From the NCBI GenBank assembly GCA_963719225.1, contig CAVRAY010000001.1:928001-992000 (forward strand): a stretch of 64,000 nt of DNA, in the 5' to 3' direction. The notes under the pieces were generated by a model. That model ran no database searches. It saw only the letters and a list, made by a program, of their open reading frames with translations, and was not told where the DNA came from. How positions within the stretch are numbered: the first letter of the stretch is position 1; the number at the start of each line of letters is the position of its first letter. Shown here in pieces: positions 1-64,000 of this stretch. Source of the DNA: Thermoanaerobaculia bacterium (GTDB lineage Bacteria; Acidobacteriota; Thermoanaerobaculia; UBA5066). Position numbers and translations under genes: made by a program.

Positions 1-176
1 TTCCTGGGCGGCCTCTTCAGCACCTTGGCGAGCTCGAACGCCACGGGGCAGGCGAGGTCGCCCAGCTCGACCTTCGGAGGCGTCTCGAGGACGATGCGCG
101 GCGCGTCCACGCCGAAGAGGCGCCGGCAGGCCTCCGCGACGGCGCTCTCGAGCTCGCGTTTGAGGCCGGGAATCAA
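1..176 (-). CDS. argS: Arginyl-tRNA synthetase, N-terminal part (runs off the left edge)
   Basis: Not in the ORF track. Manual translation from TTG at 176 gives MIPGLKRELESAVAEACRRLFGVDAPRIVLETPPKVELGDLACPVAFELAKVLKRPPR, matching the ArgRS N-terminal 'P..GD...PVAF.LAK.L..PP' pattern; GAGAGGGG lies upstream. Confidence 0.8.
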   Translation of the reverse strand, partial: MIPGLKRELESAVAEACRRLFGVDAPRIVLETPPKVELGDLACPVAFELAKVLKRPPR

Positions 177-256
177 GCGGCGGCGCCCCTCTCGGGAGGC
201 CGAAAACTTATCGCGCGCATGCGGCGCGGATTCTCGCACGTCGTAAGATTCTCCTC

Positions 257-721
257 GTGCCCGAAGACTCTGCGGTCGTTCGGCAAGCTCTCGTCGGCGT
301 GCCGCCCGAGCGCGCGTTCTCCGCCTTCGTGAACGTCTCGGACGTGCTCGCGTGGCTCGCGGACGGCGCCGTGATCGGAAAGAGGCCCGGAGGAAACTGG
401 GCGCTCGGCTGGTACGCCGACCCGGATTCCGACGCCGGCTACAGCTCGATCGGCCAGTTCGAGGTCTTCGACCCGGGCCGCCGCTTCGTGGTCTCGAATC
501 TCGTGTTCTCGACGCCGGAGGGGGAGTCTTTCGGCGGCATGCGCCTCGTCGTGGAGTTCGAGAAAACTCCCGAAGGCACGCACATCACGGTGACGCAGTC
601 GGGCTTCGGGGAGTCCGCGGCGTGGAACGCGTACCGCGACCGGCTCGGCCCCGGCTGGGAGCGGATGCTCTCGGACCTCAAGGGATGGCTCGAAGAGGGA
701 AAGAAGCTCCCGGGGCGTTAG
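257..721 (+). CDS. SRPBCC/AHSA1 (START-like) domain protein
   Basis: 154 aa with 'PPERAFSAF...LAW', 'GTHITVTQSGF' and C-terminal 'GWERMLSDLKGWLE' helix typical of SRPBCC. Confidence 0.8.
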   Translation: MPEDSAVVRQALVGVPPERAFSAFVNVSDVLAWLADGAVIGKRPGGNWALGWYADPDSDAGYSSIGQFEVFDPGRRFVVSNLVFSTPEGESFGGMRLVVEFEKTPEGTHITVTQSGFGESAAWNAYRDRLGPGWERMLSDLKGWLEEGKKLPGR

Positions 722-774
722 CGCGCCGCGCGCTTCGCGCGCGACCGGGGAGGGCGCGCTAGCAACTGCGAGTA

Positions 775-806
775 ATGGGGGGAAACACGGTCGTGTTTCC
801 CCCCAT
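775..806. terminator. Perfect 15-bp hairpin between convergent genes (terminator or mRNA-stabilising stem)
   Basis: ATGGGGGGAAACACG-gt-CGTGTTTCCCCCCAT; no clear U-tract. Confidence 0.55.
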
Positions 807-835
807 GCCCCCCTTCACCGCTCGAGTAAGGTCAC

Positions 836-3565
836 CTAGAAGGTGAGCAGCGCCGTCAGGCGGAAGCTGCGCGGCGCGGCGAACTGGGTGCGGGACGTCG
901 CCTTGCCGTAGAGAGCCGGATTCGTGCTCGTGGAGCCAGCGAGCTGCGTCTGCGTGTCGGTCACGTTGAAGCACTCGGCCTTGATGCCGAGGGCGATTTC
1001 CTTCCACACCGTGACGTCGCCCTGGAGCGCGGCATCCCAGTAGAACTGCCAGGGGAACCTGTCCGAGCCCCGCTCCGTCACGAACTGCGAGTAGTTCGTG
1101 CCGGCCACGTTGACCGTCCTCTGCTGCTGGTTCGGCGTCCCGGACCTGAGGCCGAGCGTCGACGCGAGCGTGATGCGCGCGGGCCCGGCGGGCAGAGTGT
1201 AGGCGCCGTAGCCCTTGATGTCGTGCGTGCGGTCGAAGGGCGAGAGCCCGTACTTGTTCAGCTCGTTGACCTGGAGGCCCGTGAGGCTGCCTGAGGCCGC
1301 CGAGGAGACGTTCGCGAGGTAATCGCCGAGGGCCGTGGCGATTCCGCCACCGGAGGGGAAGGTGTTTCCCTCCGTCCGGCTCAGCGTGTACGACACGAGC
1401 GCTTGCCAGTTGTTCGCGAAGCGCTTGTCGATGACGAACTCGAGGCCGCGATACCGGCGGGTGGCGCCGTCGTAGTTCACGTAGTCGAGAGTGCGGACGC
1501 CGTTCGTGAGGGTCTTGACGTCGTCGATGAGATCGTTCCACTTCCGGTACGTGCCGCGCACCGAGACCCCGAGGAACCGGCCGATCTGCTGCTCGAAGGC
1601 GACCGTGAAGTCGTCGGAATAGCTCGGCTTGAGGCCGAGGTTCACGGGGGTCGAGTTGCCGCCGAGGTCCACGTGCGAGTCGAAGTCGAACTTCCCGGTC
1701 CCGGGGTTGTAGAAATAGTCGTCGAAGATTCCCTGCTGCGGAATGGACGCGAAGCCGTCCTCGAAGGCCTGGATGAGGGACTGGTAGAACCGGCCGTAGC
1801 CGCCCGAGACGAGCATCTTCCCGGTACCCGCGATGTCGAACTTGAAGGAAATCCGCGGGGACCAGACGGTCTTGTCGAAGACCGTGTTCCCGAGGTCGCT
1901 CTTCCCGTCCTGCTTGTCGACGCGGAAGCCGGCGTTCACGAAGAGGCGCCCGAAGTCCATCCGGTCGAGGAGGTAGACGCTGTAGATGTTGCCCTTGGAC
2001 GTCGAGGGCACCGGCGGGGCGAAAATCTGCACCTCGCTCGGCGAGAACTCCCGCGTCGCCTGGTTGAAGGAATCGTCGATGTACACCGCGTTGCCGGGAT
2101 ACGCGAACGACGCGCCCGACTCGAGCTTCTGGTAGTCGAAGCCGAGCTTGAAGTTGTGGTTCGAGGACCCGAGCTGCTTGTAATACTGCGCCGCGAGGCC
2201 GAACTGCGTCCGCGGGCGCTCCACGAATCCCACGAACGTCGCGCCGTTCCAGAAGACGTTCTGGGACGTGTCAAGGTGCGGCGCAATGACCTGCGTCGTG
2301 GCGATGTTCGCGCCGTTGAAGACGTAGAAAGGCGCGACGGTCGCCGCCTGGAACGGGAGGACGTCGATGCGGCTCGTGGAATCCGCGAACAGAGCCTCGA
2401 TGGAGAACGATGAGGAAAGGACGCCCTGGTAGCTCCCGCGATAGACGTGGCCGCCCTGGTCCTGGCCGGTCAGCGCCTGCCGGTCGGCCGACCCGCCCCA
2501 GTAGTCCACGACGAAGCCGGTGATCGGATCGCCGTTCCCCGAGGCCTCGAGGGTGTGCTGGTTCGTGATGGCCCACGTGGCCTTCGCGCTCCAGATCTTC
2601 GCGTCGGTCGTCTGCTGGTAGTTCTCGCCGCCGATAACCGTCTGGGCGGCGGCGCTCGTCGTCTTCGCCAGCTCGTACGAGCCGAAGAACCAGAGGTGGT
2701 CGCGGAAGAAGGGGCCGCCGAGGGTCGCGGCCTCGCGCCACTGGATCTCGTCGAACTTCGTCCGCGCGAGGCTCGCGCCGTTCGTCTGGTTCGTCTGATA
2801 ATTCTGGCCGTTCCACTGGTCGTTCGTGGCGATCGCTTTGGCGGAGCCGTGGAAGTCGTTCCCGCCGCTCTTCGTGACGACCGAGATGACGCCGCCGCTC
2901 GCGCGCCCGTACTCGGCCGAGAAGTTGCCGGTGTTGACGTTCACTTCCTGGATCGCCTCGAAGTTGAAGTTCTGGCCGAAAGTGCCGGTCGTCGTGTCCG
3001 TCGTGTCGACCCCGTCGAACAGGAAGATGTTCTCCTGGTTGAGGGCGCCGTGGACGTTCGGGTTCGCGCCGCCGGTCACGCCGGGCGCGAGCTGCAGAAG
3101 CGACTGGTAGCTGCGCCCGACGGCCAGCTTCTGCGTGAACTTCGAGTCCACGGTCGTCTGCGTGTTCGTCTGCGTCTTGTCGATGACCGGGAGCTCCGCC
3201 GAGACGGTCACGGTCTCCGCGATCGTGCTCATCGTGAGAGCGGCGTTGAACTGCGTGTTCTTCTCCGTCTCGACGGTCACCGTGGTCGTGACCTTGCCGA
3301 AGCCGGAAAGGGCGACGATCACGTTGTATTCGCCGATGGGCAGGAGGCGAATCTGGTACGAGCCGTTCGAGGACGTCACGGCGTCACGCGAGAAACCGCC
3401 CTTGACGCTCTTCGCCGTGACCTGCGCTCCGGGGAGCGGGCCGCCGGCGGAGTCCTTGACGGTTCCTCCGATCGAGCCGGTCTGCGTGCCGTCAGCCCAC
3501 GCGCCTCCCGCCAGGGCAAGCGTCGCGACGATCATGATCGACGCTAAAACGAATCGATGCTTCAT
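836..3565 (-). CDS. TonB-dependent receptor, Oar-like, with N-terminal carboxypeptidase-regulatory-like domain
   Basis: Signal peptide, 'GTVKDSAGGPLPGAQV', plug motif 'SAEYGRASGGVISVVTKSGGN', C-terminal 'PRSFRLTALLTF'; start placed at ATG 3565 after AAGGAGG (the ORF track starts at 3583). Confidence 0.9.
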   Translation of the reverse strand: MKHRFVLASIMIVATLALAGGAWADGTQTGSIGGTVKDSAGGPLPGAQVTAKSVKGGFSRDAVTSSNGSYQIRLLPIGEYNVIVALSGFGKVTTTVTVETEKNTQFNAALTMSTIAETVTVSAELPVIDKTQTNTQTTVDSKFTQKLAVGRSYQSLLQLAPGVTGGANPNVHGALNQENIFLFDGVDTTDTTTGTFGQNFNFEAIQEVNVNTGNFSAEYGRASGGVISVVTKSGGNDFHGSAKAIATNDQWNGQNYQTNQTNGASLARTKFDEIQWREAATLGGPFFRDHLWFFGSYELAKTTSAAAQTVIGGENYQQTTDAKIWSAKATWAITNQHTLEASGNGDPITGFVVDYWGGSADRQALTGQDQGGHVYRGSYQGVLSSSFSIEALFADSTSRIDVLPFQAATVAPFYVFNGANIATTQVIAPHLDTSQNVFWNGATFVGFVERPRTQFGLAAQYYKQLGSSNHNFKLGFDYQKLESGASFAYPGNAVYIDDSFNQATREFSPSEVQIFAPPVPSTSKGNIYSVYLLDRMDFGRLFVNAGFRVDKQDGKSDLGNTVFDKTVWSPRISFKFDIAGTGKMLVSGGYGRFYQSLIQAFEDGFASIPQQGIFDDYFYNPGTGKFDFDSHVDLGGNSTPVNLGLKPSYSDDFTVAFEQQIGRFLGVSVRGTYRKWNDLIDDVKTLTNGVRTLDYVNYDGATRRYRGLEFVIDKRFANNWQALVSYTLSRTEGNTFPSGGGIATALGDYLANVSSAASGSLTGLQVNELNKYGLSPFDRTHDIKGYGAYTLPAGPARITLASTLGLRSGTPNQQQRTVNVAGTNYSQFVTERGSDRFPWQFYWDAALQGDVTVWKEIALGIKAECFNVTDTQTQLAGSTSTNPALYGKATSRTQFAAPRSFRLTALLTF

Positions 3566-3655
3566 CTCGGCCTCCTTTGCCATTTAATGTCCCCTCGGGG
3601 ACGAACTCCCATTTTTCAGGGATGAAAAACGCCATTTCCTATTCGAACGGCACAC

Positions 3656-3671
3656 AGCATCAGTCGTGCCA
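3656..3671 (-). promoter_or_regulatory. Putative sigma54 (-24/-12) promoter of TonB receptor 1
   Basis: Minus strand TGGCACG-ACTG-ATGCT, GG-N10-GC spacing, about 90 nt upstream of the start. Confidence 0.65.
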
Positions 3672-3884
3672 CTGTTTCCAGACAGATCGGATTCTCTGAT
3701 GTGATTGTAGACGAGGGATTCTGTGGAAAGCGAATCAAGGTCTGGTACGGAAAGCCGGACCGCCGTTCGGAAACTTGAACTGGCTCTGGAGACTGTGAAG
3801 AGCGTCACGGCTGACCATCCCCGCGAGGAGCCTTATGATCCGAGACCCCATGGCGGAGCCTTCCCGATGGAATGGAGATCCCCG

Positions 3885-5435
3885 ATGACCTTTCGAAACG
3901 CCCTTCTCGCTGGCCTCCTCGTGGCCTCCGCCGCCGCTTCCGCGGCCGGCCTCGAGCGCTTCAAGGACTGGAACAAGTCCCCGGAATTCACCTTCCTCGC
4001 GACCGACGCCGAGCAGAAGGACTGGAAGAAGGTCGCGACGGACGGGGAAGCCGACCGCTTCGTCCAGCTCTTCTGGGCGAAGAGGGATCCGGACCTCAAG
4101 ACCCCGGTCAACGAGTTCAAGATCGCGTTCGACCAGCGCGTGAAGGAAGCCGACCAGCTCTTCTCGCTGCCGCGCACGCGCGGCGCTCTCACCGAGCGCG
4201 GCAAGCTCTACGTGCTCGCCGGCCCGCCGAAGAACCTGCTGCGCGTGACCGGTGTCAAGCCGCAGCCGCTCGCTCCCCCCGGGCAGATCCCGCCTCCGAA
4301 CGACCCCGGCACGTCGATCGGCGAATCTCTCGCGACGTTCATCTACGAGGCGGCGCAGCTCCCCGACTGGGCCGGAGTGAAGTCCCTCCGGGCGGAGTTC
4401 GTCGTCGAGTCGGCCTCCGATTACATCAGCGGCAGCGGAGGCGGCGAAGTCAGGCGCCTCGAGACGAAGGCCCGCCAGGCCTCGATCCGGAACGCGTCCC
4501 TCAAGGAAGCTCCGCACTTCCGCACGGCCGCCGAGCTCGAGGCCGAGCGCAAGGCCGCGGAGTCGGCCGCCGCCGAGGCCTTGAAGGGCCCGGCCCTCAG
4601 CGCGCCCGTACGCGCCGCTCTCGAGGGCGTACTCGCCAAGGAAGACTCGGGTCCGCTTTCTCTCCTTCCCATCGTCGGAAAGGACCGGGAGCCGCGCCTC
4701 CAGGTTCAGCTTTTCGTGCCGTCCTCCGCGGGAGCTCCGGCGGCGGATTCGAAGCTGGCGATCCTCGCCAAGGACGACGCCGGAGCCGATGCCGTCCGGT
4801 TCGAGGAGACGACGGCGCTCGAGGCCTCGCCCGGCGGATCCGTCGCGTCCCGGGCTTTCGCCGTTCCGCCGGGGGCCTACAACGTCGCCGTGGGACTGTT
4901 CGACGCCTCCTCGAAGCTCCTCTTTTCCGCGAAACGAAGAGTGTCCGTGGCGGCCGCCGGAAAGGATTTCTCGCTGTCGCCTCTCGTCGTCGCGGCGAGT
5001 TTTTCGCCCGTGGCGAAGGGAAAGGCGGACGAAGCGTTCACCTTGAACGGAAATCGCTTCGTGACGAAGGGCGGCCGCCTCGATCCCGAGGACGGGCTCC
5101 TGTTCGTCGTGAGGGTCTACAACCCGGCGGTCGATCCCGCCTCGAAGACGGTGCGCCTCTCCCGCGTCGTGAAGATCAAGCCCAAGGGGGCGCCCGCGAT
5201 GGAGGTCCCCCAGCCGAAGGACGAGCCGGTTCCCGTCCCGGAATCGAAGGACGGTGCGGAGCTCGTCTCGCTCGACGTCGCGGCGGAAGTCATTCCGTCG
5301 AACCTGGGCGAATACCTGAGAAAGCCGGGCGAATACGAGCTGAGAGTCTCGATCACGGACGACGTATCGAAGAAGACGCTCGAAGCTTCCGCGCCGTTCA
5401 CCGTGACCGGGGTCTTGCCGCCGAAGAAGAAGTAG
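3885..5435 (+). CDS. GWxTD domain-containing secreted protein (copy 1)
   Basis: Signal peptide MTFRNALLAGLLVASAAASA; 'FVQLFWAKRDPDLKTPVNEFK...RVKEADQLF...GALTERGKLYVLAGPP'; beta-rich C-terminal region. Confidence 0.8.
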   Translation: MTFRNALLAGLLVASAAASAAGLERFKDWNKSPEFTFLATDAEQKDWKKVATDGEADRFVQLFWAKRDPDLKTPVNEFKIAFDQRVKEADQLFSLPRTRGALTERGKLYVLAGPPKNLLRVTGVKPQPLAPPGQIPPPNDPGTSIGESLATFIYEAAQLPDWAGVKSLRAEFVVESASDYISGSGGGEVRRLETKARQASIRNASLKEAPHFRTAAELEAERKAAESAAAEALKGPALSAPVRAALEGVLAKEDSGPLSLLPIVGKDREPRLQVQLFVPSSAGAPAADSKLAILAKDDAGADAVRFEETTALEASPGGSVASRAFAVPPGAYNVAVGLFDASSKLLFSAKRRVSVAAAGKDFSLSPLVVAASFSPVAKGKADEAFTLNGNRFVTKGGRLDPEDGLLFVVRVYNPAVDPASKTVRLSRVVKIKPKGAPAMEVPQPKDEPVPVPESKDGAELVSLDVAAEVIPSNLGEYLRKPGEYELRVSITDDVSKKTLEASAPFTVTGVLPPKKK

Positions 5436-7617
5436 CGCCTCCCGCGAAGCGGGGATCCTTCGGGAAAAGGCGTTTCGCCTCGAGGCGAACCTGGGCTTCG
5501 CCTTCGGGGTCCTCCGTCGAGCGGAACGTCCGCATCCCCAGGAGAAAAGTCTCGGGCGTCGGCTGCCGCGAGACCATGTCGATGACGACGCGCCGCGCGT
5601 CCTTCCGGCGGTTCACCGACGCGTAGAGGGCCGAGAGGGAGACGCGCGCGTCGACGCGGTCGGGATAGAGGCGGAGCTCCTCGAGGAACTCCTTCTCCGC
5701 CTCCTGCGCGCGGCCGGAGCGCGCGAGAACGTCGCCGCGGAGCATGTGAAGGCCGGACTGCGGAAGCTTATCGCCTTTGGAAAGCTCTTCCGCCTTTTCC
5801 GAGTACGCCTTCGCCGCCGCGAGGTCGTTTCGCATCACGGCGATCCGCCCGAGGACGAGGTAGCCGCGCACGCGCGCCTTGCCCTTGCCCGATTCCGCGG
5901 CCCTTTTCGAGGCCACCTCCGCGGCGGCGTAGTCGCCCTTCCCGAGGGCGGCGCGCGCCGCGATGTCGTCCGCGGCCGGATCGCCGAGGAGCCGGAGCGC
6001 CTCCGCGTGCTTGAGGCCCTCGTCCCACTTCCCGAGCTGAAGGCACATGTTCGCGACTTCCACGATGTAGGGAGCCCGGGCGGCCTCGGGCGCGACCTCG
6101 AGAGTTTTCTCGAGAGCTTCCAAAGCCTCCTGCGGTCTCCCGAGCTCCAGGAGCGCCCGCGACTTCATGTCCCAGACGTCGAGCATCCGCGGGTTTTCCG
6201 CGAGCAGGCGCGTGAAGATCTCGACGGCCTTCTCCTGGCGGCCTCCCGTCATTTCGCCGAGACCGGTGCGGAGGTCCTCGAACGTCTTGATCCGGTCCTT
6301 CGGGTCGTCGAGCGTGCCGGCGGGGGAGGGGCCGGCGCTGAGATACCCGAGCGAGGCCAGCTTCTTGCGCGCCTCGCTGTCGACCTCGAGAGGAGTCTCG
6401 AACGAGGGTTTTCTCTTGAGGAGATCGGCGCGCAGCGCGCGGAGGGCGTCGGGCTTTTCGGCGAGGCGGTTGTTCTTCTCGGAAGGATCCGTCGCGAGGT
6501 CGTAGATCTCCGGGCGGGGGGCCTCGATGTAATGCCAGCGGCCTTCGATGAGCGAGGTCAGCTCGCTCCAGCCGAAGTGGATCCGCGGAAAGAACGTTTC
6601 CGAGAGGAGGCGACGCGCGGCGGGGGTCGCGCCGGCCGCGAGGTCGACGAGCGAGACGGTCCCTTCGGGCGGCTGGAAACCCGCGAGGGAGACGCCCTGG
6701 CCGACCGTCGTGAAGACGTCGCTCAAGGCGACGGGCGTCGCGACCGACGTGCCCGCCCTCTTTCCGCCGGGGAGCTTCACGAGGAGGGGGACTTGAAGGG
6801 CCTCCCGGTAGAGGAACATCCCGTGCTCGCCTTCGCCGTGATCCCCGAGGCCCTCGCCGTGGTCCGACAGGAAGACGACGAGCGCCTTTTCGTAGATTCC
6901 CTTCTGTTTCAGGAAAGAGAGGAAAGTTCCCACGATCGCGTCGGCCGCGGCGATCTCTCCGTCATAGGGCACGGACGCGTACCGGGCCTTGAAGGGCTCG
7001 GGCGGCTCGTACGGCGTGTGGGGCTCGTAGAGGTGGAGGAACGCGAACAGCGGCTTTCCCGACTGCGCACCGATCCAGGCTTCGAGCTTCTTCTCGGTCT
7101 CGGCGCCGGCACGCTGGACGCGCCCGAGCGCGGCTTTCCCCTCGGGCGCGTCCACCTCGTCGTCGTAGAAATCGAAACCTCTCCCGACGCCGCTGTCGCC
7201 CTTCAGAACGTAGCAGGAGACGGCGCCGCCCGTCGCGTAGCCCCCCTTCTTCAGGAGCTCGGCGAGCGTCGGAACGTCGCGGCGCAGGTGGTAGCCGAGG
7301 TTGTCGTGGATGCCGTGGTCGCCCGGCACGCGTCCCGTGAAGAGCGACGCGTGGGAGGGAAGCGTGAGCGGGACGTGCGAATAGGCGGTCTCGAAGAGGA
7401 TCGCGTCGTTTCGGAGGGCCGAGAGGGACGCGGTTTCGACTCCCTTGTAGCCGTAGAACGGGAGGTGGTCCGAGCGCAGCGTGTCGACGCTGATGATGAC
7501 GACGGGAGCGGCCGGAAACGTCTCGGCCGGCCGCGCGCCCGGGCCCTTGCCGCACGCGACCGCGAGAGCGGCCAGGGCGCAGACCGCCGTTTGTCGAAAA
7601 GGTCGCGCGAGACGCAC
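5398..7617 (-). CDS. Sulfatase/alkaline-phosphatase-superfamily hydrolase with C-terminal TPR repeats, probable lipoprotein
   Basis: 'IISVDTLRSDHL', 'LTLPSHASLFTG', 'LHLYEPHTPY', 'SDHGEGLGDHGE'; lipobox-like LAVAC; helical TPR C-half; 38-bp convergent overlap with GWxTD copy 1. Confidence 0.85.
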   Translation of the reverse strand: MRLARPFRQTAVCALAALAVACGKGPGARPAETFPAAPVVIISVDTLRSDHLPFYGYKGVETASLSALRNDAILFETAYSHVPLTLPSHASLFTGRVPGDHGIHDNLGYHLRRDVPTLAELLKKGGYATGGAVSCYVLKGDSGVGRGFDFYDDEVDAPEGKAALGRVQRAGAETEKKLEAWIGAQSGKPLFAFLHLYEPHTPYEPPEPFKARYASVPYDGEIAAADAIVGTFLSFLKQKGIYEKALVVFLSDHGEGLGDHGEGEHGMFLYREALQVPLLVKLPGGKRAGTSVATPVALSDVFTTVGQGVSLAGFQPPEGTVSLVDLAAGATPAARRLLSETFFPRIHFGWSELTSLIEGRWHYIEAPRPEIYDLATDPSEKNNRLAEKPDALRALRADLLKRKPSFETPLEVDSEARKKLASLGYLSAGPSPAGTLDDPKDRIKTFEDLRTGLGEMTGGRQEKAVEIFTRLLAENPRMLDVWDMKSRALLELGRPQEALEALEKTLEVAPEAARAPYIVEVANMCLQLGKWDEGLKHAEALRLLGDPAADDIAARAALGKGDYAAAEVASKRAAESGKGKARVRGYLVLGRIAVMRNDLAAAKAYSEKAEELSKGDKLPQSGLHMLRGDVLARSGRAQEAEKEFLEELRLYPDRVDARVSLSALYASVNRRKDARRVVIDMVSRQPTPETFLLGMRTFRSTEDPEGEAQVRLEAKRLFPKDPRFAGGATSSSAARPRSR

Positions 7618-7642
7618 GGGCGAAGGGTACCCCAGCTCCGCG

Positions 7643-7674
7643 AAAGAAAAGGAGCCGGAGGGATCTCCGGCTCC
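7643..7674 (-). terminator. Intrinsic terminator downstream of TonB receptor 2
   Basis: GGAGCCGGAG-ggat-CTCCGGCTCC stem followed on the minus strand by TTTTCTTT; a second stem CGGGGGAAGC/GCTTCCCCCG lies at 7691-7714. Confidence 0.7.
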
Positions 7675-7726
7675 GGACTTGGGACGAAAGCGGGGGAAGC
7701 GCGGGCTTCCCCCGTGAAGAAAGACC

Positions 7727-10675
7727 CTAGAAGCGGAGGCCCACCGTGGCCTGGAAGGTGCGCGGCTGCTGGTAGTCCAGCGAGTTGCGCGCCTTGCCGA
7801 AGTTCGGACCGTAGTTCCAGTTCGCCGTCGGGGTCGTGGTGTTGCGGGGACCCTGGACGGGAATCGTGGTGAACGGATTGAAGTTCAGGTATCCCGTCGT
7901 GTTCGCGAAGGTCTGGACCGTCGTGTCGACGGCGATCTTCCCCTGGTTGTTGAAGACGTTGATGACCTGCGGCTGGATGAAGATCTCAACCACGCCGCCG
8001 ATCTTCGTCGAGAAGTTCAGCGAGAGGTCGGTGCGCTTGATGTCGTCCGTGCGGAAAGCGTCACGCGACGTGTAATAGTACGTGACTGTCGACGGCCGCG
8101 TCGCGTAGCCCGGGTCCGTCACGAAGTCCCGCGAGCGGACGGTCCCGACGGCGCCATAGGGGGCGCCGGTGTCGTAGGACTGCACGAGGCCCAGCGAAAT
8201 CACGCCGATCTTCTCGGGGATGAACGGCAGATCGTACGATCCGAAGAGCCGGGCCCGGTGCCTCTGGTCCGTGGCGAGCGAACCCGTCGGATTGTTCCAG
8301 GCGGGGTCCTTGTACTCGGGGTACGCCTTGAACGCGGAGGACGTCGGGCCGGAGTTCCCGGCTTCGCCGTCGACGTTGCCGAGCGTGTGCGACCACGTCC
8401 AGTTCGCGGCCAGCGTGATTCGGCCCACCCGGTACTGGAACTGCGTCTGAAGGCCCGTGTAATTCCGGACGAGGTCGTTCGTGTTGCCCTGGATCCCGAT
8501 GTCGAACTGGTTGCCGAAGGGGTCCGAGGCCTTGCCGGTGCCGATGTTCAGGAGCGTGTAGTAGAAGTCCTTGAATTCGCGCCGGACGAAATCGGCCCGG
8601 TACGAGAAGTGGCCGATCGAGCCGCTGGCGCCGAACGTGTACTCGTTCGCGTAAGGCGTGTTGAGGCCGTCGGCGGGAATCTGGGCGCTGAGCCCGGCGA
8701 CGAAGGCGTAGTCGAGCGGGACCTTGCACGTCGAGATGTTCGGGCAGCCCTGGGCGAAGAACCAGTCGAAAACCTGCTGCAGGGCCTGCGCGCGCGTCAC
8801 GAGCGTGGCGCCCGCCGGCGAGTTGATGGGCGTGGCGACCGGTCCTCCCGGAACGGTGGAGTAATACCAGATGAACAAGGACGGGCTCCCCGCATTCGTG
8901 GCGGCATCCACGAGGGTTTCTTGAATCGCGCCGACGTACTTCGCGTAGCTCGCTCCGAGCTTCACGTTGCCCTTGCCCGTCACGTCGAACTGGGCCGCGA
9001 GGCGCGGGCTGAAAGCGTGATCCTTCGCCGTGACGATCCCCCGGCTGTCCGCCGCGTCGTTCTTGTCGTAGCGAACGCCGAGGTTGAGGGAGAGCCGGTC
9101 GTTCACGCGCCACGCGTCGTTCAGGAAGACCGAGTGCGTGAGCACGTCCGAGCCCTTGCTCAGCGTTTCGATCGGCGTGTAGTAGATGTACGTCCGGTTG
9201 TCGATGACGGGGAAGATGTCGCCGTTCTGGACGATGATTCCCGTCGTGAAGAGGCGGTAGTTGCTGCCCGACTGGTAGTTGTTCGCCTTGCGCGAGCCGG
9301 AGAAGTGGTCGTACCCGAGGACGAGGTTGTGCGAGCCGAGGCTGCCCGTCGAGAGGAAATACGTTCCCTTGACGAGGAAGTCCTCGTTGTCGCGTTTCTC
9401 GGGGTCGCACACGCCGCAGAAGGTGGGCGAGTTGTAGCGCGCGTTTCCGTTCGCGCGGCTGCGCATGAGCGTGCCCTTGATGACGTCCGTGTAGATCGAC
9501 CCGGAGTTCTCGAACGTGAACTTGCGGCGGGAATAGAGCCCCTCGACGAACAGGTTGCTCGTGATGACGCCGTTGTAGTTCGCCGTGAGGATCTCCTGGG
9601 GCAGCTCGCGATTCACGAGGCTGTCGACGTCCAGGATGACTCCGAAGAAGTTCCCGTTCTGCTTCGTGTCGACTTTCAGATAGTTGACCGCGAACGTCTG
9701 GCTCGCGAACGGGGTCAACGTGAGCTTGCCCTGGTAGCGCTTCTCGTCGGTGAGCGTCGCGAAGGGGATGTTCGTGGGGGCGGCGGTCTGGCCGGAGCCC
9801 GTGACCTTCGCGTACCGGCCCGACCCGAAGAACCAGACGTGGTCCTTCCAGAAGGGCCCGCCGATGGTCGCCTCGTAAACCGGGTTCACCTTCTGGATGC
9901 GCGTCTCACCGGCAGGCGAGATCGCGCTCCAGGCGTCGTTCGTGAACGACGTGCGGAACGAGCCGGAGAACTGGTTGCCGCCGGCCTTCGTCACCGTGTT
10001 GATGACGCCTCCGGTGAAACGGCCGTACTCCGCCGAGACCGAATTGACCGACGTGGTCGTCTCCTGGATCGCGTCCTCGATGAAGAGGTTGTTCGGCGTG
10101 CCGCGGATGTTGTCCATGATGACCGCGCCGTCGACCGTGAAGAGGTTGTCGAAGGTCTGGCCGCCCGAGATCGTCGCGGCGTTCCCGAGACCCGTCGTCC
10201 GGCTCAGGCCCGACGAGAGCTCGACCGAGGCGAGGATCGTTCTCGCCACGGGAAGCTTGTTCGTGATCTCGGTCGTGAGCGTGGTGGACGCCTGGGTCGT
10301 CGTCGAGACGGTTTCGGCCTTGGCCGAGACCGTCGCGGCCGCCGAGACTCCCGAAAGCGCGAGCGCCGCGTCCTGCGTGGCGGGGTTACCGGCGGTGAGC
10401 TTGACGGTCTTCGTCACGGCCGTGAAGCCCTGAAGGGTGAACGTGACCGTGTAGTCGCCGGGCGGAATGCCGGAGAAAGAATAGTCGCCGTTCGCGGACG
10501 TGACGGCCGTGCGCTCCCCCTGCAGCGAGGGCGATTTCAGGGTCACCGTCACGCCGGGGAGACCGGCGTTCTCGTTCTCGACCTTGCCGCGCAGGGCGGT
10601 TGTCGTCGCTTGCGCGAGCGCGAGCGAGCTGGCGACGAAAAGTACGAGGAACCCGAAGAACCGGAGCTTTCTCAT
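7727..10675 (-). CDS. TonB-dependent receptor, Oar-like (copy 2)
   Basis: Signal peptide MRKLRFF..., 'GLPGVTVTLKSP', 'SAEYGRFTGGVINTVTKAGGN', C-terminal 'PRTFQATVGLRF'. Confidence 0.9.
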   Translation of the reverse strand: MRKLRFFGFLVLFVASSLALAQATTTALRGKVENENAGLPGVTVTLKSPSLQGERTAVTSANGDYSFSGIPPGDYTVTFTLQGFTAVTKTVKLTAGNPATQDAALALSGVSAAATVSAKAETVSTTTQASTTLTTEITNKLPVARTILASVELSSGLSRTTGLGNAATISGGQTFDNLFTVDGAVIMDNIRGTPNNLFIEDAIQETTTSVNSVSAEYGRFTGGVINTVTKAGGNQFSGSFRTSFTNDAWSAISPAGETRIQKVNPVYEATIGGPFWKDHVWFFGSGRYAKVTGSGQTAAPTNIPFATLTDEKRYQGKLTLTPFASQTFAVNYLKVDTKQNGNFFGVILDVDSLVNRELPQEILTANYNGVITSNLFVEGLYSRRKFTFENSGSIYTDVIKGTLMRSRANGNARYNSPTFCGVCDPEKRDNEDFLVKGTYFLSTGSLGSHNLVLGYDHFSGSRKANNYQSGSNYRLFTTGIIVQNGDIFPVIDNRTYIYYTPIETLSKGSDVLTHSVFLNDAWRVNDRLSLNLGVRYDKNDAADSRGIVTAKDHAFSPRLAAQFDVTGKGNVKLGASYAKYVGAIQETLVDAATNAGSPSLFIWYYSTVPGGPVATPINSPAGATLVTRAQALQQVFDWFFAQGCPNISTCKVPLDYAFVAGLSAQIPADGLNTPYANEYTFGASGSIGHFSYRADFVRREFKDFYYTLLNIGTGKASDPFGNQFDIGIQGNTNDLVRNYTGLQTQFQYRVGRITLAANWTWSHTLGNVDGEAGNSGPTSSAFKAYPEYKDPAWNNPTGSLATDQRHRARLFGSYDLPFIPEKIGVISLGLVQSYDTGAPYGAVGTVRSRDFVTDPGYATRPSTVTYYYTSRDAFRTDDIKRTDLSLNFSTKIGGVVEIFIQPQVINVFNNQGKIAVDTTVQTFANTTGYLNFNPFTTIPVQGPRNTTTPTANWNYGPNFGKARNSLDYQQPRTFQATVGLRF

Positions 10676-10803
10676 GCGTTTTTCTTCCTCCATTGAGTGA
10701 CGAAATTGACGAATCGAACCGGCTTCGACCCTGAAAATGATTTGAGGTTACAGACGGGCCACCTCCGCGAGCACCTCTTCACAAGCTGACTGTCGCGAAG
10801 TCT

Positions 10804-10819
10804 AGCACTTGCCGTGCCG
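10804..10819 (-). promoter_or_regulatory. Putative sigma54 (-24/-12) promoter of TonB receptor 2
   Basis: Minus strand CGGCACG-GCAA-GTGCT, GG-N10-GC spacing, about 130 nt upstream of the start. Confidence 0.5.
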
Positions 10820-11056
10820 TGGAAGGCGTTCGCGTCATTCCGCGAAATCGCTTTTGGGATGAAGGGTTTAGTTGCCGCCATCCGTCCCCGCCGTCGCTCA
10901 GCGAACGGAAATCGGGATCGTGGTCCGGCCGTTTGGATGACGCGTTTCTCCGCCATCCCGTGCGCCCGCGGGACAGGGTGTCGTTGGGGTATATTCGCCG
11001 GGTTTCGCGAGAGGCGTGGGATCGCATTCCCGCGCACGCAAGCGGGAGAGTCACCC

Positions 11057-12625
11057 ATGAAACGCAAGCTCCTTTCCGCTCTTTCTCTGTTCCTCCTCTC
11101 GGCCCTCGCGGCCTTCCCCTCGTTCGCGGCCCTCGACAAGTACAAGGACTGGGACAAGTCCCCGGAATACGCCTATCTCGCGACGGACGACGAGAAGAAG
11201 GAATGGAAGAAGGTCGCCTCGGACGCGGACGCCGAGAAATTCGTCGCCCTGTTCTGGGCCCGGCGGGATCCGGACCTGAAGACGCCTGAGAACGAATTCC
11301 ACGAGCGATTCGACGTCCTCGTCAAGAAGGCCGACGAGATCTTCGCGCTCGGAAGAAAGCGCGGTGCGCTCACGGAGCGCGGCAAGGCGCTGATCCTCAT
11401 CGGCCCCCCGAAGTCGATCGCGCGGGGCTCGGCCGCGCCGACGCCTGTCGACGACACGACGACGGGAACCGGGACGGCGGGCTCGCTCTCGGGCACCGGC
11501 GTGATCGGGACGACCGGCTCGACGACGATCATGACGCACTTCCTCTACGAGAAGCCCCAGCTTCCTCCGTGGGCGGACGTCCAATCGCTCGACCTGAGGT
11601 TCCAGGTGGACCTCGGGACGAACGCCGAGAACGTCGTGAATGGTCTCGGTCCCGCGAAGCGGCTTGAGGTGAAAGCCGCGCAGATGGCGCTCGTGAACCC
11701 GACGCTCAAGGACGTTCCGGTCTACAAGACGAGAGAGCAGGTCGCCGCCGACCAGAAGACGGCTGCCGACAAGGCGGCCGAGGAGGCGAAGGGACCCGCG
11801 CTGTCCGAGGCGGCCCGGGCGACGCTCGAAGGCCTTCCCAAGGAGCCCTTCGGAGCGCTCGCGCTTCTTCCCGTTTCGTACCGTGACGGCGCGACGCGCC
11901 TCATGGTCCAGCTCTACGTTCCGGGCTCCGTCGCCGGAACGGGCGAGGGGGCGAAGCTCCTGATCCTCGCGCGGGACAAGGACGGCAAGGATGCGATCCG
12001 CCTCGAGGAGGCCGCGGCGCTGAGGAAGACGAAATCCGACTTCTTCACCGACCGGTCTTTCCGGATCGTCCCGGGGGAGTACGAGGTCGCCGCCGCGCTC
12101 GTGGACGGGGCGGGCAAAGTTCTCGCGTCGGCGCGGCGGAAAGTCAACGTTCCGGCGCTCACCTCGGACTTCGCGGCCTCGCCGCTCCTCGTCGCGGTGA
12201 ACGACTTTCCGGTCGACGCCCCGAAGCCGGACGAGCCCTTCACGTTCTCGGCGCGACGCTTCGTCGTCAAGGGTGACGGCCGCGTCGAATCGACGGACGG
12301 CCTCTCGTACGCCGTTCGTCTCTACAACCCGCCCGTCGATCCGGTCTCACGCACGGTCACGCTCAAGCGCACCGTGAAGATCAAGCCGAAGGGTCAGCCC
12401 GCGATCGACGTCCCGACTCCGCCGGAGGAGCCGGCGAAGGTGCCCGAAGACAAGGAGCCCGGCGCTCTCGTGCTGGACATCGCGGGCGGCGTCGTGGAGT
12501 CGAACCTCGGCCAGTACTTCCGGCCCGGCGACTACGAGCTCAGGCTCACGCTCACGGACGCCGCGTCGCAGAAGAAGCTCGATCTCGTCGCGCCGTTCAC
12601 CGTCGTGGGGCCGGCGAAGAAGTAA
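11057..12625 (+). CDS. GWxTD domain-containing secreted protein (copy 2, paralog of 3885..5435)
   Basis: MKRKLLSALSLFLL signal; 'KDWDKSPEY.YLATD', 'FWARRDPDLKTPENEF', 'RGALTERGK..ILIGPP'; colinear with copy 1 to the 'APFTV.G..KK' C-terminus. Confidence 0.82.
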   Translation: MKRKLLSALSLFLLSALAAFPSFAALDKYKDWDKSPEYAYLATDDEKKEWKKVASDADAEKFVALFWARRDPDLKTPENEFHERFDVLVKKADEIFALGRKRGALTERGKALILIGPPKSIARGSAAPTPVDDTTTGTGTAGSLSGTGVIGTTGSTTIMTHFLYEKPQLPPWADVQSLDLRFQVDLGTNAENVVNGLGPAKRLEVKAAQMALVNPTLKDVPVYKTREQVAADQKTAADKAAEEAKGPALSEAARATLEGLPKEPFGALALLPVSYRDGATRLMVQLYVPGSVAGTGEGAKLLILARDKDGKDAIRLEEAAALRKTKSDFFTDRSFRIVPGEYEVAAALVDGAGKVLASARRKVNVPALTSDFAASPLLVAVNDFPVDAPKPDEPFTFSARRFVVKGDGRVESTDGLSYAVRLYNPPVDPVSRTVTLKRTVKIKPKGQPAIDVPTPPEEPAKVPEDKEPGALVLDIAGGVVESNLGQYFRPGDYELRLTLTDAASQKKLDLVAPFTVVGPAKK

Positions 12626-12635
12626 CCCGGTCTCC

Positions 12636-14276
12636 TCACTCCACGCGGACGCTCGTCGAGCCGACGCCGATGCGGTTCGTGGCGACGTCGCGGACGGTGG
12701 CCACGAAGCGCATGTTGCCCGTGCGCGACTTGACCTCGCCCGTGTACTCGAACGGCTCGGTCCTGGCCTTCTCGAGGGCGGCGGCGTCCAGGACGATCGT
12801 CTTGCGATCCGGGACCGAGTTCGAGCGCGCACCGCTGTCATCGACGGCCGCGAGGCTGACGTCCACGACCGCCTTCTTCTTTCCGCCTTCGTCGAGGAAC
12901 GTGATCGCGGAGAGCGGGACGGACACCTTGAACGGCGCGATGCGGCGGCCGAGGCCGCCCGACTTCTTCGGAGGTCCGATCGCGAGCGCGACGGGGAACT
13001 CGCCCCTGGCCTCCGGCGTGACGAGCGCGAGCTCCATGCGATCCCGGGCGCTCGCATCCGCGGTTTTCGCGCCGTAGGCGCGGCGCGCCCGCAGCGTCAC
13101 GCCCGGCCGCGAAGACGTGACCTTCACGCTGTGGTCGGTCTTCTTCGGATCGAGGGCCGAGAGCGTAACCCCGATCGAGTAGTAGCTCGCCGACTCCTGA
13201 TAGATGCGCTCCAGGGCGCGGCCGAACGTGTTGCGGTTCTGGACGAGGATTCCTCCCGTCGCGTCGGCGAGGCCCGCGAGCGGCTCGCGGCGGTTCGCGT
13301 CGGCCTGGAACGAGGAGACGACGGGCGCGTCCGCTTCGGAGGCGTCCGAATCGGTCGCGAGGCCGCGCGCGTCGAGGGCGTGCACGGTGATGCCGGAGCG
13401 GTTCGCCTCCGCGACGACGGCCTGGTAGTCGGCGACGACGGTGTTGTCGAACTGGCTCAACGCGTTCGTCGCGAGCGCCTGCGCGAGGGTCTGGCCCGGC
13501 CGGAGCTCGAGTCCGCTCGAGACCCAGAGCGCCACGCGCTTTCCGGAGCGTGCGGCGAGGGCCGCGAAGGCCCGCCGGAGCTCGTCGAGGGTTCCCTTCT
13601 CGCGGCTCCTGATCTGGTCGCCCCAGTTCCGGATGGAAGCGTCCCGCGACGCGGGACGCATCCGCCGAACGCTCGCGATCTCCTGCCGGTACTGGGCCTC
13701 CCAGTAGAGCCCCCGGGCGCCCGTCTTCTCGAGGCGCGAGAGCCCGTCGAGGAGGGACTCCTTCGAGTTCGTGAACGGCGTGATGACGTGCGACGAGATG
13801 CTGTACGACAGGATCGCCATGCTGTCCGACGGCGAAAGCCGCGTGACGAAATCGCGCAGGCCTTCGAGAACGCGCTTGCGGTCGGACGGCAGGAGGTGCT
13901 CGTCGTCGAAGAACACGAGGAACTGGCGCGGCACGTAGCGGTCGGGTCCCGCCGCGGTCGTCTCGAGGATGAAGTCCGGAGACGCGGTCGCGAGATCCGG
14001 ACCGTGGAGCTGGCCCGCTTCCACCCGGGCGAAGTAGTCGAGGGGCAGGGCCTTGCCGTCCACGGTCACGGAGATCTCGCCGCGCGTGAGGTCCGGCACG
14101 CTCTTGCCGTCCTTTCCCGTCGCGATGACGTCGAGGTCCATCACGGTGACGTCGACGGCCGCGCGCACGCCCGGCACCGCGGCCGGGGCGTCGGCCGCTC
14201 GCGCCGGAGCGGCGAGCGCGAGCGCGGGGAGGAGGAGCATGGCGAGAAACTCTCGCGGAGGAAGGGCGACGTGCAT
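12636..14276 (-). CDS. VWA domain protein (Acidobacterial VWFA-related type)
   Basis: 'DVIATGKDGKSVPDLT', 'FLVFFDDEHL', 'GKRVALWVSSG', 'LADATGG', 'SASYYSIG', 'RARRAY'; start could be 14276 or 14240. Confidence 0.8.
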   Translation of the reverse strand: MHVALPPREFLAMLLLPALALAAPARAADAPAAVPGVRAAVDVTVMDLDVIATGKDGKSVPDLTRGEISVTVDGKALPLDYFARVEAGQLHGPDLATASPDFILETTAAGPDRYVPRQFLVFFDDEHLLPSDRKRVLEGLRDFVTRLSPSDSMAILSYSISSHVITPFTNSKESLLDGLSRLEKTGARGLYWEAQYRQEIASVRRMRPASRDASIRNWGDQIRSREKGTLDELRRAFAALAARSGKRVALWVSSGLELRPGQTLAQALATNALSQFDNTVVADYQAVVAEANRSGITVHALDARGLATDSDASEADAPVVSSFQADANRREPLAGLADATGGILVQNRNTFGRALERIYQESASYYSIGVTLSALDPKKTDHSVKVTSSRPGVTLRARRAYGAKTADASARDRMELALVTPEARGEFPVALAIGPPKKSGGLGRRIAPFKVSVPLSAITFLDEGGKKKAVVDVSLAAVDDSGARSNSVPDRKTIVLDAAALEKARTEPFEYTGEVKSRTGNMRFVATVRDVATNRIGVGSTSVRVE

Positions 14277-14302
14277 GAGGTACCTCGGTTGGAGCTCGTC
14301 GG

Positions 14303-15739
14303 TCAGAGCTGGAGGATTTCGCGAAGCATGGCCGCGTCCCGCGTGATGACGTCGTTCTGCCCGGGGCGCGCGGTCAGCGCGACGACCTGCTCGGTGAGCC
14401 GCGGGTCGTCGCTCATCCACTCCTGCCCGATCTGCTCGGAGGGAGCCGCCTGCTTTGCTAGAAAGATCAATCGTTCGGCGGGCGGGCTCTTCGTGGTCAC
14501 CCGCCCGCTCGAGCCGAGGACATCCTCGACCGTCTGGGGGAGATTCAACTTCCGGGCCAGCACGCGTCCCGCGGCCGCCCGGAAGCGCGAAAGGGCCCCC
14601 GCGCGGATCGGACCGGGAGGGAAAGCCACGGAGATCAACAGCTTGAGAAGCTCGTAGCTCCCCAGGGGCTCCAGGAGCCCGAGGGTGTAGGCGTCCTCCC
14701 GTTCGAAGCCCTGGTCCTCGGCGAGGTGCGAGCCGGCCACGGCGGTGGACAGCGCCGAGCGCCTCACGACCCGCTCCATCTTCTCGTCGGACGGGACCTT
14801 GGGGGACCCCGCGTCCGCGAGAAGGCCCGCGAACCGCTTGATCGCCGTCGGGCCCACGATCCGGACCGCTTCCCGGGCCGTGCCGATCAGCTCGTTCGGT
14901 TCCGTGCGAAGGGAGTTCGCGAGGTAGAGGAGGTCGATCGTGAGGAATGGATCGAGGGCCGCGATCTGGACGATGCGCTCACTCTCGCCGTTCTCGTCGA
15001 GGGCCGTCTTCAGCATCGTCGCGGTGTCGTCGTAGATCGGGAACAGGCGCGCGGGCTCGCGCAGCCTCTTGTGGACGCGGTTCGCGAAGGACGTGAAGCC
15101 CTGGAACGCCTCGCGCAGGGCCGAGGGCGCGGGGACTTCACCGGGCAGGCTCTCGAGAATCGTCCAGAAGAGGGCCGCGAGCGCGTCGGGCTTGAACTCC
15201 TTCTCCCAGCGGGCGCCCGTCTCGTCCGCTCCCGAGCCCGCACCGAGATTCACACGCGAGTCGTCCACCGACTTGGCGCCGTGGAAGGCGAGGACCTGCC
15301 CGCGCAGGGACAGGTGGATCCGGATGAGGTCTTCGATCTTGAAGAGCGGGTCGAATTCGAACGAAGCGCCGGCCCAGTGGAAGAGATCGAGGAGGATCTT
15401 CATCGCGAGGCCCTCGACGGCCTCCGCGAGCTTCTCGCGGCCGAGGAGGTTGCGCTCGAGGATGAGACGCGTCAGGTTCTTGCCCGTCGCGAAGCTCTCG
15501 GCGAGGAGCTCGTAGACGGATTCCTCGGAGAGGACCTTGCGGCGCGTCAGGTAGACGCCGAGGCGCTCGTTCGGCAGGGAGGAGGACACGAAGACGATCG
15601 CGCCGCCCTTGAGGTCGATCGTGCGCAGGACCTCTCCGCGCCAGACCGTCACGCGTCCGGAGAGCGCGTTGATCTCCAGCCACTGCAGAAGATCAGCGAG
15701 CGAAAAGGTGTCGAGGTTCCCGCTGAGCGTGCGTGCCAC
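14303..15739 (-). CDS. DUF4388 (PatA-N-like) plus HDOD-domain signalling protein
   Basis: N-terminal 'LSGNLDTFSLADLLQWLEINALSGRV'; HDOD-like 'IAALDPFLTIDLLYLANS', 'DAYTLGLLEPLG'. Confidence 0.7.
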   Translation of the reverse strand: MARTLSGNLDTFSLADLLQWLEINALSGRVTVWRGEVLRTIDLKGGAIVFVSSSLPNERLGVYLTRRKVLSEESVYELLAESFATGKNLTRLILERNLLGREKLAEAVEGLAMKILLDLFHWAGASFEFDPLFKIEDLIRIHLSLRGQVLAFHGAKSVDDSRVNLGAGSGADETGARWEKEFKPDALAALFWTILESLPGEVPAPSALREAFQGFTSFANRVHKRLREPARLFPIYDDTATMLKTALDENGESERIVQIAALDPFLTIDLLYLANSLRTEPNELIGTAREAVRIVGPTAIKRFAGLLADAGSPKVPSDEKMERVVRRSALSTAVAGSHLAEDQGFEREDAYTLGLLEPLGSYELLKLLISVAFPPGPIRAGALSRFRAAAGRVLARKLNLPQTVEDVLGSSGRVTTKSPPAERLIFLAKQAAPSEQIGQEWMSDDPRLTEQVVALTARPGQNDVITRDAAMLREILQL

Positions 15740-15794
15740 TGTCTGGCGTCAGTTTGACACGAAGCCGCCCCGCTGGGGGCGCGCCGGGCGGATC

Positions 15795-16871
15795 TCAGCT
15801 TCCCGCGCGCAGGAGGCGCGTGGCCTTCTGGAGCGCGAGGAGCTCACGGGCGTCCTTCTGAAAAACCCCGACGCCGTAGCCTTCCTTCGTGAAGAAGGTG
15901 AACCGCAGCTCCTGGAACGGGATTCCCTTCGGGACGCGGTCCCTCCGGTAGTACCAGGTCTCGACGTCGCCCTCGATGTCGCCCGGGGTGATCTGTCCGC
16001 GGTTCTCCGTCGGCACCCGGATCAAGGCCGTGCGTCCGCGCGAATCGCGCACGATCGTGGTCTCGGTCGTCTTGAGGCTCGTCATCACGTCGTTGGACCT
16101 CAGGAGCGCCGAGCGGCCGATGTAGGTGGGAGGTCCCATCACGACGAGGACCCGGCCCCGGTCCGAGAGAGAGCCGCGGACCGACTCCGTGGAGAAGGCG
16201 GCGTCGGCGTACTGCACACGTCGGTGGAACTCGAGCTCGTACTCGTTGTCCGGGGTCGCCGGATCGGGATCGAACTTCTTCCAGAATCGGAACACCCATT
16301 CGCGACGCGAGGCGTCGTCCGTGAGGGTCGCGAACTCCTTTTTTTCCGCGTCGGTCAGGAGATGCCGGACGGCCGTCGCCGGCCAGGCCTCGTCGCCGCG
16401 GTAGACCGGCAGGGTCGTCGCGTCGACGGCCATCGTCGAGAAATTCGGCAGCCCCGCCGTGGTGGGCGGACCCCGAGGCGCATCGCGGGCAGCCGCGGTG
16501 CGCTGGGCGTCGAAGAAGATGCAGTAGCTCTTCGGGTAGAGACCGGGGTCGATGGTGGCCTCGGGCTGGAACTCGAAGTAGCGCGCGAGCTCCTTGCGCG
16601 CCCGCTCCTCGTCCTTGAGCTCCCAGGCGACGGCCGCGCTGTAAAAGTGGTAGACGGGCAGGATCCTCGGAAGGGCCGGCTCGCGTTCGGGAGCGGCGGC
16701 GAGCTCGAGGAGGCGGCGCAGCGCGAGGTCCGCGTCCGCCCAACGCTTCGTGCGGTAGGCGCTTTTCACCTGGACGAGGGTCTGCAGGACGGGATCTTCG
16801 GATGCCGGGAGGGGCGCCGCGAGAAGGGCCGGAAGGAGAAACCAGGGTGCGAGGCGAAGCCGCACTTTCAA
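15795..16871 (-). CDS. GWxTD domain-containing secreted protein (copy 3, more divergent, TPR-like N-terminus)
   Basis: '[32 protein letters not shown]...[16 protein letters not shown]', 'ETWYY'; start TTG 16871 or GTG 16865. Confidence 0.8.
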
Positions 16872-16902
16872 ACCTCGTGGCGCCGAGCTTAGCATCGAGG
16901 CC

Positions 16903-18483
16903 ATGAGCGATTCCACCGTCACGACCTCCTCCGGCATTCCTCTCCGGACCGTGTACGGCCCGGCCGACGTCCCGCCCGGCTGGGAGCCCTCCGCGCCGGG
17001 GGTCTCGCCCTTCACGCGGGGCTCCCTTCCGGGCGGGTATCGCGCGAAGCTCTGGACGATGCGGCAATATGCCGGGTTTTCGAGCGCGAAAGAGTCGAAC
17101 CTGAGGTACCGGTTCCTCCTCGATCAGGGGCAGACGGGCCTTTCCGTGGCGTTCGATCTCCCGACGCAGATCGGGTACGACTCCGACCACGTGCTCGCGC
17201 GCGGCGAAGTCGGAAAGGTGGGCGTCCCGGTGGCGTCTCTCGACGACATGGAGACGTTGCTCGACCGGATCCCGCTCGACAGGGTTTCGATCTCCATGAC
17301 GATCAACGCGACCGCGTCGATTCTCCTCGCGTTTCTCCTGGCCGTCGCCAAGGGACGCGGCACCTCGTGGAAGGCGCTCTCGGGAACGATCCAGAACGAC
17401 ATCCTGAAGGAATACGCGGCGCGCGGGACTTACATGTTTCCGCCGAAGCCTTCGATGCGGCTCGTCACCGACGTCTTCGCGTTCTGCCAGGAGAACGTTC
17501 CGCGCTGGAACACGATCTCGATCTCGGGCTACCACATCCGCGAAGCGGGGGCGACGGCCGTGCAGGAGATCGCCTTCACGATCGCCGACGGCCTCGAATA
17601 CCTCGCGGCCGCGAAGGCGGCGGGCCTCGACCCTTCGGCGATCGCGCCGCGGCTCTCCTTCTTCTTCAACGTCCACAACGATTTTCTCGAGGAGATCGCG
17701 AAATTCCGGGCCGCGCGCACGCTGTGGGCGCAGCTCGTGGCCGAGCGCTTCTCGATCACGGACCCGCGCGCCTCCGCGATGCGCTTTCACACCCAGACGG
17801 CGGGATCGACGCTCACGGCGCAGCAGCCGGAAGTGAACGTCGTGCGGGTCGCGATCCAGGCGCTCGCCGCGGTGCTCGGCGGCACGCAATCTCTCCACAC
17901 GAACGGCAAGGACGAGGCGCTGTCGCTCCCCACCGAGGCTTCCGCCCTTCTCGCGCTCAGGACCCAGCAGGTGATCGCCCACGAGACCGGCGTGACGCGC
18001 GTGGTCGACCCGCTCGGCGGCTCGTGGGCCATCGAGGCGCTGACGGCCTCTCTCGTCGAGAGCGCGGGCGCCCTCGTCCGGAAGGTCGACGGCATGGGCG
18101 GCGCCCTCAAGGCGATCGAGGCGGGCTTCTTCCAGCGCGAGATCCAGGAGAGCGCCTGGCGGGCGCAGCGCGCGATCGAGCAGAAGGAGCAGATCGTCGT
18201 GGGCGTCAACGAGTTCGTCGGGGGCGAGGAGCGTGCGATCCCCATGCTCGTCGTCGACCCCGCGGTGGAGACGGAGCAGGTGAAACGCCTTCAGGCGCTG
18301 CGCGCGCGTCGCGATCCGGCGGCGGCCGAGCGGCGCCGGACCGCGCTCGTCGAGGCGGCGCGCGAGGGGCGAAACCTCCTCCCTCCGCTCGTGGACGCCG
18401 TCACCGATCTCGTGTCTCTCGGCGAGATCGTCGAATCGCTGCGAACCGTCTTCGGCGATCACCGGGAGAACGCGGCCTGGTGA
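16903..18483 (+). CDS. Methylmalonyl-CoA mutase, substrate-binding large subunit (split type)
   Basis: 'WTMRQYAGF' (Tyr indicates MCM-type specificity), '[15 protein letters not shown]', '[12 protein letters not shown]', 'QSLHTN'; no B12-binding DxHxxG domain. Confidence 0.9.
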
Positions 18484-18500
18484 GGTCCGGGCCGGTCGCG

Positions 18501-18644
18501 GGCGCGTCAAACCGGCATTCGAGGCGGGTTTGAAAGGATGCGAAGCGACGTGACCCGCCCGGAATGCCGACTCCCGCCTGTGTAATTCGTCGGAAGGCGC
18601 CTCGAATGCGGGTTTGCGCGGTTCTTACACGGCGTTCAAACCGC
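18501..18644. repeat. Nested, alternative inverted repeats (structured element) between convergent genes
   Basis: 18508-18526 pairs with 18598-18616 (18/19); overlapping 18513-18529 pairs with 18553-18569 (15/17). Confidence 0.65.
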
Positions 18645-18685
18645 AAGTGCCTGTCCGTGAGTGATTTGTCGCCTGCACCCGAAGT

Positions 18686-18762
18686 TGTGCAGACTTTTCG
18701 AGGAGGCCGTCTGTCGCGCTCTCTCGGTTTTTTGCACACGCGAATGCACAGGCCAATTCACA
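18686..18762. promoter_or_regulatory. Cluster of DnaA-box-like 9-mers
   Basis: TTTTGCACA (18730), GAATGCACA (18742) and CAATTCACA (18754) at exact 12-bp period; inverted copy at 18686 and another at 18579. Confidence 0.35.
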
Positions 18763-18795
18763 GAACCTCTGGGTTTCTTCCGAAACCCATGACCT

Positions 18796-19410
18796 TCAAG
18801 GGTTTGGAGTCGACACCTCCGCGCTCTCCGGGAACGCGAGCGACCCTTCGACGGCCGCGACGCCCGGCTCGAAGCAGCGGCGGCAGCGGGCTTCGTAGAG
18901 CCCGGCGGCCCCGACGACGACGCGCTCGCGCGACGCCACGAGGCGCTGGGTGCGGCTCGCGGGCGCGCCGCAGCGCACGCAGATCGCACGCGTCTTCGTG
19001 ATCTCCTCGGCGGCCGCCATGAGGGCCGGCATCGGCTCGAACGGGCGGCCCAGATAGTCCTGGTCGAGGCCCGCGGCGATCACGCGCTTGCCGAGGTCCG
19101 CGAGGCGGTTCGCGACGTCGACGATCCCGGCGTCGAAGAACTGCACCTCGTCGAGGCCCACGACTTCGGTGCGCGCGTCGGTGCGGTCCAGCACCTCGGC
19201 CGAGGACGCGACGGCGAGAGCAGTGAGCCGCAGGCCGCCGTGGGACACCACCTCGACTTCCGAGAAGCGGTCGTCGATCTTCGGCTTGAACACCTGCACG
19301 CGCCGCCGCGCGATCTGCGCGCGCGTGAGACGGCGGATGAGCTCTTCGGACTTCCCGGAGAACATCGAGCCGCAGATGACTTCGAGGGAACCGGTGCCGG
19401 GAGGAGTCAT
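18796..19410 (-). CDS. tdk: Thymidine kinase
   Basis: '[17 protein letters not shown]', 'DEVQFF', '[12 protein letters not shown]', zinc-site Cys pairs CVRC/CRRC. Confidence 0.97.
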
Positions 19411-20264
19411 TTTCTGGTCCTGTTTCGAGAGGAAGACAAAGACGAAGACGAGGAAGACGAAGAAAAAGACGAGGGTTTCTTAGAAGGCGCGTGACGGGCC
19501 TTCGCATGCCGGCCTCGGCGCGCCGCGCCTGTGGCGGTTGCCCTCTTTACCTTCAAAGAAATTTCTCTTCTTTTCTTTCTCCTTCTCTCTTTCTCATTTT
19601 CCCTTTCTTTCTGCGCGGCAGCGACACCGACCTTCGGACACAAGTCCGCGAGCGTGCAGCGCTCGCACTGCGGGCGGCGCGCCGTGCAGATGCGCCGGCC
19701 GTGCTGGATGAGCGCGTGGCTGATCCAGGTCCAGCGGCCTTTCGGGATGATCCGGTTGAGGTCGCGCTCGGCCTTCACGGCGTCCGTCTCCCGCGTCCAG
19801 CCGAGGCGACGTGCGACGCGTCCGACGTGCGTGTCCACGACGACGCCGTCCGGCGTGCCCCAGACGTTCCCGAGGACGACGTTCGCCGTCTTGCGCCCGA
19901 CGCCCGGCAACGCGTGCAGGGACTTCATCGTGTTCGGGACCTCGCCGCCGTGCTCGGAGAGGAGGGCCCTCGCGATGCCACGCAGGGATTTCGCCTTCGC
20001 GTTGAAAAAACCGGTCGAGCGGATGATCTCCTCGAGCGCTCCCGGAGGAGAACCGGCCAGAGCGGCGACGTCCGGGTAGCGCCGGAAGAGCTCGGGCGTG
20101 ACCATGTTCACGCGCACGTCGGTGCACTGGGCCGAGAGGACGGTCGCGACGAGGAGCTCGAGCGGGCTCCGGAAATCGAGCGAGCACGCGGCGTCGCCGT
20201 ACAGGTGCTCGAGGCGGACGAGCGTCGCGCGGACGGGCGCAGCCGGAGATTTCCCAGAAGGCAT
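19407..20264 (-). CDS. nth: Endonuclease III with low-complexity C-terminal extension
   Basis: '[16 protein letters not shown]', HhH '[13 protein letters not shown]', 'VDTHV', FeS '[18 protein letters not shown]'; stop overlaps the tdk start (ATGA). Confidence 0.95.
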
Positions 20265-20296
20265 GAGGGCGGAGAATATGCTAAGAATCGCGGGTC

Positions 20297-21979
20297 TTGA
20301 GGACTCGCGCCCGCCTTCTTCGATTCCTCCCGAGCGCAATTCTCGGAGTCCTCCTTTCGTCTGCTGTTCCCGCGGCGCGCGCGGAAAACCTGGTGGTGAC
20401 GATCCTCGAAACGACGGATCTCCACGGGCGCCTGCTGCCCTGGGATTACCAGCGCGCCCAGGCCGCGGACGAAGGACTCGCCCGCGTCGCCTCGCGCATC
20501 GCCGCGATCCGCAGGGAGACGCCGAACGTGCTCCTCCTCGACGCGGGCGACACGATCCAGGGAACGCCGATCGAGTTCCTGCACGCGAAGGATCCCTCGA
20601 AAGGCCCCGACCCGATGGCCGAGGCGATGAGCGTCCTCGAGTACGACGCGATGGCCGTCGGGAACCACGAGTTCAACTTCGGGCTCGCCGTCCTGCGCAA
20701 GGCGCAGAAGGAGTCCTCGTTCCCGTGGCTCTCCGCGAACACGCGCAACGTCTCGGACGGCTCGGCCGCGTTTCCGGAATACCTCGTGAAGACGGTTGCG
20801 GGGATCCGGATCGGTGTCCTGGGCCTGACGACGCCGAACATTCCGAACTGGGAGCCCGTGCGCAACCGCCCCGGCCTGCGCTGGGAGGACCCGGTCGACA
20901 CGGCGAAACGCCTCGTGCCGGTTCTTCGCGGGAAGGAGCGTTGCGACTTCGTCGTCGCGCTGATTCACAGCGGCCCCGAGGTCGACCTGAAGACCGGCGT
21001 TCCCGACGGCACGGACGACGAGAACCGCGTCGTGGCGCTCTCGAAGGTGCCGGGGATCGATCTCCTTCTCACGGGACACACGCACCGCCGCATCCCGCTC
21101 ACGAGGCTCAACGGCGTCCCGATGATCCAGCCGGGGCGCTGGGGCGACGTCCTCGCGCGCGTGGACGTCACGTTCGAGACGTCCGGCGGGAAGGTGACCG
21201 TGGCGGACGTCTCGGGCGCGCTCCTTCCCTCGGACGCCTCCGTCGCGACGGACCCTGGCGTCGCCGCGATCGCGGCTCCCCACGACGCCGCGGCGCGCGC
21301 CTACATGGACGAGCAGATCGCGGTCGCCGACGAGGACTTCCCGGGTGCGCGCGCCCGGCTCGAGGACACGGCCCTCCTCGACTTCGTGAACGACACGATG
21401 CGGGAGGCCACCGGGGCGGACCTCTCGATGACGTCGCTCCTGCCGGGCCGGTTCGAGGGCTTCAAGAAGGGTCCGATCAAGGTCCGCAACGTCTACACGC
21501 TCTATCCGTACGAGAACGCCCTCGTCGCGATCGAGATCGACGGGGCGACGCTGAAGGCCTGCCTCGAGCACGCCGCCGAGTTCTACGGCAGCGCGGAGTG
21601 GGAGGATGGCCGGCTCGTGCTGAAGCCGAAGGAGAGGATGATCCCGTACAACTTCGACGTCGTTCAGGGCGCGACGTATCGCATCGACCCGACGGCTCCC
21701 GTGGGCTCGCGCGTGAAGGACCTCGCGTACCGCGGGCGCCCCGTGCTGCCCGCGGACCGTTTCACGCTCGCCGTGAACGCCTACCGCGCCCAGGGTTCCG
21801 GCGGCTACAAGGCGCTCAAGGGTGCGAAGGTCGTCAAGGAAATCAAGGACGAGATCCGCGAGCTCCTCATCGAGCGGCTCCGCAAGCTCGGCCACGTGAG
21901 GCCGCAGGCGGATCACAACTGGATCGTCGCGCCCGACGCCGTCTGGGCGCCGGAAGCGCCCCGACCTCGCACGAATTGA
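20297..21979 (+). CDS. Periplasmic 2',3'-cyclic-nucleotide 2'-phosphodiesterase / 5'-nucleotidase family
   Basis: 'TTDLHG', 'DAGDTIQG', 'GNHEFNFG', 'GHTH', 5'-nucleotidase C-domain 'LYPYEN', 'AVNAYRAQGSGGY'; signal peptide. Confidence 0.9.
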   Translation: MRTRARLLRFLPSAILGVLLSSAVPAARAENLVVTILETTDLHGRLLPWDYQRAQAADEGLARVASRIAAIRRETPNVLLLDAGDTIQGTPIEFLHAKDPSKGPDPMAEAMSVLEYDAMAVGNHEFNFGLAVLRKAQKESSFPWLSANTRNVSDGSAAFPEYLVKTVAGIRIGVLGLTTPNIPNWEPVRNRPGLRWEDPVDTAKRLVPVLRGKERCDFVVALIHSGPEVDLKTGVPDGTDDENRVVALSKVPGIDLLLTGHTHRRIPLTRLNGVPMIQPGRWGDVLARVDVTFETSGGKVTVADVSGALLPSDASVATDPGVAAIAAPHDAAARAYMDEQIAVADEDFPGARARLEDTALLDFVNDTMREATGADLSMTSLLPGRFEGFKKGPIKVRNVYTLYPYENALVAIEIDGATLKACLEHAAEFYGSAEWEDGRLVLKPKERMIPYNFDVVQGATYRIDPTAPVGSRVKDLAYRGRPVLPADRFTLAVNAYRAQGSGGYKALKGAKVVKEIKDEIRELLIERLRKLGHVRPQADHNWIVAPDAVWAPEAPRPRTN

Positions 21980-21992
21980 GCCCGGCTCTTCG

Positions 21993-22805
21993 TCAATTCG
22001 ACGGGGAGAGGTCCCAGGCGCGGATCAGGTTGAATCCGATTTTCACGTTCCGGTCCGTGACGCCGCCGCTGTAGTCGCCGCCGACGTACTGGTCCACGGT
22101 CGAGGCCTGCGAGTTTCCCATCCACAGGGCGAACCTGTGGTTGAAGACCTGCTTCTCGATCGCGACGGACCACTGCCCGACCGAGTCGGGCACGACGTTC
22201 TTCGTCGGGACGTACTCTCCGATGAGCGCGATCGACTTCGTGATCTTGAGCTGCAGGATGAGCGGCACGTTGAAGACGTCCTTCTGGAACTGCGTGTTCT
22301 GCGCGTAGCTCGGCGCCGCCGCGAGCGTGACGCGGTTGGCGATCGTGTAGGAGACGAGGACCTGCCCGAAAAAGCTCGTCTCCTTCGGAGCGTAAGCGGC
22401 GGTCCGCCAGTCGAGACCCGCGCGCGCGCCGACGGCCAGGGGAAGAGAGGCGTTGGGCCTGAGGAGCGTTCCCTTCAGGGCGAATTCGTAATCCGCGTAG
22501 TTGTTCACGCGATAGACCTGCACCGCGAGGTTCGGAATGAAGACGTAGTCCACGCCGATGCCGATCGCAGCCCCGCTGTCGAGACCCCAGAGGCTGCTCC
22601 CGCCGGCATCCTTCACGGCCTGGTTGAAGCGGTGCGTGAAGACGGCCTCGAACTTCCCCCGTTCGTTCGTGAGCGGAGTGGACGTCTGCGAGAACCGGTT
22701 GCCCAGGGTGGTCGTCACGCCTTCGTCGCCGCGGCCCTCCCCGGCGCCGAGCACGAAGGCGGAGACGACGGCAACGAGGGCGACCGTCCGGATCGCCTTG
22801 CGCAT
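21993..22805 (-). CDS. DUF5777-like outer-membrane beta-barrel protein
   Basis: Signal peptide; 'FTHRF...LWGLDSGA', 'HRFALWMGNS', 'IGFNLIRAW'. Confidence 0.65.
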   Translation of the reverse strand: MRKAIRTVALVAVVSAFVLGAGEGRGDEGVTTTLGNRFSQTSTPLTNERGKFEAVFTHRFNQAVKDAGGSSLWGLDSGAAIGIGVDYVFIPNLAVQVYRVNNYADYEFALKGTLLRPNASLPLAVGARAGLDWRTAAYAPKETSFFGQVLVSYTIANRVTLAAAPSYAQNTQFQKDVFNVPLILQLKITKSIALIGEYVPTKNVVPDSVGQWSVAIEKQVFNHRFALWMGNSQASTVDQYVGGDYSGGVTDRNVKIGFNLIRAWDLSPSN

Positions 22806-22821
22806 GAAACCCTCCTCGCGC

Positions 22822-25383
22822 CTATTTCGGGATGACGAGCGGCTGGATCACGTCGGTGTCGCGGGACCTGAGGTCCTGCCTCACGAGGACCGCGAGGAAC
22901 GGCCCGGTGCCGTCGGCGGGAACGACGTCGAGGCGCCCGAGGTCCGTTTTCGCGCCGGCCAACCAGCCCGGAAGCGAGACGGCGCCCGACGGCGGCACCG
23001 TGACCGTGCGGCTGCCGACGGCGGTGCCGTCCGCGCCGGTGAATTTCACCGTGACGTCGCCCGGGTTCGCCGACGTCGACGTGAGGTGGAGCGTCGAGGA
23101 AAAGTCGTCGTTCTGCGTGGCCGAGAGGAACACGCCCCGCGAGCCCGACGGGATCGCGGAGGGAGACGCGGCGAAGGCCGCGCGCGACGTGAAGACGACG
23201 TTTCCCCCGGAGGAAAGCGCGGCGCGGAAGGTGGCGAAGGCCGCTACCGGCTGATCGGCGGCGACGTCGAGCGTCCCCGTGGCTGCCGCGGCGGGACTTC
23301 CCAGGTCGAGCGTGACGACCGCGCCGGGAGGGACGGTCGTCGTCGCGAGCGGGCCGCCCGGCGCGAGAGCGGGTCCGTCGACGGGCTGCGCGACGCGGAA
23401 GGACACGCCGACGTTCGCGGAACCCGTCCCGCTGTTGAAGATCTGGAGCGTCGGCTTGACGCCGCCTCCGCGCGTAAAGCCCGCGATCTGGAGGCTGTTG
23501 GCGAGCGCGGACGCTCCGACAGGGGCGAGGCCCGCGACGTCTCCGCTCCCGCGGTCCACGGCCGAGCCGAACAGCAGAACCCGCCCGGTCGCCACCGTGC
23601 AGACGATGCGCGCGGACGGAAGGGTCGGCAGCGCGAAGGCGTCGAAGATGGACGTGCCCTGGACGTGGTAACCGCTCGGCCAGTCGTACGCGTAGCTCGC
23701 GCGGGAGACGCCGCTCGCGTCGACGATCGAGATCGTGCCCCGCGACGCTTCCGTGACCAGGACGCCCGCGATCGTCTGCTCTCCGACGTCGGAGGACGCG
23801 AAGAGAAAGCCCGTGTCGCCCGCGCCCAGCGCGGCGGTGCCCGCCACGGCGTTCGCGGCGTCGCCCAGGGTTCCGCCTGAGGGAGCGGAAAGGGAGACGC
23901 GCGACCACGCGAACGTGTCGTCGAGGACGTCCGACGTGATCCGAACGCCGCCCTGGACGCCCGCCGAGTCCATGCCCGCGCCGATGACGTCCTGCTGGGA
24001 CACGAGCGTGCCGGCCGGCACCGGCTGCGTCGCGGCGCCCGACAATCCGGCGATCCATCCGTCGGGCAGGATCCGCTGAACGTAGTTCATGACCTTCGTC
24101 ACTCCAGTGGAATCGGGAGTCCCCCGATTCCAGGTGACGATCTGGGTGCGATACGAGCGGGCCGAATCGGAGGAGAAAGGCGCCGCCGATGCGGAGGTGA
24201 GATACAGCTCCTTGTCGTCGACCTTCGGCGGGGGAGAGAGAGCGCCGAAGGCGCCGCTCGTCCCGAAGAAGATCCTGCCGCGCGCCTCGTCGATCAGCAT
24301 GGCCCAGAGCGAGCTGCCGCTGTTCACGAGGATCTGCGCGAGTCCGGGCTGGCCGCTCCCGACGTCGACCACGACGCTCGGAGGCGTCAGATCCTGCTCG
24401 TCGAGCGTGAGAGCGCTCGTCACGGCCGTCGTCGCGAAGGTCGTCCGCGCGACCGGGACGGCGTCCGTGAACGTGAGAGTCGAAGTCGACGACGGCGTGG
24501 ATTTCCCGGGGTCGAGGAACCCCACCTGGCCCGCCTGATCCGAATAGACGACGAGCCCCTTGTAGTTGTGGATGTCGTAGGGGAACGAGCCCGATGGGAG
24601 CGTGAACACGTCCAGGGTGCCGGTCGCATCGTCGAAGCGGCCGAGCTGTCCCGAGGCGTAAAAGGTGATCCAGAGCTTTCCGTCCGCGAGGCGAACGATC
24701 TTCGAGGGCGAAAGAGTCGTCGAGGGCAGCGTCCAGATCCTGGCGGTCGAGACGTCCGGAGCCCAATGGACGACCGACTGGAAGATGAAGTCGAGGGAGA
24801 AGATCGATCCGTCCGGATCCTGCCAGGGGTAGGAGTTGTAGTAGACGCCGGGGGTCGTGTAGTAGATGAAGTTCGGGACCGCGGGATCGAAGACCGCGAG
24901 GAGCCCGCCTGTTTCCGGCAGCCAGAATTTTCCGTCGGGTCTTTTCACGAGCGCCGTGGGCCGGCGCGCGCCGTCGGTGTATTCCGTGACGCTTCCGGTG
25001 GCCGGATCGAAGTGCGCGACCTTGAAGCCGCCGAGCTCCGTGATCCAGAACGTGCCGTCGTCGTCCCTCAGAAGAGAGCTCGGCGCGGCGTCCTTCGCCA
25101 TGATCCAGCGCGAGAGCTTCGTGCGGTCGCCGGACATGCGGGAGATGGCGTTCTCCTCGGCGGAAACGGCCCACACGGATCCGTTCGCTTCCTTCACCAT
25201 GTTGGCGCCGTCGTAAGCCAACGCGCCCGTGAAGGAGTAGAGCTCCGTGCCGGCAGGGACCGGACGCGGCGTCGGCGTGGGTGTGGGGGTCGGCGTCGGC
25301 TCCTGCCCGCGAGCGGGAAGCGTCAGGGCGAAGACGGCGATGAAGAACGGAAGAAGGAGTCCGGGGGAGCGCTTGCGTGTCAC
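22822..25383 (-). CDS. Secreted Vgb (streptogramin-lyase-like) beta-propeller protein with beta-sandwich C-terminal region
   Basis: Signal peptide plus PTPTPT linker; repeats 'DGTFWITE', 'PDGKFW', 'DGKLWIT'; start GTG 25383 (7 nt after TACAAT) or ATG 25392. Confidence 0.65.
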   Translation of the reverse strand: MTRKRSPGLLLPFFIAVFALTLPARGQEPTPTPTPTPTPRPVPAGTELYSFTGALAYDGANMVKEANGSVWAVSAEENAISRMSGDRTKLSRWIMAKDAAPSSLLRDDDGTFWITELGGFKVAHFDPATGSVTEYTDGARRPTALVKRPDGKFWLPETGGLLAVFDPAVPNFIYYTTPGVYYNSYPWQDPDGSIFSLDFIFQSVVHWAPDVSTARIWTLPSTTLSPSKIVRLADGKLWITFYASGQLGRFDDATGTLDVFTLPSGSFPYDIHNYKGLVVYSDQAGQVGFLDPGKSTPSSTSTLTFTDAVPVARTTFATTAVTSALTLDEQDLTPPSVVVDVGSGQPGLAQILVNSGSSLWAMLIDEARGRIFFGTSGAFGALSPPPKVDDKELYLTSASAAPFSSDSARSYRTQIVTWNRGTPDSTGVTKVMNYVQRILPDGWIAGLSGAATQPVPAGTLVSQQDVIGAGMDSAGVQGGVRITSDVLDDTFAWSRVSLSAPSGGTLGDAANAVAGTAALGAGDTGFLFASSDVGEQTIAGVLVTEASRGTISIVDASGVSRASYAYDWPSGYHVQGTSIFDAFALPTLPSARIVCTVATGRVLLFGSAVDRGSGDVAGLAPVGASALANSLQIAGFTRGGGVKPTLQIFNSGTGSANVGVSFRVAQPVDGPALAPGGPLATTTVPPGAVVTLDLGSPAAAATGTLDVAADQPVAAFATFRAALSSGGNVVFTSRAAFAASPSAIPSGSRGVFLSATQNDDFSSTLHLTSTSANPGDVTVKFTGADGTAVGSRTVTVPPSGAVSLPGWLAGAKTDLGRLDVVPADGTGPFLAVLVRQDLRSRDTDVIQPLVIPK

Positions 25384-25450
25384 GTCGGGCATTGTAGCGG
25401 CCCGAGATGCACGCTCCGTTCCGCTTCCCACGTCGTGAAAAGTGGCCGGT

Positions 25451-25480
25451 TTGACGCGCCGGAGACGCTTGGCGTAGGAT
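25451..25480 (+). promoter_or_regulatory. Sigma70-type promoter for rho
   Basis: TTGACG-N18-TAGGAT, about 220 nt upstream of the rho start. Confidence 0.6.
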
Positions 25481-25701
25481 TGGGTCTCGCAGGGCGGCCC
25501 CGAACGTTCGGAGAGCCCACCGGCGCCGCAGCGCGGAGCCGGAATGGCCGCAGAGACCGCGGCCGCCCCGCCAGGGAGAACCCAAGTCAAGGGCCCGAAG
25601 CGCGGAGGATGCGTGCGTTCACCTTGGAACGCCGTCCCCGGCCGGAAGCCACGAGGGAAGTCCGTTGGCTCGCATCGAGGGGCCAACCCCGGAGGATTAA
25701 T

Positions 25702-27165
25702 TTGAGCGAGATGGACCCGAAGGATCGAGTCCTCACGGCACCCGGCGACTCGCAAAGGGGCGACGTCGACGTTCCGGATGGGGAGTTCGAGGCCGATTCC
25801 GCCGGCCCGGAGACCGAAGAGGGCTCAGAGGCCGCGGAATCGAACGAGGGCGGCGACGCGCAGCCTGCCGCCGAAGGCGAGGGCCAGAACGCGTTCGACC
25901 CCTACAGGCGGCGGAGACGCCGGCGCCGTCGGCGCGGCCGCGGACGCGGTCCCGGTCCGGCAGTCGCGGGCGACGGAAGCGGCACGCTCTCGCCGGAGGG
26001 CGTCTCCCCCGAGGCCCGGGGCCGTTACGCCCCGCGCATGGAGCCAGCCGCCGTCGCGAACGCGCCCCGCACGGCGATCAAGGGAATCGTGAAGCTTCAC
26101 GGGGACCACTCCGGCACGCTCGTCTCGTCGACGACCTATTTTCCCGAGCGCGGAGACCCGTTTCTTCCGAAGTTCCTCGTGGAATCCGAGGACCTCGAGG
26201 ACGGCCTTCTCGTCGAGGCCGAGGCCGTCTCGCGCGGCCCGAAGGGCCCGATCGTCCAGAAAGTGATCTCGATCGAAGGACTCGAGCCGGCGGACTATCG
26301 CGGCAAGTACATCCAGTTCCACAAGGGCGTGTCGGTCGACCCCGACCGGCGCCTCCGGATGGAAACCGCGGCGGACGAGATCTCCGGCCGCGTCCTGGAT
26401 CTCGTGGCGCCGATCGGACGAGGCCAGCGCTGCCTGATCGTCGCGCCTCCGAAGGCGGGCAAGACGTTCCTCCTGAAAACGATGGCGAACGCCATCGCGA
26501 AGAACGACCCCGACGTGAAGATCTTCATGCTCCTCGTGGACGAGCGTCCCGAGGAGGTCACCGACATGCAGCGGTCGATCACGGGGGAGGTGGTCGCCTC
26601 GCCGAGCGACCTCAACGCGGCGCATCACATCGCCGTTTCGGAGGCGTGCTTCGAGCGGGCCAAACGCCTCGTCGAGATCGGCCACGACGCCGTCATCTTC
26701 TGCGACTCGATCACGCGCATGAGCCGCGCCTACAACAACGAGCAGCGCGGAAGCGGCCGCATTCTCTCGGGTGGAATCGACGCCCGGACGATGGAGAAGC
26801 CGCGCCGCTTCTTCGGCGGCGCGCGGAATCACGAGGGCGGCGGCTCTCTCACGATCATCGCGACGTGTCTCATCGACACGGGAAGCAGGATGGACGACGT
26901 CATCTTCGAGGAATTCAAGGGCACCGGCAACAGCGAGATCATCCTCGACCGCGGCCTCTTCGAGCGCCGCATCTTCCCCTGCATCAACATCCCTGCTTCC
27001 GGCACCCGCAAGGAGGAGAAGCTCTACGACGCGGACGAGCTCCCGAAGATCCACAAGCTCCGCCGGGCGCTTTCTTCGGTGAAGCCACAGGACGCGATGG
27101 AGCTCCTGCTCTCTAAGCTCGGAAAGACGAAGACGAACAAGGAGTTCCTGAAGAGTATTCTTTAG
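25702..27165 (+). CDS. rho: Transcription termination factor Rho with atypical N-terminus
   Basis: '[23 protein letters not shown]', '[13 protein letters not shown]', '[11 protein letters not shown]', '[11 protein letters not shown]', 'SGTRKEE'; TTG start after GGAGG (the ORF track start at 24568 is spurious). Confidence 0.95.
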
Positions 27166-27169
27166 CCTT

Positions 27170-27967
27170 CTATTCCTCTGGCGGAATGTAGAAGTCCGTC
27201 AGCCGCCGCATGACGTGGCGGGGGTCCTCCATATGGAGGAAGCGGGAGGCGCCGGCGAAGGTGGCTCCCTCCGCCCCGCGGATCCCCTGAACGATCGCGG
27301 CCGCGCAGCGCAGCCTTTCGGGATCCTCGCGGTCGCCCACGAGGACGATCGTGCGCGCGCGGATCTCGCCGAGCCGCTCGGCCTGCGTCGGCCCGGAGTG
27401 CGGCGGACGGGCGAGCGATCCCCCCGCGACGCGCGCGCGTCCGTAGATGGTCTGGAGGCGCTCGAAGGGCCCTTCCAGCTCGCGCGCGACGTCGAAGGCC
27501 GGCGAGGCGAGCCATTTTTCGTCCATCGCGGCGCGCGGCGAGCGCGCGAAAGCCGAGAGCAGGTCGCGCCGCGCCGCGAGCGTCTCCTCTCTCCACGGGA
27601 ACCCCTCGAGCGTGGGCGCGAGGAGCGCGAGGGAGAGCGTCCGAGCCGGAAAGTCGAGCGCGAACTGGAGCGCGACCTCGGCGGCGTCGTCGTGGGCGAG
27701 GAGATGCGCTTTCTCCGTCGAGAACCAGTCGAGGAAGGAAGCCATCTCGGCGGCTTCGTCGGCGAGCGAGATCGGCTCGGGCGCGTCGCCCGAGCGCCCG
27801 TGGCCCCTTCGATCGAAGCGCAGCGCGCGAAAGCCCGAGGAGACGGCGGTGGCCGGCGCCTCGAGAAGGTCCGCGTCCGCGAACGAGCCGTGGAGCAGCA
27901 CGACCGTCTCGCCCTCGCCGCCGACCTCGTAGTAGAAGCGGTGCCCCGAAAGGCTCGCGTACGGCAT
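27170..27967 (-). CDS. Alpha/beta hydrolase fold protein with non-canonical catalytic residues
   Basis: 'VVLLHG', 'FDRRGHGRS', elbow 'AHDDAA', 'VGDRED', C-terminal 'GASRFLHMEDP'. Confidence 0.8.
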   Translation of the reverse strand: MPYASLSGHRFYYEVGGEGETVVLLHGSFADADLLEAPATAVSSGFRALRFDRRGHGRSGDAPEPISLADEAAEMASFLDWFSTEKAHLLAHDDAAEVALQFALDFPARTLSLALLAPTLEGFPWREETLAARRDLLSAFARSPRAAMDEKWLASPAFDVARELEGPFERLQTIYGRARVAGGSLARPPHSGPTQAERLGEIRARTIVLVGDREDPERLRCAAAIVQGIRGAEGATFAGASRFLHMEDPRHVMRRLTDFYIPPEE

Positions 27968-27975
27968 CGGCGGGC

Positions 27976-29607
27976 TCAGGCCGGCGCGGCCGCTTCGATG
28001 CGGCCGGCGACTCGGCGTCCGCGACGACGCCTCCGGCGCTTCGGGGGCGCCGTCGAAGACGGAAGTGGAGGCTCCGGGGGCTCCGCGCCGAACCCTCCCG
28101 GCGGCAGGTCGAGCCGAAATGCCTCACGCGTCCAGAAGTCCACAGCGAGGAGGGAGATGGGAGATTCGGAAGAAGATTCTTCGAATGGAGAGACGGAAGA
28201 AGAGATGGAGGAACGGAAGGAAACGGGGATTTCTTTGAAGGTGGGTGGGGCTACCGCGGCAGGCTCGTGCGCCGAGATGGGCGTCAGCTGGGACTCCGGT
28301 CTCAGCGCGCGCGGTGTCGCCTCCTGCGAAGCCGCCACCGGAGCTTCCGGAGCCTCCCTCTTCACCTTCGAAGAAATCTTCGGCGCCGGAGGCGCCGTCT
28401 TCTCTTCCCGTGACGCCGCAGGCGCCGCGAAGAGCGCGTTGTCCGCGAACTCCACGGGGATCTTCATTCCGATGAGGCGCTGGATCGCGTCGAGCGAGAA
28501 CACGTAGTCTTCGTCGGCGAGGGAGATCGCCTTGCCCGACTGGCCGGCGCGGGCCGTCCGTCCGATCCGGTGAACGTAGTCCTCGGGGTCCTGGGGAAGG
28601 TCCACGTTGATGACGTGTGTAACGCCGTCGATGTGGAGCCCCCGCGACGCGACGTCCGTGGCGACGAGCAGCGGCAGCACACCGCTCTTGAAGTCCTGGA
28701 GGATCTTCAGGCGCCGTGGCTGCGGAATGTCTCCCGTGAGCGCGCCGATGCGGAATCCGTGCCTCTCGAGGTTCGTGACGAGGCGCTCGGCGAAGCGCTT
28801 CGTGTTCACGAAGAGCATCGTGCGCTCGACGCCCTCGCGTCTCAGAAGGCCCAGCAGCAGCGGAATCTTCTCGCGCTGCGAGACGTGGTAGAGCACCTGG
28901 GTGACGCGGTCGGCGGTGATCTGCTCGGGCCGGATCTCGATCTTCTTCGCGTCGTGCATGTGCTCGTACGCGAGCTCCATCACGCGGAGAGAAAGCGTCG
29001 CGGAGAAGAGCATGGAGTGCCGCCGGCCGGGCGGCGGGCAGCGCCGGAGAATGCGCCTGAGGTCCTTGATGAAGCCGAGGTCGAACAGGCGGTCGGCCTC
29101 GTCGATGACGAGCGACTCGACCTCGCCGAAGGACGTCGCGCCCTGTTGTTCGTAGTCGAGGAGGCGACCGGGCGTTCCGATGAGGAGATCGCAGCCGGCC
29201 CGAAGCTGGTCGCGCTGGCGGCCGTAATCGATGCCGCCGAAGACGGTCACGATGCGCATCTTCACGAAATGCCCGAGGGCGCGCGCGTCTTCCTGGATCT
29301 GCACGGCCAGCTCGCGTGTCGGCGCGACGATGAGCGCCCGCGGGTTCGGGGAGCCCTTGTGGCGCTTCGCCCGGATGAAACGGGTGAAAATCGCCACGAG
29401 GTACGCGGCCGTTTTTCCCGTGCCCGTCTGTGCCTGGGCGGCGACGTCCTGACCCGCGAGGAGAAGGGGAAGCGTCGCGGCTTGAATGGGAGTCGCCCGT
29501 ACGAATCCGCATCCCGCGATCCCCGCGCTCACGGCGTGCGGGAGCTTCAGGTCGGCGAAGTAGACGTCGGAAAGGTGATCGGAAAATTTCCCCGCAGGAG
29601 CGGTCAT
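27976..29607 (-). CDS. rhlB: DEAD-box RNA helicase, RhlB-like
   Basis: 'AQTGTGKT', 'PTRELA', 'DEADRLFDLGFIKDLRRILRR' (RhlB-like), 'FSAT', 'HRIGRTAR'; low-complexity C-terminal tail. Confidence 0.8.
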   Translation of the reverse strand: MTAPAGKFSDHLSDVYFADLKLPHAVSAGIAGCGFVRATPIQAATLPLLLAGQDVAAQAQTGTGKTAAYLVAIFTRFIRAKRHKGSPNPRALIVAPTRELAVQIQEDARALGHFVKMRIVTVFGGIDYGRQRDQLRAGCDLLIGTPGRLLDYEQQGATSFGEVESLVIDEADRLFDLGFIKDLRRILRRCPPPGRRHSMLFSATLSLRVMELAYEHMHDAKKIEIRPEQITADRVTQVLYHVSQREKIPLLLGLLRREGVERTMLFVNTKRFAERLVTNLERHGFRIGALTGDIPQPRRLKILQDFKSGVLPLLVATDVASRGLHIDGVTHVINVDLPQDPEDYVHRIGRTARAGQSGKAISLADEDYVFSLDAIQRLIGMKIPVEFADNALFAAPAASREEKTAPPAPKISSKVKREAPEAPVAASQEATPRALRPESQLTPISAHEPAAVAPPTFKEIPVSFRSSISSSVSPFEESSSESPISLLAVDFWTREAFRLDLPPGGFGAEPPEPPLPSSTAPPKRRRRRRGRRVAGRIEAAAPA

Positions 29608-29680
29608 CCGAGTTCATTGTAGCGTCCCGAACCGTTCCCGTCGCCTCCGATATACTGGACCGACGCGCGCCTCTCCTTCC

Positions 29681-31615
29681 ATGACGCCGCTCGCCGATCG
29701 CCGCCCGGTCCTCTTCGCACTCGGCATCGCGGCCATCGTCATCGCATTCACGACCGACGAGCGCGTCTTCGGCCTGGTCACCGACGGGCAGATCATGACG
29801 CGCACGGCGTATGCGATGTCCGCGCTCGGGGAGATCGGAATCGCGCGCGGTCACCCGGTCGACATCGCGCGCTCCGCCGGAGACGCCGTCACGCGGTACG
29901 GCATGGGCCCGTCCCTCGTTCGCGTTCCGATCACGGCGCTCGCGGGTCCGTTCGAGAACGCTTTCGGTGTCGGCTCTTCGCAGACGTTGTTCGTCCTCGG
30001 GCAGATGCTCCTCATCCTCCTCGCCGCCGGTGCGGCGGGCCTGCTCGCCGGCTCTCTCGAGGCGGGGGCCGCGGGAACGCGCCGCGCGTGTCTCGCCGCC
30101 GCGATCGCATCGCCTCTCTGGGCGTACGCGGGATCCGACTGGTCGGAACCGCTCCAGGCCGCGTGCGTCGGCGGCGCATTCGCGTTCGCCGTCGTCGCCG
30201 TCGGTGAGGGCTCCTCCCCACGACGGGCGTCCACCTTCGCGGCGCTCGCGGGGGCGAGCGCCGGCTTCGGGCTTCTCTCCAAGTCGATCCTCATCGTGCT
30301 CTTCCCGTGCGTCCTCGCCGTGCTCTGGTTCTCTTCGGAGCGCTCCCGACGCGTGCGCCGTCTGCTCGCGGCGTGCGCCGGCTGGCTGATTCCGGCGGCG
30401 CTGTGGCTCGTTTTCGAGATCGTTCGGTTCGGGCGCCCGTTCGCATCGTATTCAGGCGAGCGTTTCAGCCATCCTGTGCTCGACGGACTCTGGCGTCTCA
30501 CCGTGGGGCCGAACAAGGGTCTCTTCCTGTATTTCCCGCTCGCTCTCCTGGCGGTGCCCGGTGTCGTGAGTCTCGTGAAGACGCGGCGCGCTCTCGCCCT
30601 CACGCTCGCGGGGTTCTCGCTCTTCGTACTCGTCACGACCGCGGCCTGGTGGTCGTGGGACGGGACTTCGGGCTGGGGCCCGCGGCTTCTCGTGCCTCTC
30701 GTGCCGCTCCTCGCGGCCCTCGCGATCCTCGGCTCCCGCGCGGTGCCTCCTCTCGTCTTCCGGGTGCTCTTCGGGATCGGCGTTCTCGTCAATGCCGTGG
30801 GCGCTCTCCAGCCGGACGGGGCGCTCGCGTGGTATTACGCGACGCTCAAGCCGCGTCCTCTTTCCGTCGCCGAGCGCCCGGCATTCCCGGCGTTCGCCAC
30901 CGAGGTCGACCCGGCGACTTCGGGTGTCGTTCTTCTCCCGATCCACGACGCCGCGATGCACGCCGGCCTGTCTCCTCTCAAGGTGAACGCCTGGCTCCTC
31001 GTGACGCGCTTCGGCGGAGGCGACGTGGGTGCCTCGCTCGCGAAGCCTCCGTGGCGGACCGACGTCAGAGGTCAGGAAGTCGCCGCGCCCCCCGAGCGCG
31101 TCATCCCGGCGAGCGCGCTCGTCTTTCTGACGTCTCCCTTCCGCTGGCCGCATCTCGGCATGTCGCTCATGCGCCGGGGCGACCAGACCGACACCGTCCT
31201 CGCGTTCGTCGACTGCCTTTACGACCAGGAGCTCCGCGCCCAGGACATGCGCCGCGCCGATCGCGCGATCGAGTTCGCGGAGGAGCTCTACCGGCGGGTG
31301 CCCTCGCCGCAGACGATCACGGCGCTCGCGGAGGCCTATCGGCTCGCGGGCAAGCGCGAGACGCTCTACGATTTCGTGCGCTCGCTGCCCGCGGCCCAGA
31401 GGGGAGCGCCCGACTTCGGCATGGTGCTCGCCCTCACGGCGCGCGATTCCGGAAACGAGCGGCTCGCGCGCGAGATCCTCGGACAGCTCGTCAAGGCGGG
31501 CGGCCGCCCGGAATACGCGCGCCTCGAGTCCCTGCCGCTTTCCGAATGGCCCGCGACGCTGCGCACGGCGCAACGTTCGCCCACGCGCGAAGCGGGGGAA
31601 GAGTCCCGGCGATAG
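29681..31615 (+). CDS. Polytopic membrane protein, probable GT-C (lipid-carrier-dependent) glycosyltransferase with helical C-terminus
   Basis: About 10 hydrophobic segments; 'YGMGPSL', 'WSEP', 'GLFLYFP', 'WWSWDGTSGWGPRLLVP'. Confidence 0.55.
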   Translation: MTPLADRRPVLFALGIAAIVIAFTTDERVFGLVTDGQIMTRTAYAMSALGEIGIARGHPVDIARSAGDAVTRYGMGPSLVRVPITALAGPFENAFGVGSSQTLFVLGQMLLILLAAGAAGLLAGSLEAGAAGTRRACLAAAIASPLWAYAGSDWSEPLQAACVGGAFAFAVVAVGEGSSPRRASTFAALAGASAGFGLLSKSILIVLFPCVLAVLWFSSERSRRVRRLLAACAGWLIPAALWLVFEIVRFGRPFASYSGERFSHPVLDGLWRLTVGPNKGLFLYFPLALLAVPGVVSLVKTRRALALTLAGFSLFVLVTTAAWWSWDGTSGWGPRLLVPLVPLLAALAILGSRAVPPLVFRVLFGIGVLVNAVGALQPDGALAWYYATLKPRPLSVAERPAFPAFATEVDPATSGVVLLPIHDAAMHAGLSPLKVNAWLLVTRFGGGDVGASLAKPPWRTDVRGQEVAAPPERVIPASALVFLTSPFRWPHLGMSLMRRGDQTDTVLAFVDCLYDQELRAQDMRRADRAIEFAEELYRRVPSPQTITALAEAYRLAGKRETLYDFVRSLPAAQRGAPDFGMVLALTARDSGNERLAREILGQLVKAGGRPEYARLESLPLSEWPATLRTAQRSPTREAGEESRR

Positions 31616-31624
31616 GATGCGCCC

Positions 31625-33190
31625 ATGAGCGTCACGGTCGAGGTCCCGACCTTCGAGAACCCGGTCACGGCGACGCTTCGGGTGACGTGTCCCGCGACCG
31701 GCGAGCTTCTCGGCGAGGTCCCCGACCTCGATGCCGGAGGAGTCGCCGCGGCCGTCGCGCGATCCCGCGCCGCGGCGCCGTCCTGGGCCGGGGCGTCGCT
31801 CGAGGCGCGGATCGAGGCTCTGTTGAAGTGGCGCGATCTCATCCTCGACACGCCGCTCGTCCCCGAGACTCTCGTCAAGGAGAGCGGCAAGCCGCGACAC
31901 GAAGCCGAGGGCATCGAGGTTCTCTACCTCTGCGAGCTGATTCGGGCGATGACGAGACTTTCGCGCCGCGCGCTTGCCGAAGAGATCCGGAATCCGCTCC
32001 TCTTCCTCACGAAAAAGACGCGCCTCGTCAGGCACCCGCTCGGAGTCGTGGGCGTCATCGGTCCCTGGAATTTTCCGATCCTGAACAACGCGGCCGATGC
32101 CGTCGCGCCGCTCCTCGCCGGCAACACGGTCGTGCTGAAGCCTTCCGAGGTCACGCCCCTGACGTCGTGCGTGCTGCGCGACCTGTGGGCGAGGGCCGGG
32201 AATCCGCCGGACGTCTTTCAGGTCGTCACCGGGAGGGGTGCCGCCGGGGCCGCGCTGGTGGACCTCGTGGACGCGGTCATGTTCACCGGCTCGGTCGCGA
32301 CGGGCCGGCGGATCGCCTCGCGCTGCGGCGAGCGGCTGATCCCGTGCGTGACCGAGCTGGGAGGCAAGTCGCCGTTCGTCGTCCTTCCGGGCGCGGATCT
32401 CGAGCGGGCCGCAGAGGCCGCCGCGTGGTCGAGCTTCGTCCATTCGGGGCAGGTGTGCATCCGAACCGAGCGCATCTATGCGCACGCGTCCGTCGCGGAC
32501 CGCTTCGAGCAGCTCCTCGTCTCGCGCGTCGCGGCGCTGCGCCAGGCGGTGCCCGATCCGTCGGGAGGCGCGCACGATCTCGGCGCCGTCACGTTCGCGC
32601 GCCAGATCGCGGTCGTCGAGCGTCAGATCGCCGACGCGAAGGCGAAGGGGGCGCGCGTCCTGGTCGGCGGCGCGCGCCGCGGGAGCGGCCCCGGACTCTT
32701 CTTCGAGCCCACGGTCCTGTCAGGCGCGACGCACGACATGGAGGTCATGCGCGAGGAGACGTTCGGCCCGCTCGTCCCCGTCATGCGCTTCTGGGAGGAC
32801 GAGGAGGCGTTGCGCCTCGCGAACGACACGCATCTCGGGCTCAACGCGACGGTCTTCGGGCCCCCGCAAAAGGCCGAGGCCTTCGCGCGCCGGCTCAGGT
32901 CCGGCCAGGCGATCGTGAACGACGTCCTCGTGAACTACTTCGTCGTGGAGTCGCCGCTCGGCGGGTGGCGCTCGAGCGGCCTCGGCGTGCGGCACGGCGT
33001 CGAAGGCATGAGGCAGTGGACGCGGACCGAGGCCATCACGACGCGACGGCCGCTTCTCGCGGTGGTCGATCGCTTCCTCGCGAGGAAGCTCGCGTTCCCG
33101 TACGACCCTCGAGTCCTCTCGGTCCTCAGAGGCGCCATGCGCCTCCTCTACCGGCGAGGACTTGCCGCGAAGCTGCGACGAGTGTCCTGA
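31625..33190 (+). CDS. NAD(P)-dependent aldehyde dehydrogenase
   Basis: 'GPWNFP', 'KPSE', 'FTGS', 'ELGGKSP', catalytic 'SGQVC', 'EETFGP'. Confidence 0.93.
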   Translation: MSVTVEVPTFENPVTATLRVTCPATGELLGEVPDLDAGGVAAAVARSRAAAPSWAGASLEARIEALLKWRDLILDTPLVPETLVKESGKPRHEAEGIEVLYLCELIRAMTRLSRRALAEEIRNPLLFLTKKTRLVRHPLGVVGVIGPWNFPILNNAADAVAPLLAGNTVVLKPSEVTPLTSCVLRDLWARAGNPPDVFQVVTGRGAAGAALVDLVDAVMFTGSVATGRRIASRCGERLIPCVTELGGKSPFVVLPGADLERAAEAAAWSSFVHSGQVCIRTERIYAHASVADRFEQLLVSRVAALRQAVPDPSGGAHDLGAVTFARQIAVVERQIADAKAKGARVLVGGARRGSGPGLFFEPTVLSGATHDMEVMREETFGPLVPVMRFWEDEEALRLANDTHLGLNATVFGPPQKAEAFARRLRSGQAIVNDVLVNYFVVESPLGGWRSSGLGVRHGVEGMRQWTRTEAITTRRPLLAVVDRFLARKLAFPYDPRVLSVLRGAMRLLYRRGLAAKLRRVS

Positions 33191-33215
33191 CGCGGCTCCC
33201 CGTACAATCGACCGG

Positions 33216-34343
33216 ATGAAGGCTTTTATCGCCGCGTTCGCGGCCTCGCTCCTCGTTTCTCTCGGGACGTCCGCGCAAACGGGCAAGCCTGCCTCGAAAC
33301 CCTCGCCCGCGACGACCGCCGGGCTCCAGGTCTCGACGGGCAGCGCCTCTCCGAAGGGGACTACCGGCGCGAAAGTGGAGGACATGCGCGTTCTCGAAAG
33401 CGCGTCCGCCGACCCCTTCGAGCTCGAGCGTCTCGGCCTCGCCGCCGTGAACGCGAACCAGCTCGACCGCGCGCGCGTGTTCTTCGAGCGCGCGTGGAAG
33501 GTCGGCGAGCTGCCCACCGCCGTGTACAACCTCGCCTGCCTCGACGCGCGGGCCGGGCGCGCCGATCAGGCCTTCGCGCGTCTCGAGAAGGCGGTCGCCG
33601 CGGGATTCGACGACGGCGCCGCGCTCGAGAAGGATCCCGATCTCGCGCCCCTTCGGGGCAAGCCGAAGTTCTCGTCGATCGTCTCGGGAGCGGCGAAGAA
33701 TCGAGCCGCTGGCGACGCGGCGACGGTGAAGGAAGGCGTCTTTCTGAAGCCCAAGGACGGCGCCCTCGCGATCCTCCTTCTCCTCCACGACAAGGAGTCC
33801 GATCCCTTCACCGTGAGCGGGCCCTTCACGGACCTCGCGCTCTCGCACCATCTCTTCGTCGCGGCTCCACGCGGTCCCGGCCGCTCGGCCAAGAAGCGGT
33901 TCGGCTGGGGCTCCCAGGACCGTGCCGCGAAGGCGATCGACGCGGCCGTTTCGGCCGCGCGAAAGAAGGCCGGCGACCCGAAGCTCCCCGTGCTCCTCGT
34001 GGGCGTGGGTCGGGGCGGAACCGAAGCCTTCACGGCCGCGGCCCGGGGCGCGCCGCGCGCGTTCGCGGGCGTCGGGTCGATCGGAGGCCCCTTCGACCCG
34101 GGCGCCGTCCCGAATCCCACCGGGCTTCGGGGGACGCGTCTCTTCCTCGGTTTCTCACGCGACGCGACGCCGGCCGAGCTCGCGGCGATCCGGCGCGGCA
34201 TCGAGGTCCTCCGCCAGCAGGGGTTCCAACCGGTGGTCGCCGAGTGGCCGGGAGCGGGCTCAGGCTTCCCCAGGGACGTGCCCCGCGCCGTGAAGGAGAC
34301 GCTCGACGCGTTCGCGGGCCAGGCTCCCGCGGCATCGCGCTGA
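33216..34343 (+). CDS. Secreted TPR plus esterase-like (alpha/beta) domain protein
   Basis: Signal peptide; TPR 'YNLACLDARAG..DQAF..LEKAVAAGF..DPDL..LR'; phospholipase/carboxylesterase-like C-domain 'LLLHD', 'APRGP', 'LVGVGRGG'. Confidence 0.6.
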   Translation: MKAFIAAFAASLLVSLGTSAQTGKPASKPSPATTAGLQVSTGSASPKGTTGAKVEDMRVLESASADPFELERLGLAAVNANQLDRARVFFERAWKVGELPTAVYNLACLDARAGRADQAFARLEKAVAAGFDDGAALEKDPDLAPLRGKPKFSSIVSGAAKNRAAGDAATVKEGVFLKPKDGALAILLLLHDKESDPFTVSGPFTDLALSHHLFVAAPRGPGRSAKKRFGWGSQDRAAKAIDAAVSAARKKAGDPKLPVLLVGVGRGGTEAFTAAARGAPRAFAGVGSIGGPFDPGAVPNPTGLRGTRLFLGFSRDATPAELAAIRRGIEVLRQQGFQPVVAEWPGAGSGFPRDVPRAVKETLDAFAGQAPAASR

Positions 34344-34349
34344 CCCCGC

Positions 34350-35483
34350 ATGGCCGTCGACTTCTACCGCCACTCGCTAGGGGAAGAGGAGAAGGCCGCC
34401 GTCCGCGACGTTCTCGACTCCCTCTTCCTGACGACAGGGCAGAGGGTCTACGCCTTCGAGAAGGCGTTCGAGGAGTATCTCGGCGTACCGGCCGTCGTGT
34501 GCACGGCCCACGCCACGGCCGCCCTGCACATGTCCATGCTCGCGGCGGGCGTCGGCCCGGGGGACGAGGTCGTCACGACGCCGATGACGTTTCTGTCTTC
34601 GGCGAACGCGATCGTGTACGCGGGTGGAACGCCCGTTTTCGTCGACGTCGATCCCGCGACCGCGAACATCGATCCCGCCGCCGTCGCGTCGGCGATCACG
34701 CCGCGCACCAAAGCGATCATCGCCGTCGATCTCTACGGTCTCATGGCGGACATGGTGGCGCTCCGGAGTCTCGCCGACCGCCACGACCTCGTGCTCGTCG
34801 AGGACGCCGCGCACTGCGTCGAGGGGCGCCGCGACGGCTTCGGGCCCGGGCGGCTCGCGGACTACGGCTGCTTCAGCTTCTATGCCACGAAGAACCTCAC
34901 GTGCGGCGAGGGCGGCGCGATCACGGCGCGCGATGGGACGAAGAAGAACCTGCTCCGGCAGCTCGGCTCGCACGGCATGTCGAAAAACGCGGCCGACCGT
35001 TACGCCGGCACGTACCAGCACTGGGACATGGAGCGCCTCGGGTACAAGTACAACCTCTCGGACGTGAACGCGGCGCTGCTCCTCCCGCAGCTCCCGAAGC
35101 TCGCGAAGAGGCTCGAGCGCCGCGAGGAGATCTGCCGCCGCTACGAGGCCGCTTTCCGCGAGACGCCGGGCGTCTCTTTCCCGATCGTGCCCGCGGGCAT
35201 GACGTCCGGGCGCCACCTCTTCACGATCTGGGTGGATCCCGAAAAGCGCGACGCCGTTCTCGCCGGCATCCAGGCGCGAGGGGTCGGCGTCGCGGTGAAC
35301 TACCGCGCCGTCCACCTCACGAAGTTCTATCAGGAGCGCTTCGGCTTCCGCCGAGGCATGTTCCCTCAGGCCGAGCGCATCGGCGACTCCACGATCACGA
35401 TCCCGCTCTGGCCCGCGATGACCGATGCGCAGGTCGACGAGGTCATCGCGGCCGTGAAGGCAGCGGTGGCGGACGCGGGTTAG
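34350..35483 (+). CDS. DegT/DnrJ/EryC1/StrS-family PLP sugar aminotransferase (ArnB-like)
   Basis: 'GPGDEV', 'EDAAH', 'FSFYATKNLTCGEGG', 'GYKYNLSD'. Confidence 0.92.
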   Translation: MAVDFYRHSLGEEEKAAVRDVLDSLFLTTGQRVYAFEKAFEEYLGVPAVVCTAHATAALHMSMLAAGVGPGDEVVTTPMTFLSSANAIVYAGGTPVFVDVDPATANIDPAAVASAITPRTKAIIAVDLYGLMADMVALRSLADRHDLVLVEDAAHCVEGRRDGFGPGRLADYGCFSFYATKNLTCGEGGAITARDGTKKNLLRQLGSHGMSKNAADRYAGTYQHWDMERLGYKYNLSDVNAALLLPQLPKLAKRLERREEICRRYEAAFRETPGVSFPIVPAGMTSGRHLFTIWVDPEKRDAVLAGIQARGVGVAVNYRAVHLTKFYQERFGFRRGMFPQAERIGDSTITIPLWPAMTDAQVDEVIAAVKAAVADAG

Positions 35484-35487
35484 CCCC

Positions 35488-37320
35488 TCACGCCGGGCCG
35501 GTCGAGTCCACGATCCTCAGAAGGTCCTTTTCGGGATCGAGCGCGATGCCGGCGACGAACTTCTTCGAAGGGTTCGGAATCGTGACGATGGTCGTCGGCG
35601 TGGCGCCGTCCAGGTTCACGGTCACGTCGGACGTCGTCCCGTCGACGTACGTGATCCGCACGGGGAGCGGGATGACGTAGAAGGGCTTGTCGCCCGGGCC
35701 TGCGACGGGATGGACGACCGTGTGGCCCTGCGCCTGCGTGACCGCCAGCGCCACCGACGAGGCGTCGAGCGCGGTGTGGAACGTGGCGCTGAGCACGGGC
35801 CGGAACGGCGTCTCGACCCACTGGTCGAAGAACTGCTTGAGGTCGAGGCCGCTGGCCTTTTCGAAGTCGGCGCGCAAGTCGGCGCGCGACGCCGTGCCCC
35901 ACGCGTGCGCGTCGCCGTACGCGCGAAGCGCCGGGAAGAACGTGGCGTCGCCCACGAGCCGGCGCAGCATGTGCAGGGCGCGCGCCCCCTTGTAGTAGAC
36001 GGCGCCCGTGTTCGCGAAGGGTCGCGCCGGGTCGGCCACGACGGTCGGCGCGAGCCGGCCGCCGTAGAGGTTGTCGTCGTAGGACGTCGACAGCGTGGCC
36101 CCGGGCGCGAAGCCGAGCGCCTTCTCGAGGTACAGGACTTCGCCGTACGTCGCGAACCCTTCGTTCAGCCAGATGTCGTCCCAGGTCCGCATCGTCACGC
36201 GGTCGCCCCACCAGTCGTGCGAGAGCTCGTGGACGAGGAGGGTCGTGATGTCCCGCGCGGTGTTCGCGAGGATGCTCGTGCCGATCGACGTCAGCGTCGG
36301 GTGCTCCATGCCGCCCGAGAAGGACGAGGCGACGATGCCGTACTTCGTGTCGAGAAACGGGTACTCGCCGAACATGGAGGCCAGCGTCGCCATATGGCTC
36401 TTGATCGCGGAGAGCCGGGAGACGTTCTCGGCGGCGTACTCCGGCAGGAGGTACGAGCGAATCGGCATCATCCGGCCGTCGAGCGCCGTGTACGTGTCCT
36501 CGACGGTCACGTAGTTCGCGACGTTGAGCGAGACGAGGTACGTCGAGATCGCTTGCGGCAGCTTCCAGGTGTACGTGTTCCGGCCACCGCCCGCGCTGGC
36601 GACGGAGACCACGCCCGCGGAAGCCGCGACGTACCCCGCCGGAACCGTCGCATGAACGGTCACGACGGCCTTGTCCTTCGGGTCGTCCACGCACGGCCAG
36701 AACGTGCGCGCGAGAAACGGCTCGGCGACGCTCGTCGCGGAATAGCCCGTGTCGTGCTGCCAGAAATCGAGGGCGGCCGCACCGGGAGGTTGTCCGCCGT
36801 AAGAGATCGAGATCGTCGTGCGCTCCTCGGAGCCCAGCGGCGGATCGAACGGAATCAAGAGCTTGCCCGAGGCGTGAACGGCCGGGACCGCATTGCCGTC
36901 GCGCGACGTCGCCGTCACGAAGTACGCGTCATCGAGGTCCAGGGCGAGGGAAGAGGTCCGGCGCGCGAAGCCGGCCACGCGGATCACGGTCTTCCCCGCG
37001 AGGAACCGCACGGCGGGGTCGATGTCGAACGAGACGTCGTAGGAGAGAACGTCGACGCCGCGTTCCACGCCCTCGACGGAAGGAGGCACGATGCCGGCCG
37101 CGGCGCGGGCGGCGGCTGCGGCCTGGAAGCGCGCCCGCTTGGCCGCGGCCTCGACGTGCTCGCGGAGCGGGCCGCGGTCGATGTCGAGGGAGGGAAAAGA
37201 AAGAGAGGATGCTGTGAAAGAAAGAAAGAAGAGGAGGAGGACGGCAAGAGCGCCCGCGCCAAGGCCGTGTGCCGCGTTCCGGCCACTGCGGGGCCGCCCC
37301 CCTCTTCCTCTTCTAAGCAT
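35488..37320 (-). CDS. Secreted M1-family zinc aminopeptidase
   Basis: 'GGMEH', 'HELSHDWWGDRVT..W..IWLNEGFATY', 'YYKGARALHMLR'; start uncertain. Confidence 0.9.
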   Translation of the reverse strand: MLRRGRGGRPRSGRNAAHGLGAGALAVLLLFFLSFTASSLSFPSLDIDRGPLREHVEAAAKRARFQAAAAARAAAGIVPPSVEGVERGVDVLSYDVSFDIDPAVRFLAGKTVIRVAGFARRTSSLALDLDDAYFVTATSRDGNAVPAVHASGKLLIPFDPPLGSEERTTISISYGGQPPGAAALDFWQHDTGYSATSVAEPFLARTFWPCVDDPKDKAVVTVHATVPAGYVAASAGVVSVASAGGGRNTYTWKLPQAISTYLVSLNVANYVTVEDTYTALDGRMMPIRSYLLPEYAAENVSRLSAIKSHMATLASMFGEYPFLDTKYGIVASSFSGGMEHPTLTSIGTSILANTARDITTLLVHELSHDWWGDRVTMRTWDDIWLNEGFATYGEVLYLEKALGFAPGATLSTSYDDNLYGGRLAPTVVADPARPFANTGAVYYKGARALHMLRRLVGDATFFPALRAYGDAHAWGTASRADLRADFEKASGLDLKQFFDQWVETPFRPVLSATFHTALDASSVALAVTQAQGHTVVHPVAGPGDKPFYVIPLPVRITYVDGTTSDVTVNLDGATPTTIVTIPNPSKKFVAGIALDPEKDLLRIVDSTGPA

Positions 37321-37355
37321 CTTCGGTTCTTTCCCCGGTGCCCGTCCTCGTAATC

Positions 37356-38825
37356 CTACGCGAGAGATTTTCCGATGGCCTCACCGCTCGCGATGCGTTC
37401 GCCGAGTGCGATGCCGTCGCGAAACCCCCCGGTGACGCGCAGCGCGCCGGGAGCCACCGCGTCGAGCGCCGCGAGATCCTCCTCGAGCGCTGCAAGCGTG
37501 CGGTGGTGGCCGAGCGGAAGCTGCGGGATCGCCTCCGGCCAGCGCGCGATCCACGAGCGCGCGGCCGGGCCGAGGCGCGGAAAGAAACGCGCGACCTCCG
37601 CGGACGCGACGGCAAGGAGGTCCGCGTCGGGAGCGCCCGCGAGTTCCCGGTCGAGGGCCCCGCCGAGAAACGATGTCGTGAGGACGAAGCCTTCCGGCGC
37701 CCTCCCCGTGAAGAGCGAAGCCGGATAGAGGATGCCGAGAGAGCGGAATCCTTCCACCTGCGGGATGAGCCCGCCGAAACCCTTCGGGGCGTCGCCCGGC
37801 GACGCCGGCGCGCGGTAGGCCTGCATCACCACGGTGACGGGCGAGGACGGCACGAGAGCGAGGGCGGCGGATGAGCGCGTCAGGATGCCGTCGAAGAGCC
37901 GCGCGTCGGCGGGAGCCGAAAGTGTCGACACGAGGACGTCGGCGTCGAAGCCGCGCCCGTCGGCCGTGCGCACGGTCCAGCGGCGCCCAGGCGGGGAGGG
38001 GATGCGCGGCCCTTCGATCTCGACGACGGCCGCGTTCAGCTCCAATTGGAAGCCGGGTCGCTCCCTCAGGCGGCTTTGAAGTGTTTCTATGAGGGTATAA
38101 AGGCCGCCCTCGAAAGTCAGGGTTCGCGCGCGATGGCGCGCGGGGGTTCTTGACGCGCTTCCGGTCGTTGCAACCGCAACATCATCCGCCGCGGCGCCCC
38201 CCGGTGCGCCGCCCTTGCCCTCTATCCCTCTAAGAAAATCTTTCTTCTTCCTCTTTCTAAGAAGCCCCCTTATGACGCTTCCCGCTGCTCCCTCCGCCTC
38301 CCAGAGCCTCGGGAACGCAGATCGCATCGAAAGCGAGCGCGGATCCCCCGCGTAGACGCCGGAAACCATCGGCCCCGCGCCGTAGAGGGCCGCCTCTTCG
38401 CCGAAGCGCCGCGCGAAGAAGGAGTGGACGCTCTCGTCCTCCAGGGACGCCGGGCGGGGCGGAACGAAGGGCTCCTTGAGGAGGCGCAGCTTGCCTTTCA
38501 GCGTGAAGACTCTGTTGAAGAGCGCTGCGGGGCCGGGCACAACGGCGCGAGGCGAGCCGCCGCGCACGATCCAGCGCGGAGCCTTGCCGTCCGCCTTGAC
38601 GGTCCGGGGCTCGAGGCCGAGGCCGGCGAGGAGGCGCTCGGCCGCCTCGGTCGTGCGGAGAGTGTTCGGCCCGCACTCGAGCGTGAACCCGTCCTCGCGG
38701 ATCGTCCGGATCGAGCCGCCCGGCCGCGGACCCGCCTCGAGGATGACGGTTTCGCCGGGGCCCGTGCGCCGGAACGCGACCGAGAGTCCGGCGATTCCTC
38801 CTCCGAGGATCACGACGCGCGTCAC
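37356..38825 (-). CDS. hemY: Protoporphyrinogen/coproporphyrinogen oxidase (HemY type, FAD)
   Basis: GTG start overlaps the hemH stop; 'VVILGGGIAGL', 'ECGPN', 'SGVYAGDP..LS', 'WPEAIPQ'; contains an in-frame insertion near 38130-38280. Confidence 0.88.
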   Translation of the reverse strand: MTRVVILGGGIAGLSVAFRRTGPGETVILEAGPRPGGSIRTIREDGFTLECGPNTLRTTEAAERLLAGLGLEPRTVKADGKAPRWIVRGGSPRAVVPGPAALFNRVFTLKGKLRLLKEPFVPPRPASLEDESVHSFFARRFGEEAALYGAGPMVSGVYAGDPRSLSMRSAFPRLWEAEGAAGSVIRGLLRKRKKKDFLRGIEGKGGAPGGAAADDVAVATTGSASRTPARHRARTLTFEGGLYTLIETLQSRLRERPGFQLELNAAVVEIEGPRIPSPPGRRWTVRTADGRGFDADVLVSTLSAPADARLFDGILTRSSAALALVPSSPVTVVMQAYRAPASPGDAPKGFGGLIPQVEGFRSLGILYPASLFTGRAPEGFVLTTSFLGGALDRELAGAPDADLLAVASAEVARFFPRLGPAARSWIARWPEAIPQLPLGHHRTLAALEEDLAALDAVAPGALRVTGGFRDGIALGERIASGEAIGKSLA

Positions 38826-39811
38826 GCGGCGGCCTTTTCCACGATGTCCGCGAGGCTTCGGATGAACTCCGGATGATCGTTGAGGCCTTCGGCGACGGCG
38901 TAATGCGGGATGCCGAGGCGCGCCGCCTCCTCGCCGAAGAGCATCCGGATCTCGTACAGCGTCTCGACGTGGTCCGAGACGAAAGCGACCGGGACGACGA
39001 GCACCTGCTTCTCGCCCGCCTTCGCGAGGTCCGCGAGGACGTCGGGGGTCGAAGGGCCGAGCCATTCGACGGGCCCGACCTTCGACTGGTAGCCGAGTCG
39101 CGACCGGTAGCGGTTCCCGAGCGCCGCGTCGATCAACCGGACGGTGTCCTCGATGTGGCCGGGGTAGGGATCCTTCTCTTTCGTGACGGTCTTGACGGGC
39201 AGCGAGTGCGCCGAATAGAGGACCACGGTCCGTCCGGGATCCTGGTCCGGCAGCCGTGCGACCGCGGCAAGGATGCGGTCCACGTGCGCCGCGATGAAGC
39301 CCGGCTCGTCGTACCACGCATCGGGCGCGTTCCGGCGTTCGGGCGCCCAGCCCATCGCCGCGAGCGCGCGCGACGTGCGCGTGAACGAGCCGCGTGTCGT
39401 CGTCACGGAGTACTGGGGATAGAGCGGCAGAACGAGGAGCCGCGTGGCCCCGGCGGCGCGCAGCTCATCGAGAGCGTTCTCCACCGTGGGCGCCGAGCAC
39501 GTCATGCCGACGCGCACGGCAGGCGCGGGCGCACCTGCTTCCCGCCGCGCGGCCAGCGCCTCTTCGAGCAGGCGGGCCTGCGTCTCCGACCAGCGTCGGA
39601 TCGGCGACCATCCGATGCGCTCGTAGATGACAGCGGACTGAGGCGCGCGCAGCGTCGCGATCGTCCACGCCACGAGCTTCCTGAGCGGCGCGAACCGGAT
39701 GTTCAGGATCTCGGGATCCACGAACAGCTCGTACAGAAATGGCTTGAGCTCCTCGTGCCGCTCCGGCCCCCCGAGCTGGACGAGGAGGACGCCCAGCTTC
39801 TCGCCGCTCAC
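38822..39811 (-). CDS. hemH: Ferrochelatase
   Basis: 'GVLLVQLGGP', 'LPLYPQYSVTT', 'SAHSLP', 'YQSKVGPVEWLGP', 'FVSDHVETLYEI'; GTG start overlaps the hemN stop. Confidence 0.95.
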   Translation of the reverse strand: MSGEKLGVLLVQLGGPERHEELKPFLYELFVDPEILNIRFAPLRKLVAWTIATLRAPQSAVIYERIGWSPIRRWSETQARLLEEALAARREAGAPAPAVRVGMTCSAPTVENALDELRAAGATRLLVLPLYPQYSVTTTRGSFTRTSRALAAMGWAPERRNAPDAWYDEPGFIAAHVDRILAAVARLPDQDPGRTVVLYSAHSLPVKTVTKEKDPYPGHIEDTVRLIDAALGNRYRSRLGYQSKVGPVEWLGPSTPDVLADLAKAGEKQVLVVPVAFVSDHVETLYEIRMLFGEEAARLGIPHYAVAEGLNDHPEFIRSLADIVEKAAA

Positions 39812-41235
39812 AGCGTCCGCGAAAAGATCTTCGGCGCGTCGGGGGCCTTCTGCTCGAGGTACGCGTCGAAGAGCATCGCGACGTTGCGGATGAAGATCCT
39901 GCCGAGCGTGGTCACGCGGATCTCGTCCGGCGTCAGCTCGACCATTCCGTCCGCGACGAACTCGGGAAGCCGGGCGATCGCCGAGGCGAAGGTCTCGTCG
40001 AACGAACGGAGGGAGTACGCGCGCTCGATCGCGCGCTTGTCGATGACGCAGTGGCAGAGGAGTCGCGTGATGACGTCGCGCCTCAGGAAGTCGTCGGCCG
40101 TGAGCCGGTGCCCCTTGACGGTCGAGAAGCGCCCCTCCTCCGTCGCCTGGTGGTAGAGGCCGTAGTCTTTCGTGTTCTGCACGTACGTGTCGTCGATCGA
40201 GCCGATCGCCGAGACGCCGAGCCCGTAGAGGTCGCAGCCGGCGTGCGTCGTGTAGCCCTGGAAGTTGCGATGGAGGGTGCGGTCCTTCTGCGCCTTGACG
40301 ATCTCGTCGTGCGGCAGCGCGAAGTGGTCCATGCCGATGTACGTGTAGCCCGCCGCCGTGAAGCGCTCGATGCCGGAGACGAAGATCGCGAACTTCTCCG
40401 TGCCTTCCGGCAGGTGCGCCGCGAGGACGCGCTGCGGCCGCTTGAGCCACGGCACGTGCGCGTAGGAGTACATCGCGACGCGGTCCGGGTGCAGCGAGAT
40501 GATCTGCTCGACGCTCTTCTCGAAGCCCGCCCTCTTCTGGCCGGGAAGGCCGTAGATCATGTCGAGGTTCACGGAGGCGTAGCCGAGATCTCGGGCGGCC
40601 TCGACGAGCGCCTTCGTCATCTCGAAGGGCTGGATGCGGTTCACGAGCTCCTGCACCTCGGGGTCGAAGTCCTGGACGCCCATCGACACGCGATTGAAGC
40701 CGCGGTTCCTGAGGACGGCGAGGTGCTCCGGCGTCGTGACGCGCGGATCCACCTCGACGGAGACTTCCGCGTCCCCGGCGGGCCGGAACGTCTCGAGAAG
40801 ATGCTGCGCGAGCCGGTCCGCCTGCTTCGGCGTGAGGTACGTCGGCGTGCCGCCGCCCCAGTGGACCTGCTTGATCGCGCGCGCGCCGTCGAGGTGCGAC
40901 GCGAGGATGTCGATCTCGCGATGGACGTCCGCGAGGTAGGGCTCGATCTCCTCGCGCGCGTCGCTTCCGCGGTCGGGTTTCGGGACGACCTTCATGAAGC
41001 AGCCGCAGAACCAGCATTGCTCGTCGCAGAAGGGGAGATGGACGTAGAGGGAGACGGGCGACCCCTTCGCATCCGCGCGCGCGCAGGCGGCCTCGCAGTC
41101 GGCGGGGGACGAGTCGGTCCACTCCGGGGCGGTCGGATACGACGTGTAGCGCGGGCCCTGGACGTTGTATTTCTCGAGCAGCTCCGTCGTCATCGGGAGC
41201 GTCTCGCCGTGGAGCCGGATCGGGATTGCCGTCAC
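39808..41235 (-). CDS. hemN: Oxygen-independent coproporphyrinogen III oxidase (radical SAM)
   Basis: 'GPRYTSYPTA', 'YVHLPFCDEQCWFCGC', 'HWGGGTPT', 'RNFQGY'. Confidence 0.96.
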   Translation of the reverse strand: MTAIPIRLHGETLPMTTELLEKYNVQGPRYTSYPTAPEWTDSSPADCEAACARADAKGSPVSLYVHLPFCDEQCWFCGCFMKVVPKPDRGSDAREEIEPYLADVHREIDILASHLDGARAIKQVHWGGGTPTYLTPKQADRLAQHLLETFRPAGDAEVSVEVDPRVTTPEHLAVLRNRGFNRVSMGVQDFDPEVQELVNRIQPFEMTKALVEAARDLGYASVNLDMIYGLPGQKRAGFEKSVEQIISLHPDRVAMYSYAHVPWLKRPQRVLAAHLPEGTEKFAIFVSGIERFTAAGYTYIGMDHFALPHDEIVKAQKDRTLHRNFQGYTTHAGCDLYGLGVSAIGSIDDTYVQNTKDYGLYHQATEEGRFSTVKGHRLTADDFLRRDVITRLLCHCVIDKRAIERAYSLRSFDETFASAIARLPEFVADGMVELTPDEIRVTTLGRIFIRNVAMLFDAYLEQKAPDAPKIFSRTL

Positions 41236-41308
41236 GCGCGCGAGGTTAGCACCGCCCGCGACGGCGTCTCATCTTGCAATTGCATCAGGCGAGCGAGGCG
41301 AGTGGGTG

Positions 41309-42352
41309 CTAGCCGAGCGGCGCGCGTGCGGCCGCGACGAACGCGGCGACGTTCTCGGGCGGCGTGGGCGGGAGGATGCCGTGGCCCAGGTTCACGATGT
41401 GGCCGACGGGGCCGGCCGCGCGGCGCGCGGCGAACACGGCCTCCTTCACGGCATCGGGCGTTCCGAGGAGGACGCCGGGATCGACGTTCCCCTGCAGCGC
41501 CTTTCCGTTCGCGCGCACCCGCGCCTCGTCGAGCGGAAGCTTCCAGTCGATGGAGAGGACGTCGACCGGCATCCCGGCGAACGAGTCGATGAGATGCGCC
41601 GAGCCCGACGCGAAGAGGATGACCGGCACCTGCGACCGGCGCGGCAGGTGCGACACGAGCCGCTCGGTCGCGGGACGCGCAAAGCGGTCGTAGTCGGCGC
41701 GCGAGAGCTCGCCCGCCCACGAGTCGAAGACCTGGACGACGTCGGCGCCGGCCTCGATCTGCGCGGCGAGGTACTTGCCGCACGCGTCGGCGAGCTTCGC
41801 GAGGAGCTCTTCGAGCACTTTCGGCTCGCGATGCATCATCGCCTTGACCGTCGGAAACGACTTCGACGAGCCACCCTCGACCGCGTACGTCGCGAGCGTC
41901 CAGGGCGCCCCGCAGAACCCGATCGTGGCCGCCGAATCGTGGAGGACCCTCTTGAGGCCGCGGTGAATCTCCGTCACGAACACGGTCTCGACGTTCGGAT
42001 CGAAATCGTGGAGCTTCGCGACGTCCTCGGCCGTGCGAACCGGATTCGGGAGCTGCGGTCCTCCCTCGTCGAGACGGACCTCGAGTCCCATCGGCGGAAG
42101 AGGAATCAGAATGTCGGAAAAAAAGACCACGCCGTCCATTCCGAAACGCCGGAAAGGCTGCAGCGAGACCTCGATGGCGGCCGGGACGTCCGCACACAAC
42201 TCCAGGAACTTGAGCCGCTTCCGGACCTCGCGGTATTCGGGCAGGTAGCGCCCGGCCTGCCGCATGAGCCAGACCGGAGAAAAATCCGTCGGGCGGCCGA
42301 AGGCGGCGTCGACGAAGCGCCGTCGGGAGGGAGCCGTCAGGGTCGTCGGCAT
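41309..42352 (-). CDS. hemE: Uroporphyrinogen decarboxylase
   Basis: 'PVWLMRQAGRYLPEY', 'FSDIL', 'GAPWTLATY', 'FDSW', 'NLGHGI'. Confidence 0.97.
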   Translation of the reverse strand: MPTTLTAPSRRRFVDAAFGRPTDFSPVWLMRQAGRYLPEYREVRKRLKFLELCADVPAAIEVSLQPFRRFGMDGVVFFSDILIPLPPMGLEVRLDEGGPQLPNPVRTAEDVAKLHDFDPNVETVFVTEIHRGLKRVLHDSAATIGFCGAPWTLATYAVEGGSSKSFPTVKAMMHREPKVLEELLAKLADACGKYLAAQIEAGADVVQVFDSWAGELSRADYDRFARPATERLVSHLPRRSQVPVILFASGSAHLIDSFAGMPVDVLSIDWKLPLDEARVRANGKALQGNVDPGVLLGTPDAVKEAVFAARRAAGPVGHIVNLGHGILPPTPPENVAAFVAAARAPLG

Positions 42353-42378
42353 CGCGCGGGAGGTTAGCATCGCGCCAT

Positions 42379-42393
42379 GTGACGGTTCGTCAC
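42379..42393. promoter_or_regulatory. Palindromic operator candidate between the divergent hemE and ccsA-hemA promoters
   Basis: GTGACG-gtt-CGTCAC lying between the -10 boxes TAACCT (42361-42366, minus) and TATAAT (42438-42443, plus). Confidence 0.45.
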
Positions 42394-42450
42394 GTCCCTG
42401 ATGCATCCGCACTGACTCGTCGGCGGGCCCGGATTCCTATAATCGTCGCT

Positions 42451-43293
42451 GTGACCGGGGCCGCGCAGATCGCTTCGACTCTGGGATGGGTGGCCCTCGT
42501 CGCATACGCTCTTTCGGCGGTCCTCTACACGACGTCCCTCTTCCGGACGGCCGCGTGGATCGGGCGCTCGGCGACGGCCTTCGCGGTCCTCGGCGCCGTC
42601 TGCAACTTCGGCACGCTCTACGCGCGCTCGCTCGCGCTCCACACCGTGCCGTACCGCGACCTCCTCGGCTCCATGAAGCTGTTCGGCTTCTTCCTGGCCG
42701 TGCTGAACATCGTGCTCGAGCTCCGTCACAAGGACCGCTCGCTTGGGCCCTTCCTCATGCCCGCGGCGCTCGTGTTCCTCCTCCTCGCGGTGGTCCAGAC
42801 GACGCCCGTCCACAAGGACGCGCCGGAGCTGAAGGGCCCGGTCTTCGCGCTCCACGTGACGCTCAACATGCTCGCGTACGCGGCGTTCGCGGTGGCCTGC
42901 GCGCTCTCCCTGCTCTACGTCGTCGTGGGACGCTCGCTCAAGAAGCGCGCCTTGACGGGCGCCGCTTCGCGGCTCCCGAGCCTGTCGTACCTCGAGCGCG
43001 CGAACCGCACGTCGCTTTCCCTCGGCATCCTCGCGCTGGCGGTGGGACTCCTCCTCGGCCTTTTCTGGGCGTCGCGCATGTGGAAAGGGGAGCACCCGCT
43101 CTGGGCGCTCGACCCGAAGATCTGGTTCGCTCTCGCGACGCTCGCGTTCTACGTTTTCGTTCTCGTGCGGGCGCGCCGGGGCGCGGCGCCCGTCTCGACC
43201 GCCCGTCTCTCGATCGCCGGGTTCGTGCTCGTCCTCGTGTCCTACACGGCCGTCAACCTCCTCGTCAGCAAGCTGCACGACTTCACCTCATGA
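42451..43293 (+). CDS. CcsA/HemX-family cytochrome c assembly or heme-handling membrane protein
   Basis: About 8 TM segments, 'FALHV', 'LPSLSYLER', WWD-like 'WASRMW...WALDPK', C-terminal 'LHDF'; GTG start 7 nt after TATAAT. Confidence 0.8.
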   Translation: MTGAAQIASTLGWVALVAYALSAVLYTTSLFRTAAWIGRSATAFAVLGAVCNFGTLYARSLALHTVPYRDLLGSMKLFGFFLAVLNIVLELRHKDRSLGPFLMPAALVFLLLAVVQTTPVHKDAPELKGPVFALHVTLNMLAYAAFAVACALSLLYVVVGRSLKKRALTGAASRLPSLSYLERANRTSLSLGILALAVGLLLGLFWASRMWKGEHPLWALDPKIWFALATLAFYVFVLVRARRGAAPVSTARLSIAGFVLVLVSYTAVNLLVSKLHDFTS

Positions 43294-44561
43294 ACCTGCT
43301 CTTCGTCGGATGGGACCATCGCGCCGCTCCTCTCGATCTGAGAGAGAGACTCGCGTTCACGCCGGAGAAGGCGCGCGAGGCGCTCGCAGGGCTCTTCGAG
43401 GAGCACATCCTGTCCGAGGGCGCGATCGTGTCCACGTGTAACCGCGCGGAGATCTACGGGATGTCCGACCGCGAGGACGGGCTCGACGCGCTCGCGGGAT
43501 TCTTCTCGCGGTTCCACCGCGTGGATGACGCGCTGCTGCGCCGCACGGCGCTCTCGGGCCACGGCGACGCGACGATCAGGCACCTCTTCCGCGTCGCCGC
43601 GGGCCTCGACTCGATGGTCCTGGGCGAGGCGCAGATCCTCGGTCAGATCCGCGAGGCGCACCGCCTCGCGACGGCCGCGGGCACGGTGCGCACCGTGACG
43701 AACCGGCTGTTCATGAGCGCGCTCGAATGCGGCAAGCGCGTGCGCGCCGAGACGGCGCTCGGACAGAAGCCGACGTCCGTCGCGGGTCTCGCGCTCCTCC
43801 TCGCCGGGCGCATCTTCGAGTCTCTCAGGGACCGGAAAGTTCTCCTGATCGGCGCCGGGGAGACGGCCGAGCTCACGGCGCGGCTTCTCGCCGACGCCGG
43901 TGTCTCGGAGGTTCTCGTCGTGAACCGCTCGCACGAAAACGGCGAGGCCCTCGCCGCGGCCATTCACGGCCGTGCGGTGCGGTGGGAAGACCGCGCCCGG
44001 GCGGCGGCTTCCGTCGACCTCGTCCTCTCGGCCACGAACGCGACCGAGCCCGTTCTCACCGAAGGAGCGCTGCGCACCGCGCTCCATGCCACGCCGCGCC
44101 GCGGCCCGCTCCTCGTCCTCGACCTCGCCGTGCCGCGCGACGTCGAGCCCGAGGTCGGCGAGCTCTCCGACGTCTACCGGTACGATCTCGACTCCCTCCA
44201 GGAGATGGCGGACGTGAACGCGCGGGCGCGCTCGGGCGAGGTGCCCCGTGCCGAGGAGATCGTCGAGGAGTGCGTCCGGAGGTTCCAGGAGTGGTGGGGC
44301 GGACTCCTGCAGGGCGACGTCGTGCGCGGCCTGAGGGAGAAGCTCGAGACCATCCGGCGCTCCGAGCTCGAGAAGCACGCCGGAAAGCTCTCCGCGCTGG
44401 ACCCGTCCGCGCGGGCCGCCGTCGAGCGCCTCACGGAAACCCTCGTGGCCCACATCCTCCACGACCCGACGGTCGGCTTGAAGGAAGGGGACGGCTCCGA
44501 TCGCCTCGAGCGCGCCGCGGCCGTGCGCGCGCTTTTCCGCCTCGACGAGAGGCCGAAATGA
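43290..44561 (+). CDS. hemA: Glutamyl-tRNA reductase
   Basis: 'VSTCNRAEIY', 'HLFRVAAGLDSMVLGEAQILGQ', 'IGAGE', 'DLAVPRDVE'; ATGA overlap with the upstream gene. Confidence 0.96.
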   Translation: MNLLFVGWDHRAAPLDLRERLAFTPEKAREALAGLFEEHILSEGAIVSTCNRAEIYGMSDREDGLDALAGFFSRFHRVDDALLRRTALSGHGDATIRHLFRVAAGLDSMVLGEAQILGQIREAHRLATAAGTVRTVTNRLFMSALECGKRVRAETALGQKPTSVAGLALLLAGRIFESLRDRKVLLIGAGETAELTARLLADAGVSEVLVVNRSHENGEALAAAIHGRAVRWEDRARAAASVDLVLSATNATEPVLTEGALRTALHATPRRGPLLVLDLAVPRDVEPEVGELSDVYRYDLDSLQEMADVNARARSGEVPRAEEIVEECVRRFQEWWGGLLQGDVVRGLREKLETIRRSELEKHAGKLSALDPSARAAVERLTETLVAHILHDPTVGLKEGDGSDRLERAAAVRALFRLDERPK

Positions 44562-45628
44562 CCACGGCCACGGCCACGCGGCCGCTTCGGATGGGCACGC
44601 GGGCGAGCGCGCTGGCACGCACGCAGTCGGGCGCCTTCGCGTCCGAGCTGTCGCTCCTTTCGGGGCGCCCCGTCGAGACGGTCGTCATCCGCACCCAGGG
44701 CGACCAGCTCTCGAGCGAGGGCAAGGCTCCGCCCGGCGGCGACGCCGCCGGCGTTTTCGTCCGCGCGCTCGACGAGGCGCTTCTCAGGAACGAGATCGAC
44801 TTCGCGGTCCATTCCCTGAAGGACGTGCCGACGGTCGTCACCGCCGGCATCGTCCTCGCCGCCGTGCCGGAGCGCGCCGACCCGCGCGATGCATTCGTCG
44901 TCGCCTCGCGCCACCGGGGCGTGACGTCGGTGGGAGGGCTTCCGCCCGGGGCGCGCATCGCCACGTCGTCGCCCCGTCGCGTGTCGCAGCTCCTCAGGAT
45001 CCGGCCCGACCTCGTGATGGTCGCGATGGCCGGCAACGTCGACACACGCCTCCAGCGCCTCGAAGAGGGCCGCGCCGACGCGCTGATCCTCGCCTGCGCG
45101 GGTCTCGACCGGCTCGGCAGGGGAGGCGTCATCACGCGCCGGCTCGAGCCGGACGAGATGATCGGCGCGCCGGCGCAAGGTGCGCTCGGAATCAGCTGCC
45201 GGGCGGACGACGAGGAAACGAGGAAGATTTTGCTGAAGATGGAGGACCCCGCCGCACGAGTAACCGCCTCGGTGGAGCGCGACCTTCTGCAATTTCTGAG
45301 AGGGGGATGTCGGGCGCCTGTCGGCGCGCGAGGATTCTTGGAAGGGGAAGAAGGCAGCCGCACGCTGAAGCTCGTGGGCCGCGTTCTGTCGCTCGACGGG
45401 CGCGAATGCCTCGAAGAGGAGCTGAGCGAACCATTCGCGCAGCCGTCTGCGACTGCCACGACCTCTCCCTCTTCCCCTTCTAAGAAATCCCCCTCTTCCT
45501 CTTCTCCTTACGAGCAGTCTTTCTCTTCTTCTTCTTCTACTTCTCTCGGCCGCGTCCTCGCCGAGCGCCTTCTCGCGCGCGGCGCCGCGCGACTCATCGA
45601 CGCAGCGCGCGAGCGGGCTTCGGGGTGA
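44558..45628 (+). CDS. hemC: Hydroxymethylbilane synthase (porphobilinogen deaminase)
   Basis: 'GTRASALARTQ', 'DFAVHSLKDVP', 'TSSPRR', 'GNVDTRL', 'GGCRAPVG'; Ser-rich insertion near the C-terminus. Confidence 0.95.
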   Translation: MTTATATRPLRMGTRASALARTQSGAFASELSLLSGRPVETVVIRTQGDQLSSEGKAPPGGDAAGVFVRALDEALLRNEIDFAVHSLKDVPTVVTAGIVLAAVPERADPRDAFVVASRHRGVTSVGGLPPGARIATSSPRRVSQLLRIRPDLVMVAMAGNVDTRLQRLEEGRADALILACAGLDRLGRGGVITRRLEPDEMIGAPAQGALGISCRADDEETRKILLKMEDPAARVTASVERDLLQFLRGGCRAPVGARGFLEGEEGSRTLKLVGRVLSLDGRECLEEELSEPFAQPSATATTSPSSPSKKSPSSSSPYEQSFSSSSSTSLGRVLAERLLARGAARLIDAARERASG

Positions 45629-46401
45629 GCGGCAGGATCCTCCTACTTCGCTCCGGTTCCGCCGGATCCGAAGACGCCCAGGCCTCGGACGTGACCGTCC
45701 TCTATACCCATACCGTCGTGCCGCGTCCCGAGGGCATCGCGGAGGCGCTCGCGTTCGACGCGCGTGGTGCGACGCTCGTGATCTCCTCGAAGGAGGCCGT
45801 CAACTATCTGCTCCCTCTCTTCCGTGCTCCCTTCGCGCAGATGCTGGCGGTCGGGAAAGGCACCGGGGAATTGCTTAGAAGGGTGAATACGGGCGGCCCT
45901 CTCGGCGGCACTTCCGGCGAAGCATCAACCTACAGTGGGGCTTCGGACACGCAGATCGTCGTTCCGGAAATTCCCGGAGCCGCAGGTGTCATTCACTTCC
46001 TCAGAAACTCTTCCGTGCCCTCCCTCATGCGCATCCTCTGGCCGCACGGCTCCGACGCGGCGCCTGAGCCGCTGGAGCAGGTCCGCGCGCTCGGCATCCG
46101 GCTCGTCGCTCCCGTCGTCTACGAAAAACGTCCTCTCTCTTCCGCCGAGCTGAATCCTTCGATCCTGTCGGATTTTCGAGCCGGCCGGTTCGGGGCCGTC
46201 GCCGTGGGCTCGACGGCGGGCCTCGACGTCCTGCTCGCCGCCCTGGCTCTCAAGCCCGCGCCGCTTTCGAAAGTAAGATGGGGCGCTCTCGGGCCCGAGA
46301 CCGCGAAAGCCGTCACGGCTCGGGGGCTCCCGACGCCCGGGATTCCCGCGCACGCGCGCGTCGCCGAACTCCTGGACCTCCTGCGGAAGGAAACACGATG
46401 A
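45625..46401 (+). CDS. hemD: Uroporphyrinogen-III synthase (divergent)
   Basis: Position between hemC and hemB; 'SSKEAV', 'AVGKGT', 'VVYE', 'GST', 'ALGPETAKAV'. Confidence 0.75.
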   Translation: MSGRILLLRSGSAGSEDAQASDVTVLYTHTVVPRPEGIAEALAFDARGATLVISSKEAVNYLLPLFRAPFAQMLAVGKGTGELLRRVNTGGPLGGTSGEASTYSGASDTQIVVPEIPGAAGVIHFLRNSSVPSLMRILWPHGSDAAPEPLEQVRALGIRLVAPVVYEKRPLSSAELNPSILSDFRAGRFGAVAVGSTAGLDVLLAALALKPAPLSKVRWGALGPETAKAVTARGLPTPGIPAHARVAELLDLLRKETR

Positions 46402-47369
46402 GCTTCCCCCTCCATCGCTATCGCCGGCTCCGCCACTCCGAGAGCCTTCGAACTCTCGTGCGCGAGACGTCTCTCTCGCCATCCGACTTCATCGCGCCGC
46501 TCTTCGTCGTTCCGGGGAACGGCGTGCGCCAGGCGGTGCTGTCGATGCCGGGGATCGACCGCGTGTCCCCGGAGCTGGCCGCGAAGGACGCGAAAGCGCT
46601 CGCCTCGCTCGGAGTCCTCTCGGTGATCCTGTTCGGGATCCCCGAGGACAAGGACCCGACGGGCACGTCGTCCGCGGACCCCGAGGGCCCGGTCTGTCGT
46701 GCCGTGCGGGCGATCAAGGCCGAAAGTCCGAAGACTGTCGTGATGACGGACGTCTGCCTCTGCGAATACACGGACCATGGCCACTGCGGCGTCATCGCGC
46801 ACGAGACCGTCGACAACGACGCGACGCTCCCGATTCTCGCGGCCGAAGCGCTCGCGCATGCGAAGGCCGGCGCCGACGTCGTCGCCCCCTCCGACATGAT
46901 GGACGGGCGCGTCGGCGCGATCCGCGCCGCCCTCGACGGGTCCGGCTACCGGGACGTGGCGGTTCTCGCGTACGCCGCGAAATACGCCTCGGGCTTCTAC
47001 GGCCCGTTCCGCGAGGCTGCCGAGTCGACGCCCTCCTTCGGCGACCGCCGCGCGTACCAGATGGATCCGGCGAACGTGCGCGAGGCGATCAAGGAGGTCC
47101 TCTCGGACGTCGAGGAAGGCGCGGACCTCGTCATGGTCAAGCCCGCGCTTTCGTATCTCGACGTCGTGCGCGCCGCCAAGGAGGCCACGAACGTGCCGGT
47201 CGCCTGCTACAACGTCTCGGGTGAGTACGCGATGGTCAAGGCCGCCGCGCAGAACGGCTGGATCGACGGCAAACGCGTGACGCTCGAGATCCTGACGTCC
47301 ATGAAGCGCGCGGGCGCGGATTTGATCCTGACGTATCACGCGAAGGAGGCCGCTGAGTGGCTGGCGTGA
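46398..47369 (+). CDS. hemB: Delta-aminolevulinate dehydratase (porphobilinogen synthase)
   Basis: 'DVCLCEYTDHGHCG', 'APSDMMDGRV', 'MVKPAL', 'YNVSGEY'. Confidence 0.97.
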   Translation: MSFPLHRYRRLRHSESLRTLVRETSLSPSDFIAPLFVVPGNGVRQAVLSMPGIDRVSPELAAKDAKALASLGVLSVILFGIPEDKDPTGTSSADPEGPVCRAVRAIKAESPKTVVMTDVCLCEYTDHGHCGVIAHETVDNDATLPILAAEALAHAKAGADVVAPSDMMDGRVGAIRAALDGSGYRDVAVLAYAAKYASGFYGPFREAAESTPSFGDRRAYQMDPANVREAIKEVLSDVEEGADLVMVKPALSYLDVVRAAKEATNVPVACYNVSGEYAMVKAAAQNGWIDGKRVTLEILTSMKRAGADLILTYHAKEAAEWLA

Positions 47370-48691
47370 CCCGGAAGCGTGTTCGCAGAACTTCCCAGTC
47401 CGAAGCCCTTTTCGCGCGCGGCCGCGCGCGCATGCCGGGCGGCGTGTCGTCGCCCGTGCGCTCGTTCGCGTCCGTGGGCGGGAATCCGTTCTTCGCCAAG
47501 AAAGGCCGCGGCGCCACGCTGATCGACGCGGACGGCAACCGCTACGTGGACTGGGTCATGTCCTACGGCCCGCTCGTCTTCGGCCACGCGTACGGCGCGG
47601 TCCTTTCCGCCGTGAGAAAGGCCCTACCGCGCGGCACCTCCTACGGCGCGCCCACGCGGGGCGAGGTCGAGCTGGCCGAGCGCGTCACGAAGGCGTTCCC
47701 GTCGATCGAGAAAGTGCGCTTCGTGTCCTCGGGGACGGAAGCCACCATGAGCGCTGTTCGTCTCGCGCGTGGCGCCACGGGCCGCGATCTCGTGGTGAAG
47801 TTCTCGGGCTGCTATCACGGGCACGCGGACTCGTTCCTCGTGTCGGCGGGCTCCGGCGTCGCGACGCTCGGCATTCCCGGCTCGCCCGGCGTGCCCGCGT
47901 CTCTCGCCGGCCTCACGTTGACCGCGCGGTACAACGATCTCGCCTCGGTCGAGGCCCTGTTCGCCGCGCATCCGAAACGCATCGCGGTGATCGCGGTCGA
48001 GCCGGTGGCCGCGAACATGGGCGTCGTCGCGCCGGCGCCGGGATTTCTCGAAGGCCTTCGCGCGATCGCGAGTCGCGAAGGTGCCGTGCTGCTCTTCGAC
48101 GAGGTCATCACGGGCTTCCGCCTCGCCAAGGGCGGGGCCCAGGAGAAGTACGGGGTGCGGGCCGACCTCACGTGCCTGGGCAAGATCCTCGGAGGCGGGC
48201 TCCCCGTGGGCGCGTACGGCGGCCGCGCGGACCTCATGGCGAGAGTCGCGCCGGACGGTCCTGTGTACCAGGCTGGGACGCTCTCGGGGAACCCGCTCGC
48301 GATGGCGGCCGGGAAGGCGATGCTCGACTCCCTCACGCCGTCGGTCTACGCGAAGCTGGAGAAATCCGCGGTGGAGCTCGAGCGCGGAATGAACGCCGCC
48401 GCGAGAAAGGTCGGCGTCGAGGATCGCGTCGTGATCAATCGTGTGGGATCGATCCTCACGCCGTTCTTCACGAAAGGTCCGGTCCTGAACTTCGACGACG
48501 CGAAGAGATCCGACCTCGGGGCGTTCCGCAAGTGGTTCCACGCGCTCCTCGGCGGCGGCGTCTTCGTCGCGCCGGCCCAGTTCGAGGCCATGTTCGTGTC
48601 GACCGCGCACACGCCGCGCGACATCGCGGCTACGGTGAAAGCGCACGAAGCCGCGCTCAGGGCGGCGTTCGACGCGACGGCCGGCGGTTGA
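47357..48691 (+). CDS. hemL: Glutamate-1-semialdehyde 2,1-aminomutase
   Basis: 'MPGGVSSPVRSF', 'SSGTEATM', 'FDEVITGFR', 'GKILGGGLPVGAYGG', 'YQAGTLSGNP'. Confidence 0.97.
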   Translation: MAGVTRKRVRRTSQSEALFARGRARMPGGVSSPVRSFASVGGNPFFAKKGRGATLIDADGNRYVDWVMSYGPLVFGHAYGAVLSAVRKALPRGTSYGAPTRGEVELAERVTKAFPSIEKVRFVSSGTEATMSAVRLARGATGRDLVVKFSGCYHGHADSFLVSAGSGVATLGIPGSPGVPASLAGLTLTARYNDLASVEALFAAHPKRIAVIAVEPVAANMGVVAPAPGFLEGLRAIASREGAVLLFDEVITGFRLAKGGAQEKYGVRADLTCLGKILGGGLPVGAYGGRADLMARVAPDGPVYQAGTLSGNPLAMAAGKAMLDSLTPSVYAKLEKSAVELERGMNAAARKVGVEDRVVINRVGSILTPFFTKGPVLNFDDAKRSDLGAFRKWFHALLGGGVFVAPAQFEAMFVSTAHTPRDIAATVKAHEAALRAAFDATAGG

Positions 48692-49956
48692 CGGACCCGC
48701 GCAACGCTCTTCTCGAGGAAGCCCGGTCCCGCGACCGGGACGACCCGCTCGCGCTCTTTCGGGACGAGTTCGTGATCGACGATCAGGGCCCGCTCTATCT
48801 CGACGGGAACTCGCTCGGCCGCCTTCCGAAGCGCACGGCCCCGGCCCTGGAGAGCCTCGTGCGCGCCGAATGGGGCACGCGGCTCGTACGCGGGTGGAAC
48901 GAGGGCTGGGTGGACGCGCCGCGGCGCGTGGGCGACAAGCTCGCCCGGCTTCTCGGAGCCGGTCCCGGCGAGGTCGCGGTCTCGGACGCGACGAGCGTGA
49001 ACCTCTTCAAGCTCGCCGTCGCGGCGCTTCGAGCGAGGCCCGGCCGGAAGACGATCGTCACGGACGCGCTGAACTTCCCCTCCGACCTCTACGTCCTCGG
49101 TGGCGCTGCGGAACTCCTCGCCTCCCGGGTCATCGTCGTTCCCGCGCGCGACGGGATCGCGGTCGAAACCGCCGCCCTCGACGAGGCGATCACGGAAGAT
49201 ACGGCGCTCGTCGCGCTGTCGCACGTGGCATACCGGAGCGGCTATCTCCACGACATGGCGCGGGTCACCGCGCTCGCCCACGCCGCGGGCGCGCTCGTGC
49301 TCTGGGACGTGAGCCATTCCGCGGGAGTCGTCCCGATCGAATTCGACGCTTCGGGCGCCGACCTCGCCGTGGGTTGCACGTACAAATACCTGAACGGCGG
49401 GCCCGGATCTCCGGCGTTCCTCTACGTGCGGCACTCTCTCCAGCAGGAGCTCGTAAACCCGATTCCCGGCTGGTTCTCGAGGCACGAGCCCTTTTCGTTT
49501 CACGAGAGCTACGAGCCCGCGCGCGACCTGTCGCGGTTTCTCGTGGGCACGCCGCCGATCCTTTCCCTGGCGGCTGCGGAAGCGGGAGTGGATCTCGCGC
49601 TCGAGGCTGGGATCGGGCCGGTGCGCGAGAAGTCGATGGCGCAGGGAGAATTCCTCGTCCGTCTCTGGGCGGCGTTCCTCGAGCCGCGCGGCGTGACACT
49701 CCGTTCGCCGCGGGAAGATTCGCGGCGTGGCTCGCACCTCTCGTTCGGTCACGCGGAAGGCCTCGCGATCGACCGCGCCCTCGTCGACGAGATGGAGGTC
49801 GTAGCGGATTTCCGGCCGCCGGACGTGATCCGCTTCGGCTTCGCGCCTCTTTACACGCGCTTCGTGGATCTCTACGAGGCGGCCGACCGTTTCCGGCGGG
49901 TGCTCAGCGAAGAGATCTGGCGGAAGCACGCGGGCGCAGGACCGGCCGTCACCTGA
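48688..49956 (+). CDS. kynU: Kynureninase
   Basis: 'DPLALFRDEF', 'YLDGNSLG', 'FPSDLY', 'WDVSHSAG', 'GCTYKYLNGGPG', 'RGSH'; TTG start overlaps the hemL stop. Confidence 0.93.
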   Translation: MTDPRNALLEEARSRDRDDPLALFRDEFVIDDQGPLYLDGNSLGRLPKRTAPALESLVRAEWGTRLVRGWNEGWVDAPRRVGDKLARLLGAGPGEVAVSDATSVNLFKLAVAALRARPGRKTIVTDALNFPSDLYVLGGAAELLASRVIVVPARDGIAVETAALDEAITEDTALVALSHVAYRSGYLHDMARVTALAHAAGALVLWDVSHSAGVVPIEFDASGADLAVGCTYKYLNGGPGSPAFLYVRHSLQQELVNPIPGWFSRHEPFSFHESYEPARDLSRFLVGTPPILSLAAAEAGVDLALEAGIGPVREKSMAQGEFLVRLWAAFLEPRGVTLRSPREDSRRGSHLSFGHAEGLAIDRALVDEMEVVADFRPPDVIRFGFAPLYTRFVDLYEAADRFRRVLSEEIWRKHAGAGPAVT

Positions 49957-49962
49957 CGAGAG

Positions 49963-51651
49963 TCACTCGAACCAGCCGACGACGTCGAAGATCGCCTGGA
50001 CCGAGCCGCTGGCGAGTCCGTCCACGAGGATGTCGCCGCTCGTGCCGAGTCCGACGGTCACGTTGTTCGCGCGCGTCTGGCCGGCTTTGAAGCTCGCCGT
50101 CGTCGTGCCCGTCGGGCCCGTCCCGCCCGGCGCGACCCGAAGCGACCCCGGAGCCGTCGGCGTCGTGACGGTCAGGTTGCCGGCGATCGACTTGGCCGTC
50201 AGCGGCACGCCGCACCGGCCCCTGATGACGAAGGAGCGCGACACGCCCGCGGAGATCGCCGGCCCTCCATAGGCCCCGCTCGCATTTCGCGTGTCGAAGA
50301 CCCTGCAGGGCGCGAGCGTGTGGAACGTCGACGCGGATGGCGGAGGCGAGGCCTTGGTGTAGTCCACCTGCACCGTGAGGGAGGTGGCGGTCTTCGAGAG
50401 CGTCGTGATGGTGAGAAGAAGCTCGGGATCGGTGAAGGTCTTTCCGGCATCGAGCTCGGAGTCGTCGAAGGTGGACGTCGGGGGCGTCATGTCGAGGAGG
50501 TCGGCCCCGCCGACGGCGCTCGGCGCGAAGCGGACCAGGCCCCCGTTCAGAATCGTGGCCGGCTCCCCGGCGTCGAAGCCCGTGCGGTTCCGCCACTCGA
50601 TCCAATAGGTGCGTCCGGCCATCGTCGTCGGAATCTTGACCGCGTACAAGGATTGCCCGGGTGCTTCGAGAGCGCCCAGCGTATACGTCGCCGAGCCGCC
50701 CGGGTGCACGCGCACGCTGCCCCCCGGCAGCCAGCCGAACGAGTCCTTGAACTGCGCGTTGAAGTGTCCGGCGCGTGAGTTGCCCATGACGTCGAAACGG
50801 TCGCCGTACTCGCCGCGCGTACAGCCCGAGGGCGCGATCGTGGTCGCGCCGCAATCGTACGAGTGGGCGTGCAGGACGCCGAAGTTGTGGCCCAGCTCGT
50901 GGGACGCGACGAGCAGACCCCACGACCCCGACGGCGCGCCATTGATCCACGAGCCGCCGCCGCCGACGTACCCGAGGCCGGCCCATCCGCAGGCGCCGAT
51001 CGAGGGGAAGACCCAGACCGGGAAGTTGTAGTTCGCGGGGTCCTTGCCGGCGGCCTTGGCCCGCGCGTTCGCCTGGGTCTGGATCACGCTGGTGTCGCAC
51101 GTCGTGGGCTTGGCGACCGTGGCGGTCACGAGGACGACGTCGCCGGTCATCGACGTGAGTCCGTACGACGCCTCTCCATAGTAGTTCGCGACGCTCGAGC
51201 CGGCTCCGAAGAAGAGGCTCTGCGTGTTCGTGACCGTCGTCGCCGTGAAGGAGCTGTCGTTCGTGAAGTTCAGGAGGATGACGAGGACCCGCTTCGCTCC
51301 GACCGTCCAGGCGCTGAGGGCCTGGTGCGGGGGAGGAGACGCGAGGGCCGCGTGCGGGGGCGGCGCCGGCTCGACCTCGTCGACCTCGAAGCCCCCGGCC
51401 CGGGGTCGTCCGTGAACAGCGATGCGGTCTCCCGTTCGGAGCCCTTCGGGCCGCTGGGCGAACCGAAGGCGGAGGATTTCCTCGTCGTCCGTTCGGAGCT
51501 CGTATTGGAATTCGGCTCTCTCGTTCAGGAAATCACAGGCCACGAGGATGGAGAGAGTGCCCGTCTTCAGGAAGGGATCGTCGGCCCGGGCGAGGGACCC
51601 CGGGATCGCCACGAGCGAGAGGGCGAGGAGCGCGATGAGGAAACGCTGCAT
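49963..51651 (-). CDS. Secreted metzincin metalloprotease (M11/gametolysin-like) with C-terminal surface-protein domain
   Basis: 'HELGHNFGVLHAH', Met-turn 'EYGDRFDVMG'; C-domain 'FHTLAPCRVFDTR...DVVGWF'. Confidence 0.8.
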   Translation of the reverse strand: MQRFLIALLALSLVAIPGSLARADDPFLKTGTLSILVACDFLNERAEFQYELRTDDEEILRLRFAQRPEGLRTGDRIAVHGRPRAGGFEVDEVEPAPPPHAALASPPPHQALSAWTVGAKRVLVILLNFTNDSSFTATTVTNTQSLFFGAGSSVANYYGEASYGLTSMTGDVVLVTATVAKPTTCDTSVIQTQANARAKAAGKDPANYNFPVWVFPSIGACGWAGLGYVGGGGSWINGAPSGSWGLLVASHELGHNFGVLHAHSYDCGATTIAPSGCTRGEYGDRFDVMGNSRAGHFNAQFKDSFGWLPGGSVRVHPGGSATYTLGALEAPGQSLYAVKIPTTMAGRTYWIEWRNRTGFDAGEPATILNGGLVRFAPSAVGGADLLDMTPPTSTFDDSELDAGKTFTDPELLLTITTLSKTATSLTVQVDYTKASPPPSASTFHTLAPCRVFDTRNASGAYGGPAISAGVSRSFVIRGRCGVPLTAKSIAGNLTVTTPTAPGSLRVAPGGTGPTGTTTASFKAGQTRANNVTVGLGTSGDILVDGLASGSVQAIFDVVGWFE

Positions 51652-51759
51652 GGGATACCCCTAAGAGTGATCCGGCTCGGGAAGGCGTTGCTCAGCGGAG
51701 CATACCTCTTTTCGAACAGCGAGGGGGCAAAAACCTCGTGACCTTGTACCTCCGAGTAA

Positions 51760-51788
51760 TTTGATGCAACTGAATCAAAGCGTTGCAT
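51760..51788. promoter_or_regulatory. Operator-like dyad upstream of the cytochrome operon
   Basis: TTTGAT-gcaactga-ATCAAA plus overlapping ATGCAAC-N11-GTTGCAT; near-copy at 60539-60556. Confidence 0.55.
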
Positions 51789-51889
51789 GGCACCCGGCCC
51801 CTACCCTGAGCACGGATGAAAGCAACCATTTCTCGCGAACTCGCGTTCGTTAACGTTTTTCACATTCTTTTCCGGTAAGGAGGCTGACG

Positions 51890-54091
51890 ATGTCACTGGT
51901 ATCTCGCACGGCTCTCACGTTCCTGGCTGGTCTCGTCGCGGTGCCAATGACACCCGTGACGCGGACGAGCCCCACGAGCTCCCCGGTCACGCGACAGGCG
52001 ACCCCCGGAGCCTACGACGCGACCCAGAAGGAGTTCTACCTCGCGTCGGATCAGACCACCTGGATCCGCCCGGGGTACGTCATCAAGGTAAATAGCGTCA
52101 CGATCGGAAGCGACCGCAAGCCCGTCGTGGACGTGAACGTCACGGATGGCGTCGGTCAACCCATCGATCGCCTCGGCGTTCTGACGCCGGGTCCGACGGG
52201 AACGAGCTTCATCGCCGCGTGGTGGGATCCCGCGAAGCGTTATTACACGGCCTACACGACCCGCACCGCGACGGCGGCTGCTCCGGCCGATCCTTCGAGG
52301 ATCGGAACCACGGCGATCCAGGCCGGCACGGACACGGGCGGCAAGTTCACGGATCTCGAGACGGGGCATTTCAAGTACACGTTCGGGACCGCGCTTCCGG
52401 CCGGTTTCGACCAGACGAAGACGACCACGATCGCGATCTACGGCAACCGCGTCATGCCGGCCGACATCCTCGGCGGCAAGAGCTATACGGCCAACATCGA
52501 ATTCGACTTTCGGCCCGACGGCGCCGCGGTCGTCGACAAGTGGGACAAGATAAACCAGGCGACGAGCTGCAACAACTGTCACGATCCGCTCTCGGCCCAC
52601 GGCGGCTCCAGGCGTGACGTGAAGCTCTGCATCCTCTGCCACCAGCCCCAGACGGTCGATCCCGACACCGGCAATACCGTCGACATGAAGGTCATGGTCC
52701 ACAAGATCCACGCGGGCGAGCGCCTTCCGAGTGTCGTCGCGGGAACGCCATACGTGATCATCGGGAACTCCCAGTCGGTTCACGACTACTCTGACGTCAA
52801 GTACCCGCAGGGGGATACCCGCAACTGCGCGTTCTGCCACGAGGGGACCGGGGCCGCCTCCACCAAGCCGACTCAGGCGTCCGTGTGGTACTCGAACCCC
52901 TCGGTCGCGGCCTGCGGTTCCTGCCACGACGACGTGAATTTCACGACCGGCGCGAACCACACCTCTGCCCCTGGCGGTCTTCCCGCCGCCGACGGAACGT
53001 GCGCGACCTGCCATCAGCCCCAGGGCAACTTCGAGTGGGACGCCGGCATCAAGAACGCCCACGTCACCCCCCTTAAGTCCGCCCAACTCAAGGGCTACAA
53101 GGCGTCGATCGTGTCCGTTACGAACGCCGGCCCCGGCAAGAAGCCGACGGTGACGTTCAAGCTCCAGAACGGCGACGGAACGCCAGTCGACCCCGGCTAC
53201 TTCAAGGTCGCGGCGAACGGCACCGTCAACATCCTCCTCGGCGGGCCCACGTCCGACTACACGAACTCCGGCGAAGCCGCGGCCGGCCAGCCTTTCCGCG
53301 AGGCCGCTCAGACGGCCACGTATAACGCGACGACGGGCGTCGCGACCTACAATTTCACGAACGCGATCCCCGCCACGGCGAAGGGGACGTATGTCGCCTC
53401 GATCGAGACGCGCCGCGCCGTCACGCTGAATCCCGCGCCGAGAGTAGGCTCGGCGACGATCAACGAAGGCGCCCCGAACCAGCCGTTCTACTTCGCGGTG
53501 ACGGGCACGTCGGCCACGCCGCGCCGGACGGTCGTCTCGCTCACGAAATGCAATGCCTGCCACGACCGCCTCGACATCCTCTTCTCGCACGGCAACCAGC
53601 GCATCGCGATCGAGCACTGCGTCATCTGCCACAACCCGAACGGGAGCGACATCGGTCGCCGCCCGGCGGACCACTCGCAGGACCCCGGCGAGTCGATCGA
53701 GTTCGCGCGCATGATCCACCGCATCCACACGGGCGCAGAGCTGGCCCAGGACTTTACGGTCTTCGGGTTCGGCGGCGGCTTTACCAACTTCAACGATGTC
53801 GGGTACCCCGGCGACCGGCGGAACTGCCTCGCGTGCCACGTGAACGCGGCCAGCTACGCGCTCCCCCTCCCGATCACGAACCAGCCGGTCGTCACCGAGC
53901 GTGACTTCTTCTCGCCGCGCGGCTCGGCCACGGCCGCGTGCACGGGCTGTCACGACAGCCGCGACGTCGCCGCCCACGCGTTCCTGAACACGGCTTACTT
54001 CCCCGGTTCCCCGACCGTCCCGGCCGAGGCCTGCGGAACCTGCCACGGCACCGGAACCGATCTCGACGTCGCGAAAGTTCACGCGCGGTAA
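51890..54091 (+). CDS. mtrC: OmcA/MtrC-family decaheme c-type cytochrome
   Basis: 10 CxxCH motifs in two clusters of five separated by beta-rich domains; 'HGGSR', 'MVHKIHAG', 'MIHRIHTG', 'YPG..RNCLACH'; RBS AAGGAGG. Confidence 0.88.
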   Translation: MSLVSRTALTFLAGLVAVPMTPVTRTSPTSSPVTRQATPGAYDATQKEFYLASDQTTWIRPGYVIKVNSVTIGSDRKPVVDVNVTDGVGQPIDRLGVLTPGPTGTSFIAAWWDPAKRYYTAYTTRTATAAAPADPSRIGTTAIQAGTDTGGKFTDLETGHFKYTFGTALPAGFDQTKTTTIAIYGNRVMPADILGGKSYTANIEFDFRPDGAAVVDKWDKINQATSCNNCHDPLSAHGGSRRDVKLCILCHQPQTVDPDTGNTVDMKVMVHKIHAGERLPSVVAGTPYVIIGNSQSVHDYSDVKYPQGDTRNCAFCHEGTGAASTKPTQASVWYSNPSVAACGSCHDDVNFTTGANHTSAPGGLPAADGTCATCHQPQGNFEWDAGIKNAHVTPLKSAQLKGYKASIVSVTNAGPGKKPTVTFKLQNGDGTPVDPGYFKVAANGTVNILLGGPTSDYTNSGEAAAGQPFREAAQTATYNATTGVATYNFTNAIPATAKGTYVASIETRRAVTLNPAPRVGSATINEGAPNQPFYFAVTGTSATPRRTVVSLTKCNACHDRLDILFSHGNQRIAIEHCVICHNPNGSDIGRRPADHSQDPGESIEFARMIHRIHTGAELAQDFTVFGFGGGFTNFNDVGYPGDRRNCLACHVNAASYALPLPITNQPVVTERDFFSPRGSATAACTGCHDSRDVAAHAFLNTAYFPGSPTVPAEACGTCHGTGTDLDVAKVHAR

Positions 54092-54103
54092 CGAGAAGAG
54101 GCC

Positions 54104-55015
54104 GTGAAACACCTCTCGCACGGGGCTTTTGCCGCCGCCGCCCTCGCCGTACTCACGGCGGGGGTCGCGGTGGCCCAGGCTCCGGCCAGTCCGGCCCCCG
54201 CGAAGGTGGAGGCCGGCCCCGCGTGCGCCGACTGCCACGACGAGGCCAAATTCTTCGCGGGTAATCCCCACATGCGGGGCTACAAGGCCGCTCACGACGG
54301 AGCGGCCGGTAACGCGGTCTGCGCCACCTGCCACGGCGACGGGACCAAGCACATGGAGGCGGGAGGGGACAAGTCCCTCATCAAGAGCCTCCAGGGCCGT
54401 TCCGGCGCCTCCCAGTGCGCGACCTGCCACAAGCAGTCCGCGGAGCGTTCGTCCTTCAGAACGGGCGTTCACGCGTCGTCCGAGGCGGTCAACTGCCTCT
54501 CCTGCCACTCCATCCACAAGTCCGACCCGAAGCAGGCCACCCTGCTCAGGTCCGAGCCGACGAAGCTGTGCGCGACCTGCCACCAGGACGCGGCCTCGCA
54601 GTTCCGGACGTTCCCGTATGCGCACAGGCTGAAGGAGGGCGCGCTTTCCTGCGTGTCCTGCCACGACCCCCACGGCCGCTCGGCCAAGCACGCGGTGAGA
54701 GAGACGAGAGCCGGAGAGCCGGGCTGCGTCTCCTGTCACGCGGAGGTCCGCGGTCCTTTCGTCTTCCCGCACGTCAACGGCGTCGCCGGCGACTGCACGA
54801 GCTGCCACATCCCGCATGGCTCCTCGTACCCCCACCAGCTGCAGCGCGCGACGATCGCCGCGCAGTGTCTCGAGTGTCACTCGACGCTCTCGGCGGGGAC
54901 CCTGGGCTCGCAGCCGCCTTCTTTCCACAACATCTCGCTGCCGCGCTACAAGAACTGCACGACGTGCCACGTCGCCGTGCACGGTTCCCAACGCTCGCCG
55001 CAGCTCCTGAAGTAA
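54104..55015 (+). CDS. mtrA: MtrA/DmsE-family periplasmic decaheme cytochrome
   Basis: Signal peptide, 10 CxxCH motifs in 303 aa, 'CHAEVRGPFVFPH', 'CHIPHGS', 'CHVAVHGS'. Confidence 0.92.
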   Translation: MKHLSHGAFAAAALAVLTAGVAVAQAPASPAPAKVEAGPACADCHDEAKFFAGNPHMRGYKAAHDGAAGNAVCATCHGDGTKHMEAGGDKSLIKSLQGRSGASQCATCHKQSAERSSFRTGVHASSEAVNCLSCHSIHKSDPKQATLLRSEPTKLCATCHQDAASQFRTFPYAHRLKEGALSCVSCHDPHGRSAKHAVRETRAGEPGCVSCHAEVRGPFVFPHVNGVAGDCTSCHIPHGSSYPHQLQRATIAAQCLECHSTLSAGTLGSQPPSFHNISLPRYKNCTTCHVAVHGSQRSPQLLK

Positions 55016-55025
55016 GGACAGGCCG

Positions 55026-56963
55026 ATGCGAACATTCCGCTCCGCCTTCCTCGTCGCCGCACTCGCCTCGATCCTCGGTTCGGCCGGCGTCGCCCGTGCC
55101 CAGGCGATTCCGTTCGACATCGAGGTCGGCTACCGCTTTCTCGACGTCATCGGAAACGAGGAGTCCTACCGCTCGCAGATCAACGAGCGTGAGGGCTTTC
55201 TCGTGCGCTCCATCCACCTCGGAACCGACGGCAAGACGAACGGCTTCTCGGTCGTCGATCACCTTCGGATCGACGGCGCCGACCTCGGGGTCGGCCCCGC
55301 CGGCTCCCTGTTCCTCGACGCGGGCCTCACCGGCGCGTACCGCCTCCGTCTCTCGTACCGGCACCTCGACCAGTTCAGCGCGCTCGCCGGCTTCGCGAAC
55401 CCGCTCGGCGCGTCGGTCGGCCAGCACACCTGGGATCGCACGCGCAACATGGTCGACGTCAACCTCGAAGTCCTGCCGGGCGCCGTCGTCACGCCTCTCT
55501 TCGGATACACCTCCAACAACCTCACCGGGCCCGGCCGCACGACCTTCTTCGCCGGCCAGGATGAATTCCGGCTCTCCCAGGATCTCAAGGTCCACGACCA
55601 GGAGTTCCGCGCCGGCCTGGGCTTCAATGCCGGAGTGGTCTCGGGCGAATTCCTGCAGGGCTGGCGCCGCTACCGCGAAACCGAGAAGGACAGCCTCTTT
55701 CCGGGCGCGGGCGCCGGCAACAACCCGGGGACGGTTCTCGGCAACACGCCGAATCTTTCTTCCCTCACCCGGTCGAGCCTGACCGAGGTGAACACGCCGA
55801 CATCCTCGTTCTTCCTCCGCGGCTTCGCGACCGACGCGGTCCAGATCGTCGGTTTCTACGTTCGCGCGAACGCGAGCGCGGACAGCAAGGACCAGGAGAA
55901 CCTCAACGGCTCGCTCGTGTCGTTCGCCCTGTCCCGGTTCTTCACGGGGCTGGCCGACACTTCCTCGTCACGCGTCCAGAACACGATGTGGCGCGTCGGC
56001 GGGCGGCTCGAGTGGCACGCGTTCGACGGCATCGACGTCACGGGCGGCTTCGTCCGCCGCCACGCGACCTGGGACGGCCAGGACCTAGTGACGAGCCTCT
56101 TCAGCGGGACGTCGAGCTTCACCGGCGTCACGCTCACGGACATCCAGACCATCCTCAACGCCCAGACCTCGGTCGACCGCACGGAAGACGTGTGGGACGC
56201 CCAGGTGTCCGCGAAGGCGTTCGGCCCGTTCGGCGTCCGTGCCGGATACTCGCGGATCGAGCAGGACCTCACGGTCACGCAGGATCCCTCCGAGATTCTC
56301 GTGCCCGGGGGCCAGGGCGGAAACTTCACGCGCAACATCGATCGCGTCGAGGGCGCCCTCACCTTCGGAATGGGCCCGTTCTTCGCGGCGGCCGAAGCGT
56401 CGTGGGACGACTCGGACACCGCGGTCCTGAGAACCGATTACCTCACGCGCAACCGCGAGCGCGTGCGCGTCACCTGGAAGGGCTTCCCGTGGCTCACGGT
56501 CGGGGCGACCGGGCTGTGGGTCGACCAGGAAAACGACACCCTGGGGATCAACTCCAAGGGCAGCTCCCGCCTCTATACCGGCGAGCTCACGCTTCTGCCG
56601 GTCAAACCGCTCCGGCTCCGCGGCGCCTACAGCAAGGTGCAGGCGGACAACACGATTCCCGTCCGGGCCCCGCAGGACTTCACCGTGTTCGACTCCGTGA
56701 ACAGGGAAGACGGTGAGCTCTATGAAGCCGGCCTGGGACTCAAGCTCGACAAGTTCGCCATCGACGGCTTCTGGTCCCGCTTCGCCAACGAGGGCTCGTA
56801 CGAATACCGGCTCTACCGCGGCGGGGCGCGCCTCGATTTCGATGCGACGGCCAACCTCGGCCTCGTCGGCGAGTGGTCGGTGGACCGGTACCTCGACTAC
56901 CAGATCCCGACGGCCAGCTTCCGCGCCAACCGCTACGGCGTCTATCTCAAGTGGCGACCCTAG
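55026..56963 (+). CDS. mtrB: MtrB/PioB-like outer-membrane beta-barrel porin
   Basis: Signal peptide, 645 aa of alternating beta-strands, 'YRSQIN..EG', C-terminal 'GVYLKWRP'; follows mtrA directly. Confidence 0.78.
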   Translation: MRTFRSAFLVAALASILGSAGVARAQAIPFDIEVGYRFLDVIGNEESYRSQINEREGFLVRSIHLGTDGKTNGFSVVDHLRIDGADLGVGPAGSLFLDAGLTGAYRLRLSYRHLDQFSALAGFANPLGASVGQHTWDRTRNMVDVNLEVLPGAVVTPLFGYTSNNLTGPGRTTFFAGQDEFRLSQDLKVHDQEFRAGLGFNAGVVSGEFLQGWRRYRETEKDSLFPGAGAGNNPGTVLGNTPNLSSLTRSSLTEVNTPTSSFFLRGFATDAVQIVGFYVRANASADSKDQENLNGSLVSFALSRFFTGLADTSSSRVQNTMWRVGGRLEWHAFDGIDVTGGFVRRHATWDGQDLVTSLFSGTSSFTGVTLTDIQTILNAQTSVDRTEDVWDAQVSAKAFGPFGVRAGYSRIEQDLTVTQDPSEILVPGGQGGNFTRNIDRVEGALTFGMGPFFAAAEASWDDSDTAVLRTDYLTRNRERVRVTWKGFPWLTVGATGLWVDQENDTLGINSKGSSRLYTGELTLLPVKPLRLRGAYSKVQADNTIPVRAPQDFTVFDSVNREDGELYEAGLGLKLDKFAIDGFWSRFANEGSYEYRLYRGGARLDFDATANLGLVGEWSVDRYLDYQIPTASFRANRYGVYLKWRP

Positions 56964-56967
56964 GAGA

Positions 56968-58215
56968 ATGAGGTTCGGGGGCGTTCTCGCCGCGCTTCTG
57001 CTCACGGCCGCCCCCCTCGGGGCGGCAGCCCCGCCCCCGAAGCCTCCCGCCAACGACGACTGCCTCGCCTGCCACGAAGACCCGTCCGCCAAACGCGCGA
57101 GCGGGTCTTCCGTTTTCGTCGACAAGGCGGCGTTCGCCGCCTCCGTCCACGGCGTCGCCGGCGCGGCGTGCGTCGACTGCCACCAGGACCTCGCGAAGAC
57201 GACCGACTTTCCACATCCCGAGAAGGTCGCTCCGGTCGACTGCGCGACGTGTCACGCGTCGCAGGTCGCCGATTATCAGAAGAGCGTTCATGCGTCCGAA
57301 CGGGGGAAGTCGAAGGCCAGCAAGGCCGCCACCTGCACGGACTGCCATGGAATCCACGACATCCGGCCTTCGAAAGATCCCGCCTCACGGACGAATCACT
57401 TCAACCTTCCCACGACCTGCCTGAAGTGTCACGGGAACCTCGCGGTCGTCGCGGGCGCCGGGGGCCCGCCCGTGAACCAGCCGGCGCTCTTCCACGACAG
57501 CATCCACGGCAGGGCGCTGGAAAAAAGCGGACTCAAGATCGCACCGAACTGCGCGACCTGTCACGGTTCTCACGCGATCCGAGATCCGCGGAAGGACTCC
57601 GAAAGCCTCGTGTACCGGACGCGCGTCCCCGCGACGTGCGGAAGCTGCCACGAGAAGATCCTCGCCGAGTACGGCGACTCGATACACGGGACACAGCTCG
57701 CCAAGGGCAACGGGAAAGTGCCCGTGTGCAACGACTGCCACACGGCACATGCCATCTCGGCCTCCAACGATGCGCGACGCCTCGCGATTCTCCGCCAGTG
57801 CGGGGGCTGTCACGAGTCCTCGCTCGCGACGTACCGCGACACCTATCACGGCCAGGTCAGCGCGATGGGCTTCTCGCGCATCGCCACCTGCGCCGATTGC
57901 CACACGGCGCACGAGATCCATCCGGCCGGCGACCCGCGGTCTTCGGTGGGGCCCTCGAACCGCCTGTCCACGTGCCAGAAGTGTCACCCCGGCGCGTCGG
58001 CGAACTTCGCCCGTTACGACCCCCACGCGAACACGCACGACAAGGGTCGGAACCGCCTCTTGTGGGCGACCGCCCTCTTCATGAAGATCCTTCTCGCAGG
58101 TGTCTTCGCGTTCTTCGGGATTCACACGGTCCTGTGGTTCCCCCGGTCGGTCAAGGCGCGCGTCGACGCGCGGCGGAACGGCCGCGGCCCGGCCGGCGGA
58201 GAGGGAGAAGGGTGA
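56968..58215 (+). CDS. 11-heme periplasmic cytochrome c with C-terminal TM helix (CbcL-like c-domain)
   Basis: 11 CxxCH motifs, repeated 'Y..S.HG'; C-terminal 'YDPHAN...FFGIHTVLWF'. Confidence 0.85.
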   Translation: MRFGGVLAALLLTAAPLGAAAPPPKPPANDDCLACHEDPSAKRASGSSVFVDKAAFAASVHGVAGAACVDCHQDLAKTTDFPHPEKVAPVDCATCHASQVADYQKSVHASERGKSKASKAATCTDCHGIHDIRPSKDPASRTNHFNLPTTCLKCHGNLAVVAGAGGPPVNQPALFHDSIHGRALEKSGLKIAPNCATCHGSHAIRDPRKDSESLVYRTRVPATCGSCHEKILAEYGDSIHGTQLAKGNGKVPVCNDCHTAHAISASNDARRLAILRQCGGCHESSLATYRDTYHGQVSAMGFSRIATCADCHTAHEIHPAGDPRSSVGPSNRLSTCQKCHPGASANFARYDPHANTHDKGRNRLLWATALFMKILLAGVFAFFGIHTVLWFPRSVKARVDARRNGRGPAGGEGEG

Positions 58216-59054
58216 TGGACCAGAACGCTCCCGCGCCCGCCGGTCCCGTCTGGGTCCGGCGCTTCGACCGGTTCGACCGCTCGCTGCACATCCTCCTCAT
58301 GGCGAGCTTCCTCGGGCTCTCCCTGACCGGCGTGCCGCTGCTCTTCTCGGAAAAGCCCTGGGCGGCGACGCTCTCGCACCTCTTCGGAGGCTTTCGCTCG
58401 GCGGCGGTGCTTCACCGCGTCTTCGCCACCGGGATGCTCGTGTGTTTCGGGAGCCATCTCGCGCGCCTCTTCAAGAGGCTCTTCGGCGACAAGGAGTACA
58501 GCATCCTGTGGGGCCCGTCCTCCCTGGTCCCCCAGCCCCGCGACCTCAAGGAGCTCGTGCAGCACGTCCGCTGGTTCCTCGGGCGGGACGAGCGTCCGCG
58601 CTTCGAGCGTTTCACCTACTGGGAGAAATTCGACTACTGGGCCGTGTTCTGGGGCATGGGGATCATCGGAGGATCCGGGCTCATTCTCTGGGCTCCGAAG
58701 TTCTGGGCGCGGTTCCTGCCCGGAGACCTCTTCAACATCGCGCTCCTCGTGCACGGCGAGGAGGCCCTTCTCGCGGTCGTCTTCATCTTCACGATCCACT
58801 TCTTCAACGGCCACCTGAGGCCCGAGAAATTTCCGATGGACACGGTCATCTTCACGGGAGTCCTTCCGCTCGAAGAGCTGAAGCACGAGCGCCCCGCCGA
58901 GTACGAAAGGCTCCTCGCGGAGGGGGGCGTCGAGCGCCTCGCGTCTCCTCCACCGACCGCCGACCGCCTCCGGAAGAGCCGCATCGTCGGAACGGTGGCC
59001 GTTTCCCTCGGCCTTCTCCTCGTTGCGTTTACACTCATCGCTCTCCTGAGCTGA
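58215..59054 (+). CDS. Cytochrome b (FdnI/HydC-type; CbcL-like b-domain)
   Basis: 'RRFDRFDRSLH', 'LHR', 'F.RFTYWEKFDYWAVFWG', 'LVHGEEALLA', 'IHFFNGHLRPEKFPMD'; TGATG coupling to the upstream gene. Confidence 0.85.
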   Translation: MDQNAPAPAGPVWVRRFDRFDRSLHILLMASFLGLSLTGVPLLFSEKPWAATLSHLFGGFRSAAVLHRVFATGMLVCFGSHLARLFKRLFGDKEYSILWGPSSLVPQPRDLKELVQHVRWFLGRDERPRFERFTYWEKFDYWAVFWGMGIIGGSGLILWAPKFWARFLPGDLFNIALLVHGEEALLAVVFIFTIHFFNGHLRPEKFPMDTVIFTGVLPLEELKHERPAEYERLLAEGGVERLASPPPTADRLRKSRIVGTVAVSLGLLLVAFTLIALLS

Positions 59055-59075
59055 ACCGCGCCGAGGAGGAGTCAC

Positions 59076-60530
59076 ATGAGCGCACGACCCGGCGGCCGAC
59101 TGGCCGTATGGCTGAGGCCGATCTTCTACCTCGGGCGGAACCGTGTCTCGCAGCTCGGCGTCGCGCTCACGACGAGCGCTGCCGTCACCCTGATCGGCTT
59201 CTGGCTCTTCGAAATCACGAACTCGAAGCCCGTCCATCCGTATTCGGGCATCCTCTTCATCCTCGTCCTCCCGTTCTTCTTCCTCCTGGGTCTTCTCCTG
59301 ATCCCGATCGGGATCCTGCTCGAGCGCCGCAGGCTCCGCCGCGAAGGGACTCTGCCCCACGATTACCCCAAGGTGGACCTCGCCGACGCGAATCTCCGGC
59401 GCGCGGCGATTCTCATCTCCGGCCTGACGGTCGCGAACGTCCTGATCCTGAGCCTTTCGGCCTACGTCGGCGTCGAGTACATGGACTCGGCCCGGTTCTG
59501 CGGCCTCACGTGCCACACCGTCATGGCGCCGGAGTACACGGCCTACCTGGATTCGCCGCACTCGCGCATCGCCTGCGCGAGCTGTCACATCGGCCCGGGG
59601 GCTCCCTGGGTCGTCAAGGCGAAGGTGGACGGCGTTCGCCAGGTCATCGCGGTCACGTTCGGGACGTACTCGCGCCCGATCCCGTCGCCCGTCCACACGC
59701 TGCGTCCCGCCCGGGCCACGTGCGAGCAGTGCCACTGGCCACAGAAGTTCCAGGGCGACAAGCTGAAGATCATCTCGAAATTCGGCGACGACGAGAAGAA
59801 CACGCCGACGAAGACGGTGCTGCTGCTCAAGCTGGGCGGGCACATGGGCTCCCGTGCCACGGGCATCCACGGCCGCCATTTCGACGACAGGGAACGGATC
59901 TCGTACGTCACGACGAACCCGCGCCGCGAAGTCATCTCGTCCGTCTCCTACGTCGGCGACGACGGCAAGTCCGTGGAGTACACCTCCACCGAGGTGAAGG
60001 GAACGCCCGAGGACGCGAAGAAGGGCGAGCGCCGGACGATGGATTGCATCGACTGCCACAACCGGCCGACGCACGCGTTCCAGCTCCCCGAGCGCGCGGT
60101 GAACGAGGCGATGGCGGCGGAACGCATCAGCCTCGAGCTGCCGTTCGTCCACAAGAAGGCAATCGAGCTCCTCAAGGTCACGTACCCGACGCGCGAAGCG
60201 GCGTTCGAGCGCATCGAAAAAGACCTCACCGACTTCTACCGGACGAAGTATCCGGACGTGTTCCAGTCACGGCGCGCCTCCGTGGAAACCGCGGTACGCG
60301 AGGTGCAGCGGATCTACGGGCGAAACGTGTGGCCCGACATGAAGATCACCTGGGGGACCCACCCGAACCACATCGGTCACGAGGACTTCCTGGGCTGCTT
60401 CCGCTGCCACGACGGCAACCACAAGGCGCCCGACGGACGGGCCATCTCGGCCGAGTGCGACGCCTGCCATTCCCTCCTCGCCCAGGAAGAATCGAACCCG
60501 AAAGTGCTCGCGGACCTCGGCATCCACTGA
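59076..60530 (+). CDS. NapC/NirT-domain membrane multiheme cytochrome (ImcH-like)
   Basis: 3 N-terminal TM helices; 'FCGLTCHTVMAPE', 'SPH..IACASCHIG', 'LRPARATCEQCHWP', 'MDCIDCHNRPTH', 'GCFRCHDGNH', 'CDACH' (5 CxxCH plus 1 CxxxCH). Confidence 0.85.
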   Translation: MSARPGGRLAVWLRPIFYLGRNRVSQLGVALTTSAAVTLIGFWLFEITNSKPVHPYSGILFILVLPFFFLLGLLLIPIGILLERRRLRREGTLPHDYPKVDLADANLRRAAILISGLTVANVLILSLSAYVGVEYMDSARFCGLTCHTVMAPEYTAYLDSPHSRIACASCHIGPGAPWVVKAKVDGVRQVIAVTFGTYSRPIPSPVHTLRPARATCEQCHWPQKFQGDKLKIISKFGDDEKNTPTKTVLLLKLGGHMGSRATGIHGRHFDDRERISYVTTNPRREVISSVSYVGDDGKSVEYTSTEVKGTPEDAKKGERRTMDCIDCHNRPTHAFQLPERAVNEAMAAERISLELPFVHKKAIELLKVTYPTREAAFERIEKDLTDFYRTKYPDVFQSRRASVETAVREVQRIYGRNVWPDMKITWGTHPNHIGHEDFLGCFRCHDGNHKAPDGRAISAECDACHSLLAQEESNPKVLADLGIH

Positions 60531-60594
60531 CGGGCGCTTTTGAATCAGGTGCATCATGGGAGCGGGCGAGGCGAGTCGCCACCCTGTAGGGGTC

Positions 60595-61536
60595 GTGACG
60601 GATCTGTCGACCTCCTACCTGGGGCTGAAGCTCGCCCATCCCCTCGTGCCGGGAGCGTCGCCGCTCTCCTATGAGCTGGATTCGATCCTCCGCCTGGAGG
60701 ACGCCGGCGCGCCCGCGATCGTGCTGCACTCGCTCTTCGAGGAGCAGATCTCGGCCGACCCCCTCCGAACGTCTCGGTCGGCCGCGGACCCCGTCGGCTA
60801 TCTCGAGCACCTGAACCGGGTCAAGGAGTCCGTCCACTTCCCGGTCATCGCGTCGCTCAATGGCACGACCGACGAGGGCTGGACGTCGTTCGCGAGCCTC
60901 GTCGAACAGGCGGGAGCCGATGCCCTCGAGCTGAACCTCTATCACCTCTCGACGAACCTCTGGACGAGCGGTGCGACGCTCGAGGCCTACACGCTCGACA
61001 CCGTGCGGACCGTGCGGACCCTCGTATCGATTCCGGTCGCCGTCAAGATCTTCCCCTATTTCTCCTCGATCGCGTCGCTCGCGCGGCAGTTCGAGGAGAT
61101 CGGCGTGAACGGGCTCGTCCTCTTCAACCGGAGCTATCAGCCGGACATCGACCTCGAAAACCTTGAGGTGAAGCCGGACCTGCGCCTCTCGACCTCCGCG
61201 GACCTGCTCTCGCGCCTCTACTGGATCGCGATGCTCTCCGGCCGCGTGGACCTGTCGCTCGCCGTGACCGGCGGCGTCCACACGGGCGCCGACGCGCTGA
61301 AGGCGATTCTCGCGGGAGCCGACGCCGTTCAGATGGTCTCCGCCCTTCTCCAGAACGGCCCTGGGCACTTGAAGGTCGTGCGCATGGAGATGGAGCAGTG
61401 GCTCGAGAGCCACGGTCATTCCTCGCTCGAGGAGCTTCGGGGGAGCATGAGCCTCGAGCGGCGGGAGGACGGCCGCGCGTTCGCCCGCGCCGGGCTGCTG
61501 CAGGTCCTTCAGCGGGGAATCCAGCCGATCTCGTAG
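60595..61536 (+). CDS. Dihydroorotate-dehydrogenase-like FMN protein
   Basis: 'DLSTSYLGLKL.HP..ASPL', 'SLFEEQI', 'DALELN', 'FNRSYQPDID', 'TGGVH', 'GADAVQMVSALL'; start GTG 60595 or ATG 60556. Confidence 0.85.
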   Translation: MTDLSTSYLGLKLAHPLVPGASPLSYELDSILRLEDAGAPAIVLHSLFEEQISADPLRTSRSAADPVGYLEHLNRVKESVHFPVIASLNGTTDEGWTSFASLVEQAGADALELNLYHLSTNLWTSGATLEAYTLDTVRTVRTLVSIPVAVKIFPYFSSIASLARQFEEIGVNGLVLFNRSYQPDIDLENLEVKPDLRLSTSADLLSRLYWIAMLSGRVDLSLAVTGGVHTGADALKAILAGADAVQMVSALLQNGPGHLKVVRMEMEQWLESHGHSSLEELRGSMSLERREDGRAFARAGLLQVLQRGIQPIS

Positions 61537-61562
61537 GACCGACTTCGGCGTCGAAACAGTCT

Positions 61563-61596
61563 CAAGTAAGAGTACGCATGGTAAGATTCTTACTTG
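61563..61596. promoter_or_regulatory. Toxin-antitoxin autorepression operator and -10 box
   Basis: Palindrome GTAAGA-T-TCTTAC (61581-61593) and outer IR CAAGTAAGA/TCTTACTTG, directly before RBS GGAGG. Confidence 0.65.
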
Positions 61597-61608
61597 GAGG
61601 TGCTGCCG

Positions 61609-61833
61609 ATGAAGATCACGTCCAAGGGGCAGGTGACGATTCCGATCGGGATTCGCGAGAAATTCGGCCTCCTGCCCGACACAGAGGTTGCGTTCGAGGC
61701 GCGGGGCGGCGCGGTCGTCATCCGGAAAGTGCGGGAGAGCGGGAGACGAGGCGCGAACGTCGTTGCGCGGCTCCGGGGAAAGGCCACGGCCGGCCTGAGC
61801 ACGGACGAGATCCTCGCGCTCACCCGTGGCTGA
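61609..61833 (+). CDS. vapB: AbrB/MazE/SpoVT-type antitoxin
   Basis: 'MKITSKGQVTIPIGIREKFGL', C-terminal 'STDEILALTRG'. Confidence 0.9.
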   Translation: MKITSKGQVTIPIGIREKFGLLPDTEVAFEARGGAVVIRKVRESGRRGANVVARLRGKATAGLSTDEILALTRG

Positions 61834-62230
61834 TACGCTCGTCGACAGCAACGTTCTCCTCGACGTCCTGACCGAGGACGAGCGCTGGTTCTCCTGGTCC
61901 TCAGAAGCGCTGTCGCAAAGGGCGGGCGAGTCGGCGCTCGTCATCAATCCGATCGTCTACGCGGAGGTGTCGATCGGCTTTACGCGCATCGAGGACCTGG
62001 ACGAGACGCTGAATGTCGCCGGCCTCGAGAGGCGGCCGCTGCCATGGGAAGCCGCGTTCCTCGCGGGAAAGTGCTTCCAGCGCCACAGGCTTCGCGGCGG
62101 TGTCAGGACGTCGACACTTCCGGACTTCTACATCGGCGCGCACGCCGCAGTCTCCGGTCTCGCGCTCCTCACGCGGGATGCAGCCCGGTATCGGACGTAC
62201 TTCCCGGGGCTGGAGGTCATCTCGCCGTAG
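61826..62230 (+). CDS. vapC: PIN-domain toxin
   Basis: 'LVDSNVLLD', 'IVYAE', 'PDFYIGAHA', 'LLTRD'; overlaps the antitoxin gene. Confidence 0.92.
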   Translation: MADTLVDSNVLLDVLTEDERWFSWSSEALSQRAGESALVINPIVYAEVSIGFTRIEDLDETLNVAGLERRPLPWEAAFLAGKCFQRHRLRGGVRTSTLPDFYIGAHAAVSGLALLTRDAARYRTYFPGLEVISP

Positions 62231-62243
62231 GAGGCCGGGCGCG

Positions 62244-62909
62244 TCAGATCCAGCCGCGCCGGAACGCGAGCGCCACGGCCTCGACCTGGCTGTGGACCTC
62301 GAGCTTTCTCAGGACGTTCTGGATGTGGTTTCGCACCGTCGCGTGGGAGAGGTTCAGCTTCGCCGCGATGTTGAGCGCCGCGTAGCCGTTCGAGAGCAGC
62401 ATGACGATCTCCCGCTCGCGCCCGCTGAGCGGGGAGACGGAGATCGGGGGATCCACGGGAGGAAGGCCCGCCGGCTCGCGCACGGCCGAACGCAGCGACG
62501 AGACCAGGCTGTCGAGCTCCGGGCCCTCGGCCTCGAGGAAGTGCATGAGCACGGCGAACGACGGCCCCGCGGCGGGCAGCGGAACGGCGCGAACGATGAG
62601 CTTGACCGACGCGGACGAGCCTTTCTTCCGGACGTCGAGGAGGAAGGGCCGCACGTCGTCTCCGGCGATGGCCGAGACGACGACCGGGCACTCCTGCGCG
62701 CAATAGAGGTTGCCGAAGACGTCCCGCCCGGCCAGGACGTCGAAACACATCTTTCCGAGCACTTCCTCGGAAGTCCACCCGAGCGCCTTTTCCGCGCCCT
62801 CGTTCCAGAAGACGATGCGGTCGTGGCGGTCCATCCCGTAGGCGGGCGCCTTCGACTCGGCGATCATCTCGAGCGCGTCCCTGACGGGCAACGTGATCGG
62901 GGAGGGCAT
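62244..62909 (-). CDS. PAS-domain LuxR-family transcriptional regulator
   Basis: PAS 'IVFWNEGAEKALGW..EEVLGK.C', HTH 'LSGREREIV..L..G...IA..L.LS..TVRNHIQNVLRKL.VHS'. Confidence 0.9.
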   Translation of the reverse strand: MPSPITLPVRDALEMIAESKAPAYGMDRHDRIVFWNEGAEKALGWTSEEVLGKMCFDVLAGRDVFGNLYCAQECPVVVSAIAGDDVRPFLLDVRKKGSSASVKLIVRAVPLPAAGPSFAVLMHFLEAEGPELDSLVSSLRSAVREPAGLPPVDPPISVSPLSGREREIVMLLSNGYAALNIAAKLNLSHATVRNHIQNVLRKLEVHSQVEAVALAFRRGWI

Positions 62910-62940
62910 ACGGTCCCTATTCTCTCAGAAAAGGAGCGTT

Positions 62941-64000
62941 TCAGGAGCCTGTCTCCCGCGAGGGATCGAATCGCTCGAAGAGGCGGGCGAGCAGGAAAAC
63001 TCCGGCGGCCGCCTCCGCGAGAATCGGGAGAGCTGCCAGGAGGGCGGCGAGAGGCAGGCACCAGAGGCCGAGCGATTTGAAGGTGAAGAAGATCAACGGC
63101 CCGGCCAGGAGCGCCGCCGGGATCAGGGCGAGCCCGAGAACGAGCCACGTCCCGAGGAACGAGATCATCCTCAGGCCCGCCTGTTCCAGGCCCACCGCGC
63201 GCTTCCTGCCCGCCGGAAACCACGCCGGAAAAGCGAGGACGGACGCATTCTGGACGACGAGGGCGGCCAGGACGAGGGCCGGAAGGAAGACGGCCACGGT
63301 CAGGGCGACCGGAACGAGGGTATCGAGCCGGAGAAGCGGAGGAACGTCGAGAAATGGAGACGTAGGCGTTCCGACGAAAGCCGCCCGTGCGGCGCGTCCG
63401 GCGGCGATCGCGAGCGCGATCGCGATGCCGCCCCAGCCTTGGAGCGCCGCGACGACCGCCGGCGCGCCGATCTCCGCGAGGACGAGGCCCCCGGCCGGGA
63501 GAGGCCATGTCTTGAGCACCGTTGCGTATTCGAGATCCCCGCGCAGGTCGATCCTCAGGGCGAGGGGTGTAAAGAGGGCGAGGAGAGCGGCCACGGCGAG
63601 GCACGTGGCGCTTCCGAGGGCGGCCGCGAAGTCTGCCCATGGCGTCGCCAGGAAGGCGGACGCCGAAAAGAAGACGGCTGCAAGCGCGGCCACGATAGAC
63701 GCCTGTCGGCGAAGGCTCGTCCGGTTCCAGGCGAGGAGGTTCTTCCACACGACCGCAATCGCCGGCCGGCCCGGCGCCGCGAGGGCGAATGGCACGACGC
63801 TGCGTCGCTTCTCGGACGGCAGCGCGTCAAGGCGTCCCGCGTCGCGGCGTGCCCGAAGGGCCGCCCTCCTCGACGCCTGGGCAAGGGTGGCCTCCTCGAA
63901 GCGGACGGCCGTGAGCGCGACACACACGTAGAGGAAAGCCACGAGGCCGAATGCGGGCGGCAGCGCGAGAACGAACGCGCGCGCCGTCGGCGCGAGCAGC
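62941..64000 (-). CDS. Putative ABC exporter permease, C-terminal part (runs off the right edge)
   Basis: Multiple TM segments; 'FEEA', 'VWKNL', 'LRIDLRGDL...LKTWPL', 'FERFDPS'. Confidence 0.6.
   Translation of the reverse strand, partial: LLAPTARAFVLALPPAFGLVAFLYVCVALTAVRFEEATLAQASRRAALRARRDAGRLDALPSEKRRSVVPFALAAPGRPAIAVVWKNLLAWNRTSLRRQASIVAALAAVFFSASAFLATPWADFAAALGSATCLAVAALLALFTPLALRIDLRGDLEYATVLKTWPLPAGGLVLAEIGAPAVVAALQGWGGIAIALAIAAGRAARAAFVGTPTSPFLDVPPLLRLDTLVPVALTVAVFLPALVLAALVVQNASVLAFPAWFPAGRKRAVGLEQAGLRMISFLGTWLVLGLALIPAALLAGPLIFFTFKSLGLWCLPLAALLAALPILAEAAAGVFLLARLFERFDPSRETGS

Follow-up and report, generated by a model that had tools for sequence, protein, structure and literature searches.

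To our knowledge, bacteria have few known chromosome-wide DNA signals, and the literature searched contained none for Acidobacteriota and no description of the motif reported here. The closest described systems are as follows. The uptake sequences DUS (Neisseriaceae) and USS (Pasteurellaceae) are polar words present in hundreds of copies, each with a core and weaker flanks, lying in several frames in coding DNA and in poorly conserved protein regions (PMC3458573, PMC3630211); they are absent from lineage-specific genes (PMC2817400), and inverted DUS pairs are intergenic terminator stem-loops (PMC3630211). Signature words of the terminus region are a feature of XerD-mediated SMC unloading in B. 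subtilis and of the MatP/matS system of enterobacteria, in which matS is palindromic (PMC8669397). REPINs, extragenic hairpins accompanied by RAYT transposases, consist of a 20-40-bp word repeated in inverted orientation on either side of a spacer and are more common than chance (PMC3116915). The palindromic elements of Rickettsia (RPEs), inserts of ~150 bp that encode a conserved peptide, keep the frame of the unrelated metabolic genes in which they stand (PMC10969869), and the highly repetitive motif (HRM) of Lactococcus lactis is a dispersed, unexplained motif that is absent from phage and transposon genes (PMC2526093).

The signal treated here belongs to a Thermoanaerobaculia bacterium (genome G000), of which a stretch of 64,000 nucleotides (the window) was analysed together with the whole genome and its relatives. 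It resembles DUS and USS in copy number, polarity, core-and-flank structure and placement in several frames of coding DNA and in poorly conserved protein regions, but about 70% of its sites are in pairs 66-250 bp apart, mostly in one gene, and it differs further in terminus enrichment, dif flanking, sequence and phylum. It shares with the MatP/matS and SMC-unloading systems the character of a terminus signature; unlike matS, it is polar and paired, is present in ~820 copies and reaches the origin half. Unlike KOPS and AIMS, its orientation does not follow the replichore. Over-represented inverted doublets around a spacer are shared with REPINs, whereas 72% of the sites are coding, the spacer is host DNA, the arms are not hairpins and no Y1 transposase was found. 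In contrast to RPEs, the copies share nothing but their two ends, lie in all six frames and overwrite conserved host codons. HRM belongs to another lineage, and the comparison with it covers its dispersal and its absence from phage and transposon genes. Among the families compared for geometry, that of polar back-to-back pairs with a free spacer and a terminus-centred distribution has no counterpart.

Motif abundance and coding context

The motif is confirmed as real and is more extensive than the original prediction noticed. A PWM scan of G000 gave ~820 copies of a polar signal of ~35 bp, whose core CCTTCNAAGAAA is set in pyrimidine flanks; the threshold admits 826 matches against 91 in a reversed control, so that ~11% of the matches are expected by chance. 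The word CCTTCTAAGAAA occurs 128 times, compared with 0.16 expected under an order-4 Markov model. The proposed count against a codon-shuffled null revealed a clear excess: of 238 exact genome-wide copies of CCTTCNAAGAAA, 166 lie in predicted coding DNA, against 0-12 after five rounds of synonymous shuffling within genes, which leave the protein unchanged, and 1-4 in shuffles following genome codon usage. As the other 28 genomes of the genus carry 21-210 exact copies each, the motif is not an assembly artefact. It is present in 29/29 genomes of this uncultured genus and in part of one sister genus; no pairs were found elsewhere in a 401-genome sample of the class, and the pair pattern was found in 0 viral contigs.

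Regarding gene context, the claim of embedding in genes stands for most sites (592/822, 72%) but fails for the 205 (25%) that are intergenic, coding status being approximate as it follows our own gene prediction (3998 genes, 89.6% coding). Coding sites use all six reading frames, and between species 76-86% of the A/T-ending synonymous codons in the core are retained, compared with 29-35%, which bears out the proposal that constraint acts at the nucleic-acid level. The near-equal orientation of coding sites (299 sense, 293 antisense), the absence of G.U asymmetry (C/T 443 vs 448) and the finding that partner arms are no more alike than shuffled partners (footprint likeness 0.514 vs 0.511) together favour a double-stranded read-out. 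The centre base alone matched between partners slightly above chance (0.438 vs 0.382, p=0.022), as one of 10 positions or blocks tested. The two strands are used about equally along the contig C1. Of the unpaired sites, 105 are leading and 83 lagging. G-rich leading-strand words also exist and are separate from the motif. In one 320-kb region, 44 sites fall in 142 core genes (163 kb; 27 per 100 kb) and none in 34 lineage-specific genes (39 kb).

Back-to-back pairs and their sites in the window

The unit of the signal is the back-to-back pair. Genome-wide, 263 such pairs stand against 10 facing pairs and against 86 expected from strand permutation; both arms lie within one gene in 171 of the 263. 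Spacing is mostly 66-250 bp with a mode at 73-76, and falls below 66 bp in 17/263 pairs. No periodicity of 10-11.5 bp was detected beyond the single 73-76 peak; across four spacing sets the lowest value (p=0.04, in the de-duplicated set) was driven by this peak, and none was clearly significant. The spacers encode host domains, for example in kinase paralogues with a fixed 91-bp spacing, and the arms often lie in genus-specific insertions (the nth tail, hemC and hemY).

The gene names of the original prediction stand (nth, RhlB-like helicase, M1 aminopeptidase-like, protoporphyrinogen oxidase, hemC and hemD), and all nine sequences quoted in it were recovered at their coordinates and on their strands. 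Back-to-back copies had been described in nth and rhlB; they are present there but are not special to these genes, as all six patches of the window are pairs (73, 134, 99, 141, 141 and 124 bp, in order). The partners in hemY (38090) and hemC (45340) fall outside the coordinates given there. C/T tracts of up to about 90 nt were reported; the longest unbroken run in the window is 34 nt, and longer tracts are interrupted. It had been overlooked that the pair is the unit, that density follows a gradient toward the terminus and that the phylogenetic signal is scrambled locally.

In nth, a minus-strand arm in the C-terminal tail (19462..19496, centre 19482, PWM 19.8) encodes PSKK, and its plus-strand partner (19541..19575, centre 19555, PWM 35.0) encodes ISLKVK on the sense strand; of the 21 genus loci, 20 were used (L021 was left out), and 7 of these orthologues have the identical 73-bp spacing. 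In rhlB, a minus-strand arm in the C-terminal region (PTFKEI; 28216..28250, centre 28236, PWM 27.6) has, at a spacing of 134 bp, a plus-strand partner (ISSKVK; 28356..28390, centre 28370, PWM 35.6) with a same-orientation arm in 9/9 relatives, and there is an extra tandem arm on the minus strand (28162..28196, centre 28182, PWM 24.4); tandem arms also occur in relatives. A weak unpaired minus-strand site near the M1 peptidase C-terminus (35546..35580, centre 35566, PWM 18.5) is absent from 9 relatives and may be a chance match. In the signal-peptide region of the same gene, a weak minus-strand arm (37195..37229, centre 37215, PWM 17.6) is paired at 99 bp with a plus-strand arm (37300..37334, centre 37314, PWM 23.9) that overlaps the start (MLRR); this pair is also found in G017 and G008 and is absent in 6 genomes of the other subclade.

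In hemY, a minus-strand arm covers conserved codons (LYTLIETL; 38070..38104, centre 38090, PWM 20.1), and 141 bp away a plus-strand partner lies in a loop insertion (38217..38251, centre 38231, PWM 29.0), followed by a tandem outer arm on the plus strand (GLLRK/GFLRK; 38244..38278, centre 38258, PWM 25.9) that was found in 9/9 relatives. In hemC, the minus-strand arm (GFLEGEEG; 45320..45354, centre 45340, PWM 27.0) gives way in G010, G013 and G015 to a patch that has no arm, and its plus-strand partner lies in a Ser-rich insertion (PSKKS; 45467..45501, centre 45481, PWM 34.5); the spacing is 141 in this genome and 111-152 across relatives. In hemD, a minus-strand arm (GELLRRVN; 45857..45891, centre 45877, PWM 25.7) faces away from a plus-strand arm over conserved codons (VIHFLRN; 45987..46021, centre 46001, PWM 20.0), the latter being common to G183, G418 and G419 of the sister genus, and the spacing of 124 is kept in most of the genus. 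The signal is strong enough to reshape the core enzymes Nth, HemC, HemD, HemY and RhlB.

Terminus enrichment and local exchange

The positional check proposed by the original prediction revealed a bias toward the terminus: of the 822 sites, 610 are no more than 1.25 Mb from dif, in a region that makes up 53% of the genome, and 212 are beyond, so that sites are 2.6-fold denser around dif. The most terminus-enriched 8-mers are motif words (214 vs 70), and on contig C4 of G028, the 1.5-Mb region centred on dif accounts for 52 of 84 matches (p=1.3e-4). The enrichment is a broad plateau with no sharp domain, and a quarter of the sites are in the origin half. G019 is ambiguous in this respect, since no more than 730 kb separate its dnaA from dif and the density stays high up to dnaA among the 100 of 121 matches listed. 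A site lies at most 263 bp from dif in 22/26 genus genomes, often at -79..-86 or +91..+93, these sites being partly inherited and the 22 genomes not independent; for comparison, sites are found in 6-13% of 520-bp windows in four relatives. The dif gap of G000 holds four sites, the sole such case among 94 similar intergenic gaps, and the -42 site of G183 and G418 overlaps a family-wide palindrome.

The DNA within ~150 bp of sites is an indel hotspot and is phylogenetically scrambled. Gaps per base amount to 0.02-0.15 within 60 bp, compared with 0.001-0.007 beyond 300 bp, and the fraction of incongruent informative sites is 0.43 within 60 bp and 0.18 far away. After matching for local variability and codon position, the excess is 2.44-fold within 60 bp (gene bootstrap 1.85-2.99), 1.61 at 60-150 bp and 1.15 at 150-300 bp; for synonymous sites alone, incongruence is 0.50 vs 0.34. 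Single-pattern incongruent runs occur in 15 of 112 near windows and 31 of 2569 far ones. Among 21 genomes, the window-to-background distance correlation is 0.05-0.30 at the hemC and hemD pairs compared with 0.43-0.90 in hemA and hemB, and in hemD and hemY, metagenome contigs whose flanks are 94-96% identical carry different letters over the stretch from one arm to the other. The motif marks local hotspots of cross-species mosaicism. Part of the scrambling may be recurrent mutation, since the imbalance between ABAB and ABBA patterns shows only weak overdispersion among genes (p=0.07) and the mutation spectrum near sites shifts to transitions.

Candidate explanations and readers

The reading that we favour, at somewhat under even odds (about 0.45), is that the pairs are docking sites for a sequence-specific protein acting on the terminus half of the chromosome. 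Terminus enrichment and dif flanking make a nucleoid- or segregation-type site the best supported of the four candidates in the original prediction. One protein unit would bind each arm on double-stranded DNA, and two opposed units could either hold the DNA in a short U-turn or act as a two-sided barrier or an unloading site, the spacing floor near 66 bp then being steric. As each pair would carry opposite units, the long stretch between pairs would be bracketed by facing sites. The bound complex might locally stall or nick replication and repair, which would account for duplicated arms in tandem, lengthened C/T tracts and short patches exchanged between species. The arm-less hemC patches of G010, G013 and G015 cross subclades, which is compatible with a recipient-side hotspot and with docking. 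If the signal organises the terminus, it points to a chromosome-handling protein not yet known. The number of matS sites is a few tens, and ~820 enzyme-altering sites resemble uptake sequences more closely, which speaks against docking. Possibly, the pair is instead a new genome-wide exchange signal, in which a lineage-specific protein would bind the arms, a few hundred flanking bases would be swapped between species 14-22% apart, and the signal would drive its own spread through essential enzymes, continually rewriting their loops and tails, and would at the same time mark the terminus half. As a putative DNA uptake or transfer signal, a reading somewhat less likely than docking, the pair would give fragments that carry it preferential uptake, protection or integration, and the word would spread through core genes by molecular drive, carrying short patches between species; a two-fold symmetric receptor would bend the DNA between the arms into a U-turn. 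Uptake-type drive would then have arisen independently once more, in a new architecture. The 2.44-fold incongruence excess, the single-pattern runs, the reduced hemC/hemD correlations and the contigs that differ from arm to arm are consistent with uptake, as is the absence of sites from lineage-specific genes, which recalls USS and DUS. ComEC is present in 24/26 sampled genus genomes (G000 lying outside the sample), and G000 carries ComM, pilins and a secretin; ComEC, however, does not track the motif. Uptake drive also predicts that arm-bearing alleles move more, but the arm test was flat (both-have alleles closer in 9/14 polymorphic sites, p=0.81). Moreover, the tracts are short (about 150-300 bp), the weak ABAB/ABBA overdispersion and the transition shift detract from transfer, a 16-gene, 10-genome incongruence test (0.42 vs 0.29-0.35) had only 5 near windows, and terminus enrichment and dif flanking are left unexplained.

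The strict orientation rule and the distance floor of the pairs are reminiscent of two-site restriction enzymes, and a nuclease or recombinase of the host that requires two inverse sites and cuts or nicks nearby would create programmed recombination hotspots. The gap density within 60 bp and the presence of Ku in 25/26 genus genomes agree with this improbable reading, but self-cutting should erode the sites, whose cores are conserved, two of the six tyrosine recombinases of G000 are XerC/XerD-like and the rest lie in mobile-looking contexts, and no strand-change joints were found in two comparisons of assembled contigs. That the signal acts in RNA, through Rho-dependent rut sites or long-range stems, or through triplex formation in DNA is very unlikely. 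The flanks are pyrimidine-rich, the Rho of the window has no Pfam RNA-binding domain, and pairing between true partners is stronger than between shuffled ones by 0.4-0.5 kcal/mol, a value reached by 6 and 1 of 60 shuffles; the even sense-antisense split nevertheless speaks against the proposed rut-like sites, wobble asymmetry is absent, and four scanned pairs gave no Rfam match and no terminator-like site. Triplex DNA, also proposed originally, fares no better, since pyrimidine mirror arms average 4.79 nt against 4.62 nt in shuffles and reach at least 10 nt in 5/655 sites against 2, and neither RNA nor triplex gives a reason for terminus enrichment. Least likely, and largely refuted, is that the pairs derive from miniature mobile elements of the RPE, MITE or REPIN type that inserted in frame and have since decayed. 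Inverted doublets around a spacer and arms in genus-specific insertions recall such elements, but only 63/246 spacers of at least 60 bp match anything else, nearly all of these matches being short or to paralogous genes. Target duplications were not found at the pairs (shared 8-mers 0.038 vs 0.052 shuffled, although old ones could have decayed), PF01797 (Y1, RAYT) had no match in the 97% complete G000, and 72% of the sites are coding. The RPE-like repeat of the original prediction is contradicted by host-coding spacers, missing target duplications and arms that overwrite conserved codons.

As for a reader protein, six candidates were rejected, with a Pfam scan covering about 150 G000 or orthologue proteins out of ~4000 genes. 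The ParB paralogue beside dif is present in 59/61 genomes of the order, and its recognition segment in G183 is the same as in motif-less genomes. XerD (55/60 genomes) is ordinary and family-wide, and, like a 164-aa AT-hook protein (53/60) and ComEC (54/60), occurs in motif-less genera. A MerR-TPR protein (27/60) and Ku (32/60) are each found in 25/26 genus genomes, are absent from motif-bearing G183 and are present in motif-less G033; the family is widespread (1367 matches). Horizontal import of the motif into G183 was likewise rejected, its sites lying in native genes ~70% identical to those of G000, including the hemC and hemD pairs. The sister genus comprises both motif-bearing and motif-poor species, and the reader should therefore be findable by comparative genomics.

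A polar word arranged in back-to-back pairs

The genome of the Thermoanaerobaculia bacterium (G000; 4.75 Mb, 68% G+C) carries a recurrent DNA word of about 35 bp, which the original prediction described from patches in nth, rhlB, the M1 peptidase N-terminus, hemY, hemC and hemD. The window corresponds to positions 928001-992000 of its contig C1. All nine of the sequences quoted in the prediction were found in place, the gene names were correct, and the observation as a whole is confirmed. CCTTCTAAGAAA occurs 128 times in G000, where an order-4 Markov model predicts 0.16, and the exact 12-mer family is present 166 times in predicted coding DNA, compared with 0 to 12 times in five protein-preserving synonymous shuffles. 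A 24-column weight matrix detected 822-823 sites, with a chance level of approximately 91 in a reversed-sequence control. The footprint extends from about -14 to +20 around a variable centre base. As pyrimidines flank both sides of the site on the same strand, the site is polar.

Analysis of neighbouring sites in G000 revealed that minus-then-plus neighbours lie within 300 bp of each other in 263 of 292 cases, and plus-then-minus neighbours in 10 of 292. Permutation of the strands yielded 86 such pairs (maximum 112 in 500 runs), and 345 close neighbours were seen versus 42 under random placement. Of the 822 sites, 571 are arms of back-to-back pairs. The copies claimed to lie back to back in nth and rhlB do so there, but these genes are not special, as each of the window's six patches is a pair. 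The same arrangement prevails in 400 kb from each of four relatives (12, 29, 49 and 33 back-to-back versus 0, 0, 3 and 3 facing). Spacing falls below 66 bp in only 17 of 263 pairs. Among 118 exact-pattern loci of other genomes, for which spacing was restricted to 62-92 bp, 58 have a spacing of 73-76 bp (25 of 59 once orthologues are merged), and no helical periodicity of pair spacings was detected beyond this peak.

The exact 12-mer is found in all 28 other genomes of the genus, at 21-210 copies each, and once among 32 other genomes of the order. The pair pattern was present in all 19 sampled genus genomes besides G000 and in G183, which belongs to a sister genus; the 380 remaining genomes of the class sample lack it. 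The unpublished genome G037 is a single row among the non-genus genomes surveyed, and none of the conclusions rests on it. Within the sister genus, a looser core occurs in 29 copies in G183 and in one apiece in G101 and G345; a hemC or hemD pair is kept in G418 and G419, and neither was found in G420. A species-level genome collection gave at least 118 matches, and all 80 listed were titled Acidobacteriota or Thermoanaerobaculia.

Constraint on the DNA and change around the sites

Within predicted genes, which hold 592 of the 822 sites, all six frames are used, and both arms lie inside one gene in 171 of the 263 pairs. The spacers are host DNA, only 63 having another match, nearly all short or paralogous. 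Neither target duplications around pairs nor a Y1 transposase was found in G000. In hemY, hemD and hemC, the arms overwrite alignable codons, with insertions adjoining the arms. Between its arms, HemD has about 19 residues more than in the sister genus, where hemD has the same right arm and another left arm 122 bp away. The nth pair sits in a 76-residue tail that measures 5-22 residues in genomes of other families; among 20 genus orthologues, nine have the pair, six one arm and five none. An inserted repeat was therefore rejected on the basis of the host-DNA spacers, the missing duplications and transposase, the use of all six frames and the overwritten codons. In an array of kinase paralogues (G000, contig C1, ~2295000-2320000), each member carries a pair inside the catalytic domain at a fixed spacing of 91 bp; the pair of the kinase paralogues is also present in G183.

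Synonymous codons ending in A/T occupy 62% of core positions versus 12% elsewhere. In comparisons with G003 and G017, both ~86% identical to G000, such core codons were retained at 76% (n=72) and 86% (n=114), respectively, versus 29-35% far away. The original interpretation is partly supported: it holds for constraint at the DNA level, given these retained codons, and its candidate of an inserted repeat is not supported, given the host-DNA spacers. G017 keeps both arms of 22 of 29 pairs and G003 of 7 of 17, and spacer length varies freely in these comparisons. The signal is read as double-stranded DNA: neither sense-strand bias of sites in coding DNA, nor wobble asymmetry, nor arm-to-arm covariation over the footprint was detected. 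The centre bases of partner arms match slightly more than by chance (p=0.022), and true partner arms pair 0.4-0.5 kcal/mol better than shuffled partners.

Quartets spanning the two subclades were drawn from 128 genes, of which 27 carry sites, with the footprints masked. In these, the fraction of incongruent informative sites is 0.43 within 60 bp of a motif versus 0.18 far away. Once variability and codon position are matched, the excess is 2.44-fold; it has faded at 150-300 bp. For synonymous sites only, the values are 0.50 and 0.34, with paired and single sites behaving alike. Cross-clade pairs that are closer than every within-clade pair occur in 16% of near windows (n=31) versus 1.8% of far ones (n=541). 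The species tree locally collapses at the hemC and hemD pairs, and an arm-less hemC patch is common to G010, G013 and G015, which come from different subclades. In independent metagenome contigs, the flanks are 94-96% identical and the whole stretch between and including the arms carries other letters. Gap density within 60 bp of sites is about ten-fold or more higher, and no sites were found in 34 lineage-specific genes. Weak overdispersion (p=0.07) and a rise of transitions near sites count against exchange, a 16-gene exchange test was underpowered, and a test for the direction of transfer came out flat.

The replication terminus and dif

In G000, dnaA and parS lie on contig C2 near 326-334 kb, and a dif-like site is located at C1:2,037,568, close to the GC-skew maximum. 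The test of position relative to ori/ter that the original prediction proposed showed enrichment around dif: sites are 2.6-fold and pairs 2.3-fold denser within 1.25 Mb of it (610 of 822 and 189 of 263, respectively). Of the four GC3 classes, three keep this excess and the smallest, with the highest GC3, reverses it; motif words rank first among terminus-enriched 8-mers. The enrichment is repeated in G028; the test in G019 is ambiguous, because dnaA is only 730 kb from dif. The two lie on one contig there (G019:C2, 107800 and 838400), by inversion or mis-join. A site occurs within 263 bp of dif in 22 of 26 genus genomes, a count that overstates independence because the genomes are kin, and in none of seven motif-poor genomes. 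The dif of G000 is bracketed by two pairs, and in G183 and G418 a site at -42 from dif overlaps a family-wide palindrome.

This palindrome, CC(T/G)AA-N5-T(T/A)(A/C)GG, lies about 35 bp from dif in G000 (C1:2037611; position 9611 of the extracted locus L149) and recurs beside dif throughout the family, motif-less genera included; its strict form is unique in G000. A second parA-parB operon directly adjoins dif (L149:9865-11524; C1:2037865-2039524), an arrangement for which nothing was found in the literature searched. Of 61 genomes in the order, 59 have its ParB paralogue; dif lies ~50-520 bp from the end of the paralogue's gene in 29 of 30 loci checked, and its recognition segment differs from the one in the origin ParB. 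The palindrome is a candidate site for the terminus ParB. G-rich octamers such as CGGGGGAG show a strong leading-strand bias (242 versus 73 on C1, both replichores) and form a KOPS-like signal distinct from the motif.

Possible functions and further observations

The motif is a polar, paired and conserved DNA signal, weighted towards the terminus and surrounded by a halo of change. The pairs may be docking sites for a terminus-acting protein, to which we assign a probability of roughly 0.45, since docking accounts for the gradient and the dif flanking, and local stalling could produce the halo. One protein would bind each arm, the spacing floor would be steric, and back-to-back arms would be compatible with a clamp of two-fold symmetry holding a DNA U-turn, or with a two-sided barrier. 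Such an arrangement is reminiscent of oriented CTCF sites and two-site restriction enzymes. Alternatively, the motif might be an uptake or transfer signal, a tentative reading that we retain as it better explains hundreds of copies invading enzymes. Docking and uptake or transfer are not mutually exclusive.

None of the known families fits. The motif resembles USS/DUS in overwriting core genes (PMC2817400; PMC3458573; PMC3630211), matS in marking the terminus (PMC8669397) and REPIN in shape (PMC3116915), and it fails a defining test of each; it also fails a defining test of RPE/MITE (PMC10969869). HRM was compared with it through a citing description (PMC2526093), and the comparison literature also includes PMC2843746. 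No prior description of the motif was found in the literature listings and abstract openings searched.

Six candidate readers (the terminus ParB, XerD, an AT-hook protein, ComEC, a MerR-TPR protein and Ku) were rejected, as their occurrence does not track the motif across genomes. Ku followed by a MerR-like/TPR protein (C1:1890656-1892400, minus strand) is encoded in 25 of 26 genus genomes and is rare in the remaining family sample. A basic protein of 164 aa (locus L334:6048-6539, minus strand; 53 of 60 family genomes) contains two similar N-terminal repeats and an RGRP stretch, which we take to be an AT-hook; it matched no Pfam family and is possibly a nucleoid-associated protein.

Some 15-25 bp beyond certain arms in G000 (e.g., C1:406514, 781293, 1749697, 1910390 and 3757474) there is another recurring word, ~16 bases long and containing a GTAG stretch, often with an AGCAARA-like word 40-60 bp past it. 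Long runs of G/T low complexity and homopolymers at C1 ~55000-61500, a region outside the window, are probably an assembly artefact and account for an excess of poly-A/poly-G words. Within the window, Pfam finds only the ATPase domain, and no RNA-binding domain, in a Rho-like ATPase of 484 aa (25711-27165, plus strand). Downstream of the heme biosynthesis genes lies a multi-heme cytochrome cluster (51890-60530, plus strand) with OmcA/MtrC-type decaheme, DmsE-like and NrfH-like members.
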